From Acidobacteria bacterium RIFCSPLOWO2_02_FULL_61_28 (GTDB lineage Bacteria; Acidobacteriota; Terriglobia; 2-12-FULL-54-10), in NCBI GenBank assembly GCA_001767035.1, contig MEKR01000164.1:19298-83297 (forward strand): a stretch of 64,000 bases of DNA. Reading direction: 5' to 3'. Each line of letters opens with the position of its first letter. The stretch's first letter is position 1. This document shows positions 1 through 64,000 of the stretch, in pieces. The position numbers and the translations under genes were made by a program. The notes under the pieces were generated by a model. The model did not search any database. It worked only from the letters and a program-made list of their open reading frames with translations, and had not been told where the DNA came from.

Positions 1-220
1 CTTCGGCAGCGCTCACCGGCTGTACCTCGCCTTTCGATGCAGCCAGTTCTTGTTCCAGTTGCTGGATGCGCGCGTTTTGCTGTTGAAGAAGAACCTCCAG
101 CGCCGCCATCCGATCCTCCACGCTGGTCTGGGCCGGCGAACCCACAGCCGCAACCACCAAGAGGCAGAGCACTGCCCCCCATCGCAAGAATGGTCCCGGG
201 ACAGCCCCGGTTTTTTTCAT
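1..220 (-). CDS. Secreted coiled-coil protein, N-terminal part only (gene runs off the window start). Start ATG at 220 on the minus strand.
   Basis: Reverse-complement translation MKKTGAVPGPFLRWGAVLCLLVVAAVGSPAQTSVEDRMAALEVLLQQQNARIQQLEQELAASKGE... gives a signal peptide followed by a heptad-like coiled coil. Not in the ORF track because there is no stop inside the window. Confidence 0.4.
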   Translation of the reverse strand, partial: MKKTGAVPGPFLRWGAVLCLLVVAAVGSPAQTSVEDRMAALEVLLQQQNARIQQLEQELAASKGEVQPVSAAE

Positions 221-567
221 GCCCGCTGTTTGCATCGTTTTTCTCTCCCCGCCCGTTCAAGATTGTTCGCGCAGTCCCGGCGGCTGCGTCTTTCAGCCGG
301 TCGCCAGGAACCGCGACTCCAGTAGATTAAGACCAATGCGAAATAGATTGCAAGTAAAAAATGCATTACGGGTGATAATTTATTTGCATACGACAAATAA
401 ATTGAATTTATATATCATACAATCGCTGCAATTTATATAAATGAACGTATTTTTAAGCCTATTATGCACATTTTAGTGTTCGCCACTCCGTAGATACAAA
501 TACACAGAGCCATTTCCCATACTTAGCTCTTAATAATGAATGAGTTAACTGTTGGAATCGGCGGGAA

Positions 568-2643
568 TTATCGAGGTTGGGAAAGGGGTAACGCTCTGGC
601 TCCGTTACGGAAGACCCCGTTCATGGCGGAGGCAGCCAGGACCACGTCGCTTTGTCCAGTGTGGATGGCCAGAAACCGCACCGGGAGCCCTTCGGGGCCG
701 TCGGTTTCCTGAGTTCGATCGAAGCGGTCGCCTCCGTCGAGCGAACGAAAGATCCCGGCAACTCCGGCCACCGTGACCTGCCGGGGGTTTTCCGGGGAAA
801 TCACAATTTCCAGGATGGGCGAAGAAAACGGCAGGCCGCGCCCGAATCGCTCCCAGTGACGCCCGGAATCGGTCGAACGGAACAGACCCAGGCTGCTGGC
901 CACGAACAACACCTCCGGATTCGTGGAATGCGCCGCAAGGCGGTGAACCTTGATCTGGCTCCCCGCGCCGAAATCGAGCGGCGCCCAGCTTCGTCCGGCG
1001 TCGCGGGAAATCATGGTCGCGTGCCCCGTCGCCGCCACGAGCGTTCTGCCGCCTTCGCCGAGTGCGGCCACGGCATAGGCGCTGCCGGGATTCGACGCCA
1101 AGGGAAGCCTCTTCCACGCTCGTCCGTCCGGACTTTCAAACAGCCCCAAGGAAGTGGCCGCATAAATAGCCTCTCCCGGCCTGCGCTGGTAGAGGTCCCA
1201 GGCAGCGGCGGCGGCGCTGGCTCCCTTCGGCCGATTCAAAGGAATTTCCCAGCGGCTCCGGTTCTGCCAGACACCCTGCTCGGTCGAATACTCAAAGACG
1301 CCGTCGGGGGTTCCGGCCAGCAATCTCCACGCGGGCTGCGTGAGGATCAGCAGGCTCAGGACGTCGCGCTCCCCGAGGCCCGCAGTCAATTGTTGCCAAC
1401 TGGTTCCGTTGTCCTTGGTCGTAAAAACTCCGCCGAAGTCGCCGTCGTGCAACACCGCCGCGTAGAAGCGGCCCGGCTGGCTGGGGTCTGCGAGCAGGCG
1501 GGATACTTGCCGTTGCGAGAACCCCTGGTTGGCAGGCTGAAACGTTTTTCCTCCGTCCTGGGTTTCCATCACTCCGGCATGATCCATTGCCAGATAGAAG
1601 TGGCGCGAATCACGCGGATCGAGCACGACGGCGTTGATGACCCAGGTCTGGGGCGTAAGCCGCGTCCAGGATTGCCCGCCGTCGCGGGTCTCGAAGAGTC
1701 CCTCGGTCGTGCCGGCATAGACGACCGCGGGATCGCGCGGATCGAGCACCAGGGTATGGGTCCGGCGCGAACTCGATGGAATCCCCTGAATCTTTCTCCA
1801 CTCCGCCGCCGCGGTGTCGGAGCGATAAATGCCCGAGCAGGCGCCGATGTAAAGGTTGTTCGGCTCGGACGGATTCACCACCAGGCTGAACACGTCGGAG
1901 TCGTCAATGATCCCCTTGTGGATCTGTGTCCACGTCTTGCCCCCGTTGGCCGTCTTCCACGGCAGGTGCCAAGTGCCGATGTACACGATGTCCGGATTGC
2001 GCGGATCAATCGCCACCGATTCGAGGTTGCGGATTTCCGCGTGGCCAAGCGGCGAGACGCGCCGCCAGTGTTCTCCGGCGTCGTCGCTGCGGAAGACTCC
2101 GTCGAGCGATCCCGCGATCAAGGTCCGGGGATGGGAAGGAGCCATCGCCAGGGCGCGCACGGGCTGCCCGGCCATCCCGACGAGTTCGGTCCAGGAGCGC
2201 CCGCCGTCGCTCGACTTGAAGACGCCTCCGCCACCGCTTCCCAGGCTCCACATCCCCGCATAGAGGACCTTCGGTTGACTCAGTTCCGCTGGATTATTCA
2301 GTACTCTCGGTTTTCTAGCTTGATCCGATTCGCTTGGTTCAATCAGCAGATCGTCCACCACCCAATTCGGCGGCGCCAGGAATCCGGTCAGACGGGTCCA
2401 CGATTTTCCGCCGTCGGTCGTCTCGTATAACTGTCCCGTTCTCGTGCCGAGGTACATCCGGTCGGGGTTCGCTGGGTCGGCGACGAGCGAGCGGGCGTCT
2501 CCGCCAAACGGTCCCACCGGAACCCAGTCGGCCGTTGCGCTCGACGGGAGCAGAACCAGGGAACCGATCAAGAGAAATAGGGAAGCCAACGAGGCTCTTG
2601 CGTCAGGGCACGGTTTCACGTCGTGCCGCAACTCGCCTCTCAT
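568..2643 (-). CDS. Secreted BNR/Asp-box repeat beta-propeller protein (sortilin/Vps10- or Ycf48-like glycosidase-type). The ORF extends to 2790, but the Met before the signal peptide at 2643 is the likelier start.
   Basis: Many S-x-D-x-G-x-(T/S)-W/F Asp-box motifs (TDGGKSWTRL, SDGGRSWTEL, NGGKTWTQ, RDGGQSWTRL, QDGGKTF). An internal Met is followed by the hydrophobic signal LASLFLLIGSLVLLPSSATA. Confidence 0.8.
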   Translation of the reverse strand: MRGELRHDVKPCPDARASLASLFLLIGSLVLLPSSATADWVPVGPFGGDARSLVADPANPDRMYLGTRTGQLYETTDGGKSWTRLTGFLAPPNWVVDDLLIEPSESDQARKPRVLNNPAELSQPKVLYAGMWSLGSGGGGVFKSSDGGRSWTELVGMAGQPVRALAMAPSHPRTLIAGSLDGVFRSDDAGEHWRRVSPLGHAEIRNLESVAIDPRNPDIVYIGTWHLPWKTANGGKTWTQIHKGIIDDSDVFSLVVNPSEPNNLYIGACSGIYRSDTAAAEWRKIQGIPSSSRRTHTLVLDPRDPAVVYAGTTEGLFETRDGGQSWTRLTPQTWVINAVVLDPRDSRHFYLAMDHAGVMETQDGGKTFQPANQGFSQRQVSRLLADPSQPGRFYAAVLHDGDFGGVFTTKDNGTSWQQLTAGLGERDVLSLLILTQPAWRLLAGTPDGVFEYSTEQGVWQNRSRWEIPLNRPKGASAAAAAWDLYQRRPGEAIYAATSLGLFESPDGRAWKRLPLASNPGSAYAVAALGEGGRTLVAATGHATMISRDAGRSWAPLDFGAGSQIKVHRLAAHSTNPEVLFVASSLGLFRSTDSGRHWERFGRGLPFSSPILEIVISPENPRQVTVAGVAGIFRSLDGGDRFDRTQETDGPEGLPVRFLAIHTGQSDVVLAASAMNGVFRNGARALPLSQPR

Positions 2644-2886
2644 TGTGTCATCCCGAGCGGAGCACTCTTGCGCGGAGCGAGGGACCCGCACTTCTCTTCT
2701 TGCTCTTCCTTGCGGCTTCAGCCGCTGAGGGCTTTTCGCCTGCTGGTCCTCCCATGCAGTTTTCACATAGCCTCGTAAACCCATCATCACGGATCATTCT
2801 AGCGCGAACCACGAAAAGAAAAATCTCTTTCACGCAACGGCTGGGGGGTATCCCGATGGCAACGTGCCCGTGCCTGAAACCCTGTG

Positions 2887-3609
2887 CTATTTCAAGTCTT
2901 TTGAATACAACGGTGAATGCTTCACGGATACATCCGGCAACCCATGTACCTTTAGCTCCTGCCCAACGATGTCTTTGATCCAGTCTTCAACAATCGGGGA
3001 AATATACACGGTCTCGATTAACTCCGAAACGTCCACATCGACGAATTTGCCTCTTTTCTTCCCATTCATTACATCCAAATCGAAGGTAATGGCCCTAAGC
3101 TCCTTCTCGTGATCGAAGCTCTTTCTTTTCACGACTACTTCAAATAGGCATCGTTCCGCCTCTTTCATTTTGGGAGCGTGAAAGTCAACATACTGTACCG
3201 CGCCAATCCGAACTTCTTCTCGGGTCGAACCAACAGCGTTAATCAGTCGCTTAACCGTTGATTTAATGGCAACGCCGTGAGACGAATAGAGCGACCACAT
3301 AGCCGCTGATTCCACCGAGTTCACGTGCCAGCAGTTAATACATGTGCTTTTTCTAATGACATTTTCAACGTGATCACCAAAACTTCCGGGCGGCGACTCA
3401 TAGTCTTGCGGTGAAAATCCGGCCCAATCCCAGTATCGGTTTTTCACCGCCTTGGGAAGATCGCCGTCGTAGGGATCGCGCACGTGAGAAATTGCCACGA
3501 AGAAAAGCTGTTTCTGCTGCAAGATCGACAACAGACTGGGGAGCTGCATATACCGCCAAATCGTAGAGTTGAGCCGAGGTAGCACCAAACCTTCATCAGT
3601 TTTATACAC
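2887..3609 (-). CDS. DUF2971-like protein in a low-GC (~45%) patch.
   Basis: N-terminal pattern ...RYMQLPSLLSILQQKQLFFVAISHVRDPYDGDLP matches the DUF2971 signature (Y-x-Y-x-s/l-e-a-l-sIl-n--lw-s-----NDP-E). GC content drops sharply across 2800-3660. Confidence 0.55.
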   Translation of the reverse strand: MYKTDEGLVLPRLNSTIWRYMQLPSLLSILQQKQLFFVAISHVRDPYDGDLPKAVKNRYWDWAGFSPQDYESPPGSFGDHVENVIRKSTCINCWHVNSVESAAMWSLYSSHGVAIKSTVKRLINAVGSTREEVRIGAVQYVDFHAPKMKEAERCLFEVVVKRKSFDHEKELRAITFDLDVMNGKKRGKFVDVDVSELIETVYISPIVEDWIKDIVGQELKVHGLPDVSVKHSPLYSKDLK

Positions 3610-3719
3610 GAAGCCAATTTACCACAAATTGAAGCGTGTAAGCCTCTTTGGCGCTTACAGGCGATTCGACAACGACCGGCCTGCGCGGGTTGGCGGCGAG
3701 TTTCCAGTTATGACGCGCG

Positions 3720-6700
3720 TTACTGCACCGCGATGGTGACGGGATTGGATGCTACCCCGCCGATGGTCAGCACCACCGGAATATTGCTGGCTGAGCGAGT
3801 GTTTGCCGGTAGACGGACGTTTACCTGATTCAGTCCCACACAGCAACCCGCCAAGCCTACAAAGTCCGGTCTCACCGTAATATTGTCGATAGTTAAAGTA
3901 GTAGCAGTCACGGTGGCCGACGCGCCACCCGGCAGCGCACCCGTGGGTACGGACGGCGTTACCTGTCCCAGGCCGGTAGCATAGAGAATCACCAACTCTC
4001 CCGCATGGGCCGGGTTCTGCTGGGTCACCGGGGAGCCGTTTACGTGCGTGAACGCACCGGCTCCTTTGCCATCCGAAGTGAAAGTGAAGATGCCGGGAGA
4101 AACCGGCTCGACTTGAACAGTCACGGTGGGACTGCTTTGGCTGCCCACTGACACCTGGACCGTCGCCGAGGAACCCGTCAACTCCGTTGGAATCTGGATG
4201 CCGAGCTGCCCCGGAATCGAATAGAAAATCGGGACCGGCGTGCCGTTAACTTTTACCTGGGCGCCCGCCATGGTGGTGTTCAGCCGGCCGTTGCTTCCAA
4301 ACCTCGGGTTGCAGGAGGGAGGCAAGCAGGAAGTTCCGTCCGTCAATCGGCTGCCAAAGATCGCGGCAATGGCTCCCGGCGCTACGGTCAGGGCGTAGCT
4401 GGCGTTGTTCTTCACCCCGTCAGGACTGATGAGAGGCAGAGTGCCGGCCGTGACCGAAGGAAATTTCGTCACGAACGCATCTCCTGCCCCTGCCAGTGCG
4501 ATGCCGCTGTTGCTATAGGTTGCCTGGAAAGCATTCGCTGTGGGAAAATTGGTGGAAGTGGTGTACCCCGTCACGTAGGCGTTGCCGGAGGAGTCCACGG
4601 CAATTCCGGAACCCACGTCAGTACCGCCGCCGCCGAGGTAGGTGGAGTATACAAGCGCCGAGCCTGCCGCATTGAGCTCCGTCACGAACGCATCAGTGAC
4701 GCTGCCTTTTGCTGCCTGGAAAGCATTCACTGTGGGGAAATTGGTGGAAAAGGTGGTCCCCACCACGTAGGCGTTGCCGGAGGAGTCCACCGCAATGCCG
4801 GAGCCGGCGTCGATGGTGCTGCCGCCTCCACCGAGGTGGGTGGAGTATACGAGCGCCGAGCCGCCGACATTGAGCTTCGTTACGAACGCACCGCGACCCG
4901 CTGCCTGGAAAGCATTCGCTGTGGGGAAATTGGCGGAATGGGTGGTCCCCACCACGTAGGCGTTGCCGGAGGAGTCCACCGCAATTCCGGAACCGGAGTC
5001 ATTGCCGCTGCCGCCGAGGTAAGTAGAGTAGAGAAGGGCTGAACCTCCGGGGTTCAGTTTGCTCACGAAGACATCAGGGCAAGGGAGGGTAGGGTCAGTC
5101 TGACAGGTACCGCCACCAAAACTAGCCTGGAAAGCACTCGCCGTGGGGAAATTGGTGGATTGAGTGCTCCCCGTCACGTAGGCGTTGCCGGAGAGGTCCA
5201 CGGCAATTCCGCGACCCTCGTCATGACCGCCGCCACCGAGGTAGGTGGAGAATACCAGCGCCGAGCCAGCGGCATTGAGCTTTGTCACGAACGCATCAGC
5301 GCCACCTCCAAGATATGCTGCCTGGAGAGCATTCGTTGTAATGGGGAAATTGCCTATGGTGAACCCCGTCACGTAGGCGTTGCCGGAGGAGTCCACCGCA
5401 ATTCCGTAAGCCACGTCATAGCCGCTGCCGCCGAGGTAGGTGGAGTATACCAGCGCCGAGCCGGCGGCATTGAGCTTCGTCACGAAAGCATTTTGAGTAC
5501 CGCTCTTCGCAGTCTGAAAAGCATTCGCTGTGGGGAAATTGGTGGAATTGGTGTGCCCCGTCACATAGGCGTTGCCGGAGGAGTCCACCGCAATTCCGTC
5601 ACTGAAGTCATAGCCGCCGCCGCCGAGGTAGGTGGAGTAGACTAGCGCCGAGCCTGCGGCATTGAGCTTCGTCACGAAGGCATCTTCAATACTGCCAACC
5701 GCCGGCTGGAAAGCATTCGCTGTGGGGAAACGGGTGGAATAGGTGAACCCCGTGACGTAGGCGTTGCCGGAGGAGTCCACCGCAATTCCGGAACCCACGT
5801 TGCCGCCCTTGCCGCCGAGGTAGGTTGAATAAATAAGCGTGGGATCAATCACCAGCGGCCTATGCGGATCGTAGGCGGCGAGGGTGAAGCCGACCTCGTT
5901 CATCCCTTTGAGGGAATAGCCGCCATAGATTTCGAGGTGCCTGCCGTCAACTTCCTGATAGACCGCTGGCTTCCGTAAATGCAGTTCTTCACCCGAGGCG
6001 TGGAAAAGGAGGTCCCCCTGGGCGTTCACTTCGAGCTTGTCTGCGCCGGCGAAGCTCAGGCAGATGGCGTTCGGGTCGGCGCCGGGGGCGACCACGAAGT
6101 CGTATTCGAGGTGTCCCGGCTCGCCGGGATGGCCGTAGAAGACCAGGTCAATGCCGGGATAGACGGCTTCGTATTTGACTTTGGAATAATTCGAGACGTT
6201 GGTGCGCCACTTGGCCGGGTCGTTGCCAAGGAAGTAATTGCTCTTGCCGGGGAGCGGGTCGAGGCCGATGATTCGCGGCGCGGGGTTCGCGCCGGCGAGC
6301 TTCATGCGCAGGACGGTGGTGTGTAGCGCCGCCGTCTCGGCGGCCTGAGGAGTCGCCCCGCCCAGTGGAGCGGCACTGCGGGCCGGCTGGAAGCCGGCGC
6401 TACTCGGATTGACCGCTTGCTTACGCGCGCGGCTCGGATTCAAACCACCGCTTCCTTGCGGCTTGCCCTGAGCTTGCCGAATGGGTCGCGGCTCGGACTT
6501 GCGCAACGCCAGCACAGCCTCGGTGGGGGTCAGGAACAGCGTATAGCCAGGGCCGCGAGATACGAACCGCGCTGGGCCGGCATCGCTCCCGCAACTGGCT
6601 TCGACGCACGGCTCGAAGCTCAGCGGTAATTTGCCGTAGGACTCGATCAGCTTCCGGCTCGCTTCTCCGGGCAGGGGTTGGATGGCGCTCCCGGCGACAA

Positions 6701-6821
6701 GCGGCGGCGGGTTCCGGCGTGGCACGGTGATTCTCGATCCCGAAAGATCGCCGCTCAGGATCAGCAGCGCGCCGAGTGTCGGCACCCCGATCAACAAGAC
6801 GCTGGCTCTGCCACTTCGCAT
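3720..6821 (-). CDS. Large secreted beta-propeller repeat protein (SBBP-type repeats) with a Solibacter-type C-terminal domain (TIGR03437-like).
   Basis: At least 9 tandem ~45-aa repeats (GIAVDSSGNAYVTGxTxSTNFPTANAFQ...AFVTKLNAAGSALVYSTYLGG). C-terminus reads ...NASYALTVAPGAIAAIFGSRL...PIFYSIPGQLGIQIP...VTVQV. N-terminal signal peptide. Confidence 0.8.
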   Translation of the reverse strand: MRSGRASVLLIGVPTLGALLILSGDLSGSRITVPRRNPPPLVAGSAIQPLPGEASRKLIESYGKLPLSFEPCVEASCGSDAGPARFVSRGPGYTLFLTPTEAVLALRKSEPRPIRQAQGKPQGSGGLNPSRARKQAVNPSSAGFQPARSAAPLGGATPQAAETAALHTTVLRMKLAGANPAPRIIGLDPLPGKSNYFLGNDPAKWRTNVSNYSKVKYEAVYPGIDLVFYGHPGEPGHLEYDFVVAPGADPNAICLSFAGADKLEVNAQGDLLFHASGEELHLRKPAVYQEVDGRHLEIYGGYSLKGMNEVGFTLAAYDPHRPLVIDPTLIYSTYLGGKGGNVGSGIAVDSSGNAYVTGFTYSTRFPTANAFQPAVGSIEDAFVTKLNAAGSALVYSTYLGGGGYDFSDGIAVDSSGNAYVTGHTNSTNFPTANAFQTAKSGTQNAFVTKLNAAGSALVYSTYLGGSGYDVAYGIAVDSSGNAYVTGFTIGNFPITTNALQAAYLGGGADAFVTKLNAAGSALVFSTYLGGGGHDEGRGIAVDLSGNAYVTGSTQSTNFPTASAFQASFGGGTCQTDPTLPCPDVFVSKLNPGGSALLYSTYLGGSGNDSGSGIAVDSSGNAYVVGTTHSANFPTANAFQAAGRGAFVTKLNVGGSALVYSTHLGGGGSTIDAGSGIAVDSSGNAYVVGTTFSTNFPTVNAFQAAKGSVTDAFVTELNAAGSALVYSTYLGGGGTDVGSGIAVDSSGNAYVTGYTTSTNFPTANAFQATYSNSGIALAGAGDAFVTKFPSVTAGTLPLISPDGVKNNASYALTVAPGAIAAIFGSRLTDGTSCLPPSCNPRFGSNGRLNTTMAGAQVKVNGTPVPIFYSIPGQLGIQIPTELTGSSATVQVSVGSQSSPTVTVQVEPVSPGIFTFTSDGKGAGAFTHVNGSPVTQQNPAHAGELVILYATGLGQVTPSVPTGALPGGASATVTATTLTIDNITVRPDFVGLAGCCVGLNQVNVRLPANTRSASNIPVVLTIGGVASNPVTIAVQ

Positions 6822-7240
6822 GGTGGCTTTCCTTATAGGGCCTCACAGACTCGGATGCATAACACCAGTCTACTCTCTCGATCTCTTCCGGTACAGTCTA
6901 GCGGCAAGGTGGTGGCCCTACGATTTAGGGAACCGTCGTGACAAGTCGCTGCGCCTGCGGCTCCGCCCTTCGACTCCCCTCGGCTGCGTTCGGGACAGGT
7001 CGCTCAGGACAAGCTCTGGCCTACGGCAGTGCGGAGGCTCTTGCGGTACAGGCTGACGGCGAGGTTGTGTTCGGCGAGGGAGCGGGAGGGAACGTCCCCC
7101 AGACTTCGGTTCAGTCGGCCAACGCTTTGGGACCGCTTGCTTACGCGCGCGGCTCGGACTGCCATGCTATATTGGAGGCTCGGAAATCATCCACCAGTCT
7201 GATTGCCGAAAGTCCGATTCCCAACCACGGGGAGGAGAGA

Positions 7241-7639
7241 ATGCCGGAGACGATCCCAGCGAATTTTCGTGATTTGTTCACCAAGAAAGCGTTTGCCAAC
7301 CTCGGCACGCTCATGCCCGACGGCCGCCCGCAGGTGACGCCGGTGTGGTGCGACTTTGACGGGACCTTTGTGCTGTTCAATACGGCGAAGGGGCGTCAGA
7401 AAGACCGCAACATCCGCCGCGACCCGCGCGTGTCCCTGGCGATCGTCGACCCCGACAACGCCTACCGCTACTTGGAAGTCCGCGGGCGCGTCGTCGAGAT
7501 CACCGAGCAGGGCGCCGACGCCGACATTGACAAGCTCGCCAAGAAATACCTGGGCGTGGACACCTACCCCCACCGCCGGGCCGGCGAAGTCCGCCTCATT
7601 GTGAAAGTGCTGCCGGAGCACTTCAGCACGATGGGGTGA
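7241..7639 (+). CDS. Pyridoxamine 5'-phosphate oxidase-family / PPOX-class F420-dependent enzyme (~132 aa). ATG at 7241 is preceded by the GGAGGAG RBS; the longer ORF from 6938 is rejected.
   Basis: MPETIPANFRDLFTKKAFANLGTLMPDGRPQVTPVWCDFDGTFVLFNTAKGRQKDRNIRRDPRVSLAIVDP...YLEVRGRVVEI matches the PPOX split-barrel pattern. Confidence 0.7.
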   Translation: MPETIPANFRDLFTKKAFANLGTLMPDGRPQVTPVWCDFDGTFVLFNTAKGRQKDRNIRRDPRVSLAIVDPDNAYRYLEVRGRVVEITEQGADADIDKLAKKYLGVDTYPHRRAGEVRLIVKVLPEHFSTMG

Positions 7640-7640
7640 G

Positions 7641-7680
7641 CAGTGACCAGTGACGAGTGACCAGTGACGAGCGAAGACAG
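7641..7680. repeat. Solo array of tandem GTGAC(C/G)A heptamers.
   Basis: gtgagca gtgacca gtgacga gtgacca gtgacga gcgaaga, immediately after the PPOX stop codon. Confidence 0.6.
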
Positions 7681-8248
7681 GAATCAGAAGCCAGCCACGG
7701 CCCTCTCCCGGCACGCCGGGATCAGCCGGGCCGGGGGAGTCAGGAGCCAGGAGCCGGAAGGAAAGCAATCCCAGCCGCAGTTCCATCGGAGCCGCGGCCG
7801 GGTCCTGGCGATTGACTTGGGCGCGCGGCGGATGGGCCTGGCGTTGAGCGACCCGCTCGGGCTGACGGCGCAGGGTCTGCCGACGGCGGAACGCCGCAAC
7901 AAGCGCGAAGATATGAATTACTTGAAGTCGCTGGCGCGCCGCCACGAGGTTTCCTTGATCCTCGTCGGCAACCCGCTGAACATGGACGGAAGCGCAGGGC
8001 CGCCGTCGGCCCAGGCGCGGGCGTTTGCCGCCGAGCTGGCGCAGCGCGCGGGCGTCGCGGTCGAGCTATGGGACGAGCGCCTCACCAGCGTCGAAGCCCA
8101 CGCCATGCTCGACGCCGCCGGCGTGGATAAAGTGAAACGGCGCGGGAGAGTGGATCAACTGGCCGCCACGATCCTCCTGCAGAGCTTCCTCGACACCCGC
8201 CGCGGTCAAAACCGTCAGACCCGGGGAACGGATGCGGATGACCGATGA
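7664..8248 (+). CDS. ruvX: Holliday-junction resolvase-like YqgF/RuvX. The start is uncertain: the ORF begins with a GTG inside a heptamer repeat array, so the true start may lie downstream.
   Basis: RVLAIDLGARRMGLALSDPLGLTAQGLPT...ILVGNPLNMDGSAGPPSAQARAFAAELAQRAGVAVELWDERLTSVEA carries the YqgF/RuvX motifs. Confidence 0.75.
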   Translation: MTSEDRNQKPATALSRHAGISRAGGVRSQEPEGKQSQPQFHRSRGRVLAIDLGARRMGLALSDPLGLTAQGLPTAERRNKREDMNYLKSLARRHEVSLILVGNPLNMDGSAGPPSAQARAFAAELAQRAGVAVELWDERLTSVEAHAMLDAAGVDKVKRRGRVDQLAATILLQSFLDTRRGQNRQTRGTDADDR

Positions 8249-8307
8249 TGATGCTGAGGAAACAAACCTCAGGGGCTGAAGCCCAAGAAAAAAAGGTGCG
8301 ACTTATC

Positions 8308-8340
8308 GGCATGGCTGAAGCCATGCCCTGACGGTTTTTT
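8308..8340 (+). terminator. Hairpin ggcatggc-tgaa-gccatgcc followed by ctgacgg and a T6 tract. Likely rho-independent terminator after ruvX. It is also the short form of the MITE-like repeat family.
   Basis: Perfect 8-bp stem, 4-nt loop, T-tract at 8335-8340. Confidence 0.5.
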
Positions 8341-8354
8341 CAGGAGACAGAACC

Positions 8355-9383
8355 ATGAGCCCGGCCTGGCACCGCGTTTTCTGGACGGCGATTGCGGCGG
8401 CGGCGATCTGGGGCTTCTGGCTGCTTGCCGACGGCACGCGCCCCTATTTCCGCGCCAAAGAGCCGGTCCTGCTCGACATCGAGCGGGGCGCCCGCACGCG
8501 CGACATCGCGCGCAGACTCGAAGACGACGGCGTAATCCGCAGCCGCATCACGTTTCTGGCGCTCCATTATCTGCGCCCCGGCAACACGCTCAAGGCCGGG
8601 GAGTATGACTTCGAGCAGGCCGCCTCGCCGCTCGCCGTGCTGCGGAAGCTGATTCGCGGCGACGTTTCCTTCCAAGTTCTGGTGGTCCCCGAAGGCTACA
8701 ACCGCTTTGAGATCGCCGACGCCGTGGCCGCGCAAGGCTTCTCGACGCGCGCGGACTTCCTCTGGGCCAGCGAGGAAGCGAGCCTGGTCGCCGACCTCGA
8801 CCCGTTCGCCAAGACCCTGGAAGGGTATCTCTTCCCCGACACCTACCACTTCCCCCGGCACTCCCGCCCGGCCGCGATTGCCCGCGCCATGGTCGAGCGC
8901 TTCCGCGAGATGTACGCCGTCCTGAAGCCGCAAGGGTCCGCGCGCACGATCCATGACATCGTCACCATGGCGTCGGTGGTCGAAAAAGAAACCGGACTGC
9001 GGGAGGAACGCCCCGTGGTCGCGGCGGTCTTCTACAACCGGCTCCAGCGAAGGCTTTTGCTCCAGGCCGATCCGACCGTCATCTATGCGGCGATCCTGGA
9101 GAACCGCTACGACGGCGGCCAGGTTCGCCAGTCGCACTTGAACTCGCCGTCGCCGTACAACACCTACGTGCATCGCGGCCTGCCGCCCGGCCCCATCGCC
9201 AATCCCGGCCGCTCCGCGCTGGCCGCCGCGCTGCGCCCCGCCGCCAGCGACTACCTCTACTTCGTGGCCAACGCGGACGGCGGCCACACCTTCTCCCGCA
9301 CGCTCGCCGAACACAACGTCGCCGTCAGCCTGTACCGGCAGAACCTCCGCGAGCAGGCCGCCTCGGAAACGGCCACGCGGTAG
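8355..9383 (+). CDS. mltG: Endolytic murein transglycosylase MltG (YceG family).
   Basis: N-terminal TM segment, then YDFEQAASPLAVLRKLIRGD...VVPEGYNRFEIADAVAA...YLFPDTYHFP...FYNRL...LQADPTVIYA...YNTYVHRGLPPGPIANPG and the rest of the YceG motif set. Confidence 0.9.
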   Translation: MSPAWHRVFWTAIAAAAIWGFWLLADGTRPYFRAKEPVLLDIERGARTRDIARRLEDDGVIRSRITFLALHYLRPGNTLKAGEYDFEQAASPLAVLRKLIRGDVSFQVLVVPEGYNRFEIADAVAAQGFSTRADFLWASEEASLVADLDPFAKTLEGYLFPDTYHFPRHSRPAAIARAMVERFREMYAVLKPQGSARTIHDIVTMASVVEKETGLREERPVVAAVFYNRLQRRLLLQADPTVIYAAILENRYDGGQVRQSHLNSPSPYNTYVHRGLPPGPIANPGRSALAAALRPAASDYLYFVANADGGHTFSRTLAEHNVAVSLYRQNLREQAASETATR

Positions 9384-9429
9384 AGTTTTTCGGCCTTGAC
9401 ATGCGTACGGTTATACCGTACGATTTATC

Positions 9430-9729
9430 ATGCCAATGAAGAACCCGCCGCATCCGGGCGAGATCATCCGCGAGGATGTGATCCATGCCTTGGGCCTGTC
9501 GGTGACGCGCGCGGCAAAGATTCTCGGCGTGCGGCGCGCCACGTTGTCCGACGTAACCAACGGGAAGTCCTCCGTGTCCGCGGAGATGGCCCTGCGCCTG
9601 GAGAAAGCCTTCGGCGTCAGCATGGACCTGCTGCTCAAGATGCAGGCGGGTTACGATGCCGCGCAAGCGCGTCTGCATTCCAGCCACATCAAGGTCAAAC
9701 GGTTCCAACTCCAAGCTACGCGTTCTTGA
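9430..9729 (+). CDS. HigA-like antitoxin (HTH_XRE, 'addiction module antidote protein HigA' type). Orphan: no toxin gene adjacent.
   Basis: MPMKNPPHPGEIIREDVIHALGLSVTRAAKILGVRRATLSDVTNGKSSVSAEMALRLEKAFGVSMDLLLKMQAGYD matches the canonical HigA HTH. Confidence 0.75.
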   Translation: MPMKNPPHPGEIIREDVIHALGLSVTRAAKILGVRRATLSDVTNGKSSVSAEMALRLEKAFGVSMDLLLKMQAGYDAAQARLHSSHIKVKRFQLQATRS

Positions 9730-9738
9730 CTCGCCACG

Positions 9739-9864
9739 CTGCGCCCCGCCGCGAGCGACTACCTCTACTTCGTCGCCAACTCGGACGGCGGCCACACCTT
9801 CTCCCGCAACCTCGCCGAACACAACCTCGCCGTCAGCTTGTACCGCAAGAGCCCCGCCCCATAA
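9739..9864 (+). pseudogene. Duplicated fragment of the mltG 3' end (~90% nucleotide identity to 9231-9345).
   Basis: ...LRPAASDYLYFVANSDGGHTFSRNLAEHNLAVSLYRKSPAP* parallels the MltG C-terminus ...LRPAASDYLYFVANADGGHTFSRTLAEHNVAVSLYRQNLREQ. It lies directly after the higA-like stop codon. Confidence 0.7.
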
Positions 9865-9938
9865 CCTATTCGTAACCTTCTTCCGATCAACCGATTAGCC
9901 AAGTTGCGGGGGAGCGCGGCGCTCTGTTACAGTGGCTT

Positions 9939-10823
9939 GTGGAGTCGAATGTGCGTCGCGGTTGGGTTGGAAGGTGGTTTGCCGCGGCCTTATTCCTGTC
10001 TCTTCTATCCGGCTGCGCGGTGCGGCAGCGGGAGCGGCTCCCGGCGGCAGCCCTGGCTTCCGCTTGGCAGAAGGCGACGCTGGCCGAGTTGCTGGACAAG
10101 ATTCGCGCGCAGCAGGACGCCATCCGCACCTTCCAGGCAACCGTTGAGATCGAACCGTCCGTCACATCTCTTCAGAGGGGCGAGATCGTGCACTACCGCG
10201 ACGTGCGTGCGTTTATCCTGATCCGGCGTCCGGCGTTGCTGCGGATGATCGGGCAGTATCCGGTGGCGCGAACCACGGCCTTCGACATGGCGTCCGACGG
10301 CGAACGCTTCGGCCTCTATATTCCGTCGAGGAATCGGTTTATTATTGGGAATAGCCGGGAGGGACGGCGTTCGGACTCGGCGCTCGAAAACCTGCGCCCG
10401 CAGCACATTCTGGATGCTCTGCTGTGGCAAGGCCCGGAGCCGGGCCGGGAGCAGGCTGTCCTGGAAGTAAGCGCGGAGGGTCCGACGAGCTATTACATCG
10501 TGCACGTCCTGCGTCCGGCCGGCGAGCGAGGATTTGTCCTGGCGCGCAACCTCTGGTTTGAGCGCCGCAAGCTGACCCTCGAGCGCCTCCAGATATTTGA
10601 TGACGACGGCGAAGAAGTCAGCGACGCCCGGTACGTGGACTACGCGGAGTTTTCCGGGATTCCGTACGCCCAGAAGATCACCATTGACCGTCCCCAGGAC
10701 CAGTACGGGCTGGCGCTGACGGTCTCGAAGCTTGAGTTCAATCTGCCGCTCGAAGATGATAAGTTCCGGCTGGAGCAGCCGCCCGGGACCGAGCTTCGCA
10801 ACCTGGAAGAGCGTTCTTTGTGA
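9939..10823 (+). CDS. Lipoprotein (lipobox LLSGC), possible LolA/LolB-fold outer-membrane lipoprotein-sorting-like protein. The family assignment is tentative.
   Basis: Signal plus lipobox MESNVRRGWVGRWFAAALFLSLLSGCA. Sits upstream of the LolCE/LolD-like transporter genes. Confidence 0.6.
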   Translation: MESNVRRGWVGRWFAAALFLSLLSGCAVRQRERLPAAALASAWQKATLAELLDKIRAQQDAIRTFQATVEIEPSVTSLQRGEIVHYRDVRAFILIRRPALLRMIGQYPVARTTAFDMASDGERFGLYIPSRNRFIIGNSREGRRSDSALENLRPQHILDALLWQGPEPGREQAVLEVSAEGPTSYYIVHVLRPAGERGFVLARNLWFERRKLTLERLQIFDDDGEEVSDARYVDYAEFSGIPYAQKITIDRPQDQYGLALTVSKLEFNLPLEDDKFRLEQPPGTELRNLEERSL

Positions 10824-10895
10824 GGAAAGGAAACCCTGCCCGCTCCCTTACGGTCGCGGCTCGGATGAAATCGTTGTAAGGAAAGGCAACCGACC

Positions 10896-11996
10896 GTGGT
10901 GAACCGGCTCATTGTGGCGAATCTGGTAGCCCGCCCCATGCGGACGATGCTCTCGGTGACGGCCGTCGCGGTCGAGATGGTCCTGATCATTTTGGTGGTC
11001 GGTCTCACGCACGGCATATTGCAGGAGACGGCGCGGCGCACCGCCGGCGTGGGCGCCCAAATCATGGTCCTGCCGCAGACCACGTCGTTCGTGATGGGGA
11101 TGAGCGGGACGCCCTTGCCGACCCAGCTCGCCGACCGCATCGCGGAAGTCTCCGGCGTCCAGGCCGTGGCGCCGGTCGCGACGCAAGTGAGTTCCAACGG
11201 CGGCGTCACCATGATTTACGGGATTGATCCGAAGCGGTTCGACGCGGTCAGCGGCGGCTTTCGCTTCCTGCAAGGCCGCGGCCTGCAAGCCCCGGACGAG
11301 GTGCTGGTGGATGACATCCACGCGCGCGCCCACAAGCTCCGCGCCGGTCAAACCGTCGAGCTGCTCAACCATACCTTCCGGCTGGCCGGCATCGTCGAGC
11401 ACGGCAAAGGCGCGCGGATCTTCATGAAGATTGACGCGCTCCAGGACCTGCTGGGAGCGCCGGGGAAGGCTTCGGTCTTCTTTGTGAAGGTGGTCAATCC
11501 GCAGCAAACGGCCCAAGTGCTCGAAGAATTGCGCCGCCTGCTGCCCAACTACCAACTGCGCGACATGGCGGAATACCTCTCGCTGATGACCGCCAGCAAC
11601 GTCCCCGGCTTGAACAACTTCATTACGGTGATGATCGCGCTGGCGGTTTCGATTGGCCTGCTGGTGATCTTCATCACCATGTATTCCACGATTGTGGAGC
11701 GGACGCGCGAGATCGGAATCTTGAAATCCATGGGCGCCTCCAACCGCTATATTGTCAGTGTGGTGCTCCGCGAAACGGCGTTGCTGACCGCGGTCGGGAT
11801 CGGAGCCGGGATTGGGCTGAGCTTCCTGCTGCGCCGCCTGACCGGAGTCGTATTCCCGACGCTCCCGATTTTGATTACGCCCGGGTGGATGCTGCGGGCC
11901 GGGTTGATCGCCCTGGCCGCGAGCTTCATCGGCTCCGTCTATCCGGCCTTCCGGGCGAGCAAGCTCGACGCCATTGAAGCGATCGCCTATGAGTGA
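10896..11996 (+). CDS. ABC transporter permease, FtsX/MacB-LolC/E family (N-terminal TM, periplasmic MacB-like domain, three C-terminal TM segments).
   Basis: MVNRLIVANLVARPMRTMLSVTAVAVEMVLIILVVGL... plus C-terminal FtsX-like helices (ITVMIALAVSIGLLVIFITMYSTIVERTREIGILKSMGAS...). Confidence 0.85.
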   Translation: MVNRLIVANLVARPMRTMLSVTAVAVEMVLIILVVGLTHGILQETARRTAGVGAQIMVLPQTTSFVMGMSGTPLPTQLADRIAEVSGVQAVAPVATQVSSNGGVTMIYGIDPKRFDAVSGGFRFLQGRGLQAPDEVLVDDIHARAHKLRAGQTVELLNHTFRLAGIVEHGKGARIFMKIDALQDLLGAPGKASVFFVKVVNPQQTAQVLEELRRLLPNYQLRDMAEYLSLMTASNVPGLNNFITVMIALAVSIGLLVIFITMYSTIVERTREIGILKSMGASNRYIVSVVLRETALLTAVGIGAGIGLSFLLRRLTGVVFPTLPILITPGWMLRAGLIALAASFIGSVYPAFRASKLDAIEAIAYE

Positions 11997-12098
11997 GAAA
12001 GCAGTGACGAGTGGGAAGTGACCCGTGACGAGAAAAGCAAATAGAAGCTCTCTGGTCACTCGTCACTCATCACTCATCACTTGTCACTGTCTTCCAAG
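11997..12098. repeat. Inverted pair of GTGACGA-heptamer arrays forming a long hairpin between the permease and ATPase genes. Possible REP-like element or terminator.
   Basis: Forward agtgacgagtgggaagtgacccgtgacgag ... reverse ggtcactcgtcactcatcactcatcacttgtcactg. Confidence 0.6.
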
Positions 12099-12101
12099 CC
12101 C

Positions 12102-12779
12102 ATGACCGAAATTATTCGAATCGAACGCCTGCACAAGATTTTCCGCATCGGCAAGGTCGAGGTGCCGGCGCTGCGCGGGGTGAATCTGCGCGTCGAGGAC
12201 GGGGAATTCGTGAGCCTGGTGGGACCGTCCGGGTGCGGGAAATCCACGCTGCTGCACGTGATCGGCGGGCTGACCGCGCCCACCTCCGGCCGCGTGATCG
12301 TGGACGGCATGGACCTCGGCCAAATGAGCGACGGCCTGCGGACCCAACTGCGCAAGAAGAAGATCGGCTTCGTCTTTCAACGATTCAACCTGCTCCCGAC
12401 GCTCACCGCCTGGGGCAACATCGCGCTCGCCTGCCACATCGCCGGGAACCGCAACGGCAACTCGCGCGCCGAGATGCAGGCCGTGATCAAGATGCTGGGC
12501 CTGGAAGCGCGCATGGGACACCGCCCCTACGAGCTGTCCGGCGGCGAGCAGCAGCGCGTCGCCATCGCCCGCGCCGTCGTCAACCGCCCCAAGATCATCC
12601 TGGCCGACGAACCCACCGGCAACCTCGACACCGAGAACTCCGAGCTGGTCTTGAACATGCTCTGCGAGCTTAACCACAAATTCGGCCAGACCATCCTCTT
12701 GATTACCCACAACCCCGAAGTCTCCACCTTCACCGACCGCATCGTCAACATGCGCGACGGCCATATCCTGGAAAGCTGA
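12102..12779 (+). CDS. ABC transporter ATP-binding protein, LolD/MacB family.
   Basis: Walker [11 protein letters not shown]-loop, signature [14 protein letters not shown], Walker [13 protein letters not shown]-loop ITHN. Confidence 0.9.
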
Positions 12780-12787
12780 GCCGGGCC

Positions 12788-13206
12788 GCGACGAGTGACA
12801 AGTGATGAGTGACGAGAAGAAGGTTCGCAGTTACAAAGACCTGGCCCGCATTTCTCGCCAGGCGAGTCCGGAAGCAAGTTGCACGCGAAAATCCCCGAAG
12901 GGGATTCACATGGGTAGCCGGGGGCAACGCCCCCGGGAACCAGACACTCCCCCGGGAAATGCCGACCCCGGAGGGGTCGTACAAATTTCGCGTGTCCGAT
13001 CCGTCCGACCCTTTCAGGGTCGGGCCGGCATTACACTTTGTTCCGGGGGCGTTGCCCCCGGCTACTCACCGTTTGCCCTTTCAGGGCAGCAGAAATGAAT
13101 CCCCGACATTTGTTGTTGGTGAGAAATACGGGCTAGCAGTATGGCAATAGCCGTCGCTAACCACTCGACGCTGCTCTTCGCTCGTCACTCATCACTGGTC
13201 ACTCGT
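12788..13206. repeat. Composite intergenic element. Inverted GTGACGA-heptamer arrays (12788-12818 forward, 13160-13206 reverse) bracket a ~300 bp tract made of serial short GC-stem hairpins.
   Basis: Hairpins include tccccgaaggggattc, ccgggggcaacgcccccgg with its inverted partner ccgggggcgttgcccccgg, gaccccggaggggtc and gaccctttcagggtc. No credible CDS (the 12809..13150 ORF is repeat-derived). Confidence 0.55.
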
Positions 13207-14186
13207 CACTGCTTCTTGAGGAAGCCAACTAGAATCGGGTTGACGACTTCCGGGCGCTCGTAGTGGGGCAGGTGGCCGGCCTCTTGGATCAAGTGAAATT
13301 CGGCCTGCGGGATGGCGCGGCGGATTTCATCGCTCACCGGCAGCGGGACCGTCTGGTCGGCTTCGCCCCACAGCAGCAGCACGGGCCGGCCGCTCTGGCC
13401 GACGCGTTCGAACTCGCCCCGCACGTCCCGCCCCATATAGTCGCGCATCGTCGAGAGCAGCGCCCGCCGGAATCCTTTGTACTGCATCTGGACGCGGTAT
13501 TTCTCCGGCCAGTCCGGGAACCGCTCCGGCTGAAAGAAATCCGCGAGCTGTCCCTCGGCCAGCGACGGCGACACCAAGACGGTCATGTAGTATTCGCCGT
13601 AGTATTTGCCGAAGAGGGGCGCGCCGAGCCAGACGGGCGGCCTGCGCGCTTCGTGATAGGAAGAATCCAGCAGCACCAGCGCCCGGACCCGCTCCGGGTG
13701 CCGGTCGGCGAAAGTGACGACAATCGGCCCGCCCATCGAAAGCCCCACTAGGTCCACGGGGCCTGGAATCGAAAGAGCGGAGAGCAGGCCCAGCAACTGC
13801 CGGTCGTAGAGATCGGCGTCGTAGGCCACGTTGGGGCGGTCCGAGTATCCGCGCCCGTAGAGGTCGTACCGCAGGACGCGAAACCCGGAGTGGACCAGGG
13901 CCGCAAACGTGGGGTCCCAAATGTAATAGGGGACCGAGAAGCCGTGCACCAAAACGACCGCGCGCGCCTCCGGCGGCCCGGCCAGTTCATAGTGGACCAT
14001 CCCGTCCGGCAATCGGACGAAACTGCCTCCGGCCGTTCGCCGAACCTCCTCCGTTATGCTCTCGGTTTCGGTATCGAAATGAACGTAGGCAAGGGCAGCA
14101 ACGAGTAGCAGCGCGGCTGGCCCGAAGCCGATGATCACCACCCATTCCAATCTCCGCATGAGACCACCTCCCGGAGGTCCGTCCAC
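13206..14186 (-). CDS. Alpha/beta-fold hydrolase with N-terminal membrane anchor.
   Basis: VVLVHGFSVPYYIWDP...GLSMGG nucleophile elbow (GxSxG); the catalytic His lies near the C-terminus. Confidence 0.8.
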   Translation of the reverse strand: MDGPPGGGLMRRLEWVVIIGFGPAALLLVAALAYVHFDTETESITEEVRRTAGGSFVRLPDGMVHYELAGPPEARAVVLVHGFSVPYYIWDPTFAALVHSGFRVLRYDLYGRGYSDRPNVAYDADLYDRQLLGLLSALSIPGPVDLVGLSMGGPIVVTFADRHPERVRALVLLDSSYHEARRPPVWLGAPLFGKYYGEYYMTVLVSPSLAEGQLADFFQPERFPDWPEKYRVQMQYKGFRRALLSTMRDYMGRDVRGEFERVGQSGRPVLLLWGEADQTVPLPVSDEIRRAIPQAEFHLIQEAGHLPHYERPEVVNPILVGFLKKQ

Positions 14187-14614
14187 AATAGCGCAACTGA
14201 AAGGGAACGGCGAAAGATTTTCCGCGCACCCGTCCGAAAGCCGGCTGGACGGCGTTGGGAGCCGTATTTCTCACCAGCCCCGAAGGGGCGTCAGACTCTA
14301 GCCCACGGCGCAAGCCGTGGGTTCGCAGGCGGGGATCGATGCAAGCCCCGGAGGGGCGATAGACATTGTGTTTCGACAGGCCGTTGGGTTGCCTTCTTTC
14401 GCCCCTACCGGGGCTTGTGGGATAAGGCGCTCCGTTCCCCGGGCTTACGCCCGGGGCTAGAATCTTGCGCGCCTCCGGCGCTGTGTCGGTGGTGAGAAAT
14501 CCGGGTTAAGCCGTGTGGGGAGGGGATTCTACATTCTGTCTTCTGACTTCTGACTCCCGACTTCTGTCCTCTCCTCCCCTACCCAACGCGCGCGTCTTGG
14601 CGTACACTCATACC

Positions 14615-15001
14615 ATGCTTCGGAAGCTCGTCGCGGCCATCTATCGAGGGTTGTTCTGGACCTACGACCGAGGGACCTGGCAATACGACATCATGGTGAT
14701 TCTGATCCTGGCCTTCATCTTCCTGACGCCGCGTTCCTGGTTCCACGACAAGCCGGTGTCGCCGCCGCCGGCGGCGGACATTGTACTGCTGCTCAATGAC
14801 CCGGCCCAGAAGGTCTATCAGCTTCGCGCGTCGCTGCTCGACCCCAAGGCGGACGGCTCCGTCGCTCGGAGCGCGCAACGAGTTCTGGCAACCTACACGG
14901 GAAAGGCTGTGGAAGTGATCCGCGCCGAACCGGCTTTGGTGGACTCGCGCGGACAGGTGATCAGCTATGCGGTCTGGGTGCGGGAGCAAGCCGCGTTCTA
15001 G
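14615..15001 (+). CDS. Small hypothetical membrane protein. ATG at 14615; the longer ORF from 14513 is rejected.
   Basis: MLRKLVAAIYRGLFWTYDRGTWQYDIMVILILAFIFLTPRSWF has one TM helix. No family recognised. Confidence 0.45.
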   Translation: MLRKLVAAIYRGLFWTYDRGTWQYDIMVILILAFIFLTPRSWFHDKPVSPPPAADIVLLLNDPAQKVYQLRASLLDPKADGSVARSAQRVLATYTGKAVEVIRAEPALVDSRGQVISYAVWVREQAAF

Positions 15002-15050
15002 CGAACTCCGGCGGGGCCTTAGAAGCTGGTTCAAGACCTGCCTTGGGGGA

Positions 15051-15199
15051 TCGTCAGGGCATGGGTTCAGCCATGCCGAACCAGGCCGCCCTTTGGAGTG
15101 GGCTTTAGCCCCTGAGGGTTGTCCCTCAGCGGCTGAAGCCGCAAGGAAGTTCCTGAATGTTGTCCCGCTTTCGGCACGACTAAAGTCGTGCCCTGACGG
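15051..15199. repeat. MITE-like dispersed repeat, copy A (~149 bp). Terminal inverted repeats CGTCAGGGC...GCCCTGACG; internal hairpins ggcatgg-ttca-gccatgcc and ggcacgac-taaa-gtcgtgcc.
   Basis: Near-identical to 46701-46848 over ~150 bp. Short relatives at 8308-8340 and 18681-18706. Confidence 0.75.
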
Positions 15200-15203
15200 G
15201 CCA

Positions 15204-15950
15204 GTGTGGGCTTTGGAAATAGCCTCTACGCTGATTTTCCTCCTTTGGCTCACGTGTACGCCTGGCATATCGGGTTTCGCCGCCGTGCTCCAATCCCCCG
15301 GTCAGCCCGGAAGCAAGCCTCCAGCTCCCGCCACGCTCGAGACCACCCTCGCCGCCATGGACCAGGCCGCGGCCCGCTTCTCAAGCGTTACGGGAAACCT
15401 CGAATACACCAAGGTAACCGTCATCGTCAATGACCGCTCGACCGAGCGCGGAACGATTTCTTTTGAGAAGGCGAAGGGCAAAACCCGCGTCCTGCTCGCT
15501 TTCCGGGAGCCGGCGGAAAAGTACGTGCTCTTCGAGGGCAGCAAAGTTTCCTTCTACCGGCCCAAGATCGCCGAAGTGCAGGAGTATGACCTTGCGCAGC
15601 GGCAAGGCCTGGTCGAACAGTTTTTGTTACTTGGCTTCGGAACGGCGGGCAGCGAACTCGAGAAGGCTTACCGCATCGTTTGGCGCGGCGAGGAATCGCT
15701 CGATCCCGGCACGCCGGGACGCGCGGTCCACCTGGAACTGACTCCCAAGTCGGCCCAAGGCTCGGCGCGACTGAAGCAGATCGAACTCTGGCTCTCGCCG
15801 GAGAACTGGCAGCCGGTGCAGCAGAAATTCTGGGAGCCGAGCGGAGATTATCTCATCGCCCGCTACAGCGGCCTGAAGCTCAACACCAAAATTCCCGATA
15901 AGAATTTCAAGCTGCCGCTGCGCGGAAAAGTCAAGACCGTGCGGCCCTAG
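15204..15950 (+). CDS. LolA-like periplasmic protein (outer-membrane lipoprotein carrier fold). Start probably GTG/TTG near 15204. The track ORF from 14967 reads through the MITE and is rejected.
   Basis: Signal-like STLIFLLWLTCTPGISGFAAVLQSP, then ...RVLLAFREPAEKYVLFEGSKVSFYRPKIAEVQEYDL... resembles the LolA core (P--q-iv-dG--lw-Y-P-l-qv). Confidence 0.55.
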   Translation: MWALEIASTLIFLLWLTCTPGISGFAAVLQSPGQPGSKPPAPATLETTLAAMDQAAARFSSVTGNLEYTKVTVIVNDRSTERGTISFEKAKGKTRVLLAFREPAEKYVLFEGSKVSFYRPKIAEVQEYDLAQRQGLVEQFLLLGFGTAGSELEKAYRIVWRGEESLDPGTPGRAVHLELTPKSAQGSARLKQIELWLSPENWQPVQQKFWEPSGDYLIARYSGLKLNTKIPDKNFKLPLRGKVKTVRP

Positions 15951-16077
15951 ACCCCGGTTATCTTCTCTTGTCCTGTCGGGACAACCAAAAGCCCCAGTCC
16001 GCCAGATTCTGGAAATTTCCGCCACCAGTGACTCGAAGCCTGCCTTCCCACCCGGCTGACTCCCGGAAGGAATTCCC

Positions 16078-16893
16078 TCACCGCGAGGCCACGGGGTCCA
16101 AGCCGGCTTTCCGGATGGCGGGAGCCACGGCGGGCGAGGCCAGGAACTCGATGAGCGCCCGGGCTGCCTCCGGGTTCTTCGAGTTTGCCGCCACTCCCGC
16201 CGAGAACACCGTAATCTCTTGCGCCTCGGGCGGCAGCGGGCCGACGTAATCGAGGCCCGGGATGGGGAGCAACTCGCTGATCTGCTGGAAGCCGATTTCC
16301 GCATCTCCGCGCGCCACCACCGCGCCGACTCGCTCGCTGACGATTCGCTGACTCTTGCTCTTGACCTGCTCGGCAATCCCCAACCGCGGAAACAGCTTGG
16401 TCGAGAGGTAGACGCCGCTGGCGCTGGACGAGTAGGCGATGGATTTGGCTGCGAGCAGCGCGCGCACCAGCGCCTCCACGCTGCTGATGTCGGGTTGGGG
16501 CGCTCCGGCCCGCACCGCCATGCCGATCCCTGACCGCACCAGGTCCACGCGGCTTCCGGACCTCACCTTGCCTTGCCGGATCAGTTCGTCGAGCGCGCCG
16601 CTCGTCAGGATGACCACGTCGGCGGGCTCCCCGCGCCCGAGCCGCATCGGAATCGAGTCCGGCGCATCTCCCATCGAGGCCCCGTTGATGGTCACCACCC
16701 GGTTCTTGCTGGCGCGCTCATATTCCGGTACGACTTCGCTGAACGGCGCGGCGAAACCGCCCGAAGTCATCACCCGGATTTCTTCCCCGCGCGCCTGCCC
16801 GGCCAGGCACAGCAAGCCCGCCAGCACCAACAGCACGGCTCTCCCCATAGCTCTCGATGTATGGAACCTGTACGCCCGCAACTTGGTTTTCAT
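16078..16893 (-). CDS. Periplasmic substrate-binding protein, molybdate/tungstate-binding (ModA-like) family. Orphan: no adjacent permease.
   Basis: Signal peptide MGRAVLLVLAGLLCLAGQARG; ...IRVMTSGGFAAPFSEVVPEYERASKNRVVTINGASMG...DVVILTSGALDEL... matches the ModA fold. Confidence 0.75.
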   Translation of the reverse strand: MKTKLRAYRFHTSRAMGRAVLLVLAGLLCLAGQARGEEIRVMTSGGFAAPFSEVVPEYERASKNRVVTINGASMGDAPDSIPMRLGRGEPADVVILTSGALDELIRQGKVRSGSRVDLVRSGIGMAVRAGAPQPDISSVEALVRALLAAKSIAYSSSASGVYLSTKLFPRLGIAEQVKSKSQRIVSERVGAVVARGDAEIGFQQISELLPIPGLDYVGPLPPEAQEITVFSAGVAANSKNPEAARALIEFLASPAVAPAIRKAGLDPVASR

Positions 16894-17124
16894 GGTAGTC
16901 CTGCCTTATTCGGTTTTATTACATTCCTATATTATACCTTCTGATCCCTCGTGACCGTCTGGAACCGGCCATCCCGGCTGCCCACCCCCGCTTCGCAAAC
17001 CCTCTGGCAATTCCCCCCGGAAAGGGGCTATGCTGTGCCTGCCGTACCAGCTATCGTCACTCAAGCCCGCGCCGGGCACCCCCCGGGCGGATGCGTCACA
17101 GAAGACCGGAACGGAGGGCCGCAT

Positions 17125-18633
17125 ATGTCCCGCAACACGCGCTTGGTGTTTCCCTTTCTGGCAGTCAACGTATTGGTCGTCAGTGTATTGGTGCTGGCGT
17201 CTTGTTCGTCGGTCATCGCCCCATCGGGCTCCGGCGGCGGGTCGGCCGCCGACCCGATGTCGGACGGCTCGCAGAACGTGCGCCTGGTGGGCCACCACGA
17301 TCTCCAGGGGCGCACGGCCCTGGTCGTGACCACGAAGTCCGACCCGGCCAACGGCAACTGGGTCTACGTGGGGCACCATGAGAGCTTCCGGGACGGCAAG
17401 CCGCTGCTCAACCCCATCACCGGGAAGATGGAGTTCAACGGCACCTCCATCCTGGAGATTTCCGACCCGTCCAAGCCCCGGCTGGTTTGGCACATTCCCA
17501 ACGAAACGAACAAGAATTCGCGCGGTGTGTCGGTGGTCTACGACTACCAGCACGACTCCTCCGGACGCGACTACCTGATCCGCAACTCGGAAGCCCTGAC
17601 GCAGGGCGAAACCGGACAGGACTTGAAGTACCAGATCTTCGACATCACGGAGAGGAACACCGACCCGTCGAAGATCGCGCTGGTCGGGGAGATCACCGGA
17701 ACGCCGGCGAACTCCTGCGGCGCCGGCTGCGGCGGCAAGTTCATCATGCGGGCGCACAAAGGCTGGTGGTCGCAGGAAACCGGGTACTTCTACGCGGCGT
17801 CGGGCGAACCCGGTTTCCGCAACGTGATCGTACAGATTTTCGACCTGAAGAATCCGAAGCAGCCCAAGCTGGTCGGCCGCGCCTGGATCCCCGGCCTCAA
17901 GGACGGCGAGGCGGGCTACGACGGGCAGTACTCGCATCATCCGGTCGTGGACGAGGAGAACCGGCGGCTCTACGTCGGCTACCGCAACGCGGGAGGCCAG
18001 GCGGCGTCGTTCGACATCTCCAATCCGGCGCAGCCGAAGCTGGTCTGGATGATTGACATGAACCCGCCGCACCGCGGGCCGCACACGGTCTCGCCGATCC
18101 TCTACAATACGGTCCCGAACTTCGGCAAGGACGCCTTGCCGCGCGCCTACGCCTTCATCGTAGATGAGGCCGGCGGCGCCGCCGACATGAAACCGTGCCC
18201 CAACGGCGTGCGCACGGGGTCGTACATGCTCGACATCACGACCGAGACGAAGCCGTTTCCCGTGTCGGTGTATCAGGTGCCCGTCGGCAACTTCTGCGAG
18301 AAGGGCGGGCGCTTCGGCCCGCACCAGCCCGCGGAAACGGTGAACGGCCAGATCAATCGCTTCCAGGACAAGATCGCCTGGCTCGCCTATTTCAACGCCG
18401 GGGTCCGCGTCCTCGATCTCAGCGATCCGTACCGCCTGACGGAACTCGGCTATTACATCCCGAAGCCCAACCAGAACTCCTATCCGATCGCCGAAGGGCA
18501 GCCGGTCGTGATTCAGATCAACGACGTGGACATGGACCACCGCGGCCTGGCCTACGCCTCGGACCGCGCCGGAACGGGGCTTTTTATTCTGGAGTACACT
18601 GGCCGCAAGCCGGGACCAGCCACTACCCCGTAG
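17125..18633 (+). CDS. Lipoprotein with LVIVD-type beta-propeller repeats. ATG at 17125 has RBS GGAGGG.
   Basis: MSRNTRLVFPFLAVNVLVVSVLVLASCSS lipobox. Repeated ...G-YVG------ifDl-nP-qPKLV blocks (IFDLKNPKQPKLVGRAW, FDISNPAQPKLVWMI, RVLDLSDPYRLTELGYY). Confidence 0.55.
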   Translation: MSRNTRLVFPFLAVNVLVVSVLVLASCSSVIAPSGSGGGSAADPMSDGSQNVRLVGHHDLQGRTALVVTTKSDPANGNWVYVGHHESFRDGKPLLNPITGKMEFNGTSILEISDPSKPRLVWHIPNETNKNSRGVSVVYDYQHDSSGRDYLIRNSEALTQGETGQDLKYQIFDITERNTDPSKIALVGEITGTPANSCGAGCGGKFIMRAHKGWWSQETGYFYAASGEPGFRNVIVQIFDLKNPKQPKLVGRAWIPGLKDGEAGYDGQYSHHPVVDEENRRLYVGYRNAGGQAASFDISNPAQPKLVWMIDMNPPHRGPHTVSPILYNTVPNFGKDALPRAYAFIVDEAGGAADMKPCPNGVRTGSYMLDITTETKPFPVSVYQVPVGNFCEKGGRFGPHQPAETVNGQINRFQDKIAWLAYFNAGVRVLDLSDPYRLTELGYYIPKPNQNSYPIAEGQPVVIQINDVDMDHRGLAYASDRAGTGLFILEYTGRKPGPATTP

Positions 18634-18680
18634 AGCATTTCTCTGCACCAGTTTCAGGGTTGGTGTAGAGTACGTGGGGT

Positions 18681-18706
18681 CGTCAGGGCACGACTTCAGT
18701 CGTGCC
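18681..18706. repeat. Short MITE-family copy (TIR half plus one hairpin) at the left edge of the low-GC RM island.
   Basis: cgtcagggcacgacttcagtcgtgcc. Confidence 0.5.
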
Positions 18707-18985
18707 GGAATCGCCGCAGAATCAATTTCGTACCACTCTGCCGATGGCCGGAGAGGAGCGGAACGACACCGACTGTGTCGTTCCGGGCGGAGCGACATCC
18801 CTCAACTCTGGCGTTCCACAGCGAATCGTCATTCCAGGGGCCAGCGGGGGATCGCGGTTGGGCTGATGGTCCGTTCATTGCCTTGCTCTCTGTCTTGTGA
18901 TATTTATGTTGTCGAGTTACATTCTGCGCGCGGGATCAGGATGAGACCAAAGTCTAAGGAGAGCTATGGAATCAAGGGCTAACGA

Positions 18986-21900
18986 ATGGCGGACCTAAGC
19001 AAATCCCTGGCAGAACTGGCCGTCTTAGCCCGTACGCTCAGACCGGAAGCAACCCTTCGGCAATATTTCATTCAGGCTCTTGACGACTACTTAAAAGAAG
19101 CCAACCTTTTCCCCATCGACCCAGGTCCCCTATTCCGCCTGGACGAGCGGATTATCCGCGGCAAGCCCGATTCGCGACTCGGAGCCCTGACCTTTGAGGT
19201 CAAGTTACCTAAGCCACGTGGACAAGGACTGCCAGCCGCGATCAAGCAAGTTTGCGGCTACATCGATGAGTACGCTCAGCAATCCATCCTGGTCCGTGGC
19301 GTAGCTTATGACGGAGAATCAATTGCCCTTCTCAACGAACAAAAGGAAATCATTTTTGAGGGACAATCTCCAGAGGGTGCCACACTGTTGTGCTCCTGGC
19401 TCACGTTGCTCGCACCGGCTGCCAAGACCCCAGAGGACATGGTCAATAGATTCGGCTCCCCTTCCGCCCTGAGCCGAAACAGCATCAAGATGCTTTATGA
19501 CCTTTTCGTCCGCTTCGAATCCGAAATTCCATTTATCGAAGAAGTATTCACTATATGGAAAGCGGTTTATGGATGTGCGGCAAATATCAACAAGGAAACA
19601 ATTCAAGGTCTTCGAAAAACGGGACGGGAATTGGGAATCACAATCAAAGGTAAAAAAGAGGCGGAAAAATTTGTCTTTGCTCTGGAAACCTACCTCAGTA
19701 TTTTGCTCAAACTTCTCGTCGCGCGGGTCGCAGTTGAGCAAAAACTTATTCCGCAACGGTACGTTTTTGAACTCATATGCGAACCGCCGGGCCAAGAGCA
19801 CCTTCGTTACACTAAACTCTCCTCCTTCATTCCCCATCTTGCCAGCGTTTTCGAGGAGGACCCCTTCGATTGGTTCATTGACGCTGCCAAGGCAGACAAA
19901 TACGCTGAGGCGAACGTTCGCAATACCCTGCGATCCGTAGCGGAATCAATTGACAACATCCATCTTCTGCAGATGGGCCAGGATTTCCTTCGGGTTTTTT
20001 ATCAGCATTTTTTTGACACCGCATCACGGCGCGCCCTGGGCGAGTTCTACACAAACAGTGATTTGGTCAGAAAAGCTCTTGATGCTGTCGACTATGACGG
20101 TTCAGTGGACAAACCCATTATTGACTTTTGTTGTGGTTCCGGCAATTTTCTCATTGAAATTCTGAAGCGAGTTAAAGCGAAAGGGAAAAACCGCAAGAGT
20201 GCTCGCTTGCTGGGGGATATCGAAAAAAACGTTTTCGGAGTTGATATACATCCACTCGCGGTAGCAATGGCGCGAGTCAATTTCATTATCGCAGTCGCAC
20301 CTCTCCTCAAACGAGATTACACGTTCCACGTGCCGGTTTACTGGGCGGATTCGCTGGTTCGCCTTGCCGCAAAAAAGAGGTCTCGGAAGCTTGATATCCT
20401 CGGAGAGCCTGTGAAAATCAGCGTTCCAGGTATGAAGACGTTTAACCTACCGGATCCCGATAGGTTCGATTGGGAAGGGCTTTTTGAATTTTGTCGTCAA
20501 CATATTGGCAACATTGCTGGCAAAGCAGATTTTAATCGAGTCTGGCAGCGTTTTGAACAAGAATATCCCCGCGAGGAGATTTTGCCTTTCGAGGATGCGC
20601 TGAAAGACTTCATCGCCCAGCTAGTTGACCGTCGCAACAGCGGGCGCGACACGCGATGGCTTCCGATGCTCCGCAATATTCTTCTTCTCGAACGCCAGAA
20701 AGGGAAGTTTCAGTACATTGTAGGCAATCCGCCTTGGGTTCGCATCCACAATATTGACGAAGAACTCCGGAAACGAATCAATGAGGATTTTAGTTTCTGT
20801 GCGGACGCAGGGTGGGAACGGGGATGCCAACTTGCGGGTATTGGCAGAGGTTTCGCAAGGCAGACGGACCTCTGCGTCCCATTCGTAGAGCGCGCCTTCG
20901 AACTTTTAGCTCCCGGCGGATACTTCTCGTTTGTCATAACATCCAAGGTCCAGCAGGCTCTTTACGCCAATGCCCTGCGCCGTGAACTAATCCAAGCAAA
21001 AACCCTCGTTCGCCTCAGCGATTATTCGCTCGATCCATTACCCCTCTTTGAAGGGGCTGTCAACTACCCTTTGATATTGAGCGTGCGTAATCAGAAGCCT
21101 GGTTCCGATTCGAAGTGTCTCGTGGAAGTCACTAATTCGCAAAAGGAAAAGCGTTTGTTCGAAGTGCCACAAAAAGAGTTAAGCCTCTTGGGAGATGACC
21201 CGGAGTCTCCGTGGTTCATGGCTCCGCCAGAGGTGGTTGCGGTTTTCCGAAAGATGCAGGCAGATGGTGAGATGCTCGGTGAAGATGACGCGCTCAGACC
21301 TCGACGGGGCATTATGACAGCCGCTAATGATATTTACATAATTACACGTGTTGATCCTACAGAATCGTCAAAAGAGGTCATGGTCACTACGGCCGGGGGC
21401 GCTGTTGTCAGAATCGAGAAGGAAATGCTAAGGCCACTGATAAGGGGTCGCGATCTACGACCCTGGGGCTTCACGCTTGCACAGGGGATCATTTGGACTC
21501 ACGACGACCAAACCGCACAACCATTGCAACAACTTCCTACGCGTGCCGCCGAATATTTTTCAGATGAAAAGATAATCAGGACGCTTAAAGACCGCGAGGA
21601 CTACAAGACCCACTTACCCATTTGGTCCGTTTTCCGCGCTGGCCCTGAAAAACTGAGTACGAAAGTTTGTTGGAAGGAACTCGCAAACGAGATGCAGGCA
21701 ACACCTTTGGACAAAAGCTATAGCTTCCCCCACATTGGAAAAAGAAGATTGATTCCTTTGCACACAGCCTACCTGATTCCGACAGAGACGCACGATGAGG
21801 CGGTTCTCCTGGCGGCAATTTTCAATAGCGTTCCGTTCCGCGCCTTCGTTATGGCATTTGCGCCTAGAGCGCGAGGAGGGTACTTTCGTCACTTTAGCTG

Positions 21901-22201
21901 GACGGTGGGCATGACCCCCGTTCCTTCAGCGCTACTTTCGCCAAACGCAAAACGAATTGGAATCAATAAACGCAATAATTCTCCTAATGGTTCCGTTATT
22001 CTGCGGATTGGGGACAATCTTCTGCATGAGCTGACCGGAGGCGAGCGCAGTCGCTTGGAAGCCGAGCTCAACGCGAGAATTTCGGAATTGTATGGACTTT
22101 CGACCCAAGATTTAGCAGTGCTGATGGAATATTATCGATTCATGCGCCCGCCAGCAAAAGAGCTTGATTTGCTCGAAGAAGCCGATTCGGATGATCTGTG
22201 A
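18986..22201 (+). CDS. MmeI-family type IIL restriction-modification enzyme. One 1071-aa polypeptide carries an N-terminal PD-(D/E)xK endonuclease, a gamma-class N6-adenine methyltransferase and a C-terminal TRD. Low-GC (~50%) island.
   Basis: Nuclease motif ...GKPD62SRLGALTFE71VK73 (D-x8-ExK; MmeI is D70-x9-E80xK82). MTase motif I IIDFCCGSGNFLIEI. Motif IV QYIVGNPPWVRIHN. ~300 aa of TRD follow. GC drop across 18900-22400. Confidence 0.8.
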   Translation: MADLSKSLAELAVLARTLRPEATLRQYFIQALDDYLKEANLFPIDPGPLFRLDERIIRGKPDSRLGALTFEVKLPKPRGQGLPAAIKQVCGYIDEYAQQSILVRGVAYDGESIALLNEQKEIIFEGQSPEGATLLCSWLTLLAPAAKTPEDMVNRFGSPSALSRNSIKMLYDLFVRFESEIPFIEEVFTIWKAVYGCAANINKETIQGLRKTGRELGITIKGKKEAEKFVFALETYLSILLKLLVARVAVEQKLIPQRYVFELICEPPGQEHLRYTKLSSFIPHLASVFEEDPFDWFIDAAKADKYAEANVRNTLRSVAESIDNIHLLQMGQDFLRVFYQHFFDTASRRALGEFYTNSDLVRKALDAVDYDGSVDKPIIDFCCGSGNFLIEILKRVKAKGKNRKSARLLGDIEKNVFGVDIHPLAVAMARVNFIIAVAPLLKRDYTFHVPVYWADSLVRLAAKKRSRKLDILGEPVKISVPGMKTFNLPDPDRFDWEGLFEFCRQHIGNIAGKADFNRVWQRFEQEYPREEILPFEDALKDFIAQLVDRRNSGRDTRWLPMLRNILLLERQKGKFQYIVGNPPWVRIHNIDEELRKRINEDFSFCADAGWERGCQLAGIGRGFARQTDLCVPFVERAFELLAPGGYFSFVITSKVQQALYANALRRELIQAKTLVRLSDYSLDPLPLFEGAVNYPLILSVRNQKPGSDSKCLVEVTNSQKEKRLFEVPQKELSLLGDDPESPWFMAPPEVVAVFRKMQADGEMLGEDDALRPRRGIMTAANDIYIITRVDPTESSKEVMVTTAGGAVVRIEKEMLRPLIRGRDLRPWGFTLAQGIIWTHDDQTAQPLQQLPTRAAEYFSDEKIIRTLKDREDYKTHLPIWSVFRAGPEKLSTKVCWKELANEMQATPLDKSYSFPHIGKRRLIPLHTAYLIPTETHDEAVLLAAIFNSVPFRAFVMAFAPRARGGYFRHFSWTVGMTPVPSALLSPNAKRIGINKRNNSPNGSVILRIGDNLLHELTGGERSRLEAELNARISELYGLSTQDLAVLMEYYRFMRPPAKELDLLEEADSDDL

Positions 22202-22502
22202 GTCCAACTCACCGCCGCTGGTAGCGCGGCTGCGGCTGCGCGCAGGGCTGCGCGACGGCCGACGGCAGTAAGGAAATTTGTCGTCCACCAAAATGGCGCG
22301 GTGGGAACCGAGCGAAGCGTCGAAAGCGGAGCGAAAGTGCATTTTAAGGTCTAGTATTCCTAGGTCTTATACACAAATAGCGAGGAGTCCGAGAGAGCCG
22401 AGGGAACCGAAACTTCCGAAAAAACCGAATACGTGGAATAGGGAGTGGGGAATGGGCAGTAGCGAAGTGCAGGTCCTTCGCTCCGCTCAGGATGACAGCG
22501 CG

Positions 22503-23420
22503 TCAGTCCGAGGCGGCGTGGCCCAGGGCGAGAGCGGAGACCGGCGCGGGGGTATCCACGGAAGCTTCTTCGGAGGAAACCAGTTCCCACAGCGAATGGT
22601 CGCGGACCAGCTTCAAGACCAGGGCGGTGTGCATGGCGTGGCCGGCGCGTTCGGCGACCACGTGCGCGCGCAGCGGATGCCCGAGCAGCGCCAGGTCGCC
22701 GATCAGATCCAGAATCTTGTGCCGACAGCATTCGTCGGGGAAGCGCAGGCCGGCGGCGTTCATCACCGCATCGCGCGTGAATACCAGAGCGTTGGCGAGC
22801 GAGCCGCCGCGGATCAGCCCCATGTTCTTCATCTGCGGAAGCTCGTCGAGAAAACCAAACGTGCGGGCCGGAGCGATCTCGCGCTCGAAGATGGCGGGCG
22901 TCAATTCAATCCCCATCGCTTGGCGGCCAACGCAGGGATGCGGGAAATCAATGCTGCTGGTGATCCGAAAACGCTCGTCCGGAAAAACCGCGATGCGCTT
23001 GCCGCCGTCCACGACTTCGACCGGACGGAGCAGACGCAGATAGCTGCGGTGCGCGCGCTGGCGGCGCAGCCCGGCTCGCTGCAGCAGCTCGACGAAGGGA
23101 GTGCAACTGCCGTCCAGGATGGGCAGTTCGAGCGAGTTGATTTCGACGATGGCGTTGTCCACTCCCATGGCGTACAGCGCCGCGAGAAGATGCTCGGTGG
23201 TCGAGATCAAAACCCCCTGACGCATCAGGCTCGTCGCGTAGCTGACCCGCGCGATGTGCTTCCAGGAGGCGGGGATTTCAAAGTTGTCGAGGTCGGTGCG
23301 GCGGAACACGATTCCACCGTTGGCCGGCGCCGGGAGGAGTTGGATGCGAACCGGGGCAGCGCTGTGAAGCCCGATCCCGGAGACTTCAACCGGCGTTGAG
23401 ATTGTCTGTTGGTAGTCCAC
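22503..23420 (-). CDS. lpxC: UDP-3-O-acyl-N-acetylglucosamine deacetylase LpxC.
   Basis: MDYQQTISTPVEVSGIGLHSAAPVRIQLLPAPANGGIVFRRTDL...TTEHLLAALYAMGVDNAIVEINSLELPILDGSCTPFVELL.... Confidence 0.9.
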   Translation of the reverse strand: MDYQQTISTPVEVSGIGLHSAAPVRIQLLPAPANGGIVFRRTDLDNFEIPASWKHIARVSYATSLMRQGVLISTTEHLLAALYAMGVDNAIVEINSLELPILDGSCTPFVELLQRAGLRRQRAHRSYLRLLRPVEVVDGGKRIAVFPDERFRITSSIDFPHPCVGRQAMGIELTPAIFEREIAPARTFGFLDELPQMKNMGLIRGGSLANALVFTRDAVMNAAGLRFPDECCRHKILDLIGDLALLGHPLRAHVVAERAGHAMHTALVLKLVRDHSLWELVSSEEASVDTPAPVSALALGHAASD

Positions 23421-23751
23421 TCGGTTTCCTCTCCACGAAAGTTCCTCTACGATGAGAGCAATCGGAAGTCCTTTCTTGGTATCCTACTAACATCTTTGAA
23501 TTCAATTTATTGCAAAAACATTTCAACTCCGCAACTGTTGTATTTATACAACAGGCGTGTCTTTCAAGGCAAGCCGGAGGTTACAGAAGTATTAACGGTT
23601 CGTCGTCGGAATCGCATCAAGGTAGGGTTTCCGCCCTGCGCAGGAGAGGGTGGCTTGACGGCGGGCTTGCCGATCTGATATAGCTTGAAGGATTTTTCGG
23701 GATGTTCCAGAGGTGGCCGACATTTTCGTTCCCCATGGCGGCTGCGAGTGA

Positions 23752-24462
23752 ATGAAAAAAGGCGGCTCCAAACAGAAACGCACGCGCGAGACCTCGAAAC
23801 GCTCCGGAGCGCCTCGGACACCTCCGAAGGCCGCTAATCCATTGATAGTAAGTCGGAAAGCCGAAGGGCGGGGGAAAGCCAAATCCTCCCGGACCTCTCC
23901 TTCCAAAACCGCTAAGGCTAAACCGGCGCAAGCCCGACCCCAGCCTCCCGTGAGCCGCAAGCCCACTCCGGAAGAAATTGCCCATCGCAATATGCTGGCG
24001 CAGTTTGAGGGTGCTCTGAAGTTGTTTAGCGGCAATCAGTTCGCCAAGGCCCGGAGCATCTTCGAGCGCCTGATGGGCGCCGCGGCGCCGGACCTGGCTC
24101 AACGAGCGCTGGTTTACCTGAACATCTGTAATCAGCGACTGGCGCGTCCCACCGTACAATTCAAGACCGCGGAGGACCATTACAATTACGCGGTGCAAAT
24201 CGCCAACCGGGGAAATCTGGAGGAAGCCGAAGAGCACTTGAAAAAGGCTCTGAAGCTGGCTCCCACCTGCGACTATATCCACTATGCGTTGGCCAGCACC
24301 TCGGCGTTGCGGGAAAATGCCGAGGAAGCGATGGCTCACTTGAAAGAAGCGATTCAACTGAACGGGCAAAACCGCTATCTGGCGCAAAACGATCCGGATT
24401 TTTCAAGCTTAAGCGAGGACCCGCGGTTCACGGAATTGCTCTACCCGGAGAGGCCGTTCTAA
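23752..24462 (+). CDS. TPR-repeat protein with a Lys/Arg/Pro-rich disordered N-terminus.
   Basis: MKKGGSKQKRTRETSKRSG...KAKPAQARPQPP, then TPR-like helices (...YNYAVQIANRGNLEEAEEHLKKALKLAPTCDYIHYALAST...AMAHLKEAIQLN). Confidence 0.6.
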   Translation: MKKGGSKQKRTRETSKRSGAPRTPPKAANPLIVSRKAEGRGKAKSSRTSPSKTAKAKPAQARPQPPVSRKPTPEEIAHRNMLAQFEGALKLFSGNQFAKARSIFERLMGAAAPDLAQRALVYLNICNQRLARPTVQFKTAEDHYNYAVQIANRGNLEEAEEHLKKALKLAPTCDYIHYALASTSALRENAEEAMAHLKEAIQLNGQNRYLAQNDPDFSSLSEDPRFTELLYPERPF

Positions 24463-25574
24463 TGGAGTCCGGCCGGGCTGGGAAGCGGGCGGCAGGGATT
24501 CGGATCCTCGCCATCGGCGGCGGCACGGGACTTTCCACCCTCCTGCAAGGTTTGAAGAAATTTGTAGCTGCCGAGCGGCCTGACGGGACCGCCTCCGTCT
24601 CCTCTCGAGACGACGCGCGCCGCGTGAGCGACCTGACCGCGGTGGTGACGATGTCGGATGACGGCGGCAGCTCGGGGCGGCTCCGGCGCGACTTTCAGGT
24701 GCTTCCTCCGGGCGACATTCGCAACTGCATGGTGGCGCTTTCCGAAGACGAAGCGCTTCTCTCCCGCCTGTTTCAATTCCGTTTTGCCGGCGGACGCGGC
24801 TTGAAAGGGCACAGCTTCGGGAACCTCTTTCTGACGGCGCTCACGGCGGTTACGGGGGATTTTCAGGAGGCCGTCAAGCTCTCCGGCGAAGTCCTGGCGA
24901 TTCGCGGCCGCATCTTCCCCTCGACGATGGCGGATGTCCGGCTGGAAGCCGAGATGGAGGACGGGCGAAACGTCCAGGGAGAGACCCGGATTTCCCGCAC
25001 CCGCGGCCGCATTGCGCGCCTCCGGCTCGCGCCTGCCTCCTGCAGCCCCTTGCCCCAAACTCTGAAGGCCATCGAGCAGGCCGATGTCATCACGATCGGG
25101 CCAGGCTCGTTGTTCACGAGCATCATCCCGAACCTTCTGGTGGAAGCAGTGGCCCCGGCGATCGCGCGCTCCCGGGCCGTGAAAATCTACATCGCCAACC
25201 TGATGACCCAGCCCGGCGAGACCACCGGCTTCACCGCCTCCGATCATCTCCGTGTTATTGAAGACCATTGCGGGGTCCGCTTTTTCGACGTGGCGCTGCT
25301 CAACGGCGCGCCAATCCCGCTGCGTCTTCAGAGACGGTACTTGGCGGAGCGGTCCCAACCCGTCGAGATTGACCTGCCTCAATTGATGGACATGGGCTTG
25401 CGCGTGGTCACGACGGACCTGGTTCCTGAGTCCCGTCCTGGCACGACCTCCTCCAAGTGGGTGCGGCACGACCCCGACCGCCTCGCCCAGGCCGTGATGG
25501 GAATCGCCTCGCGGCATCTGCGCTCCCGCGCCTCCCGGCCACACAAGAGACAAACAATCCGCAAGACGGCCTGA
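24462..25574 (+). CDS. yvcK: Gluconeogenesis factor / UPF0052 YvcK (CofD-like) family protein.
   Basis: IRILAIGGGTGLSTLLQGLK...VVTMSDDGGSSGRLRRDF...GDIRNCMVAL...GHSFGNLFLTAL...ITIGPGSLFTSIIPNLLV.... The ATG overlaps the upstream stop codon (TAATG). Confidence 0.85.
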   Translation: MESGRAGKRAAGIRILAIGGGTGLSTLLQGLKKFVAAERPDGTASVSSRDDARRVSDLTAVVTMSDDGGSSGRLRRDFQVLPPGDIRNCMVALSEDEALLSRLFQFRFAGGRGLKGHSFGNLFLTALTAVTGDFQEAVKLSGEVLAIRGRIFPSTMADVRLEAEMEDGRNVQGETRISRTRGRIARLRLAPASCSPLPQTLKAIEQADVITIGPGSLFTSIIPNLLVEAVAPAIARSRAVKIYIANLMTQPGETTGFTASDHLRVIEDHCGVRFFDVALLNGAPIPLRLQRRYLAERSQPVEIDLPQLMDMGLRVVTTDLVPESRPGTTSSKWVRHDPDRLAQAVMGIASRHLRSRASRPHKRQTIRKTA

Positions 25575-25640
25575 TACGGCATTGCCGCCGCCACGCGGCG
25601 AAATTCTCCTTCCCGTCGTCCTGCGGTCATCCCGGACTGC

Positions 25641-25668
25641 TTGACATACCATATTTAATATGTATACC
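25641..25668 (+). promoter_or_regulatory. Sigma70-like promoter (TTGACA - 16 nt - TATACC) with embedded near-palindrome CATATTtAATATG. Probable autoregulatory operator of the TA operon.
   Basis: ttgacataccatatttaatatgtataccct lies directly upstream of the toxin ATG at 25676. Confidence 0.45.
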
Positions 25669-25675
25669 CTGTCGC

Positions 25676-25957
25676 ATGTGGCAGATCGAAGAGCACCGTC
25701 GGGTTGAAAAACAACTCGATGCTGCGCCTCGTGAAATCTGGAAACGTTATGAGAAGTGGAAAGACATCGCAATGATCTCGGGTCCACCCGGCTTGCGGCT
25801 GATCAAAGGATTCCATGATGAAGCCCTCCGTGGAGAATGGCATGGGTATCGGTCATCTCGCTTGGGCCTCCAGTACCGGGTGATTTATCGATTAATCCCC
25901 GGGCAGTCTTTATTCCAAGTGGTTCAAGTAACGCCGCACGACTATCGGAGAGGATAG
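25676..25957 (+). CDS. RelE/ParE-superfamily (HigB-like) toxin, 93 aa. Toxin-first order typical of higBA.
   Basis: MWQIEEHRRVEKQLDAAPREIWKRYEKWKDIAMISGPPGLRLIKGFHDEALRGEWHGYRSSRLGLQYRVIYRLIPGQSLFQVVQVTPHDY has RelE-like length and motifs. The longer ORF from 25457 is rejected. Confidence 0.7.
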   Translation: MWQIEEHRRVEKQLDAAPREIWKRYEKWKDIAMISGPPGLRLIKGFHDEALRGEWHGYRSSRLGLQYRVIYRLIPGQSLFQVVQVTPHDYRRG

Positions 25958-25958
25958 A

Positions 25959-26219
25959 ATGAAAACGTTTCGTCCAGCGAGAAAGCGCATTGACGTATCG
26001 GCAGGGGAGTCTGTTCGCATCATCCGAGAATTACAGGGGTACAGCCAGAATGAGTTGGCCCGGCTGACGGGCATCCCGCAGGCAACCATCTCCGCCATTG
26101 AAAATGATCGTGTCCGGCTGGGCGTCGAGCGAGCCAAGATTCTGGCGCAAGCCTTGAAGTGCCATCCGGCGGTCTTGGTCTTTCCGGGATGGGAGGTAGC
26201 CCGCGAGTCGGCTGCCTGA
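25959..26219 (+). CDS. HTH_XRE antitoxin (HigA-like), 86 aa. Its start sits 1 nt after the toxin stop.
   Basis: ...IRELQGYSQNELARLTGIPQATISAIENDRVRLGVERAKILAQAL has the HTH. Confidence 0.75.
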   Translation: MKTFRPARKRIDVSAGESVRIIRELQGYSQNELARLTGIPQATISAIENDRVRLGVERAKILAQALKCHPAVLVFPGWEVARESAA

Positions 26220-26284
26220 CCCGGCGTTGCCGCTGGCGCGCTTCGATGCTGCTATAATGAGCGTGCAGCACGAAAGAGAAGCCT

Positions 26285-26509
26285 ATGCGAAATAGAACAG
26301 TCATCCACAGCGATCCCGACATTCTGGGCGGAACTCCGGTGTTCATGGGGACTCGCGTTCCGGTTCAGACGTTGATTGATTATTTGGAAGCGGGTCACCC
26401 TCTTTCCGATTTCCTGAAAGACTTCCCGACGGTCACTCGAAAGCAGGCACTGGCCGCGTTGGAACAAGCCAAAGAAGCCCTGCTCTCCGATGCGCATCTT
26501 GCTGGATGA
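26285..26509 (+). CDS. DUF433-family protein (putative antitoxin partner).
   Basis: MRNRTVIHSDPDILGGTPVFMGTRVPVQTLIDYLEAGHPLSDFLKDFP matches the DUF433 signature. Confidence 0.7.
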   Translation: MRNRTVIHSDPDILGGTPVFMGTRVPVQTLIDYLEAGHPLSDFLKDFPTVTRKQALAALEQAKEALLSDAHLAG

Positions 26510-26810
26510 GTGTGTTCCCGCGCAGGTCAAGTCTGCCCTGGCCGGTCACGAGGTTCGGACGGTTGGCCGAATGGGCTGGGCAGGAAAAAAGAACGGCGAA
26601 CTTCTGAAGTTGGCTGCAACGCAATTTGACGCCTTCGTTACAGTGGATCGCAGTCTCACTTACCAGCAGGACGTTCGCGGCCTGAACCTGGGCGTGGTCA
26701 TGCTGGTCGCACACAGCAACGAGATTGAAGCGCTTCGGCCGCTCATCCCCCGGCTTCGGCAGGCTCTCCGCAAGGTGAAGCCGGGACAGGTGCTCCGTGT
26801 AAGTGCGTAA
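26490..26810 (+). CDS. DUF5615-family (PIN-like/Mut7-C-like) protein. It overlaps the DUF433 gene, a pairing that recurs as a putative TA module.
   Basis: MRILLDECVPAQVKSALAGHEVRTV...AATQFDAFVTVDRSL.... 20-nt overlap with the upstream gene. Confidence 0.6.
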   Translation: MRILLDECVPAQVKSALAGHEVRTVGRMGWAGKKNGELLKLAATQFDAFVTVDRSLTYQQDVRGLNLGVVMLVAHSNEIEALRPLIPRLRQALRKVKPGQVLRVSA

Positions 26811-26907
26811 CCCCGAGTTGGAGCTTGCGCGCTTCGGCCGCAGGGGTTGTTCAAGGCGTCCGACGGAGAACCCATGGAAAGGAAAAGGTCTCGTCGTGGC
26901 AACCGTC

Positions 26908-28038
26908 ATGAATGAGAAAAGGAAACTTGGCCGAAATGAGCAGTGCTGGTGTGGCTCAGGCAAGAAGTATAAACGGTGTCATCTTAACCGCGAAAACGAA
27001 GAGCCTGTGCTAAGTTGGGAGTCGGAAGCAGCACTTCGAAGGGAATTCTCAGCGAAGAGTTGTGGTGCTCCGGACGCATTGAAGGCAGATTGCAGCAAGC
27101 AAATTGCGAAGGCACATACTGTACCGAAGAGCGGGAGTCTTGAACGAATAGCTCGGAATGGGCATGTCTATTCATTTGTCCCAAGTTTTCAAAACCTTAC
27201 AAGGAACAATGGCCGACTGGTCCCAGAGTTACATGGTATAAACCGTGCATCAACGTTTACTGGATTCTGTTCAAAGCATGATGATGCAATCTTTGCGCCC
27301 CTTGAAAAAAATCCCTTTCTAGGTACTCCTGAGCAGTGCTTTCTCCTCGGATTTCGGTCGCTTGCGCGAGAGGAGTATGCGAAGCAAGCTCAAGCAGCCT
27401 CAGTAGCCAGACTTAGGCAACAAGCAGACAGAGGGCGCTCCGAGGGGGAGCAAATCGCTATTCAGCGCTTTCTTTTCTCGCACAACACTGGGATTGCCGC
27501 AGGAGTGAGGGACACTAAATATTACAAGTCGGAATACGACCAAATTCTTGTTCAGCGGCAGTTTGAAGTGATTCGAGCCTATATCATAGAAATTGATGGG
27601 CCACCCACCGTCATGTGTAGTGGTGGTGTGTTCCCTGAACAGGACTTTGAGGGCAACGCCTTGCAGGACCTCGCGGATCTCAAAACGACCCCTAGCATTA
27701 TAAACTTCGCCTCCTTTTATGGGAGCGAGCGTGGGGCAGTCGTCTTCACTTGGCTGCCCGAAAGTGATTCGACATGTCGAGTTTTCATTAAGAGCCTCGA
27801 CTGCATACCCGATGCGGCCCTAACAGATGGTCTACTCCGTTTTTTCTTCGAGTTCTGTGAAAACGTCCATATGCAACCTGAATGGTGGGAGGCACTGGCT
27901 AGTGCTACTCGTGAGGCGGTCGTAAACAGAATGGCCTACCCCACAATAGGCCCGCTTCCCGGTTGCCTTAAGGATGATGGTGTGAGATTTCCACCTTGGG
28001 TGATAGTACGAAGACGTTTCGTAAATTTCACGGTATGA
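26908..28038 (+). CDS. SEC-C-motif (CxC...C(H/C) zinc-ribbon) protein with ~350 aa of unrecognised C-terminal sequence. Low-GC (~48%) acquired gene.
   Basis: MNEKRKLGRNEQCWCGSGKKYKRCHL is a SecA C-terminal-type metal-binding motif. The remainder has no motif I can place. The longer ORF from 26803 is rejected in favour of the ATG at 26908. Confidence 0.6.
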   Translation: MNEKRKLGRNEQCWCGSGKKYKRCHLNRENEEPVLSWESEAALRREFSAKSCGAPDALKADCSKQIAKAHTVPKSGSLERIARNGHVYSFVPSFQNLTRNNGRLVPELHGINRASTFTGFCSKHDDAIFAPLEKNPFLGTPEQCFLLGFRSLAREEYAKQAQAASVARLRQQADRGRSEGEQIAIQRFLFSHNTGIAAGVRDTKYYKSEYDQILVQRQFEVIRAYIIEIDGPPTVMCSGGVFPEQDFEGNALQDLADLKTTPSIINFASFYGSERGAVVFTWLPESDSTCRVFIKSLDCIPDAALTDGLLRFFFEFCENVHMQPEWWEALASATREAVVNRMAYPTIGPLPGCLKDDGVRFPPWVIVRRRFVNFTV

Positions 28039-28039
28039 A

Positions 28040-29040
28040 GCGGGATAGCCCGGCCAAGGGCCCGTCCCCTCGACCCTTCGACAAGCTCAGGACCCTCGAC
28101 TTCGCTTCCTTCGGCTGCGCTCCCTTCGACAGGCAGGGCAAGCGGGACAGGACGGTCGGGGCAGGTTTGTCCTGGGCTGTTCCTTGAGAGGATGAGGAAA
28201 AGTATGCAGGGGGCGCGGGCGTCCTAAAGGGATGCGTCTCACGGGTGTCGCGACACCCACCTGCGCGGCGGGGCACTCTTCCCCAAACCCCGCTCTTTGG
28301 TCCAGGCTCACCCGCGCCCAGGGCAATCCTACGCGGCGTTGCCGGCCCATGTCAAATGAATTTTCTGAGCTATTTTTCTGAGCTACGGCCAATGCTTTTA
28401 TCCCTTCGAATGTGCCCTTCGGCTCGGCTTCCCTCGGCTGCGCCCCCTTCGACTAGGCTCAGGGCAAGCGGGGCAGGCCCTCCGACGCCAAGGCTTCGGA
28501 GGGCAGGCTGCCGGATCTGCCCGGCTTCCGGCTTTCCCCCAGGTACAACGATCGGCGCAGCCTGCGCTCCGCCTCTGGCGCGCCTATAGCGTATCCGCTA
28601 TAATGCAGAAGTGAACTGGCGCGTCTCCTTTTACAGCGCATGGCTTCGCCTGCATTATTCATGAAGGAAGCCCCTTTTTCTCTAGCCCAGGCGTTCACGC
28701 CTGGGTACCAAGGCACCACCAATTTGTTTCCAGCCCGCTTCAGCGGGCTTCCCGAAGGCCGCTTTCGCACCTTGGCACCGCCAGGGCTGAAGCCGAAAGA
28801 GGGAAGGCCGTTAAAACGGCCTGTAGAATAAATTTTGCCGCCCACCCCGGCCTGAAGGCCGGGGCTAGAGAAAAGGGGAACGGGTGCAGAAGCAGCCTGG
28901 GAGCGGCCCGGAGCAGCGCGTTTTGCGGAACGTTCATGATTTATGCAGCTTCAGAATGAGATACTCGAACTCCCCGCCGGTTTGGTTGCGCGCTTTCTAA
29001 GGAACTGGCCATCGCACGAAAGCGGATGAAGGAGGTCAAA
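28040..29040. repeat. ~1 kb noncoding tract dense in short GC-stem hairpins and dispersed-repeat copies (CCCTTCGACnAGGCTCAGGGCAAGCGGG family).
   Basis: Two copies of cttcggctgcgc-ccc-ttcgac-aggc-agggcaagcggg (28105-28175 and 28420-28480). Tandem ttttctgagcta x2. Hairpins ccaggcg-ttca-cgcctgg, agcccgc-ttca-gcgggct, ccggcc-tgaa-ggccgg. Only short, low-complexity ORFs. Confidence 0.6.
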
Positions 29041-29041
29041 G

Positions 29042-29383
29042 ATGCGGAACAGTCTTAAGGATTTCAAAGTCCGGGCGCTCGCGCGCCCGAACGTTCGCCG
29101 CGCGTACGACGGACTCGCGGAAGAGTTCGAGCTTCTGGACGAAATTCTCAAGGCTCGGACCGCATCCGGCCTTACCCAAGCCGAAGTGGCGGCTCGCATC
29201 GGGACGACTCAATCTGCCGTAGCGCGTTTGGAGTCCGAGATCGGCAAACATTCGCCTTCGATAGCGACTCTCAAGCGGTACGCGTCGGCACTGGGATACA
29301 AGCTGCAAGTGCGGCTGGTGAAAGAGGCGGATCGAACGACTCGCTCCTCACGGCTGCGCGCAAAATCGGCGCGCGGGGGCTAG
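29042..29383 (+). CDS. HTH_XRE-family antitoxin-like protein (HigA2-type). No intact cognate toxin is adjacent.
   Basis: ...LDEILKARTASGLTQAEVAARIGTTQSAVARLESEIGKHSPSIATLKRYASALGYKLQVRLV has the HTH. Confidence 0.65.
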   Translation: MRNSLKDFKVRALARPNVRRAYDGLAEEFELLDEILKARTASGLTQAEVAARIGTTQSAVARLESEIGKHSPSIATLKRYASALGYKLQVRLVKEADRTTRSSRLRAKSARGG

Positions 29384-29557
29384 CGGGTCCTTGGACCTCG
29401 ACCGTAGAACCCACTGCGACGGAAAACGCGTCCTGAGTCCCTGCTCCAGACAGGTCCTTCGCCACGCTACAAACCACAGCGGGAAAAACGGTTCGCCGTG
29501 GCTGCCAAGGTTCTTTCCTCTCGCATTACCCTCCTCAATCTGGGAAAATAAGCGATT

Positions 29558-30970
29558 ATGAAAGAGCCGTTTGCGATCGCGATTTTGGCGGCGGGTGAGG
29601 GGACGCGGTTCAAGTCCCGGCAGGCGAAAGTGCTGCACTGCGCCGGCGGGCGTCCCTTGATCGAGCTGACGGTGCGGACGGCGCGGGAACTTCCTGCCGG
29701 GGCCTTGTTCGTGATCGTCGGTTACCAGGCGGACGCGGTCATCGCCGTGGTGAAAGCGATCCCCGGCCCGATGCCGGGCGGCGAGGCCCGGTTCATTCGC
29801 CAGGAAGGTCCGCTCGGCACGGGTCATGCTCTGCGCTGCGGCCGCGCGGAGCTGGAATCGGCGGCGCCGCATTTGCTGGTCTTGTACGGCGATACGCCGC
29901 TGCTCACCGCCGCGACCCTGCGCGGATTCCTCGACTTCCACATGCGTGCCGGGACCGCCGCCACGGTGATGACGGCTGAAGTGGACGACCCCGCCGGTTA
30001 CGGGCGGATCCTGCGCGGCCCTAACCACTCGATCACTGCGATTGTCGAACATAAATCGGCCTCCCCGGAGCAGCTTCGAATTCGGGAGATCAACACGGGC
30101 ATTTACTGTTTCAAGACCCGGCTGCTCTTTGCTGACCTCGAGCGCCTGGTGCCGAACGCCATCACCGGGGAATACTACCTGACGGACGTGATCAGCTTGC
30201 TCCATGGGCGCGGCCGGAAGGTCGCCGCGTACGGGGCCACGGATTCCGCCGAAGTGATGGGCGTCAACACGCGCGTGGAGCTGGCCGAGGTGGATCACCT
30301 GCTGCGGGCGGCCAAGGCGCGCGAGCTGATGCTCTGCGGCGTCACGATTGTGCGCCCCGAGACCGTTCTGATTGATCCGGACGTGCAAGTCGGCGCCGAC
30401 ACGGTGATCGAGCCGGGGGTGTCGCTGCTGGGGCGCACGCGCGTGGGCGAAGGCTGCCGGATCGGCGCGTTTTCGGTCATTACCAATTCCGAAGTAGCCG
30501 ACGGCGTCACGATCAAACCTTCCTGCGTCATCTCCGAATCGAAGATTGCCGGCGGCGCGAGCATCGGGCCGTTTTCTCATTTGCGCCCCGAGAGCGAGAT
30601 CGGTTCGGAAGCCCGCATCGGCAATTTCGTCGAGGTCAAGAAAACACGCGTGGGCCGCAGAACCAAGGCGCAGCACCTGACCTATCTCGGCGATGCCACT
30701 ATCGGCGAAGACGCCAACATCGGCGCGGGTACGATTACCTGTAATTATGACGGCGAGCGGAAGAATCAGACCGTGATCGAAGACCACGTTTTTATCGGCA
30801 GCGGGACCGAGTTGGTGGCGCCGGTGCGCGTCGGCAAGGACGCCTATGTGGCCGCCGGCTCGACCATCACGGAAGATGTCCCGCCGGGCGCGCTGGCCCT
30901 CGCCCGCGCCCGCCAGAGCAATAAGGCGGGCTGGGTTGCCAAACGGAAGAAGAAGGCTACGAAAAAGTAG
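29558..30970 (+). CDS. glmU: Bifunctional UDP-N-acetylglucosamine pyrophosphorylase / glucosamine-1-phosphate N-acetyltransferase GlmU.
   Basis: N-terminal LAAGEGTRFKS nucleotidyltransferase motif plus C-terminal left-handed beta-helix hexapeptide repeats (IGAFSVI..., IGPFSHL..., IGNFVEV...). Confidence 0.9.
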   Translation: MKEPFAIAILAAGEGTRFKSRQAKVLHCAGGRPLIELTVRTARELPAGALFVIVGYQADAVIAVVKAIPGPMPGGEARFIRQEGPLGTGHALRCGRAELESAAPHLLVLYGDTPLLTAATLRGFLDFHMRAGTAATVMTAEVDDPAGYGRILRGPNHSITAIVEHKSASPEQLRIREINTGIYCFKTRLLFADLERLVPNAITGEYYLTDVISLLHGRGRKVAAYGATDSAEVMGVNTRVELAEVDHLLRAAKARELMLCGVTIVRPETVLIDPDVQVGADTVIEPGVSLLGRTRVGEGCRIGAFSVITNSEVADGVTIKPSCVISESKIAGGASIGPFSHLRPESEIGSEARIGNFVEVKKTRVGRRTKAQHLTYLGDATIGEDANIGAGTITCNYDGERKNQTVIEDHVFIGSGTELVAPVRVGKDAYVAAGSTITEDVPPGALALARARQSNKAGWVAKRKKKATKK

Positions 30971-31206
30971 CCCTCGTCCTGAAACCACTTGGTTTCAAAG
31001 GCGTTGAGAGAAGGCGCTGGGTTGGAGCTTCTGACCGCCGATAATTGTCTCCTGCTTGTCAAATAGGGTCAGCTCCCACGCTTTGGCGGTGTTTGGAGTC
31101 TGGGTTTCAGAGGGCGATATAATGAAAGCCGCCTTATAATCAAACAGATGAAGTCGCCAGACAGGGAGTGGCGAACTGGCATCGAAGTTGCGAAAGGGTT
31201 ATAGGA

Positions 31207-32121
31207 ATGTCAGCACAGGAAAACCTAGGCTTCATCGGACTCGGGATCATGGGTTATCCGATGGCGGAGAACCTGCTCAAAGCGGGCTACTCCTTGACCG
31301 TGTTCAACCGCACCCGACAGAAGGCCGAGGAGTTAGGCCAACGGGGAGCGGCGGTGGCCGGCTCGCCCGCCGAAGTCGCTCGCCGGGCTTCCGTCATTTT
31401 TCTTTGCGTCGGGGATTCCGAGTCGGTCTGCCAGGTAACCGAGAGCTTGCTCGTGGAAGTCAGGCCCGGCGCGGTGGTGGTGGACTGCACCACGATTTCG
31501 CCTTCGGTAAGCCGGAAGATAGCACAACAATTTGCCGCACGCGGTGTTAGCTATCTGGACGCCCCGTGCAGCGGCAGCAAGACGGGCGCGACCAACGCCA
31601 CGTTGACGTTCATGGTCGGCGGCAATCCGGAAGTTTTCGAGCGCGTGCGCCCCTATCTTCTGGTGATGGGCAAGAACATCTTTTACCTGGGCGGGCCCGG
31701 CATGGGATTGCAGGCCAAGCTCACCCAGAACCTGGTCGGGGCGCTGATTTTCCAGGCCATGGCCGAGGGCTTCGTGCTGGCGCGCAAGGCAGGCCTCGCT
31801 CCGTCGCGTGTCCTGGAGGTCTTGCAGGCAAGCGTAGCCCGCGCCCCGATGATTGACGCCAAGCTGCCGCTGGTGCTGGCGCGGCGTTTCGAGCCGCATT
31901 TTTCTTTGAAATGGATGTACAAAGACCTCGGCCTGATGCTGGAGTCGGGCCGCGACCTGGGTGTTCCCTTACCGGCCACTGCTCTGGTCCATGAGTTGTT
32001 CGGAGCCTCGGTGGCGATGGGGCATGGCGAAGAGGACTTTGCCGCCGCGATTACTTTGCTCGAAACCCTGGCCGGCGTGGAGGTAACGGAACCCGTGCCG
32101 GGCTCCCCCCGCCTGGAATAA
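31207..32121 (+). CDS. NAD(P)-dependent oxidoreductase, 3-hydroxyisobutyrate dehydrogenase / 2-hydroxy-3-oxopropionate reductase family.
   Basis: GFIGLGIMGYPMAENL Rossmann motif...DAPCSGSKTGATNATLTFMVGG...KLTQNLV.... ATG at 31207; the upstream extension is rejected. Confidence 0.85.
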   Translation: MSAQENLGFIGLGIMGYPMAENLLKAGYSLTVFNRTRQKAEELGQRGAAVAGSPAEVARRASVIFLCVGDSESVCQVTESLLVEVRPGAVVVDCTTISPSVSRKIAQQFAARGVSYLDAPCSGSKTGATNATLTFMVGGNPEVFERVRPYLLVMGKNIFYLGGPGMGLQAKLTQNLVGALIFQAMAEGFVLARKAGLAPSRVLEVLQASVARAPMIDAKLPLVLARRFEPHFSLKWMYKDLGLMLESGRDLGVPLPATALVHELFGASVAMGHGEEDFAAAITLLETLAGVEVTEPVPGSPRLE

Positions 32122-32321
32122 GAAAATTCGTCAGCGGAATGCACATTTGGGCCGATGAGCCTAGGAAGCCTGGGGCAATTTGAAAACGATTCAGTTTGGT
32201 ACAGTGAGCGGTTGACGCTTTGTCGCAGGGCGCATAAAATCATGAGGCGCTATATTTTACTGATCCAGTGTGTGCGAACTGACGGACCCTTCCCCCCGAG
32301 GGATTCGATTTGGTTGTGGAA

Positions 32322-32996
32322 ATGAAAAAGGGGAAACAAATCCGCGTCCTGATCGGCGACCGGCGGCCTGTGTTCCGTGCGGGCTTGCGGAAGTTGCTCT
32401 CGAAGGAGTCGGGCTTGACGGTAGTCGGGGAGGCGGAGGATGGGCTTCAGCTCCTGAAACGCGTCCGGGAGCTCAAACCGGCGGTTCTGCTCCTGGAAGC
32501 GCTGCTGGCCGGAGGGGTCGAAACCGAATTCAATGTGTTGCGGGGCTTGCTGCGGAAGCACAAGAATCTGCGCGTGATTGCTCTGACCTCTTCGGAGGGA
32601 GAAGAAGAGGCGATGCGGTCGGTGCGGCGTTCCCTGGCGGCCGTTCTTTCCAAGCGCGCCCCGTTCAGCCTGCTGGCGGAGTGCGTTCGCCGCGTGGACT
32701 CCGGCGAGACCTGGCCGGACGCCCCCCTGACGGCGTCGGGCGGCATTCCTGCCGGCGGTTCGTTCTCTTCCGCCAACCGATCCCTCGATGCTTCTCCGTT
32801 AAGCGAACGGGAGAAGCAGGTGGTCGAGCTGATCTCGCAAGGCTTCAAGAACAAGGAGATTGCCGAGAGAATGTTCATTAGCGAGCAAACCGTCAAGAAC
32901 CATCTGCACAACATCTTCGACAAGCTGGGCGTCTCGGACCGCCTGGAATTGGCTCTCTACGCCATCCACAAGAACCTCCAAGCAGCCGCCTCGTAG
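32322..32996 (+). CDS. LuxR/NarL-family response regulator with an atypical receiver (phospho-Asp replaced by Glu).
   Basis: REC domain IRVLIGDRRPVFRAGL...PAVLLLEALLAGG carries E where the conserved D should be. C-terminal LuxR HTH LSEREKQVVELISQGFKNKEIAERMFISEQTVKNHLHNIFDKLGV. Confidence 0.8.
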   Translation: MKKGKQIRVLIGDRRPVFRAGLRKLLSKESGLTVVGEAEDGLQLLKRVRELKPAVLLLEALLAGGVETEFNVLRGLLRKHKNLRVIALTSSEGEEEAMRSVRRSLAAVLSKRAPFSLLAECVRRVDSGETWPDAPLTASGGIPAGGSFSSANRSLDASPLSEREKQVVELISQGFKNKEIAERMFISEQTVKNHLHNIFDKLGVSDRLELALYAIHKNLQAAAS

Positions 32997-33000
32997 CGCC

Positions 33001-33447
33001 GTGAACCTGGGGGGCGTTGCTGGAACTCGCTGCCCGGCGCTGAAGTGTGATTCGAGGTGTGATTCGTTGACGGAAACCCAGAGAACGCTGCTTCGGGAAG
33101 GAATCGCGCTGTTCAATCGCGGCGACTTCTTCGACTGCCACGAGGTGCTGGAGGAATTGTGGCTGGAATCCGCCGGCGAGCGAAAAAAATTCTTGCAGGG
33201 GTTGATCCAGGTGGCCGTGGCGCTGCATCACCTCCGCAACCGCAACCGCCTGGGGGCCGAGCGGCTGCTCGCTGCCGGAATGCAAAAACTGGAGGAATAC
33301 GGCCCGGAGGAAGAACTCCTTGACGTGGACGCGTTGCGGGCCGCGCTGGCGCCCTTGCGGAATCAGTTGAGCGCCGGCGAGTCGCCCGAAAACTGGACTG
33401 CGCCGCAGATTCGCTGGAAGACGTTTCCCGGCGGATCCGCGGAATAA
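33001..33447 (+). CDS. DUF309-domain protein. Start uncertain (GTG at 33001 or TTG near 33067).
   Basis: ...LLREGIALFNRGDFFDCHEVLEELW...GLIQVAVALHHLRN... is the DUF309 signature (HEvLEelW). Confidence 0.6.
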   Translation: MNLGGVAGTRCPALKCDSRCDSLTETQRTLLREGIALFNRGDFFDCHEVLEELWLESAGERKKFLQGLIQVAVALHHLRNRNRLGAERLLAAGMQKLEEYGPEEELLDVDALRAALAPLRNQLSAGESPENWTAPQIRWKTFPGGSAE

Positions 33448-33480
33448 CCCGCCCTCGTTCTTCCCAGCGGCGATCAAACC

Positions 33481-34482
33481 ATGCCCGAACTCTCCCCTCG
33501 CAAATTGCTCTGGATTCCCTACCGCCAACTCCCCTACGGCGAAGTTCCGGACTGGGTGGGGGAGTCCCTCCGCGCCGCCTTTCCACAGTTGCTCGTGAGA
33601 ATGACCTGGGATGGCAAGACGGTTCTGGACGAGATCGCCGACACCGAGATTGTGGTCTCCTGGGTGCTCCAGCCGGAGCAGTTTGCGCGGGCACGGAAGC
33701 TCCGTTGGATTCATTCGCCCGCCGCCGGGGTCACCCATCTCCTGTTTCCGGCGCTGGTCGAAAGCGATGTAATCGTCACCAATGCAACGACCGTGCACGC
33801 CGTCCCGGTGGCCGAGCAGACCGTGGCGTTGCTGTTTGCGTTGGCCCGGAAATTGCGAGATTGTTTTGAGTATCAGGCGGAGCGGCGCTGGGGGCAGAAG
33901 GAAAGCTGGCAGCCCAGCCGCATTCCGACGGAACTGAATGGCAAGACGCTCGGGCTGGTCGGCTTGGGAGCCATTGGCCGCGAAGTGGCCTCCCGCGCCA
34001 AGGCGCTCGGGATGTGCATCGCTGCGGTGAAACAGGACCCTTCGCATGGTGCTGAGTCTGCCGACCGGGTTTACTCGCCCCAACAATTGCCCGCCCTGCT
34101 TCAAGAAGCGGATTATCTGGTGATCGCCGCACCGGACACGCCGGAAACCCACCACCTGATCGGCGAGGCCGAATTGCGCCGCATGAAGCCGACTGCTTCC
34201 CTCATCAACGTTTCGCGGGGGACGCTCGTGGACACCGAAGCGCTGGTCCGTGCGCTCCAAGGCGGCTGGATTGCGAGCGCCGCGCTCGATGTCACCGACC
34301 CCGAGCCGCTTCCGCCCGAGCATCCGCTCTGGACGCTCCCAAACGTGATCATCACCCCGCATCTTGCCGGCGCGACCGACCGCCTCTGGCCGCGCCAGGT
34401 CGAGTTGCTCCAGGAAAACCTGCGGCGCTACCTGGCCGGAGAACCGTTGCTTAACTTAGTGGATAAGAAACGAGGCTATTGA
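33481..34482 (+). CDS. D-isomer-specific 2-hydroxyacid dehydrogenase (NAD-binding).
   Basis: GKTLGLVGLGAIGREVASRAKALGM nucleotide-binding motif...catalytic R/E/H region ...NVSRGTLVDTEAL...ALDVTDPEPLP...ITPHLAG. Confidence 0.85.
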   Translation: MPELSPRKLLWIPYRQLPYGEVPDWVGESLRAAFPQLLVRMTWDGKTVLDEIADTEIVVSWVLQPEQFARARKLRWIHSPAAGVTHLLFPALVESDVIVTNATTVHAVPVAEQTVALLFALARKLRDCFEYQAERRWGQKESWQPSRIPTELNGKTLGLVGLGAIGREVASRAKALGMCIAAVKQDPSHGAESADRVYSPQQLPALLQEADYLVIAAPDTPETHHLIGEAELRRMKPTASLINVSRGTLVDTEALVRALQGGWIASAALDVTDPEPLPPEHPLWTLPNVIITPHLAGATDRLWPRQVELLQENLRRYLAGEPLLNLVDKKRGY

Positions 34483-34559
34483 TGTAGCGCCGCCGTCCCT
34501 TCGAACAGGCTCAGGGCAGGCTCGGCGGCTCCAGCCCCAGGCCAGCGAGGACGGTGGCC

Positions 34560-35603
34560 CTAGGCGTCTTCTTGCACCGGGACTTCGAGTTGGATAAGAG
34601 GTTCGGGTTGGGGTTGGGGGCGGAAGGCCGGGAGCGTTTGCGGCACGCGCCAGTTGTCCACCATGGCGATCTGCTGCGCGCAGGAGATGGTGCAGTAGGG
34701 GGCGCAGGATTTCTCGGTGTGGTACTCGCGCCGCAAATCTTCGGGCGTGTAGTTCTCGAGCGGAATGCCGGGATACCCGCGCTGTTGCGAGCAGTAGTGG
34801 ACCAGTCCGTCCTCGCAGATGTAGAGGTAGCGGGAGCCGGCGCGGCAGCGCCACTCATGCGACTGGCCGTAGGCGATCTTACGCTGGAAGCGGTTGAACC
34901 GGGCATACCAGCTTTTGCCGAGGTCCTTGACTGCCCGATAGACTTCTTGCTGCTTCGGCCCCAGCGGTTTCAACTGTCCGCTGCCGTCGTGGATGATTCC
35001 GACCGTCGAAGTGAAGCCCAGCGCGACAGCCCGCCGCGCGATCACCGTGGCGTCTTCCGGGTTGCGTGTCCCGGCTCCCACCACCGAGTTGATGTTCACC
35101 TGAAAGTCAGCGTATTCGGCGAGCAGCAGGAGTTTCTTGTCGAGGACTTTCAGGCTCTTCATGGAAACGTCGTCCGGCTGGAGGTTGTCAATGCTGATCT
35201 GCAAATACTCCAGGCCGGCGCGATTCAGCCGCCCGATTCGCTCGGGCGTCAGCAGGTAGCCGTTGGTGATGACGCCGCAAATGATGCCCTGGCTGCGAAT
35301 GCGGTGGATGATTTGATCGAGGTCCGGATGGAGCAGCGGCTCGCCCCCGCTGATGGTGATGATCGAGGTGCCGAACGACCGCAGCCGGTCAATCCGCCGG
35401 AACAACTCCGAAGTTGGCACCGGGGGAGAGAAGTCGTCGTACTCGTTGCAGTACGTGCAGGAAAGGTTGCAGCGGCGCATCGGGATCAAGTGCACCAGCA
35501 AGGGGTGGCCGGTATGGAGCAATCCCCAGGCGATCCGCGACCACATCCGGTACCAGCGCAGCAGCGCCCCCAGTTTTCGCCGCAATGTCTTTCGCCAAGT
35601 CAT
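34560..35603 (-). CDS. Radical SAM protein with a Cys-rich (SPASM-like) C-terminal region. Orphan: no obvious precursor or partner gene.
   Basis: CNLSCTYC (CxxxCxxC), GGEPLLH. C-terminal Cys cluster [19 protein letters not shown]...CAPYCTISC. Confidence 0.8.
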
Positions 35604-35721
35604 CGTTGTCCCAGAACGAGCTTTCGCAGAGTGTAAAGTTCTTCATATAATACGAATAGGCGGGAATTGCAACGTTTTTTCGGTGAATGGGGATAAGGCC
35701 AACTTGAAAGGAGGTGCCGGA

Positions 35722-37431
35722 GTGAGTACAGCCGCAAGTCGTTTGGAAAGCAGACCCGGTGAGGGTGGGGCCCTTGTGATTCCAGGCTTGGTCTTCCGAC
35801 TGTTCCCTATTCCCCACCGGCTTGGCGGGGGCCGAGGCTATTCCCTGTTCCCTGGGATCGCTGCCTTCGTCTGGATGGCAAGCTCCGCTGTCGCTCAGAT
35901 TGGCGTCTGGGAGACACGCGCCCCGTTTCCCCTGGAGGCGACCGAAGTGGCTGCGGCGGCGGTGGGCGACAAGGTATATGTGGTCGGCGGCCTGACCCCT
36001 GCCGGCTCGAGCAACCGTCTCTTCATTTACGATGCCTTCACCGACACGTGGCGGGAAGGCGCGCCGCTTCCGCTCCCGGGCGGCGTGGACCACGCCAACC
36101 TCGCCGCCGTCAACGGGAAAGTCTATTTTGTCGGCGGCATCCGCATCGGCAGCGACTTTGTAACCGGGCGGACCTTCGAGTACGACCCGGCGGCCAACAC
36201 CTGGACAGAGCGCGCCTCGATGCCGACGCCGCGCGGCGCTTCCGGAGTGGCGGCGCTCGACGGGCGGATTTACGTGGCCGGCGGCCTGACCGCCAGCGCC
36301 AGCGTCAACAACTTCGAGGCCTTTGATCCCGCCGCCAATTCGTGGGTTGTATTGCCTTCCATGCCCACCGCCCGCGATCATCTGACGGCGCAAGCGGTCG
36401 GCGGCAAGTTCTACGCCATCGCCGGACGCAGGAACGATAACTTCCGCGCCAACGAAGAATACGACCCGGCAACGAATCGCTGGACCGTCCGGGCACCGAT
36501 CCCGACGGCCCGCGGCGGCCTCGGTTCCGGGACAATCGGGGGCCGGATTCAGGTCTTCGGCGGCGAGGGACCGAGCGGCACACCCGAAGGAACGTTTCGG
36601 CAGAATGAGGAGTACGATCCGGTAACCAACGCGTGGCGCTCGCTGGCGCCGATGCCGACCCCGCGCCACGGCCTTTACGGAGCCACCGTCGAGGGCCGCC
36701 GCATCTTCGTTCCTTCCGGCGGACCAGTCGCGGGCGGTTTCTTTTCGACTGCCCACGAGGCGTTCTACCTCCCTCCTGCCACGCCTCCGGCGATCAATGC
36801 CGGAGGCATTGTAAACGCCGCCAGCTTTGAGGCCGCCGTCGCACCGGGGAGCATTGCGACACTATTCGGCACGAGTCTCTCGCCGGGGTCGCAGATCGCC
36901 TCGCGCTTGCCACTCCCGACCCAGATGAACGCGACTTCGGTTCTGGTGAACGAAGTCCCGGCCCCGCTGCTGTTCGCGGGCCCGGACCAGATCAATTTCC
37001 AGATTCCCCCGGGGACGCAAGCCCCGGCAAAGGTAGTCGTGCGGCAGGCGGGCGTCGAAGGCGCCCCGCGGCCGCTCCTGCTCGAACCGGCCGCGCCTGC
37101 CCTGTTTTCCGTCTCGCGGGACGGGCGCGGGCAGGGAGCCGTGCTCCATTCCAACGGGCAGTTGGTCTCCGCCGCGAATCCAGCGGTGGCCGGTGAAGCT
37201 CTGGAGATTTACTGCACCGGGTTAGGTGAAAGCCTCTTGCTGGTCGTGCCCGACGTGACTATTGGCGGAAGGCGTGCCGACATCTTGTTCGTGGGGAACG
37301 CGCCGGGCTTTGTCGGGCTGAACCAGGTGAACGTGAGGGTGCCCGCCGGCGTTACCCCGGGGCCGGCGGTTCCGGTCCGCTTGAATCATCTCGGCCGGAC
37401 CAGCAATGAGGTCACGATTGCCATTCGTTAG
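35722..37431 (+). CDS. Secreted Kelch-repeat beta-propeller protein with a Solibacter-type C-terminal domain. Start approximate (GTG near 35722 after the AAAGGAGG RBS).
   Basis: Six Kelch-like blades (VGDKVYVVGGL, VNGKVYFVGG, LDGRIYVAGG, VGGKFYAIAG, IGGRIQVFGG, VEGRRIFV). C-terminus INAGGIVNAASFEAAVAPGSIATLFGTSLS...LLFAGPDQINFQIPPGT. Confidence 0.7.
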   Translation: MSTAASRLESRPGEGGALVIPGLVFRLFPIPHRLGGGRGYSLFPGIAAFVWMASSAVAQIGVWETRAPFPLEATEVAAAAVGDKVYVVGGLTPAGSSNRLFIYDAFTDTWREGAPLPLPGGVDHANLAAVNGKVYFVGGIRIGSDFVTGRTFEYDPAANTWTERASMPTPRGASGVAALDGRIYVAGGLTASASVNNFEAFDPAANSWVVLPSMPTARDHLTAQAVGGKFYAIAGRRNDNFRANEEYDPATNRWTVRAPIPTARGGLGSGTIGGRIQVFGGEGPSGTPEGTFRQNEEYDPVTNAWRSLAPMPTPRHGLYGATVEGRRIFVPSGGPVAGGFFSTAHEAFYLPPATPPAINAGGIVNAASFEAAVAPGSIATLFGTSLSPGSQIASRLPLPTQMNATSVLVNEVPAPLLFAGPDQINFQIPPGTQAPAKVVVRQAGVEGAPRPLLLEPAAPALFSVSRDGRGQGAVLHSNGQLVSAANPAVAGEALEIYCTGLGESLLLVVPDVTIGGRRADILFVGNAPGFVGLNQVNVRVPAGVTPGPAVPVRLNHLGRTSNEVTIAIR

Positions 37432-37473
37432 CCCGGCTGGAGAATCCGTTTCGCAAAACAAGTTCTTGATACA

Positions 37474-37926
37474 ATGGATTCACGGTTCGAATCATCGCAA
37501 AGGAAACAGGAGGAAGTTGTGCGGAATATTTTTGGCGGAAAGATTCTGTTCGGATTGGCCGGGATGATGCTGTTCCTTGCCGGGTGTGTCCTGGGACAAC
37601 AAGCCGCGACCACCCAGAAGACCTTGCTGCACGTGTTTGCCTATACGCCACTCCAAGGCTCCACGCCGCAAGACTATGCCAATTTCAAGCGCGCCACGGC
37701 GGACATGGCGGGCAAAATCCCTGGTTTGCGGAGAGTTTGGGTGGGCAAGCTCCGGGAGCCACTTCCGGCGAGCGGCGAGATTCGCGAATACGGCGTCGCG
37801 ATGGAATTCGATGATCTCGAAGCCCTTCAGGTTTATGCCGGCCATCCCGCGCACAGTGAATGGGAAAGGGCCTACGAGAAGGTCCGGCTGCGTGGCACGA
37901 CGACTCTCGATATTCCCGGTGAATAG
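37474..37926 (+). CDS. Dabb-family (stress-responsive dimeric alpha+beta barrel) protein with signal peptide.
   Basis: Signal ILFGLAGMMLFLAGCVLG; ...LLHVFAYTPLQGSTPQDYANFKRATADMAGKIPGLRRVWVGKL...EFDDLEALQVYAGHPAHSEWE matches Dabb. Confidence 0.65.
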   Translation: MDSRFESSQRKQEEVVRNIFGGKILFGLAGMMLFLAGCVLGQQAATTQKTLLHVFAYTPLQGSTPQDYANFKRATADMAGKIPGLRRVWVGKLREPLPASGEIREYGVAMEFDDLEALQVYAGHPAHSEWERAYEKVRLRGTTTLDIPGE

Positions 37927-38374
37927 GTTGGCGAGAATCGTTAGGTTCGCGCTGGAAACCCTACCAGTAATCATCCTGTCATAGATCAGCAAAGAGATCA
38001 GCAAAAGGACAGGCGGCTGTGTCTTCCCTGCAAGCTGCAATTGCTTGCGTTTCTCAGTCGGGGGTTCTCACTCCTTAAAACAGTGAGAAGTGGGGATTTG
38101 GCGCAGGGGCAGTATCTCTTCAGCCCCCTCGTGCGGCTCCGTAACTATCACATATTGAGGCAGTTGAATTTGCCTGGATGTTGAATTCTTGCATTGGGGC
38201 AGTAAATTGCTGCATTTGCTCCGACCAGAAACACAAACATACGGTATAGGCTTTTGGGCGATGGAGAAGCTCGAAATGGCAATTCTGGAGTGGACGAGTC
38301 CATTTCGGCAATGATCCTGTCAGAAATTAGCAGAAGGCCAGGCGGTACTGCCAGCCTGCTGCGGAGGAGATGTT

Positions 38375-41300
38375 ATGGCAACCAATCTGCGGAGAAGAAC
38401 CTGGTTCGCATTTTCGATTCTGTTGTTGGTGGTAGCGGGTTGTTCCGCCACATTTGCGCAACTGCCCACCGCAACGATTCTGGGCACAGTGAAGGACAGC
38501 ACGGGCGCGGTCGTTCCCGATGCGACTATCACGGTACGCAATACCGAGACCGGACAGGTTCGCACAGACCCAAGCGGTCCGGACGGCTCCTACCGCTTTG
38601 TGGCGTTGCCAGTGGGGACCTACGAAGTCCGGACGGGACAAACGGGCTTCCAGACCGAAATCCGGAGCGGCGTGACATTGACCGTGGGCCAGGAAGCCGT
38701 CATCAATTTCTCCTTCCAGGTGGGCGCCATCGAGCAGCGGGTCGAAGTGACCGGAGAAGCCCTGTTGGTGAATACAACGAGCGGCTCGTTGGGAGGGCTG
38801 GTGGACGCGCGGCAGGTTGCCGACCTCCCGTTAAACGGCCGCAACTATGTGGACCTCACGCTGCTCCAGCCGGGAGTGGTCGAACATCGTCCGAACAACA
38901 AGAGCCTCTCAGGAGCCGGAACCTGGTTCAGCGCCAGTGGCGCGCCGCCGCGATCCAACTACTACCTGTTGGATGGGACTCCGATGAACAGCAACCAGGA
39001 CGCGTCGGCTGCCTCGGTCGGCTCGAATACCCTCGGCGTGGAAGGCATCCGCGAGTGGCGCGTCATCACCAACTCCTCGAGCGCCGAGTACGGCATGAGG
39101 ATGGGAAGCCAAATGACGATCGTCACCAAGAGCGGCAGCAACAGCTTGCATGGCTCCCTCTTTGAATACTTGCGGAACAGCGCGCTCGATGCCCGGAATT
39201 TTTTTGACCTCAAGACCGCAGTGGCGAACTGGCGCTTGCCGCCCTTCCGGCGCAATCAATACGGAGGCTCCGTCGGGGGACCGATCAAGAAGGACAAGCT
39301 GTTCTTCTTTGCCACCTATGAAGGGTTGAAAGACCGCTTGGGGCTGAGCACCGTCAGCAACGCGATTGGCGCGGGCTGTTTCGGTCCGGGTGGCGCAACC
39401 ATCACCAACACGGCCTGCCCGCAACTGGGGACGACCCAGTTGGTCACGATCTCGCCGGTGATCGTGCCCCTGTTGGCATTATTTCCATCCCCGAATCTGC
39501 CGAGTACGCTCTCCGGCCGGCCTCCCGACCGCGTCACGTTCCCCTCGTCACGAACCACGGATGAACAGTACGGGCAGGCGCGAGCGGACTATGTTATCTC
39601 GAATAACGATTCCCTGTTTGTCCGCTACACCGGGGACGGCGCGGAACGGCTCGAGCCCCTGGATTTCCAGCAGTTCAAACGGATCGGGGAGACCCGGATG
39701 CAGTTCGTGACGGCCTCCGACGTGCACACCTTCGGGTCGGCCATGGTGGGCACGTTCCGGTTTTCGACCAGCAAGGTGTGGTCCAACGAGGATTCCCCTT
39801 CGGGACTCAGTGGCCCCCAATACACGTTCCTGCCGGGGGAAGAGATGGGCCAGATCACGATCGGCGGCGTTACAAACTTCGGCGCGGATGGCCGGACTCC
39901 CCGGCGGAACGCCTTGGACCTTTTCACCTGGAGCGCGGATTTGTTCTATACCAAGGGGCGGCACAGCCTCAAATTCGGAACGCTCGCCAACCATTCCCGC
40001 CCGGATTATGTTCGAGGCGGGCAGGGCGCCCGCGGGACGGTCAACTTTGCGGATGTGGCCGCGTTCTTGCAAGGCAGGGCTACCTCGTATAACGGGAAAA
40101 CATTCGGGTCTTCCAGCATCCGGTCATACAATCACAGTAGCTTCGGATTCTATCTCCAGGATGACGTGCGGATTCGGTCGAACCTGACGTTGAATCTCGG
40201 CCTGCGCTACGAGTTCCAAACCGAGTTTAAGGAGGTGAACGGGAGGGGCAGCGCCTTGCGAGACATCCGGCGCGATACGGCCTTCACGTTGGGACCGGTG
40301 TTTGAAAACCCGTCGCTCAAGAATTTCGGTCCGCGGTTTGGGTTTGCCTGGGACGTCCGGGGAAACGGCAGGACGGCGGTGCGCGGGGGCTTTGGGCTGG
40401 TGTACGACATCGGCGCTTGGGGGGGGCAACTGAGCTTCACTTCCAACGCCTCGCTCCCCTTTTCGAGTATGAGTTCGGTCAACACTCCCAGCACCTTGAC
40501 GACCCTGCCCTTGTTTTTCCCAGCGACAGCGGTGGGGAGAAGTGTGCGCACGATGGACTACCACGTTCAAAATCCGCACATGCTGCACTACAACTTCACG
40601 GTGGAGCGTCAGTTGCCGTGGGAGATGGGGTTGTCATTAGCCTATGCGGGTTCGCGTGGAATCAACCTGGCCACGTCCTGGCCCTCGAATCCGCCCATCC
40701 CACAAAAGCTCCCCGACGGGCGTTTTTTCTGGGCCGGGAATGAGCCGCGGCCCAACCCCGCCTGGGACACCATCAACGAACAGACCGCCGCCGTGAATTC
40801 CTGGTACAACTCGCTTCAACTCGCCGTCAGCAAACGGATGAGCCAAGGATTGCAATTCCAAAGCTCCTACACGTGGTCCAGGCTGATTGACGAAAAACTA
40901 GGGATCGCGGCGGATGATAATGGCGGCAGCGCCACCATTGCCACTTCGGTGCTGCCGCGAGAAATGAATCGCGGATTGGCGGATTGGTCCTTGGCCCACA
41001 CCTGGCGCTTCAGCACGACCTACCGTATCCCGCAACTGTCCGGCTTGACGGGAGTACCCGCCAAGCTGCTGAACGGTTGGTGGTTCAGCGGCATCCTAAC
41101 GGCGCAGACCGGCCTTCCCTTTACGGTTACCACTTCCGGCGACCGCTCCCGCTCGCGAGACTCCGTCAATAACAATACGCCGAGCCTGCGGCCGGGCGTG
41201 GATCTGAGCAGCATTACCAGCGGCACCAGCGCCGGCTGCGCGGGAGTGCCGGCCGGACAGAAACTCGGAGGCTCCGTACGATACTTCGATCCCTGCGCTT

Positions 41301-41599
41301 TCGGGCTCCCGGAGATCGGAACGTTGGGTAACGTGGGGCGCAATACGCTCATCGCCCCCGGGGTGGCAAACCTGGATTTTTCGCTAGTGAAGGATACGGC
41401 GATCGGGTTCCTGGGGGAGGCCGGGAAGCTCGAATTCCGCGCCGAAATTTTCAACATTCTGAACCTGACGAATTTTGGCCGGCCCAGCCGCGCGGTCTTC
41501 TCCGCCACCACCGAGACGGCGTTGGCTGCGGCTGGGCGGATCACCGGCACCAATACCACCTCACGGCAAATTCAGCTTGCCTTGAAGCTGCTCTGGTAG
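38375..41599 (+). CDS. TonB-dependent outer-membrane receptor with an N-terminal carboxypeptidase-regulatory-like domain (Oar-like).
   Basis: Signal peptide; CarboxypepD_reg TILGTVKDSTGAVVPDATITVRNTETGQVRTDPSGPDGSYRFVALPVGTYEV; plug/barrel over ~900 aa. C-terminal ...QLALKLLW with terminal aromatic. Confidence 0.85.
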   Translation: MATNLRRRTWFAFSILLLVVAGCSATFAQLPTATILGTVKDSTGAVVPDATITVRNTETGQVRTDPSGPDGSYRFVALPVGTYEVRTGQTGFQTEIRSGVTLTVGQEAVINFSFQVGAIEQRVEVTGEALLVNTTSGSLGGLVDARQVADLPLNGRNYVDLTLLQPGVVEHRPNNKSLSGAGTWFSASGAPPRSNYYLLDGTPMNSNQDASAASVGSNTLGVEGIREWRVITNSSSAEYGMRMGSQMTIVTKSGSNSLHGSLFEYLRNSALDARNFFDLKTAVANWRLPPFRRNQYGGSVGGPIKKDKLFFFATYEGLKDRLGLSTVSNAIGAGCFGPGGATITNTACPQLGTTQLVTISPVIVPLLALFPSPNLPSTLSGRPPDRVTFPSSRTTDEQYGQARADYVISNNDSLFVRYTGDGAERLEPLDFQQFKRIGETRMQFVTASDVHTFGSAMVGTFRFSTSKVWSNEDSPSGLSGPQYTFLPGEEMGQITIGGVTNFGADGRTPRRNALDLFTWSADLFYTKGRHSLKFGTLANHSRPDYVRGGQGARGTVNFADVAAFLQGRATSYNGKTFGSSSIRSYNHSSFGFYLQDDVRIRSNLTLNLGLRYEFQTEFKEVNGRGSALRDIRRDTAFTLGPVFENPSLKNFGPRFGFAWDVRGNGRTAVRGGFGLVYDIGAWGGQLSFTSNASLPFSSMSSVNTPSTLTTLPLFFPATAVGRSVRTMDYHVQNPHMLHYNFTVERQLPWEMGLSLAYAGSRGINLATSWPSNPPIPQKLPDGRFFWAGNEPRPNPAWDTINEQTAAVNSWYNSLQLAVSKRMSQGLQFQSSYTWSRLIDEKLGIAADDNGGSATIATSVLPREMNRGLADWSLAHTWRFSTTYRIPQLSGLTGVPAKLLNGWWFSGILTAQTGLPFTVTTSGDRSRSRDSVNNNTPSLRPGVDLSSITSGTSAGCAGVPAGQKLGGSVRYFDPCAFGLPEIGTLGNVGRNTLIAPGVANLDFSLVKDTAIGFLGEAGKLEFRAEIFNILNLTNFGRPSRAVFSATTETALAAAGRITGTNTTSRQIQLALKLLW

Positions 41600-42067
41600 C
41601 CCTCTGTTCCGGAGAGGGGCTTCAAGGTCGCCGTATAGCGCACTTGCCGCCGATGACGTCATTCTGATCCCGCAAAGCGGGAGAAGAATCTGCACTTGGA
41701 GTTTGCGCGTGCGGTTGAAGTGCAGGTCCCTCTCCCGCTTCGCGGGATCGGGATGACAGCCCTTGGGGGGGGGTGGGGAATACCACCGCAACAATTCGGT
41801 CTACACCAAGAATGAACGCGCTTTTAGCGTCCCTCGTCTGGGTGAACGCCCTTCTCTTTCCCCGCATATCTTCCCCCATATTCATCACACAACCCGTGCT
41901 CCCGGATTTCGAATTCGGGTCGCAACCGGGGGGTGTCGCCCCCGGTAACACCCCCTAGACTTTTCTCTTGTTCGTGTTCCTGGTTTCGGGTATAGTAATC
42001 CTATCCGCGTATCGAGTTGGAGAGGGTCCCCCTGACATAAGGTAGTTTTTTGAGAAGGCAAGTGTAG

Positions 42068-45000
42068 ATGGGCAGTTTTCTCGATCGCCCCTCGCGAAGG
42101 AACGCAGTCTTTCAGGCCGCTCTTTGCCTTGCTGCGCTCCTGGGAGTCGGGCTTTCCGCTGGACTGGCGCAAGCGCCTGCGATCCAGGCCGCTTCCCCGG
42201 TTCCGCGCGCTCTCGAATGGGAGCGATGGTTCTACGGGCAGAGGAGCTACGGATTAGGCCACATTCCGGAAGGGGCGTTAACCCGCGCGGTCGAGCAGCG
42301 CGACCGGCCTCCGAGCGTCCGTGGATTCGACAGGCTCCCTTCGACTCCGCTCAGGGCAGGCACCACAGGCGGCTACCGAACTCTTGCCGAATCGCTGCCG
42401 GAAGCGGCCTCGGAGCGCTGGGTCGGCCTCGGCCCCGGCGGAATCAGTTCCATCCAAAACGACCTCGTCAGCGGACGAGTGACCAGCCTGGCCCTTGACC
42501 CTCGCGCCCCCTCGACCGTTTACGTGGCGGCGGCGGGCGGAGGCGTCTGGAAATCCACCAATCGCGGCGCGCGTTGGAGTCCCTTGACCGACAGCCTCCC
42601 CTCGCTGGCTTCCGGAGCCGTCGCCGTGGACCCCTTCTCGGGCGACGTCTGGTATGGAACCGGGGAATTGAACTTTTGCCGCGATTGCTACTACGGCGCG
42701 GGAGTCTTTCGCTCCTCGGACGGCGGCGCCACCTGGCTCCGGATCAGTCCAGAAAGCTTTCTCTCTTCTCCTACCTCCGTCATTGTGTTTGACCGCAGGA
42801 ACAGGGGCACGCTGTTCATCGGGCGCTCGACCGCGCTGTGGAAGTCGAGCGACGGTGGCCAGAGCTGGCAGGTGGTACTGCGGGGCGCGGTCACCGATTT
42901 CGTCTTGAATCCTGCCGACAGTTCCATCGCGTATGCCGCCATTGGAAACTTTTCCGGGAGTCCCGAAAACGGTGTCTACCGGAGCGCCGACGGCGGAGAG
43001 ACCTGGACGCGCCTTTCGGAGGGATTGCCTCCGCAAGCCTCACTGGGCCGCATCGCATTGGGGACGGCGCCGAGCGCTCCCTCCATCGTTTATGCCTTGA
43101 TCATCCGGTCCACAGATTTCAATTTGAACGGCCTCTATCGTTCGCTCGACGGCGGCAACACGTGGAGTCTGATCCCCAGCCTGCCCGCGGACATTTTCAC
43201 CGAGGATGGCCAAGGGCAAGGCGCGTTCAACCTGTTTGTGCGGGTGGACCCGCGGGATGCGGCAGTCCTCTACATAGGCGCGCGCGATCTGTGGAAATCC
43301 ACCGACTTCGGCGTCACTTGGCAGAACCTGAGCACGGTCGCCGGACTGCATGAGGACCAGCGCGACATCGTCTTTGATCCCACCGAGCCGGCGACGCTCC
43401 CGCAGACTTTCTATCTGATCGGAGACAGCGGCGTCTGGCGTTCTTCCAACGGAGGCCAGAGCTTCGCCAACCTGAACAGCACGCTCGCCGTGACCCAGTT
43501 CCAGACGGTCGGATTGCATCCCAGCAATCCCAACCTGGCGGTGGGCGGGACGCAGGACAACGGCACGGTTTTCTATCGAGGCGCGTTCGCCTGGGACCAG
43601 GGTCGCGCCGGCGACTCGGGCGCCGCCTTTTTTGACAGCGCGAACCCCCGCACCGTCTACACCGTTGCCCGAAGGCTTTCCGTGCGGCGCTCCGATGACG
43701 GCGGGCGAACGTTTCGGGTCATCGCGGAGGGTCTCGCGACGACCGACCGGGTCCAGTTCTATCCACCCTTGATCGCGGACCCGACCCAGCCCGGCACGCT
43801 CTACTTCGGCACGCAACGGGTTTGGCGCAGCCAGGACGGAGGCGAACACTGGACGCCACTCTCCGAGGACCTGACCGGCGGCGGATCCGCCACCGTCACC
43901 GCATTGGCCGTCGCTCCCAGCTCCTCGCCGGTTCTCTACGCCGGAAGCAGCGACGGGCGCGTGCAATTCTCCGGTGATGGAGGAGGAGCATGGTCTCTCG
44001 CTGCGCCGCTTCCGTCCCGGTTTGTCACTTCCATCGCCGTCCATCCGCAGCTTCCCGCTCGCGCGTTTGTGGGCCTGTCGGGGTTTGGCACGGGACATAT
44101 CTTCCGCACTGACAACGCGGGAGCCAGTTGGGAGGACATGACCCGCAATCTGCCGGACATTCCGGTGAACGCGGTCTTGGTAGATGCGCTGTCTCCCGAC
44201 CGGGTGTACCTCGGAACCGACATCGGAGTCTTCGTCCTGGGGCCGGACGGCGCTTGGGTGGCGTTGAATCAGGGGATGCCGAATGCAGTGGTCCTGGGGC
44301 TTTCCCAGAATCCTGCGACGGGGTTGCTGGTTGCAGCCACGCACGGACGAGGCGCCTTCGCATTGCTTCTGGGAGACCCGGCCGCGACCGCTCCGCGCAT
44401 TGATTCGGTGGCGAATGCGGCGGGTTTGGAAAACACCCCTGTGGCGCCCGGCATGACCGTGGCCCTGATCGGTTCCAGTCTGGCTGCCGCCTCGGCCGCT
44501 TCCACCAGTGCGACTTCCTTGCCTCTGTCCCTGGCGGGCGCGAGCATCACCGTGAATGGCGTTCCGGCGCCGTTGTTCTCCGTGGCGCCGGGAGAAGTGA
44601 ATTTCCTGGTGCCGTTTGGAATCACCGGGCCTATGGCGGAAGTGATCCTGCGCAACGGATCGGGCGAAGCTGCCGTGCGAGTATATCGGGCCGACGCCAG
44701 TCCGGGAATCTTTTTGAACGGTACGGAAGCGAATGTTTTCCATGCCAACGGTACGCGGGTCTGGGATTTTTCTCCCGCGCGCCCCGGTGAGGAGCTGGTC
44801 CTGTTTGCCAGCGGATTGGGAGCGGTGGATCCGGCCGTGCCAGCCGGCTCGCCGACGCCTCCCTCGCCGGCAGTGAAGACTCTTATCCAGCCCGCTGTCC
44901 GAGTAGGAGGGCGGCCCGCCGAAACGCGCTTCGCAGGTCTGACGCCGGGCTCGGTAGGACTGTACCAGGTGAACTTTATTGTTCCCAGCGGGCTCCTGTC

Positions 45001-45073
45001 TGGCCCAGTGCCCGTCGTCTTGGAATCCGCGGGAACAGCCAGCAACGTCGTCACCCTCCCGGTAGTTCCCTAG
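42068..45073 (+). CDS. Secreted BNR/Asp-box repeat beta-propeller protein with a Solibacter-type C-terminal domain.
   Basis: At least 10 Asp-boxes (SDGGATW, SDGGQSW, ADGGETW, LDGGNTW, TDFGVTW, SNGGQSF, SDDGGRTF, QDGGEHW, GDGGGAW, DNAGASW). C-terminus ...ENTPVAPGMTVALIGSSLA...PLFSVAPGEVNFLVPFG. Confidence 0.8.
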   Translation: MGSFLDRPSRRNAVFQAALCLAALLGVGLSAGLAQAPAIQAASPVPRALEWERWFYGQRSYGLGHIPEGALTRAVEQRDRPPSVRGFDRLPSTPLRAGTTGGYRTLAESLPEAASERWVGLGPGGISSIQNDLVSGRVTSLALDPRAPSTVYVAAAGGGVWKSTNRGARWSPLTDSLPSLASGAVAVDPFSGDVWYGTGELNFCRDCYYGAGVFRSSDGGATWLRISPESFLSSPTSVIVFDRRNRGTLFIGRSTALWKSSDGGQSWQVVLRGAVTDFVLNPADSSIAYAAIGNFSGSPENGVYRSADGGETWTRLSEGLPPQASLGRIALGTAPSAPSIVYALIIRSTDFNLNGLYRSLDGGNTWSLIPSLPADIFTEDGQGQGAFNLFVRVDPRDAAVLYIGARDLWKSTDFGVTWQNLSTVAGLHEDQRDIVFDPTEPATLPQTFYLIGDSGVWRSSNGGQSFANLNSTLAVTQFQTVGLHPSNPNLAVGGTQDNGTVFYRGAFAWDQGRAGDSGAAFFDSANPRTVYTVARRLSVRRSDDGGRTFRVIAEGLATTDRVQFYPPLIADPTQPGTLYFGTQRVWRSQDGGEHWTPLSEDLTGGGSATVTALAVAPSSSPVLYAGSSDGRVQFSGDGGGAWSLAAPLPSRFVTSIAVHPQLPARAFVGLSGFGTGHIFRTDNAGASWEDMTRNLPDIPVNAVLVDALSPDRVYLGTDIGVFVLGPDGAWVALNQGMPNAVVLGLSQNPATGLLVAATHGRGAFALLLGDPAATAPRIDSVANAAGLENTPVAPGMTVALIGSSLAAASAASTSATSLPLSLAGASITVNGVPAPLFSVAPGEVNFLVPFGITGPMAEVILRNGSGEAAVRVYRADASPGIFLNGTEANVFHANGTRVWDFSPARPGEELVLFASGLGAVDPAVPAGSPTPPSPAVKTLIQPAVRVGGRPAETRFAGLTPGSVGLYQVNFIVPSGLLSGPVPVVLESAGTASNVVTLPVVP

Positions 45074-45186
45074 CCCAATCCCGTCTCGATTTCTCCGTTG
45101 TTCGATCGCAAGTGCAGAAGCATTCTGCCGGAATCAGCCCGCCTAGGTTAGAATAGACTCAACTCAACACGAAGTGGGAGGCGAGC

Positions 45187-46626
45187 GTGCATTCTGGTCC
45201 TAAGCCATGTTCCGAATGGCGCAGCACCGGCTTCCAGCCGGCTCCGCAGGCCGCCACGAGGGCGGCGCTACAAGAACCCTCCAGGCGCAGCCGGGGAAGA
45301 AACCGAGCGGTCCGAGCGATCGGTGCGGCACTGTGCTGGCTCCTGGCAACGGGGCTTGTCCTGAGCGGAGCCGAAGGAGCGTGGGGACAAGTCGAATTCG
45401 AAAAGCAACTGCAAGACCCCGACCCGAGAGTGCGGGAGCGGGCGGCGCGGGCGCTCGGCGACCAAGGCAATCCCGCCTACGTGCCCGCCCTCGGCGCCAT
45501 CGTCCAGGATCGCGACGAGAAGGTGCGGATGACCGTGGTGCGAGCCTTGATCCGCCTGGGCTCGCCGGCGAGCTTGCCGCCGCTCGCACTCGCGGTGCGC
45601 GACGGGATTCCGGAGATTCGTTATCTGGCGCTTGACGGCATCATCAACTTCTATCTTCCGGGTTACGTCGAGACTGGTTTCGGCGGCTCTTTCCGTTCCG
45701 TCACGAGCCGGGTGGAGACCCTCTTTTCCGATGTGGACACGCTGGTCGTGGACCCCGATGTGAGAGTGGACGACGGGGTGACGCGGATTCTCCGCCAAGG
45801 CATAACCGGCGCTCCCGATATGAACACGCGGGCGCGGGCGGCCCGCGCCCTGGGAATCCTCCGGGTCAAGGCCGCGGTTCCCGATCTGCTCGAGGCGGCC
45901 TTCAGCAACCAGGTGGACTTGATCGCCGAAGTCCTGCGCGCCTTTCAGAAGATCCACGATCCGTCCGTCGGCCCGCGAATCACATTCCTGTTGAGTTACC
46001 CGCAGAAGAACATCCAGCAGGCCGCCGCCACGACGCTGGGTTTGTTGCGGACCGAGTCGGCAATCCCGGACCTGCGGCAAACGGTGGAGAACAACGACGA
46101 CATTGACGTGCGGGTCGCCGCTCTCGACGCCCTGGCTTTCATGCCGCAGAACCAGACCGCGCCGGTGTTCCTGAAATATCTTGCGGACAGGGAAAAGCGG
46201 ATGCGGGCGGCGGCGGCGCTGGGCCTGGGCCGGCTGAAAGACGCGCAGTATCTCGGGCAGCTCGAGCAGACGCGGCAGCGGGAGCGGGACGGCGGCGTGC
46301 GTCTGGCTCTGGCGTTTGCATTAACCGCGCAGGGCAGGCTGGAATATCTCGACGAGATCGTCTCGAGTCTCAGTTCGCGCGTGCGGCGAGGCGAGGCGCG
46401 GCCGTATTTGATCGAGCTGGCCCGCGAACGGCCGGTGCGCGAGGCGCTCTATCCCCAGCTTTATTCCCGGGACCCGGAAATCCGCCAGAACCTCTGCCTG
46501 GTGCTCGCCGCCTCCGGCGACACGGTCTCCATCAGCCAATTGGACAACCTCTTGCGGGACCGCGATGCGGCGGTGGCGCAGGAAGCCAGCCGCGCCATCC
46601 GCATTCTGCGCTCGCGGGGTATGTGA
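45187..46626 (+). CDS. HEAT/PBS-lyase-like repeat protein. Start uncertain (possible signal AIGAALCWLLATGLVLSGAEG).
   Basis: Repeated ...ERAARALGDQGNPAYVPALGAIVQDRDEKVRMTVVRALIRLGSPASLPPL... HEAT-like units throughout. Confidence 0.65.
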   Translation: MHSGPKPCSEWRSTGFQPAPQAATRAALQEPSRRSRGRNRAVRAIGAALCWLLATGLVLSGAEGAWGQVEFEKQLQDPDPRVRERAARALGDQGNPAYVPALGAIVQDRDEKVRMTVVRALIRLGSPASLPPLALAVRDGIPEIRYLALDGIINFYLPGYVETGFGGSFRSVTSRVETLFSDVDTLVVDPDVRVDDGVTRILRQGITGAPDMNTRARAARALGILRVKAAVPDLLEAAFSNQVDLIAEVLRAFQKIHDPSVGPRITFLLSYPQKNIQQAAATTLGLLRTESAIPDLRQTVENNDDIDVRVAALDALAFMPQNQTAPVFLKYLADREKRMRAAAALGLGRLKDAQYLGQLEQTRQRERDGGVRLALAFALTAQGRLEYLDEIVSSLSSRVRRGEARPYLIELARERPVREALYPQLYSRDPEIRQNLCLVLAASGDTVSISQLDNLLRDRDAAVAQEASRAIRILRSRGM

Positions 46627-46700
46627 ACGACCCCTCCGAGCCGCGCGCGTAAGAACGCGGGCTATGCCGGTTTCATCGTTGCTATATAGCAGATGGAAAG

Positions 46701-46848
46701 CCGTCAGGGCATGGCTTCAGCCATGCCGAAAAGACGGCCTCTCGGAGTGGGCTTTAGCCCCTGAGGGTTGTCCCTCAGCGGCTGAAGCCGCAAGGAAGAG
46801 GAATGGATTGGCTCGCTTGACGGCACGACTAAAGTCGTGCCCTGACGG
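46701..46848. repeat. MITE-like dispersed repeat, copy B. Same TIRs and internal hairpins as 15051-15199.
   Basis: ccgtcagggcatggcttcagccatgccgaa...ggagtgggctttagcccctgagggttgtccctcagcggctgaagccgcaaggaag...cggcacgactaaagtcgtgccctgacgg. Confidence 0.75.
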
Positions 46849-46887
46849 TTGCCCTTGCTGGTCTACACCATTCGGAAAAACGCTCTA

Positions 46888-46940
46888 ATCACTCTTCACT
46901 TGTCACTGATTTTTGACCGCTTGCTCACGCGCGTGGCTCG
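46888..46940. repeat. Heptamer array (cactctt cacttgt cactgat) plus the 28-mer dispersed repeat GACCGCTTGCTYACGCGCGYGGCTCGGA.
   Basis: The 28-mer recurs at 6408-6436 and 7130-7158. Confidence 0.5.
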
Positions 46941-46944
46941 GATT

Positions 46945-48300
46945 CTACTCGTCCGGGGAGATGACGACGAGGGTCTGGTCGTCGGCGGGCGGCTCGCCGG
47001 CGGAGAACTCGTGGACGTCGGCGAGGATGCGAGCCAGGATCGCATCGGGCGCGGAGCCGGGCCGCGCGGCTTGCACGCTTCGCACCAGTCCTTCCACGCC
47101 GAACATGTCGTCGGCGGCGTTGGAAGCCTCGACGACGCCATCGGTGTAAAGCACCAGCGTGTCGCCGGGGAAGAGATCAACGTGGGCGCGGTTGAACTTG
47201 ACGTGCGGCAACAAGCCCACCACCGTGCCCCCTTCCTCGAGCAATTCCACCCTGCCATCGGCGCGCACCAGCGCCGGCGGGTTGTGTCCCGCGTTGATGT
47301 AGTGCACCTTGTTGCTCTCGCTGTCGAACAGCGCCAGGAACAAGGTGACGTAGATACTCCCGCCCGTGAAGTCGCGCACCACCTCGTTCATCTGTTCCAG
47401 CAGCCGCTCGAAGGAATGCACACCCACCAGCAGCGCCCGCAGCGTGGCCTGGAGCGTGGACATCACCAGGGCCGAGGAGATGCCTTTTCCGGAGACGTCC
47501 GCGATCACCGTCCAGAGCGTGGAATTCGAGATGGGCAAGAAATCGTAGAAATCGCCGCCCACCTCATAGCAGGTGTCGGCCTTGGCCGCCAGGCGGTAGC
47601 GGTGCCAGCGTTGCGGCGGCGGACGCAGCAGGTTCTGCTGGATTTGCCGCCCGAGTTCGAGCTCGGTTCGAATGCGCTCCCGGTCTACGACCTCGGCGTG
47701 GAGCTTGGCGTTCTCGAGCGCAATCGCGAAATGCACCGTCAGGGCCTGGAGGAAGACTTCGTCCACCAACTCGAAGGTTCCTTCCAGCTTGTTCAGAAGT
47801 TGGATGACGCCGATGATCTCGCTCGTCTTGTTGCGGATCGGCGTGCAGAGCATGCTGCGGGTGCGGTAACCGGACTTGGTGTCGAATTTCTGCGCGAAGC
47901 GGGCGTCCTGATAGGCGTCCACAATCCGGATGGTCTCGCCCGTCTCCGCCACCTTGCCGGAGATGCCCTCGCCCACTTTCACGCGGAGAATGCGGCTTTC
48001 CATTCCTTGGGCGATCTTGGCGCGGATTTCCCCGGCTTTCTTGTCGAGCAGGTACACCGTGCCCCGATCCGCGCCGAGCTCGCGGGTCGCAACCTCGAGA
48101 ATCAATCCGAGCAGCCGGTCCAAGTCCAGGGTCGAGTTCAGAATCTTGCTGGCTTCCACCAGGGCCGTCAGATGGGCCATTTGCAGCGGGGCAGTCTCGA
48201 GTTCCGCTGACGGTTGCAGACCGGTTTGTGCGGCAGACGGTGTCATGGCTCCTACCTGGGAGATGAGAGGGAGGTTAGAGGATTTGCCGCGCAGAGTCAA
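46945..48300 (-). CDS. GAF-sensor PP2C-type Ser/Thr phosphatase (RsbU/SpoIIE family). The start may be an internal Met near 48246.
   Basis: GAF domain (...RGTVYLLDKKAGEIRAKIA...GISGKVAETGETIRIVDAYQDARF...). PP2C/SpoIIE (...GGDFYDF...WTVIADVSGKGISSALVMSTLQ...GDTLVLYTDGVVEA). Confidence 0.8.
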   Translation of the reverse strand: MTLRGKSSNLPLISQVGAMTPSAAQTGLQPSAELETAPLQMAHLTALVEASKILNSTLDLDRLLGLILEVATRELGADRGTVYLLDKKAGEIRAKIAQGMESRILRVKVGEGISGKVAETGETIRIVDAYQDARFAQKFDTKSGYRTRSMLCTPIRNKTSEIIGVIQLLNKLEGTFELVDEVFLQALTVHFAIALENAKLHAEVVDRERIRTELELGRQIQQNLLRPPPQRWHRYRLAAKADTCYEVGGDFYDFLPISNSTLWTVIADVSGKGISSALVMSTLQATLRALLVGVHSFERLLEQMNEVVRDFTGGSIYVTLFLALFDSESNKVHYINAGHNPPALVRADGRVELLEEGGTVVGLLPHVKFNRAHVDLFPGDTLVLYTDGVVEASNAADDMFGVEGLVRSVQAARPGSAPDAILARILADVHEFSAGEPPADDQTLVVISPDE

Positions 48301-48499
48301 CGAGAAAGTGCGGCAACCGGATTATCTTAGCGACAAACTTACGACGTGTACGCCAGGACTGATTCCGCCCAAAACCGAGGTGTTTTCGCCGCGGCCCCGA
48401 CTCACCTCAGTCTCAATTTACACGCGCTTTCCGTTTCCGGCCGGTAATTCGAGGTGACCGATTCCGCGTTCTGCTCTGGTCTTCGCCCGCGTTGTCACG

Positions 48500-50023
48500 T
48501 CACTGACCTGCGGGTCCTGTCGCCGCCCCTGAGCCTTGTGCTACGGGCACGTTTAATGGGGTGGCGCCCAATTTGAGAAGCAGTTCCGCCGTACTCTTGT
48601 GGGTGACCCACGGTTCCCCGAGTGGCCGCCGCCCTCCCGGTGGTCCGCTGATATTAGGCTCGGCGATACGCAACGGCGTCTGTCCGAATTTATCCTTCAC
48701 GTCCAAATGGGCGCCCTTGTCCGCCAGGATTTGTACGATCGCGTCCGCTCCCGTGTAGGCTGCGGCGTGCAGCGCAGTCCAGCCGTTCTCGCCGACCACA
48801 TTGATGTCGGCACCCAGTTCTACCGCCAGTGTGACGGCTTCCAGCGCGCTCCTCTCCTCCTCCCCCTCCTTGCGGTCCTGGAACCGGCCCAATCCCGCCG
48901 CCACCATCAGCGGGGTTACATTTTTCTCCGTCGCCAGCAGGGGGTCGGCGCCGCCGGCCGCCAGGGCTCGCATGATGCTGAGATCGCCGGCTGCCGCTGC
49001 CAGCAAGAACGGCGTCGCGCCGACCAGGCTGATTCTGGACCCGGGAATTCGACAACAGAGGGGCAACGGCGGCGGCTCCTTCACGATCCGACCATTCGGA
49101 TTCGCCTTGTGTGCCAGGAGCGCCTTCACCAACTCCAGTGCGTTGGGCCGTTCCCAGTAGGGCGCAGGCAAGAAATCGGCGCCGCGGTTGGCGGAGATTT
49201 CTCTTTGCGTCTTGCCGCTGAGGGCTAGCAATCCTTTGGACACCGCAGAGTGCAACACGGTAATCCCGCTCGGGTCCGTTGCGTTGGGGTCCGCGCCCTT
49301 TTCCACTAGAAATATAGCGAGGGGCTCGTAGCCGCTCACGCTCGCCACCATCAAGGCGCTGCCGTCCGGCGTGGCGTCATTCACGTTCGCTCCCGCCGCC
49401 ACCAGGATTCGGGCAGAGTCCAGATCGCCCTGCTGGGCAGCAAACAGCAAGGGAGTAAAACCGCCGTTGGAACGGGCATTCACATCCGCTCCGTGCTCGA
49501 CGAGCGCCCGCACGGCCTCCGGGTGTTCTTGCCCCACCGCCCACATCAGAGCCGTCTGCCCCCGCCGGGTTTCCTTCGCGTTCGCGTCCGCTCCGTGGAC
49601 CAGCAATGCCTTCACCGCGCCCGCGTTTCCTGTGCGCGCGCACGTCATGAGCACGGTCTCGCCTTTCCATTTGGCGGCTTTCGGATCCGCCCCAGCCTTC
49701 AACAGCCTCTCGACCATGGCGGCGCTTCCGTTGGTGCAGGCCAGCGAGAGAGGCGTAACGCCGGAGTCGTTGGCCGCGTTGGCGTTGGCGCCGGCGCCGA
49801 TCAGCAGGTCCGCCGTTTCCAGATCATCCCGGTAGGCGGCCCAAGCCAGCGCCGTCGTACCATCCGCCTGGCGGGTATTCACGTCGGCACGCTGCTGGAG
49901 CAGGGAACGGACGGCTTCCTGGTCTCCTTGCTTGGCCGCCTCCACCAGCCCCAGGTCAGCGGCGGCGGCAAGGCTGGCGACTGACAGCAGACAGATCGTC
50001 CACCAGACATACCGCGCTTTCAT
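48500..50023 (-). CDS. Secreted ankyrin-repeat protein (about 12 ANK repeats). Paralog of 62589..end.
   Basis: Signal MKARYVWWTICLLSVASLAAA. Repeated ...G-TALM-AA--GH---V--LL--GADVNA-- units. Confidence 0.8.
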   Translation of the reverse strand: MKARYVWWTICLLSVASLAAAADLGLVEAAKQGDQEAVRSLLQQRADVNTRQADGTTALAWAAYRDDLETADLLIGAGANANAANDSGVTPLSLACTNGSAAMVERLLKAGADPKAAKWKGETVLMTCARTGNAGAVKALLVHGADANAKETRRGQTALMWAVGQEHPEAVRALVEHGADVNARSNGGFTPLLFAAQQGDLDSARILVAAGANVNDATPDGSALMVASVSGYEPLAIFLVEKGADPNATDPSGITVLHSAVSKGLLALSGKTQREISANRGADFLPAPYWERPNALELVKALLAHKANPNGRIVKEPPPLPLCCRIPGSRISLVGATPFLLAAAAGDLSIMRALAAGGADPLLATEKNVTPLMVAAGLGRFQDRKEGEEERSALEAVTLAVELGADINVVGENGWTALHAAAYTGADAIVQILADKGAHLDVKDKFGQTPLRIAEPNISGPPGGRRPLGEPWVTHKSTAELLLKLGATPLNVPVAQGSGAATGPAGQ

Positions 50024-50107
50024 TTCGATACCCATCCGCAGGGTTTCCTTTCCTTCCACTCCCGACGAAAACATCTCCGTAGTTCAACTGACGGAGCACT
50101 ACGGCAA

Positions 50108-51460
50108 CTATGCGACGGAAGGTAATTCGAGTTTTCCGGTGCTGTCGCCGAAGTTCTCCACGGGGACCCCGATCTTGTCCAGCACGGTCAAAAACAGATT
50201 CGCAATCGGCGTGCCCGGATAGCGGAGGTGACGGCCACCCTGGATCTGGCCCGCTTTCCCGCCCACCAGGAGGATGGGCAGGTTGTCCGGCTGATGCTTG
50301 TTGCCGTCGCTCAGGCTGCCGCCGCAGACGATTATGGTATGGTCGAGCAACGAGCCGTCGCCGTCCGGCGTAGCTCGCAGTCTCTCCAGGAAATACGCGA
50401 ACATCTTGGCATGATAGATGTTGATCTGGAGCACCTTCGCGATCTTCTCCTTATCGCCGGAGTGGTGAGTCAGCGGGTGGTGCGGATCGGCAATGCCGAT
50501 CTCGTTGTAGGTCCGGCCGCTGGTTTCGCGGCTCAGCATGAAGGTGATGACGCGGGTCAGGTCGGTCTGGTAGGCCAGCACTTGCAAATCAACCATGAGC
50601 TTGGCATGTTCCCAAAACGTGCCCGGGACGCCCACGGGCCGCTCGAGCGTCGGCAGTTCCCGCGAGGTTTGTTCCTCCGCCATCTGGATGCGCCGCTCGA
50701 CGTCGCGAATGGCATCCACGTACTCGGTGAGCTTCGCGCGGTCGCTCGGACCAAGTCCATGCATCAGGCGAGCCACACCTTCGGTCACCGAGTCGAGGAT
50801 GCTGCGGTTCTCCTGGAAGCGGGCGCGGCGCTCTGCCGGATCGGTGCTGTCAATGTCGCCGAACAGGCGCTCGAATACCAAGCGCGGCTGGTTTTCGACC
50901 GGCATCGGCGTCGTGGGACCGCGCCAGGAGAGCGTATTCAGGTAGGCGCAACTCCAGCCGGTTTCGCAGCCCCCGATCAGCTCGTTGGTGTCCAGGCCGA
51001 GTTCGAGCGACGCCAGTTGGGTGTGCTTGCCGAGAGCCTTCGCGGCGATCTGGTCCACCGAAACTCCCGCGCGGAAGTCGACGCCTTCCGTCTTCTTTGG
51101 GTGGACGCCCGTCAGGAACGCGGAAGAGGAGCGGGTGTGCGGTCCCGAGGATTCGTCCGGCAGCGCCAGAGCGGGTTTACTGGCGAACCCGCTCAGCACG
51201 AGAAGGCGATCCCGAAACGGGGCCAGCGGCTCCAGAATCGGAGTCAACTCGAACGCGGAGCCCTCCGTCGCCGGCGTCCATTTGTCCATGATGACGCCGT
51301 TCGCCAGGTAGACAACGGAGAAGCGGGTCGCCTGTAAGGCAGCCGTTTCCGCCGCCGCTGCGAATGCCGGGACCATTCCGTCCAGCAGCGGCAAAGCCAA
51401 GGTCGCACCCATTCCCCGCAAAAACGTCCGGCGCGGGATAGCACTCTTGAAATTCATCAT
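50108..51460 (-). CDS. DUF1501-family protein (sulfatase / alkaline-phosphatase-like fold) with a twin-arginine (Tat) signal.
   Basis: MMNFKSAIPRRTFLRGMGATLALPLLDGMVPAFAAAAE gives the Tat motif RRTFLRG. Body collinear with the paralog at 61124-62461. Confidence 0.8.
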   Translation of the reverse strand: MMNFKSAIPRRTFLRGMGATLALPLLDGMVPAFAAAAETAALQATRFSVVYLANGVIMDKWTPATEGSAFELTPILEPLAPFRDRLLVLSGFASKPALALPDESSGPHTRSSSAFLTGVHPKKTEGVDFRAGVSVDQIAAKALGKHTQLASLELGLDTNELIGGCETGWSCAYLNTLSWRGPTTPMPVENQPRLVFERLFGDIDSTDPAERRARFQENRSILDSVTEGVARLMHGLGPSDRAKLTEYVDAIRDVERRIQMAEEQTSRELPTLERPVGVPGTFWEHAKLMVDLQVLAYQTDLTRVITFMLSRETSGRTYNEIGIADPHHPLTHHSGDKEKIAKVLQINIYHAKMFAYFLERLRATPDGDGSLLDHTIIVCGGSLSDGNKHQPDNLPILLVGGKAGQIQGGRHLRYPGTPIANLFLTVLDKIGVPVENFGDSTGKLELPSVA

Positions 51461-51570
51461 GGCTTCCGATCCTTCCTCGTGCAAAACGGGCCTCGTGCGA
51501 AAACGGGCCTCGTGCGAAAACGGTCTGGCCTGAATCATGCCCCCGGTCAGTCCTCCGGTCAGCCCCTCCG

Positions 51571-54036
51571 TCAGCGAATTCCCGCGGCAGCCGTTTGCTC
51601 TGCCGGTTGTTCTGCTGATTTCCGCATCTGAAACGGCGCGCTCTTCACGATACCCAGAATGAGCGCCGACCAGCGATAGTCGCTCCGAGCGGCCTCCCGC
51701 GTGATCCTGCGGACCGCGGGAGCATCGTAATACTCGACTCCCCGGCCCAGGGCGTACGTAAGCAGTTTTTCGGTGATGGTCATTGCAAATTCTTCGGAAT
51801 GGCTCAGCAATATCTTGCGAAGCTCAGCCGCGCCCTGAAACTTGGCGCCGTCAGGGAGCGCCGCTGACACATCAATGGGGGTGTTGGCGTCGCCGCTGGT
51901 GGTCCGCCACTTACCGATCGCGTCAAAGTTTTCGAGCGCGAAGCCCAGCGGGTCCATCCGGTTATGGCAAACCCCGCAGGCGGGATTCGTGCGGTGCTGC
52001 TCCAGCCGCTGGCGCATGGTGAGGCGCTGGACGTCCTTGTTCTCCTGCAAGGAGGGAACATCGGGCGGTGGCGGCGGGAGCGGCGCGCCCAGAATGGTTT
52101 CCAGCACCCACTTGCCGCGCAGAGTCGGGGAGGTCCTGTTGGGATACGAGGTCACCGTCAGGATGCTGCCCTGGCCCACCAAGCCCATCCGCGTCTCATT
52201 GGGCAGCGTCACCCGCCGAAAGCGGCTGCCGTAAACATTCGGAATCCCGTAGTGGCGGGCGAGACGTTCGTTGACGAACGTATAATTTGCCCTCAACAAG
52301 TCCAGCACGCTGCGATCTTCCCGCAAGATGCTCTCAAAGAAAAGCTCCGTCTCCCGGCGGAAAGCCTCCCGCAGGTTCTCGTCGAAATCCGGAAACTCCT
52401 CCCCATCCGGCGCCACCAGGCGCATATTGCGCAGGTACAGCCACTGGCCGGCGAAATTGTCCACCAGCGCCTTGGAGCGCGCATCGGCGAGCATCCGCCG
52501 CACCTGCTGTTCCAGTACGGCAGGGTCTTTGAGCTTGCCCCGTTCGGCCAAGTCCAGGAGGGCGTCGTCGGGGATGCTGCTCCAGAGGAAGAACGACAAA
52601 CGGGAGGCCAGTTCGAGGTCGCTGATCCGGTGGGCGGCGCCGGGCGCCAGATTGGCCGGATCGCGTTCGATGCGGAACAGGAATTCCGGATCAACCAGGA
52701 TTCGTTGCAGCGCCATTTCAATTCCTGTTTCGAAGCCCCCCTTGCTCCGCCCGGCCTTGTAGAAGCTGAGCAGAATCTGGACGTCTCCATCCGTGACAGG
52801 CCGGCGATAGGCGCGACGCGCCAGCGTGGAGAGAATTTTCTTGGCGCAGGTGTCTTCCGCAGTGCTGCGGGCGCTGTCCCTGCCGCCGCTTGGGCGGCAC
52901 ACAAAAATCTTGCCGCGGCTCGACGTTTCCCCCGGCCCCCCGGCGTCGTAAGGCCCGCCGACAGCAACACTGGCCACGCCCGGGTCACCCGCCTTAAAGT
53001 TACTGAAGTCAGGGACCGGCAGTGGTCCGAGCACGCCTTCCGGCTGGAAGGCTTCCTTCAGGAAAGCGACCTGAACGAGCCGCGTCCCCGCCTTCGCCGG
53101 GAAGCGGACTTCTAACGCCGCGTCCGCCGTGAGCTGGTAAATCTGTTGTTCGGGGTCCGGCAGGCCGCCGTCAGAATAAAGGTTTGCCCACGTCTTGCCC
53201 TTGCGCTCACCGCCGACCGTGAACAGCTTGATTCGGGAGCCATCCAGCCGGACGTCGAGCTGGTGCGGCTCGGCGAGGCCGCGAATATCGTTGTTCCCGT
53301 TTCTTACCAGACTGACCTTGATGACATACTCGCCGTCGAGCGGGAAGTGATGGCGAATCGCCATTCCGCCGCGCGATCCGAACGGGAGATTCTCGCTCAT
53401 GTGGTCGTCCTGGATAATGAGAGGCTGGACATCATACTTCACGGTGATCGGACGGGCCGTGCGATCTCCAATGCTGAGGCGGCTGATCTTCCCTGCCGCT
53501 GCCATGTATCGTTCCAGCAGCGTCGGCGATACCGAGAGGACGTCCCCAATGTTGTCGAAACCGTAGCCCGAATCGTCGGCGGGAAGAAGCGCGGTGGCGT
53601 CAATATCCAGTGCCAGCAAGTCGCGGATCGCGTTGCTGTATTCGGCGCGGTTGAGGCGGTGGACCCCGGCTGGCCTGCCGGGATTCGGCTTCGCTGCCGC
53701 CGCGCGGTCGAGCGCCGTCTCCAGGTAGGTGGCGAAGGAGTCATATCCGGTCTTATCCGGCCGCGGAACGCCCGCCGGCGGCATCGCTTCGGTCCGCAGT
53801 TTCCGGACGACCTTTTCCCATGCCTCCGCCCCGGTGCTGACCTGTTCGACATCCATCTTGTCGAGCAGCAGTCCTGCCGTCTTCAGTCTCTCGTTGTGGC
53901 AGGTAACGCAGTAGCGATTCAGCAGCGCGCGCTGTTGCGAGGCGGGCGACGGGTTCACTGGCTCTTGCTTCGCTGCCGGAAGCCAACCGCCACTGGCCAG
54001 CCCGACTCCCAGCAAAGCCACGATCGTTCGCAACAT
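51571..54036 (-). CDS. PSD1-type protein (DUF1549/PSCyt2 N-terminal cytochrome-c-like domain plus DUF1553 C-terminal domain) with two CxxCH haem motifs.
   Basis: CVTCHNERLK near the N-terminus and CGVCHNRMDPLGFALENFD near the C-terminus. Signal peptide MLRTIVALLGVGLASGGW. Start chosen at the ATG conserved with the paralog (RBS GGAGGG - 9 nt - ATG). Confidence 0.8.
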   Translation of the reverse strand: MLRTIVALLGVGLASGGWLPAAKQEPVNPSPASQQRALLNRYCVTCHNERLKTAGLLLDKMDVEQVSTGAEAWEKVVRKLRTEAMPPAGVPRPDKTGYDSFATYLETALDRAAAAKPNPGRPAGVHRLNRAEYSNAIRDLLALDIDATALLPADDSGYGFDNIGDVLSVSPTLLERYMAAAGKISRLSIGDRTARPITVKYDVQPLIIQDDHMSENLPFGSRGGMAIRHHFPLDGEYVIKVSLVRNGNNDIRGLAEPHQLDVRLDGSRIKLFTVGGERKGKTWANLYSDGGLPDPEQQIYQLTADAALEVRFPAKAGTRLVQVAFLKEAFQPEGVLGPLPVPDFSNFKAGDPGVASVAVGGPYDAGGPGETSSRGKIFVCRPSGGRDSARSTAEDTCAKKILSTLARRAYRRPVTDGDVQILLSFYKAGRSKGGFETGIEMALQRILVDPEFLFRIERDPANLAPGAAHRISDLELASRLSFFLWSSIPDDALLDLAERGKLKDPAVLEQQVRRMLADARSKALVDNFAGQWLYLRNMRLVAPDGEEFPDFDENLREAFRRETELFFESILREDRSVLDLLRANYTFVNERLARHYGIPNVYGSRFRRVTLPNETRMGLVGQGSILTVTSYPNRTSPTLRGKWVLETILGAPLPPPPPDVPSLQENKDVQRLTMRQRLEQHRTNPACGVCHNRMDPLGFALENFDAIGKWRTTSGDANTPIDVSAALPDGAKFQGAAELRKILLSHSEEFAMTITEKLLTYALGRGVEYYDAPAVRRITREAARSDYRWSALILGIVKSAPFQMRKSAEQPAEQTAAAGIR

Positions 54037-54095
54037 TAGAGTATTCCCTCCCATTGCTGCCGAGCGGAGAAACCAGTGGACTGACAGTTGACTAC

Positions 54096-54154
54096 AGTAC
54101 CCGCCCTAGTTTGGTACTGGTAACCTTATAGAACAGCATGGTCGAGCAAGTCAA
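54096..54154 (-). promoter_or_regulatory. Promoter (-35 TTGACT, 18-nt spacer, -10 TATAAG) plus palindromic operator AGTACC-N11-GGTACT for the left PSD1-DUF1501-ankyrin operon.
   Basis: Mirror image of 58461-58519. Operator at 54096-54118. Confidence 0.55.
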
Positions 54155-54599
54155 GCAGAATCCTGGAAATTGCTCGGCCTCGACTTATCCTAGCCGCGGA
54201 GAACTCCGCAGCCCTCCCACCCGAAACGACATATTGATGTCGTTTCGGCTCCCGAACACACGCAGCCGCGCCAGAGGGATACCATCTTATTCCGTGTCCC
54301 ATTCCGCGACCGGATTTCGCTTGACCTGTCGTCGTCTCGTATGGTATCAGAGAAGCATCTATAGGGCGAGGTTAGTTTTGGAACGCGTTTGAGAGCGACT
54401 CATAACCTCGCTGGCGTTGAATAGGCGGAACCCATGCAAGAGCGAAGAGGCAATTAGTGGGTCCAATCTGTCTTTACTGGGTTCGCTGATTGTGACGGGC
54501 AGTCAGGTTGCCTCGGCGCAAGTGTTGGCTGATATCGGGGAGGATTGAGGACCCCTCGGGAGAAAGAAACGTTCAAACGTGCCGATTAAGGAGAACGCA

Positions 54600-56297
54600 A
54601 TGTTCAAAGCAGACCGCAAGGTTGTGATGTTGCTGGCAGCCCTGATCGTGGCGGGCACCGCGCTGTTCGCAGCAGGGGAGGAGCATACCGGTGTGATCAG
54701 CGGGATTGTGAAGAATGCTTCCGGCCAGGCGGCCTCGGGAGCTTACGTGAAGGCACGGAACGCAGAGCGCGGCCTGCTTTTCATGGTCGTCAGCCAGGAC
54801 CAGGGCAGTTACCGGCTCACAAATCTCCCGGCGGGGAACTATAAGGTCCAGGGTATTGGCGGTACCATGCAGAGCGATTCGGCTGCGACAGTCGTCGTTG
54901 CTTCCGGCAAGGAAGTATCGGCCAATCTCACGCTGAACGGCCCTCGGCCGGATCGGCCGAACGAACCTTGGCGTTCGACGGGACCTCCTCTGAACGATAA
55001 GGAGAGAGAAGCGTTAAAAGTTCATGAGAGCTGGCTTGCCGGCAGGGTTGCAAGCCAGGTGCCGGAAGGACCTGGCAAAGCGATTTTCACGTCCACGTGC
55101 AGTGTATGCCATAGTCTGCCGGTGAATGAGCGCGGCTCGCGGGAGGACTGGGCGGAAACAGTGGCCGATATGGTCGGCCGAGGCGCGAAGTTTCCGTCGG
55201 AGCAAGATAAGGAGACGTTGTTGAACTACCTCGCGGCGAATTTTGGGGAAGGGGTCCCCCGGAGTCCGCTGAACGCCGAGTCCCTTTGGTCCGGCCACTT
55301 GTCCAGGACTTTGCTAACCGGTGCACCGGCCAAATACAAGGTAGTGGAATCTGAGATTCCACCGGGCGCGGGCGCGCATGACGCCACCGTGGATCAGGAA
55401 GGGATTGCTTGGATGAACGACACGGCGGGCAACGGCATCGGCCGTTTTGATCCCAAGACATTGACTTACACGCGCGTTGTATTTCCGAAGGGAAAGACCG
55501 GTAAGCGCGCCCAGACGGTGGGGATTGAGGTGGATCCGAAGGGCCATGTCTGGATCATGGACGCCACCAACGAGCGCGTGCTGGAGTACGACCCCAGGAA
55601 CCAAAAATTTAACGAATACCTGAGCGACCAGATCGGTGGAGGAAACGCCTGGAACACGCTCCGGATTCTTCCCGATGGAACGGTCTGGGGGTCGGATGTG
55701 CGGCAGAACAAAGTGGTGAAGCTGAACCCCGCCACCAAGGAGTTCACTCTCTATCCGGTGCCTTCCGGCGTCCGCGAAAATAGAAGCGTGCGGCCCTACG
55801 GCATGGCGGTTGACGGAGCCGGGAAGCTCTGGTTTGCCCAGCAGGACACCAACCGGGTCGGCAAGATAGATCCCAAATCCGGGGAGATTGCGGAATTCCC
55901 GATGGCGGAGGTGGCCACTCGATCCGGCCGGCCCCGCCGGATGGCCACGGATTCCAAGGGCGACATCTGGCTGGCGGTCACGGAGGCGAACAAGCTCGTC
56001 CGATGGGATTTCCGCACCGACAAGTACACGATCTTTCCGCTTCCCACCGACGATGCCGGACCGTACGGCATTGATGTGGACACAAAACACGATCTGGTTT
56101 GGATCAGCACGGTAAGAGCGGACAAGCTATTCCGGTTTGATATCAAGACGAGTACGTTCATGGAATTCCATTTCCCAACCATGGATTCGTTCATCCGAAG
56201 AGTTAAGGTGGATCCTACGAATCCAAACCGGATTTGGTACTCCGGCGGCGGCAGCCGAAGCTACGACAAGGTTGGTTACGTGGAGGTTGTCGAGTAG
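54600..56297 (+). CDS. Secreted fusion protein: CarboxypepD_reg-like domain + mono-haem cytochrome c + Vgb-like (streptogramin-lyase-type) beta-propeller.
   Basis: Signal MFKADRKVVMLLAALIVAGTALFAA. GVISGIVKNASGQAASGAYVKARN...SYRLTNLPAGNYKV. CSVCH haem motif. Repeated ...G-iWf----n-i-r-dp-t--fte-p-p blocks. RBS AAGGAG. Confidence 0.7.
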   Translation: MFKADRKVVMLLAALIVAGTALFAAGEEHTGVISGIVKNASGQAASGAYVKARNAERGLLFMVVSQDQGSYRLTNLPAGNYKVQGIGGTMQSDSAATVVVASGKEVSANLTLNGPRPDRPNEPWRSTGPPLNDKEREALKVHESWLAGRVASQVPEGPGKAIFTSTCSVCHSLPVNERGSREDWAETVADMVGRGAKFPSEQDKETLLNYLAANFGEGVPRSPLNAESLWSGHLSRTLLTGAPAKYKVVESEIPPGAGAHDATVDQEGIAWMNDTAGNGIGRFDPKTLTYTRVVFPKGKTGKRAQTVGIEVDPKGHVWIMDATNERVLEYDPRNQKFNEYLSDQIGGGNAWNTLRILPDGTVWGSDVRQNKVVKLNPATKEFTLYPVPSGVRENRSVRPYGMAVDGAGKLWFAQQDTNRVGKIDPKSGEIAEFPMAEVATRSGRPRRMATDSKGDIWLAVTEANKLVRWDFRTDKYTIFPLPTDDAGPYGIDVDTKHDLVWISTVRADKLFRFDIKTSTFMEFHFPTMDSFIRRVKVDPTNPNRIWYSGGGSRSYDKVGYVEVVE

Positions 56298-56343
56298 ACC
56301 TTCCGTACAATGGCGGCGCGTTCCGGAGACTTCCTGCGCTGCC

Positions 56344-56898
56344 CTACCGTGCTCGCACCCAATCGGTGTACGGGATCATCGGTCCCCGGGACGAAGCAGA
56401 AGGAGGACCCTCTAATTGTAATGCGTCGCCCTTGAGGATGATCTTGTATGTCCGGTCAATTCCGTCCCAATTCGGCAAGATAGCCCGCTCCAGGTGCAAC
56501 GTAAGAATGTGGTCAGCCTCATTGACCGAGTAGGTGCCGAAAAAGGTTTCGGTGTTAAACACCGCGGCCGCGTTTTCCTCCGGTGTGCCTTCGCGACGCG
56601 CGCCCGATTTGAATTTCGGCCGGTTGGCGCCGATGACCTGGAAAGAATAGCGACCGGTCGAATCGAGCATTAAGCTGCCCTTTGTCCCCGGACCATACGG
56701 TTCCACCCTGCTGCCATCCGGCATTTTCATGTATTGGGAGCTGAGTGTCCAAGTTCCTGCGAGTTGCCGTTGCAGTGTTGCTGCCTGCTGCTGCCCGAAC
56801 GCCCTGGGCGCAAGAACGTTGCCCCCAAGAACCAGCAGTATCGCGATCCGGATGACTGCGCGGTTGGTACGCCGCCTATCTGCCAGCCAGCCTGTCAT
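56344..56898 (-). CDS. Lipocalin-like domain protein (secreted).
   Basis: Signal AVIRIAILLVLGGNVLAPRAFGQ. LAGTWTLSSQYMKMPDGSRVEPYGPGTKGSLMLDSTGRYSFQV is typical of the Lipocalin_5 family. Confidence 0.55.
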   Translation of the reverse strand: MTGWLADRRRTNRAVIRIAILLVLGGNVLAPRAFGQQQAATLQRQLAGTWTLSSQYMKMPDGSRVEPYGPGTKGSLMLDSTGRYSFQVIGANRPKFKSGARREGTPEENAAAVFNTETFFGTYSVNEADHILTLHLERAILPNWDGIDRTYKIILKGDALQLEGPPSASSRGPMIPYTDWVRAR

Positions 56899-56955
56899 GC
56901 GCCCCCCCCGAAGAAGATAGACTTTCCCGCCTGCTCGATTCAAATCGTAACACAT

Positions 56956-58278
56956 TTACTGTCCTGCGGAAGTCTTCCAATAGGCGGGCAAATTCGGTTT
57001 GGTGTCGCGCAGAATCTCCAGCACGGCGCGGCGATCCTCCGCCGACAGGCGCGCAAACCTTCTGCTGGTATCCCTGCCGGTCAGTACATCATAGAGCTTT
57101 CGGTAAATCCCGTCCCGGGCGATATCCGGGATGCTGTCGAAGGCGGAGCTATAAATCATATAGCTCAGCGGATAGCGGAAGAGTCTCTTCTGAAGATCGA
57201 ACTCACGGAGCGAGCGGCCTTGCAGATCGCGCGGCCCGCGCTGCGGAAAAGTTTTCGTGAACGCCGAGACGCCCTGAATCGGCGACCGAATCGGCGCTTC
57301 GTCCGCAAAAAGCAGGTAGGTCACAAATTCGGCGATGTCGGAATCGAGCCGGTCTCGAAACTCCTCCAGCTTTTGTTCTGCGGCGGCAACGCGCGTTTCC
57401 CAGCCGATCCGCGTGATCAGGTTGGTCATTCGTGTCTGATGCTCCAACGTCATCAGCGCGACGATATCGCTGGTCGGGGCCAGATAGGCGGACGTATTCA
57501 GTCTCTCAGCAAGACTGGTTAGATTTTGGCTTGGCAGCTCGGACGCGAACGGCCTTCCAAAAACGTCCAAAGGGACGTTTCCCCTGTGCCGGATCGTGCC
57601 GTGCAATCCGGTCACATACCAACCGCCCCAGCGGTCCTCCAAAGGGATGCGATGGTCGGTGGCGAACGCTCCGGCGCGTCTGGACGGAGAACTCGGGTCG
57701 GCCGGGGATACCGAACTGAGCACGAGGCCCGGAACGTTCAATGTTGCCGGGATCAGGTGGCACTGCAGGCAGCTCATTTCCTGGCGGCTGAAGCTTGGTC
57801 CATCGGACTTCTCGACATCCAGGGTATAGAAGATCATTCCTTGCTGGGGGTCCAGTGAGGCCAGTTCCAGCGCCCGGCCACCCTGCACATACCCCACCGA
57901 TACCTCGTCATTGAAGTAAATCGCGCGGGGGGTGCCTGGGGAAATCTGAGAGATTTGCGCGCTCGTTTTCGAAAAGACCAGAAGCTGCGAATCGCTGTTG
58001 ATTCCGAGGTGCTTCAGGACACTCGGCAAATATCCCCACCGGGGATGGAATTCCAGTTTCACCTCGCCGTTTTCCATCTGCTTCTGCAAACGGGCGACGG
58101 GATCATCCGCGGAACGCTCCGCATACTGGATGGCCTTGTGATCGAACGGGATCGAGGGGAAGTCGGGATTGTCGTCATGGCCCTGCAAAGCCCAAACAGT
58201 TCCGGTCAGGATCAGACTGGCGGTTGCCAGCAGGGCCAAGCGTCGCTTTTGCGTTCGGTTTGCCGGCAGTAAGATCAT
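56956..58278 (-). CDS. Secreted c-type cytochrome-like protein (single CxxCH), family unassigned.
   Basis: MILLPANRTQKRRLALLATASLILTGTVWA signal; CLQCH motif mid-protein. No further recognisable motifs. Confidence 0.5.
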   Translation of the reverse strand: MILLPANRTQKRRLALLATASLILTGTVWALQGHDDNPDFPSIPFDHKAIQYAERSADDPVARLQKQMENGEVKLEFHPRWGYLPSVLKHLGINSDSQLLVFSKTSAQISQISPGTPRAIYFNDEVSVGYVQGGRALELASLDPQQGMIFYTLDVEKSDGPSFSRQEMSCLQCHLIPATLNVPGLVLSSVSPADPSSPSRRAGAFATDHRIPLEDRWGGWYVTGLHGTIRHRGNVPLDVFGRPFASELPSQNLTSLAERLNTSAYLAPTSDIVALMTLEHQTRMTNLITRIGWETRVAAAEQKLEEFRDRLDSDIAEFVTYLLFADEAPIRSPIQGVSAFTKTFPQRGPRDLQGRSLREFDLQKRLFRYPLSYMIYSSAFDSIPDIARDGIYRKLYDVLTGRDTSRRFARLSAEDRRAVLEILRDTKPNLPAYWKTSAGQ

Positions 58279-58460
58279 GATCGTATCGCCATGATAGCTC
58301 ATCGCAGCCGCAAAACTTCCTGAGATCCCGCGGGCGAAAGCCAATTACATACGAGCCATGATTCCCGTCTTGGAATCCCGGGCAGGTCGAAGTATACACC
58401 AGACTGCCTTGAACTCGGGTTTTTCAACAAACTGCCCGGTCTGAAACGGGTGTTTATTGC

Positions 58461-58519
58461 TTGACATGTTTGAGTAGCATGTTCTATAAGGTTATCAGTA
58501 CCAAACTAGGGCGGGTACT
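58461..58519 (+). promoter_or_regulatory. Promoter (-35 TTGACA, 18-nt spacer, -10 TATAAG) plus palindromic operator AGTACC-N11-GGTACT for the right PSD1-DUF1501-ankyrin operon.
   Basis: ttgacatgtttgagtagcatgttctataaggttatcagtaccaaactagggcgggtact. Operator at 58497-58519. ~80 nt 5'UTR to the ATG at 58579. Confidence 0.55.
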
Positions 58520-58578
58520 TTATTCGGCTATCAGTCTTCTAGTTGCTCCGCTCGGCTGCAAAGGGAGTGAATACTCTA

Positions 58579-61053
58579 ATGTTGCGAACGATCGTGGCTT
58601 TGCTTGCAATCGGGCTGGCCAGTGGCGGCTGGCTTCAGGTGGCCAGGCAAGAGCCGTCAAACCCGTCGCCCGCCTCGCAACAGCGCGCGCTGCTGAATCG
58701 CTACTGCGTTACTTGCCACAACGATAGACTGAAGACGGCAGGACTGCTGCTCGACAAGGTGGATGTCGAACAGGTCAGCGCCGCGGCGGAGGTATGGGAA
58801 AAGGTCGTCCGGAAACTGCGGACCGAAGCCATGCCGCCGGCGGGCGTTCCGCGGCCGGATAAAGCCGGATATGACTCCTTCGCCACCTACCTGGAGACGG
58901 CGCTCGACCGCGCGGCGGCAGCGAAACCGAATCCCGGCAGGCCAGCCGGGGTCCACCGCCTCAACCGCGCCGAATACAGCAACGCGATCCGCGACTTGCT
59001 GGCACTGGAAATTGACGCCAACGCGCTCCTTCCCGCCGACGAAGAGAGCCACGGCTTTGACAACAATGGGGACGTCCTCTCGGTATCGCCGTCGCTGCTG
59101 GAAAGATATGTGATAGCATCCCGGAAGATCAGTCTCCTCGCCCTCGGAGATCCCGCGATCAGTCCGGGCGTCGCGAAGTACGATGTCCCCACGCGGTTGA
59201 TTCAAGAAGACCGCATGAGCGAAGACCTGCCCTTCGGGTCGCGCGGCGGAATGGCGATTCGCCACCACTTTCCAATGGATGGCGAGTATGTCATCAAAAT
59301 CAGCCTACTAAGAAACGCTACTGGTTCTATCCTCGGCCTCGCCGAGCCGCACGACCTTGACGTCCGGCTGGATGGCTCCCGGATCAAGCGGTTTACGGTC
59401 GGTGGCGCCTTCAAGCTCGATTTGTCGGGACCAACTCCGGAGGAAGTTTATCGGCCAAACCCGGAACGAGCGAAGCGAGAGGAATATGAGCAGACCTCCG
59501 ATAAGGCGCTAGAAATCCGCTTTCCGGCGAAGGCGGGTACGCGGCTCGTGGGAGTCGCTTTTGTGAACGATGGCTCGGCCCCCGAAGATATCCTGCGGTC
59601 ACGTCTCCCGGCCTTTGCTTTCAACAATTACAGGGAGGGTTCCCCTGCCGTGGCCAGTGTCTCGATCGGCGGCCCTTACAACGCAACCGGAGCAGGGGAC
59701 ACACCGAGCCGGCGCAAGGTCTTGGTGTGCCGTCCCACCGGCGCTCCGGGCAGCGCCCGCGGCAATGACGAAGCCACTTGCGCCCGCACGATTCTCTCCA
59801 CGCTGGCGCGTCGCGCGTATCGCCGGCCCCCCACCGACGAAGACATTCAGACTCTGCTCAGCTTCTACCAAGTTGGCTCCCAGAAGGGAGGCTTTGAAGC
59901 AGGGATCGGGATGGCGCTGCGAGGAATACTGGTCAGTCCAGATTTCGTATTCCGCATCGAACGCGATCCGGCCAATCTGGCGCCGGGCGCCGCCTATCCG
60001 ATCACCGACCTGGAACTGGCCTCCCGTTTGTCGTTCTTCCTCTGGAGCAGCATCCCCGACGACACACTCCTAGACTTGGCCGAACGGGGCAAGCTCAAAG
60101 ACCCTGCGGTACTGGAACAGCAGGTGCGGCGGATGCTCGCCGATTCGCGCTCGAAGGCGCTGGTGGACAATTTCGCCGGACAGTGGCTGTACCTGCGCAA
60201 TGTGGGCGCGAAATCCCCGGAACCAGCGGCGTTTCCTGAATTCGACGACAGCTTGCGGGAGGCATTCCAGCAGGAAACGGAGCTTTTCTTTGAAAGCATG
60301 CTGCGCGAAGATCGCAGCGTGGTGAATTTGTTGAATGCAGACTATACGTTTCTGAATGGACGTCTGGCGCGGCACTACGGGATTCCGAACATTTACGGAA
60401 GCCATTTCCGGCGCGTGACATTGAGCGATGACCTGCGGAGAGGCCTGCTGGGCCAGGGGAGCATCCTGATGGTGACGTCCTATGCCACGAGGACTTCCCC
60501 GGTTACGCGCGGCAAGTGGTTGCTGGAACAGGTCCTGGGCGCGCCGCCCCCACCGCCGCCCGCAAACGTCCCGGCATTGAAGGATGCCGGCGCGGACGGC
60601 AAGCCGCAGTCCGTGCGCCAGAGGATGGAGCAGCACCGCGCCAATCCCGTCTGCGCCGGTTGCCACGCGCGAATGGACCCGCTGGGCTTCTCGCTCGAGA
60701 ACTTTGACGGCATCGGCCGGTGGCGCACCATGGAGAGCAACGCTCCGATTGATCCGTCCGGAGTGCTCCCTGACGGCACCAAGTTTCAGGGCCCGGCCGG
60801 GCTTCGCAAGATTTTGCTGGACCATCCCGAACGGTTTGTCACGACCGTTACCGAAAAACTTCTCACCTACGCCCTGGGGCGGGGAGTGGAATACTACGAT
60901 CAGCCGGCCATCCGCACGATCCTGCGGGAAGCTGCTCGCAGCGAATACCGCTGGTCGTCGCTCATTTTGGGGATTGTGAAGAGCACGCCGTTTCAGATGA
61001 GAGCGTCCGCGGAGCAAACGCCGGAGCGAACGGCTGCCGCGGGTCTTCGCTGA
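58579..61053 (+). CDS. PSD1-type protein (DUF1549/PSCyt2 + DUF1553), two CxxCH haem motifs. Paralog (~85-90% aa identity) of 51571-54036.
   Basis: CVTCHNDRLK and CAGCHARMDPLGFSLENFD. Signal MLRTIVALLAIGLASGGW. RBS GGGAGTG - 9 nt - ATG. Confidence 0.8.
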   Translation: MLRTIVALLAIGLASGGWLQVARQEPSNPSPASQQRALLNRYCVTCHNDRLKTAGLLLDKVDVEQVSAAAEVWEKVVRKLRTEAMPPAGVPRPDKAGYDSFATYLETALDRAAAAKPNPGRPAGVHRLNRAEYSNAIRDLLALEIDANALLPADEESHGFDNNGDVLSVSPSLLERYVIASRKISLLALGDPAISPGVAKYDVPTRLIQEDRMSEDLPFGSRGGMAIRHHFPMDGEYVIKISLLRNATGSILGLAEPHDLDVRLDGSRIKRFTVGGAFKLDLSGPTPEEVYRPNPERAKREEYEQTSDKALEIRFPAKAGTRLVGVAFVNDGSAPEDILRSRLPAFAFNNYREGSPAVASVSIGGPYNATGAGDTPSRRKVLVCRPTGAPGSARGNDEATCARTILSTLARRAYRRPPTDEDIQTLLSFYQVGSQKGGFEAGIGMALRGILVSPDFVFRIERDPANLAPGAAYPITDLELASRLSFFLWSSIPDDTLLDLAERGKLKDPAVLEQQVRRMLADSRSKALVDNFAGQWLYLRNVGAKSPEPAAFPEFDDSLREAFQQETELFFESMLREDRSVVNLLNADYTFLNGRLARHYGIPNIYGSHFRRVTLSDDLRRGLLGQGSILMVTSYATRTSPVTRGKWLLEQVLGAPPPPPPANVPALKDAGADGKPQSVRQRMEQHRANPVCAGCHARMDPLGFSLENFDGIGRWRTMESNAPIDPSGVLPDGTKFQGPAGLRKILLDHPERFVTTVTEKLLTYALGRGVEYYDQPAIRTILREAARSEYRWSSLILGIVKSTPFQMRASAEQTPERTAAAGLR

Positions 61054-61123
61054 GCTAGTCTTCGCTGAGAAGGCACGGAGGATTCAGGCCCAACCAGTTT
61101 CATGCGAGGAGAGATAGGAAGCC

Positions 61124-62461
61124 ATGATGATTTTCAAGAAGGCGATCCCGCGCCGGACGTTTCTGCGGGGCGTGGGTGCGACCTTGGCGTTGCCGCTGCT
61201 GGACGGAATGGTTCCGGCGTTCGCCGCGGCGGCGGACACGGGCAAAGCCCCGGTCCGTATGTCGTTCGTCTACGTTCCGTGCGGGATCATGATGGAGGAG
61301 TGGACGCCGGAGACGGAGGGGGCCGGGTTCGAGTTTACTCCGACTTTGAAAGGTCTGGCTCCTTTTCGGGATCATCTCGTTGTGCTGAGCGGACTGACCC
61401 ACAATGAAGGCCGGATTGGGCCGGGCGAAAGCGCGGGAGACCATCCGCGCGCCGGCGCCACCTATCTGACGGGAGTCCACCCGGCGATGGGCAAAGAGGC
61501 CCGCGTGGGAATCTCGGTGGACCAGGTCGCGGCGGCGGAACTCGGCAAGCAAACGCAACTGGCATCGCTCGAACTCGCCATGGAGGCCACCGTAGTGGGC
61601 GCCTGCGAAAGCGGCTGGAGCTGCGCCTACCAGAACACGCTCTGCTGGCGCAGCGCCACGACGCCGCTCCCGACGGAGCACCATCCGCGCGTGATCTTCG
61701 AACGCCTCTTCGGAGACAGTGACAGCACGGACCCGGCAGCGCGGCTCGCGCGGCTCCAGGCTGATCGCAGCGTTCTCGACCTGGTGACCCAGCCGCTGGG
61801 CCGCCTCCTGAAGGATATCGGGCCGGGCGACCGCGTCAGGCTCACCGAGTACCTCGACGCCATTCGCGATGCCGAGCGGCGCATCCAGCTTGCCGAGAAA
61901 CAAGCTTCCCGGGAGGTGCCCTCGTTTGATCGGCCGACCGGCGTTCCGCCCACCTATGAAGAACATGCCAAGTTAATGTTCGATCTGCAGACGCTGGCGT
62001 ACCAGACCGACCTGACCCGCGTCATCACCTTCATGCTGGGCTTCGAACAAAGCACGCTGGCCTACCGGGAGATCGGCGTCACCGATCCGCACCACCCCCT
62101 GACGCATCACCAGCTCGATCGCGACAAGATCGCGAAGGTAATCAAGATCAATCTGTTTCACATCAAGCTGTTCGCGTATTTCCTGGAGAAGCTGCGCTCT
62201 ACGCCGGACGGCGACGGCTCCCTGCTCGACCATTCGATGATCGTTTACGGCAGCAGCCTGAGTGACGGCAACATCCATGCCCATAACAACCTGCCGATCC
62301 TCTTGCTGGGCGGGGGATACCAGATCAAGGGGGGCCGTCACATCCGGTTTCCCAACGAAACACCGTTGATGAATCTGTTCTTGACCATGCTCGATAAGCT
62401 GGGGATTCCCGTGGAGAAGCTCGGCGACAGCACCGGAAAGCTCGAACTGCCGTCAGTGTAG
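61124..62461 (+). CDS. DUF1501-family protein with Tat signal. Paralog of 50108-51460.
   Basis: MMIFKKAIPRRTFLRGVGATLALPLLDGMVPAFAAAAD. Collinear with the paralog, including ...HHPLTHH...LPILLLGG.... Confidence 0.8.
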   Translation: MMIFKKAIPRRTFLRGVGATLALPLLDGMVPAFAAAADTGKAPVRMSFVYVPCGIMMEEWTPETEGAGFEFTPTLKGLAPFRDHLVVLSGLTHNEGRIGPGESAGDHPRAGATYLTGVHPAMGKEARVGISVDQVAAAELGKQTQLASLELAMEATVVGACESGWSCAYQNTLCWRSATTPLPTEHHPRVIFERLFGDSDSTDPAARLARLQADRSVLDLVTQPLGRLLKDIGPGDRVRLTEYLDAIRDAERRIQLAEKQASREVPSFDRPTGVPPTYEEHAKLMFDLQTLAYQTDLTRVITFMLGFEQSTLAYREIGVTDPHHPLTHHQLDRDKIAKVIKINLFHIKLFAYFLEKLRSTPDGDGSLLDHSMIVYGSSLSDGNIHAHNNLPILLLGGGYQIKGGRHIRFPNETPLMNLFLTMLDKLGIPVEKLGDSTGKLELPSV

Positions 62462-62588
62462 ATGCGGGTCGCGGACTTGCGCCACGGGCGCAGAACTTCG
62501 CCGCGCCAACAGGCACGGCCGGTCCAGAACGCTGGGCCTTGGTTTCGCGGCCGATTTTCCGGGATTTTTCGGAAGGGAGCGACGAAGA

Positions 62589-64000
62589 TGGGTTTCAACG
62601 TGAGCGGTCTGAGTGTCTGGTGGATGGCATCTCTCTTGTCAGTCGCCAGCCTTGCCGCCGCCGCCGATCTTCGGCTGGTGGAGGCGGCCAAGCAGGGAGA
62701 CAAGCAGGCCGTGCGCTCCCTGGTGAAGCAGCGTGCGGATGTAAACGCCGCGGAAGCCGATGGCGCGACGGCGCTGGCCTGGGCGGTCCACCGGGATGAT
62801 CTGGAAACGGGGGAGCTTCTGCTGGGCGCCGGGGCCCGGGTGAACGCGGCGAACGAATATGGCGTAACCCCGCTCTCGCTGGCCTGCACCAACCGAAGCG
62901 CGGCCATGGTGGACCGGCTGCTCAAGGCCGAGGCGAATCCGAACGCGGCCCAGCAGACCGGGGAAACTCTGCTCATGACCTGCGCCCGCACAGGGAACGT
63001 GGACGCGGTGAAATCGTTGCTGGCCCGCGGAGCGGACGTAAACGCGAAGGGGGGACGGCGGGGGCAGACGGCTCTGATGTGGGCGGTCTCGGAAAAACAC
63101 CTGGAGATTGAGGGCGTTTTGATCGAGCGCGGAGCGGATGTCAATGCCCGTTCGGAGAGCGGTTTCACGCCCCTCCTGTTTGCGGCCCGAGTGGGCGATC
63201 TGGACTCCGCCCGGACCTTGCTCCAAGCGGGAGCGAATGTGAATGCGGCCACCGAGTTCGGTGTGAGCCCGCTCTTGGAAGCGAGCGGCAGCGGGCACGA
63301 GGCGCTTGCAATCTTCCTGCTCGAAAAGGGCGCGAATCCGAACGCCGCCGACGGAAATGGGGTGACCGCTCTGCACTACGCGGTGCAGAAAGGAATCTCC
63401 ATCCTCCAAACCACGACCTGCGGCCCTAACATCGCGGCGTACAATGCCTACCGTTGCCGGTCGAACATGCTGGAACTGGTGAAGGCGCTCCTGGCGCAGG
63501 GAGCCGATCCCAACGCCCGGCTCGTGAGAGAACCGGGACGGACCGGCGGCGGAACGGGGCGGTCCATCACGGGCCGGGTGGGCGCAACGCCGTTATTGCT
63601 GGCAGCCACAACCGTAGATGTCAATATCATGCGCGCCTTGCTGGCCGCCGGCGCCGATCCGTCGGTGGGGAATTTTGAGGACACCACCCCGCTGATCGTG
63701 GCGGCGGGGATGGGCCGGGTCTCGGATCGCACGCCGGAGGAGGAGAGCAGCGCCCTGGAAGCCGTCAAACTGCTGGTGGTGGAGGCGCGTGTTGACGTCA
63801 ATCAAACCGACAAGAACGGCCAGACCCCGCTGCACGGCGCGGCCTACCGGGGATCGGACGCCATCGTTCAGTTCCTGGTGGACAAGGGCGCCAAGCTAGA
63901 CGTGGTGGATCGGTTCGGACAGTCCCCCTTGATTATCGCGGAGTACCTGATGACGCCGGAAATACTGAAGAACCGGGATCGAAGGCCGCGCATCCTCCAC
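62589..64000 (+). CDS. Secreted ankyrin-repeat protein, partial (runs off the window end). Paralog of 48500-50023.
   Basis: MGFNVSGLSVWWMASLLSVASLAAAADLRLVEAAKQGDKQAVRSLVKQRADVNAAEADGATALAWAV... Not in the ORF track because there is no stop inside the window. Confidence 0.75.

Follow-up and report, generated by a model that had tools for sequence, protein, structure and literature searches.

Genes at the locus

The window, that is, the whole 64,000-nucleotide stretch of contig MEKR01000164.1 that was analysed, ends in two arms of three genes each, which lie in inverted orientation on either side of a three-gene core (Table 1). Each arm encodes a large protein with CxxCH haem motifs, a DUF1552 protein and an ankyrin-repeat protein. 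A self-repeat search of the window returned 14 inverted pairs, with arms at 48659-54157 and 58458-63943, and blastn aligned the arms with 77.3% identity over 4072 nt and 72.3% over 1366 nt. These results bear out the preliminary description of inverted paralogous three-gene arms around 4.3 kb of unique DNA (4300 nt). Its claim that the products are exported agrees with the signal-like hydrophobic N-termini recognised heuristically on the ankyrin, large and core proteins, and with the twin-arginine signal of DUF1552. The ankyrin component is presumably exported by the Sec route.

Table 1. Features of the two arms and the core (window coordinates)
Feature	Position	Strand	Remarks
Ank-L	48500..50023	-	507-aa ankyrin-repeat protein; third gene of left triad; signal-like N-terminus
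DUF1552-L	50108..51460	-	450 aa; Tat signal; alkaline-phosphatase-superfamily fold
PSD-L	51571..54036	-	821-aa DUF1592-family multidomain protein; CxxCH at residues 43 and 687
Left promoter and 5' leader	54037..54157	-	common to right arm; arm repeat reaches 54157
Core1	54600..56297	+	565 aa; CarboxypepD_reg, CxxCH segment, Vgb-lyase/SGL-type beta-propeller (Pfam)
Lipocalin_5-domain protein	56344..56898	-	signal-like N-terminus; PF13924, 63.9 bits
Core3	56956..58278	-	440 aa; CxxCH; large unnamed family
Right promoter and 5' leader	58458..58578	+	arm repeat, upstream alignment
PSD-R	58579..61053	+	824-aa PSD-L paralog; same five domains; CxxCH at residues 43 and 692
DUF1552-R	61124..62461	+	445-aa paralog; Tat signal; PF07586, 307.5 bits
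Ank-R	62588..64000	+	ankyrin-repeat paralog, clipped at window end; Ank_2, 238.2 bits

Protein families

In Pfam the large protein has the architecture DUF1587/1595/1592/1588/1585, which is PSD3-PSD5-PSD4-PSCyt3-PSD2, and PSD-R adds a match to PSCyt1 (23.4 bits, cut-off 22). Its partner belongs to DUF1552/HXXSHH (328.6 bits for the left copy). The two had at first been named PSD1 and DUF1501; these names were rejected, as Pfam finds no PSD1/DUF1553, PSCyt2 or DUF1501 match in the window proteins. The two CxxCH motifs reported for the large protein are real and, together with a Met-Pro-Pro motif, invariant in 29 homologs. It very probably comprises a c-type cytochrome domain at the N-terminus, a beta-sandwich of CBM-like type, whose structural match is to a generic jelly roll and extends to TNF/C1q domains, and helical DUF1595/DUF1592 domains. 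The second haem site probably lies within PSCyt3/DUF1588. Both structural models are modest (pLDDT 61.6 and 63.5, pTM 0.64 and 0.54). Sequence searches of the PDB found nothing similar to the large protein, DUF1552 or Core3, and a characterised homolog was found for none of the module components.

The twin-arginine signal noted earlier on the smaller protein, RRxFL, is present in 120 of 120 DUF1552 homologs. The structural model has the fold of the alkaline-phosphatase superfamily, nearest to sulfatases, ENPPs and phosphonate monoester hydrolases, and Foldseek concurs. Relative to that superfamily, which includes type I sulfatases and phosphoethanolamine/LTA transferases as well, DUF1552 shows 6–14% sequence identity, lacks the C/S-x-P-x-R sulfatase nucleophile motif, and gives no Sulfatase, Phosphodiest or DUF1501 signal in a Pfam scan to E<=10. 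It has invariant motifs of its own, rich in His and Asp (HxxTHH, DGDG and SDGNxH).

Ank-L scores 212.6 bits with Ank_2 and 196.4 bits with Ank. Its family consists of full-length proteins of about 500 residues with about 12 repeats, which are 55–63% identical over at least 95% of their length (>7,900 matches). Ank-R is complete, with 504 residues, in the sister contig L087 (8686-10200).

The "Planctomycete-specific" domains to which such proteins belong were reportedly first defined by Studholme et al. in 2004. The same PSD3-PSD5-PSD4-PSCyt3-PSD2 protein with DUF1552 directly downstream has been described as a pair of unassigned function (He et al., 2017, PMC5615132). That work treats it alongside the PSCyt2/PSD1 (DUF1549/DUF1553) and DUF1501 pair, which follows a like logic, a haem-motif multidomain protein and then a Tat-signal protein, and is massively expanded in the same phyla; the window proteins, however, belong to different Pfam families. 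The present loci differ from the described PSCyt3/DUF1592-family pair in having a secreted ankyrin protein of about 500 residues as third gene and in occurring mostly in Acidobacteriota rather than PVC hosts.

Conservation of the triad

A survey of 80 DUF1552 loci from named genomes bears out the fixed secreted ankyrin partner that had been proposed. In 76 of the 80 the large gene immediately precedes DUF1552, and 70 have a signal-bearing ankyrin ortholog of about 500 residues at most 1 kb from the pair, placed downstream (35), divergently upstream (25) or co-directionally upstream (10). From the ankyrin side, the pair was present in five of six independent ortholog contexts. Of 23 pairs whose junction could be measured, 16 have the stop codon of the large gene overlapping the start codon of DUF1552; in the window the two genes lie 110 nt (left) and 70 nt (right) apart. 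Since the position and strand of the ankyrin gene vary among loci, it is not always in the operon of the pair.

Within one clade, in which DUF1552 identity falls as low as about 47%, the ankyrin gene is near-constant; this clade takes in Acidobacteriota, Gemmatimonadota and some Proteobacteria, the cultured Novosphingobium sp. KACC 22771 among them. It is absent beside pairs at 27–33% DUF1552 identity (Planctomyces, Chondrinema, Sphingobium). In the Sphingobium pairs, genes for cytochrome c and cytochrome b come next. PQQ dehydrogenases occur in 22 of the 80 loci, often adjoining the ankyrin gene, a raw count for a family that is very abundant in Acidobacteriota. TonB-type outer-membrane proteins, also very abundant in that phylum, are likewise seen near the loci. 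The literature searched describes only the two-gene pair, with function unassigned and with no ankyrin partner; as far as it reaches, we found no description of the triad, as had been suggested.

Proposed function

The region consists of two anciently diverged copies of a conserved, multi-copy periplasmic three-gene module. Overall, the module most likely specifies a metalloenzyme complex of the periplasm that is coupled to haem and includes an ankyrin protein as adaptor. We have high confidence in the descriptive part of this explanation (conserved triad, families, folds, export signals and an incidental layout); the mechanism is tentative.

DUF1552 is translationally coupled to the large gene in most genomes, and thus the two products probably associate in fixed stoichiometry; formation of the complex, attachment of haem and export are what the genes predict. 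DUF1552 would be the metal-dependent catalytic subunit and act on an organic compound in the periplasm. This substrate might be positioned by the beta-sandwich of the large protein, whose two c-type haems could serve as an electron relay that links catalytic subunit and respiratory chain. By analogy with AnkB, the ankyrin protein may be an adaptor between proteins or a factor that helps to assemble the haem subunit. In Pseudomonas aeruginosa the periplasmic ankyrin protein AnkB reportedly supports the haem enzyme KatB (Howell et al. in 2000), and Cj1386 is said to do the same for KatA in Campylobacter jejuni (Flint & Stintzi in 2015). In both, an ankyrin-repeat gene is reported to lie beside that of a haem enzyme and to be needed for full activity or haem delivery. 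Those ankyrin proteins, however, are small and their partners are catalases, whereas the present ones have about 500 residues and a c-type cytochrome and an alkaline-phosphatase-fold protein as predicted partners. The large protein resembles Cbp2D, which is modular and secreted and combines a carbohydrate-binding module, c-type cytochromes and DUF1587 (PSD3), but lacks the DUF1592/1588/1585 domains and a DUF1552 or ankyrin partner (PMC8981238). The X183 cytochrome domain of Cbp2D from Cellvibrio japonicus gives electrons to LPMOs (PMC8981238), a redox client that is absent from the window.

A rather unlikely alternative is that the pair is a nutrient-scavenging hydrolase or transferase of phospho-, sulfo- or phosphono-esters without redox catalysis, in which the haem protein serves as anchor, sensor or maturation factor, for example in a MauG-like oxidative maturation of an active-site residue, and the ankyrin protein as chaperone. 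The fold of DUF1552 and its nearest relatives fit such an activity, as do its invariant Cys165 and Cys171 and many invariant His and Asp residues. Other secreted phosphatases also use Tat export. Sulfatase genes often adjoin PSCyt genes (He et al., PMC5615132). Against this stand the missing nucleophile motif and superfamily Pfam signals, and the window has no phosphate-, sulfur- or phosphonate-regulon genes near the pair. The two invariant haem sites, the Sphingobium cytochromes and the PQQ-dehydrogenase neighbours point instead to electron flow.

Core genes and the mirrored layout

The preliminary description had put forward both arms and the core as a candidate redox-hydrolytic system. The redox and hydrolytic elements are compatible with the invariant haem motifs and the alkaline-phosphatase-superfamily fold, but the integration of the mirrored arms with the core is largely refuted by the locus survey and is very unlikely. 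Core1 matches Vgb_lyase (99.6 bits), SGL (50 bits) and CarboxypepD_reg (48 bits), in agreement with the fusion first proposed, except for its cytochrome c domain, for which there is CSVCH at residue 167 and non-significant profile matches (E 0.1–0.19). Propeller-cytochrome fusions recur near triads, and Core1-type CarboxypepD_reg-Vgb/SGL propellers lie by them in seven loci (L014, with 39% identity, L043, L045, L068, L084, L092 and L093); NHL propellers flank the tandem triads of L002. Core1-type genes, however, occur in only about 5–8 of roughly 90 contexts, and Core1 is an occasional neighbour, not a fixed part, of the triad. The lipocalin-like gene and the CxxCH gene are present in the core as first noted. 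A Lipocalin_5 gene also adjoins a lone ankyrin ortholog in L004-L006, but tblastn gave no match to the core lipocalin in the 80 DUF1552 loci. Core3, with no Pfam, NCBIfam or PDB match, belongs to a family of 3,837 cluster representatives (E<=1e-3) with invariant C170/C173/H174 (the CxxCH motif), H231 and H280, and none of the 80 loci encodes a relative. Elsewhere triads stand singly or are clustered, whether in tandem, convergently or divergently, and the genes between them differ. The mirror layout and central core are in all probability incidental.

A 23-nt palindromic element, AGTACCAAACTAGGGCGGGTACT, lies at 54096-54118 (left) and 58497-58519 (right), and could co-regulate the arms. It is confined to the two arm promoters, with 0 chance matches expected, but was seen in no organism other than this one. 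The similarity of the upstream regions fades just upstream of a TTGAC box; a consensus promoter scan did not flag the site in the left promoter.

It is highly improbable that the mirrored arms arose by recent segmental duplication in inverted orientation, or through chimeric assembly, with a second copy that carries no independent information. The leader and the 5' 450 nt of the large gene (~150 codons), the only unusually similar parts, would suggest so: the codons are 90–97% identical between arms and the ~120 nt upstream ~85–88%, and the contig of another assembly ends exactly at this patch. That contig (ENA, L087, from a 99.6%-identical strain) is independent and nevertheless runs from the right arm through the core, in the same orientation, and takes in 44 codons at the 5' end of the left large gene, and so the junction is no artefact of the MEKR01000164.1 assembly. 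Overall DNA identity of the arms is 72–77%, and the proteins are 73.5% (PSD-L/PSD-R), 65.8% (DUF1552-L/DUF1552-R) and 63.1% (Ank-L/Ank-R) identical, not the ~85–90% first estimated. Long stretches of identical DNA, promoter included, had likewise been overstated, as exact identity extends over 83 nt at most, although the leader and 5' end of the large gene are indeed unusually similar. Values of dS between arms are 0.44–0.66, and dN/dS of 0.38–0.46 indicates purifying selection on both copies. The distance between the arms is about the same as that which separates them from foreign orthologs, and 118 of 120 foreign DUF1552 homologs are nearer to the left copy than its right paralog is. The two arms are old, diverged paralogs. 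An old duplication, or else a second insertion, probably gave rise to their head-to-head layout, after which the promoter and the 5' ~150 codons of the large gene were locally homogenised.

That the ankyrin proteins serve as effectors directed at eukaryotes or as anti-phage defence parts, and adjoin the pair by chance, has almost no probability: they match Legionella Dot/Icm Ank effectors and MzaA in NCBIfam, and PDC-M72A and Ankyrin in PADLOC, but the NCBIfam scores of 20–135 bits are far under the model cut-offs of 50–1400 bits and hence reflect generic ankyrin-repeat similarity only, the other five proteins have no PADLOC match, the N-terminal signal segments indicate the periplasm, and the adjacency counts refute a chance neighbourhood.

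Two copies of a conserved three-gene module

Very probably, one conserved periplasmic module is present in the window twice, in copies that have diverged from each other. In this module a di-haem cytochrome is accompanied by a Tat-exported protein of the alkaline phosphatase (AP) fold and a secreted ankyrin protein. The two-gene part of this triad, a large DUF1592-family protein followed by DUF1552, has been described before, as an orphan pair. Three things appear to be new: the ankyrin protein as a conserved third partner specific to one clade, the assignment of DUF1552 to the AP-superfamily fold, and a cultured host of the full triad.

Coordinates of features in the window and in loci fetched from other genomes
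Feature	Contig or locus	Position	Strand	Description
Restriction-modification gene	window	18986-22201	+	1071 aa, Eco57I/MmeI-type fused methylase
Ank-L	window	48500-50023	-	left ankyrin protein
DUF1552-L	window	50108-51460	-	left DUF1552 protein
PSD-L	window	51571-54036	-	left large protein
23-nt element, left	window	54096-54118	-	AGTACCAAACTAGGGCGGGTACT, AGTACC-N11-GGTACT palindrome
core1	window	54600-56297	+	CarboxypepD_reg, CxxCH and Vgb-lyase/SGL propeller
Core lipocalin	window	56344-56898	-	Lipocalin_5 protein
core3	window	56956-58278	-	440 aa, secreted-looking; without Pfam, NCBIfam or PDB match
23-nt element, right	window	58497-58519	+	identical to the left element
PSD-R	window	58579-61053	+	right large protein
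DUF1552-R	window	61124-62461	+	right DUF1552 protein
Ank-R	window	62588-64000	+	right ankyrin protein, to the window end
Tandem paralogs	L087 (sister contig)	10610-12631		three, after Ank-R, just past the window 3' end
Triad	L088, NZ_CP117882.1	~943.5-948.3 kb		1.3-Mb megaplasmid, Novosphingobium sp. KACC 22771; PLSDB copy unannotated
Distant pair	L091, plasmid pMSHV	6370-10516		Sphingobium herbicidovorans
core1-type gene	L093	2952-6467		divergent from ankyrin gene
Split pair	L094	4555-6875		beside intact ankyrin ortholog
Lone ankyrin ortholog	L004-L006	9001-11225		full-length, without the pair

The large protein and DUF1552

The preliminary description had filed the first two genes of each arm as PSD1 and DUF1501, and neither family was matched. 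On both large proteins Pfam places PSD3 (DUF1587), PSD5 (DUF1595), PSD4 (DUF1592), PSCyt3 (DUF1588) and PSD2 (DUF1585), in that order and each above its gathering score; PSD1/PSCyt2 (DUF1553/DUF1549) is not reported at E ≤ 0.01, and the second gene is DUF1552. An N-terminal PSCyt1 match is borderline (23.4 bits in PSD-R with a cut-off of 22, and 21.8 bits, just below it, in PSD-L), and Cytochrome_CBB3 reaches 22-25 bits against a cut-off of 27. The two CxxCH motifs claimed for the large protein are real. C43/C46/H47 and C687/C690/H691 are invariant in 29 homologous sequences, as is M85-P86-P87, which follows the first motif; the second motif falls within PSCyt3, itself above cut-off. The large protein is a predicted di-haem multidomain c-type cytochrome, and its family has a hydrophobic, signal-like segment at the N-terminus (heuristic only).

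PF07586 (DUF1552/HXXSHH) covers its full 307-position model in both arms, with 328.6 bits on the left and 307.5 bits on the right (gathering threshold 30 bits). HPLTHH lies at residues 328-333, and H..[ST]HH is found in 119 of 120 homologs. The twin-arginine signal that had been claimed for the partner of the large protein is present, on DUF1552 and not on DUF1501: both copies read RRTFLRG, R10 and R11 are invariant, and RRxFL occurs in 120/120 homologs. Pfam TAT_signal gives weak matches only (best E 0.015). From this consensus and the hydrophobic N-terminal region, DUF1552 is a predicted Tat substrate.

DUF1552 is also predicted to have the alpha/beta core of the AP superfamily, which it would have in common with type I sulfatases, but the formylglycine nucleophile motif of the sulfatases is absent: C/S-x-P/A-x-R is column-consistent in none of 22 aligned DUF1552 sequences, and the seven matches among 120 are scattered chance occurrences. 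Even with the Pfam limit relaxed to E ≤ 10, none of 22 DUF1552 sequences matched Sulfatase or DUF1501. When DUF1552, core3 and the large protein were each compared with the PDB by sequence profile, nothing meaningful emerged, the best match being ribosomal protein L11 at E 0.095. The stop codon of the large gene overlaps the DUF1552 start codon in 16 of 23 measurable pairs, which argues for translational coupling and for a complex of the two proteins.

Conservation of the ankyrin partner

The third genes encode ankyrin-repeat proteins (Pfam Ank models, 196-238 bits) of a family of about 500 aa, with more than 7,900 full-length matches at 55-63% identity over at least 95% of the length. A conserved hydrophobic stretch followed by small-x-small at the N-terminus of 25 aligned orthologs (heuristic only) makes these proteins predicted secreted ankyrins.

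DUF1552 was used for an alignment scan of one genome per GTDB species, from which the best 80 loci (53-67% identity) were retained. Their hosts are mostly Acidobacteriota (Vicinamibacterales, Bryobacterales, Terriglobia and Blastocatellia), and the remainder are MAGs labelled Longimicrobiales, Micropepsaceae, Gammaproteobacteria and Acidimicrobiia. In tblastn with the window proteins, DUF1552 has the large gene immediately upstream in 76/80 loci, and in 70/80 the pair has an ankyrin ortholog no more than 1 kb away. This ortholog is downstream and co-directional in 35 of the 70; where it is upstream, it is divergent in 25 and co-directional in 10. Among the other ten, the ankyrin gene is elsewhere in the locus in five, four are truncated and one is without it. 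Approached from the ankyrin side, the pair is present in five of six independent contexts. The fixed secreted partner proposed earlier is thus conserved and not a chance juxtaposition. In one further locus (L094) the large gene and DUF1552 are broken into several short ORFs, which could be long-read assembly frameshifts or pseudogenisation.

A complete triad, with DUF1552 at 47.5% identity, is found on a megaplasmid of the cultured Novosphingobium sp. KACC 22771; its ankyrin gene appears shorter, the tblastn match covering only ~350 aa. At 27-33% DUF1552 identity, pairs occur without ankyrin: in Planctomyces SH-PL62 the pair is followed by DUF1080, in Chondrinema litorale by nothing related, and in Sphingobium herbicidovorans by cytochrome c and cytochrome b. 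The searchable literature describes the two-gene pairing only and states that nothing is known of its function.

A possible function

The AP-fold DUF1552 metalloprotein and the di-haem cytochrome probably form a complex. In the mechanism we propose, DUF1552 would be the catalytic subunit, the cytochrome would shuttle electrons between DUF1552 and the respiratory chain and help to position the substrate, and the ankyrin protein of this clade would act as an adaptor or assembly factor that assembles or stabilises the complex. This division of labour is offered tentatively and with low confidence. In the main alternative, redox catalysis plays no part: the haem protein would be an anchor or maturase for DUF1552, which would itself act simply as an ester hydrolase or transferase. 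We regard it as unlikely.

Redox genes recur around the triads. Beyond the triad genes, the commonest neighbours are PQQ-dependent dehydrogenases (PF01011, up to 649 bits): 28 ORFs are spread over 22 of the 80 loci (L009, L013, L024, L028, L031, L047, L060, L077, L084 and 13 more), and they often adjoin the ankyrin gene. None was found among the window ORFs scanned, and the association, a count without genome-wide background, is a lead only. In L009, two such genes separate the ankyrin gene from DUF1552. A precedent is Cbp2D of Cellvibrio, in which a CBM is joined to c-type cytochromes and DUF1587 and whose cytochrome domain donates electrons to LPMOs (PMC8981238). On plasmid pMSHV the distant DUF1592 protein and DUF1552 are directly followed by genes with cytochrome c and cytochrome b/b6 domains, a gene order that suggests a link to a membrane electron-transport chain; this DUF1592 protein is shorter (536 aa), without the N-terminal cytochrome and beta-sandwich part.

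A stronger form of the proposed mechanism, which we consider distinctly improbable, would make the three proteins an obligate three-subunit periplasmic enzyme. It would couple AP-fold metalloenzyme chemistry to c-type haem electron transfer, for example by cleaving or modifying organic esters or oligosaccharides oxidatively and feeding the electrons to the respiratory chain, and would need the ankyrin protein for assembly or for recruitment of substrate or partner. If true, it would explain what an orphan pair that ranks among the most expanded in Acidobacteriota and PVC bacteria does. In Acidobacteriota, Planctomycetota and Verrucomicrobiota, few orphan genes are as expanded as the DUF1592-family/DUF1552 pairs and their sisters, the PSD1/DUF1501 pairs. 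Four handles have been gained: a near-constant secreted ankyrin partner in a large clade, the predicted AP-superfamily fold, the invariant haem motifs and a cultured Novosphingobium with the triad. Together they make genetics, pull-downs and enzymology feasible.

The core between the arms

The arms and the genes between them had been described as one system. A unique core of 4.3 kb is there, with 4300 nt between the innermost inverted arms, and so are CarboxypepD_reg, the Vgb propeller, Lipocalin_5 and a CxxCH protein; the cytochrome c domain claimed for core1 has no significant profile match (E 0.1-0.19). The integrated system itself did not survive comparison with other genomes. Relatives of the lipocalin and core3 occur in 0/80 DUF1552 loci. 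Core1-type propellers recur in L014 (39% identity), L043, L045, L068, L084, L092 and L093, and NHL propellers in L002 and L055, in each case a minority of contexts. The arms are old paralogs, and elsewhere triads commonly form clusters of several copies, in all possible geometries: tandem (L002/L003 and L043), convergent (L008, L084) and divergent (L023). To judge from these comparisons, the mirror arrangement and the core are not part of the system, and a single integrated system of mirrored triads and core is very improbable and largely excluded.

The family of core3 is large and unnamed, with 3,837 cluster representatives at E ≤ 1e-3 and 940 at E ≤ 1e-30; its CxxCH (C170/C173/H174), H231 and H280 are invariant, and it is probably an undescribed family of mono-haem cytochromes. 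In L093 one small ORF separates the core1-type CarboxypepD_reg-Vgb/SGL gene from the ankyrin gene, and the former is followed by a sulfite-oxidase-like molybdoenzyme (Oxidored_molyb and Mo-co_dimer) and a small cytochrome c. The CxxCH segment of core1 in the window has a sub-threshold match to the SorB cytochrome subunit (E 0.0078).

Age and possible co-regulation of the arms

The repeat search and the blastn self-comparison recovered both inverted three-gene arms, with ORFs that match the earlier list. Fourteen inverted repeat pairs, 74-88% complementary, connect 48659-54157 with 58458-63943, and arm-to-arm DNA identity is 77.3% over 4072 nt and 72.3% over 1366 nt. Protein identity, put earlier at 85-90%, is 73.5% for the large protein, 65.8% for DUF1552 and 63.1% for the ankyrin protein, with dS of 0.44-0.66 and dN/dS of 0.38-0.46. 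The long identical DNA that had been reported, promoter included, reduces to a longest exact match of 83 nt; what stands is the likeness of the first ~150 codons of the large gene (90-97% at the nucleotide level) and of the ~120 nt from the TTGAC box to its ATG (~85-88%), upstream of which similarity ends abruptly. Local gene conversion, or a regulatory constraint common to both arms, is the best reading of this patch.

That the mirror image arose by recent duplication or as an assembly chimera is rejected on this divergence and on two further grounds, and is extremely improbable. The right arm, the core and the opening 44 codons of the left large gene also lie together on an independent ENA contig (L087), whose strain is 99.6% identical; this contig crosses the head-to-head junction, which is therefore not an artefact of this assembly. 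DUF1552-L is nearer to 118 of 120 foreign homologs than to DUF1552-R, and DUF1552-R is nearer to 38 of 120 than to DUF1552-L. The arms are best described, from their sequences, as old paralogs, diverged copies of one conserved module.

Both large-gene promoters carry the 23-nt palindrome just downstream of a -10-like box. There is no further copy in the window, where none is expected by chance, and of 87 loci examined the sister contig alone has it. The element may act as an operator through which both triad copies are co-regulated. The putative TTGACw-18-TATAAG promoters were read by hand and are unflagged by a consensus promoter scan; promoter and terminator sites in such scans were no more numerous than in shuffled sequence, and Rfam recognised no RNA family within 48-64 kb.

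Other ankyrin proteins and the wider surroundings

An effector or defence role for the ankyrin protein is scarcely conceivable and largely excluded, since its matches are those of generic repeats: NCBIfam gave nothing above cut-offs on the window proteins, the Legionella Dot/Icm effectors and MzaA reaching at best 119-135 bits against cut-offs of 600-800, and generic PADLOC ankyrin-repeat models matched the Ank protein only, with no matches in the other five proteins. AnkB and Cj1386 are reported to be bacterial ankyrin proteins that support haem enzymes. AnkB-like accessory ankyrins partner catalase, whereas those of the window adjoin the DUF1592/DUF1552 pair; neither the window nor the surveyed loci contain a catalase. 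The lone ankyrin ortholog of L004-L006 is convergent with a Lipocalin_5 gene, of the same domain family as the core lipocalin.

The three paralogs after Ank-R in the sister contig (~180-190 aa) have weak glyoxalase/VOC-fold matches, one with a weak Tat-like N-terminal match, and are followed by an SDR, a DHDPS-family gene and an MFS sugar transporter. The wider window is Acidobacteriota-like, with CarboxypepD_reg/OMP_b-brl_4 receptors and BNR/sortilin, SBBP and Kelch proteins. It also holds the unrelated restriction-modification methylase, with Eco57I at 72.4 bits and N6_Mtase at 41 bits.
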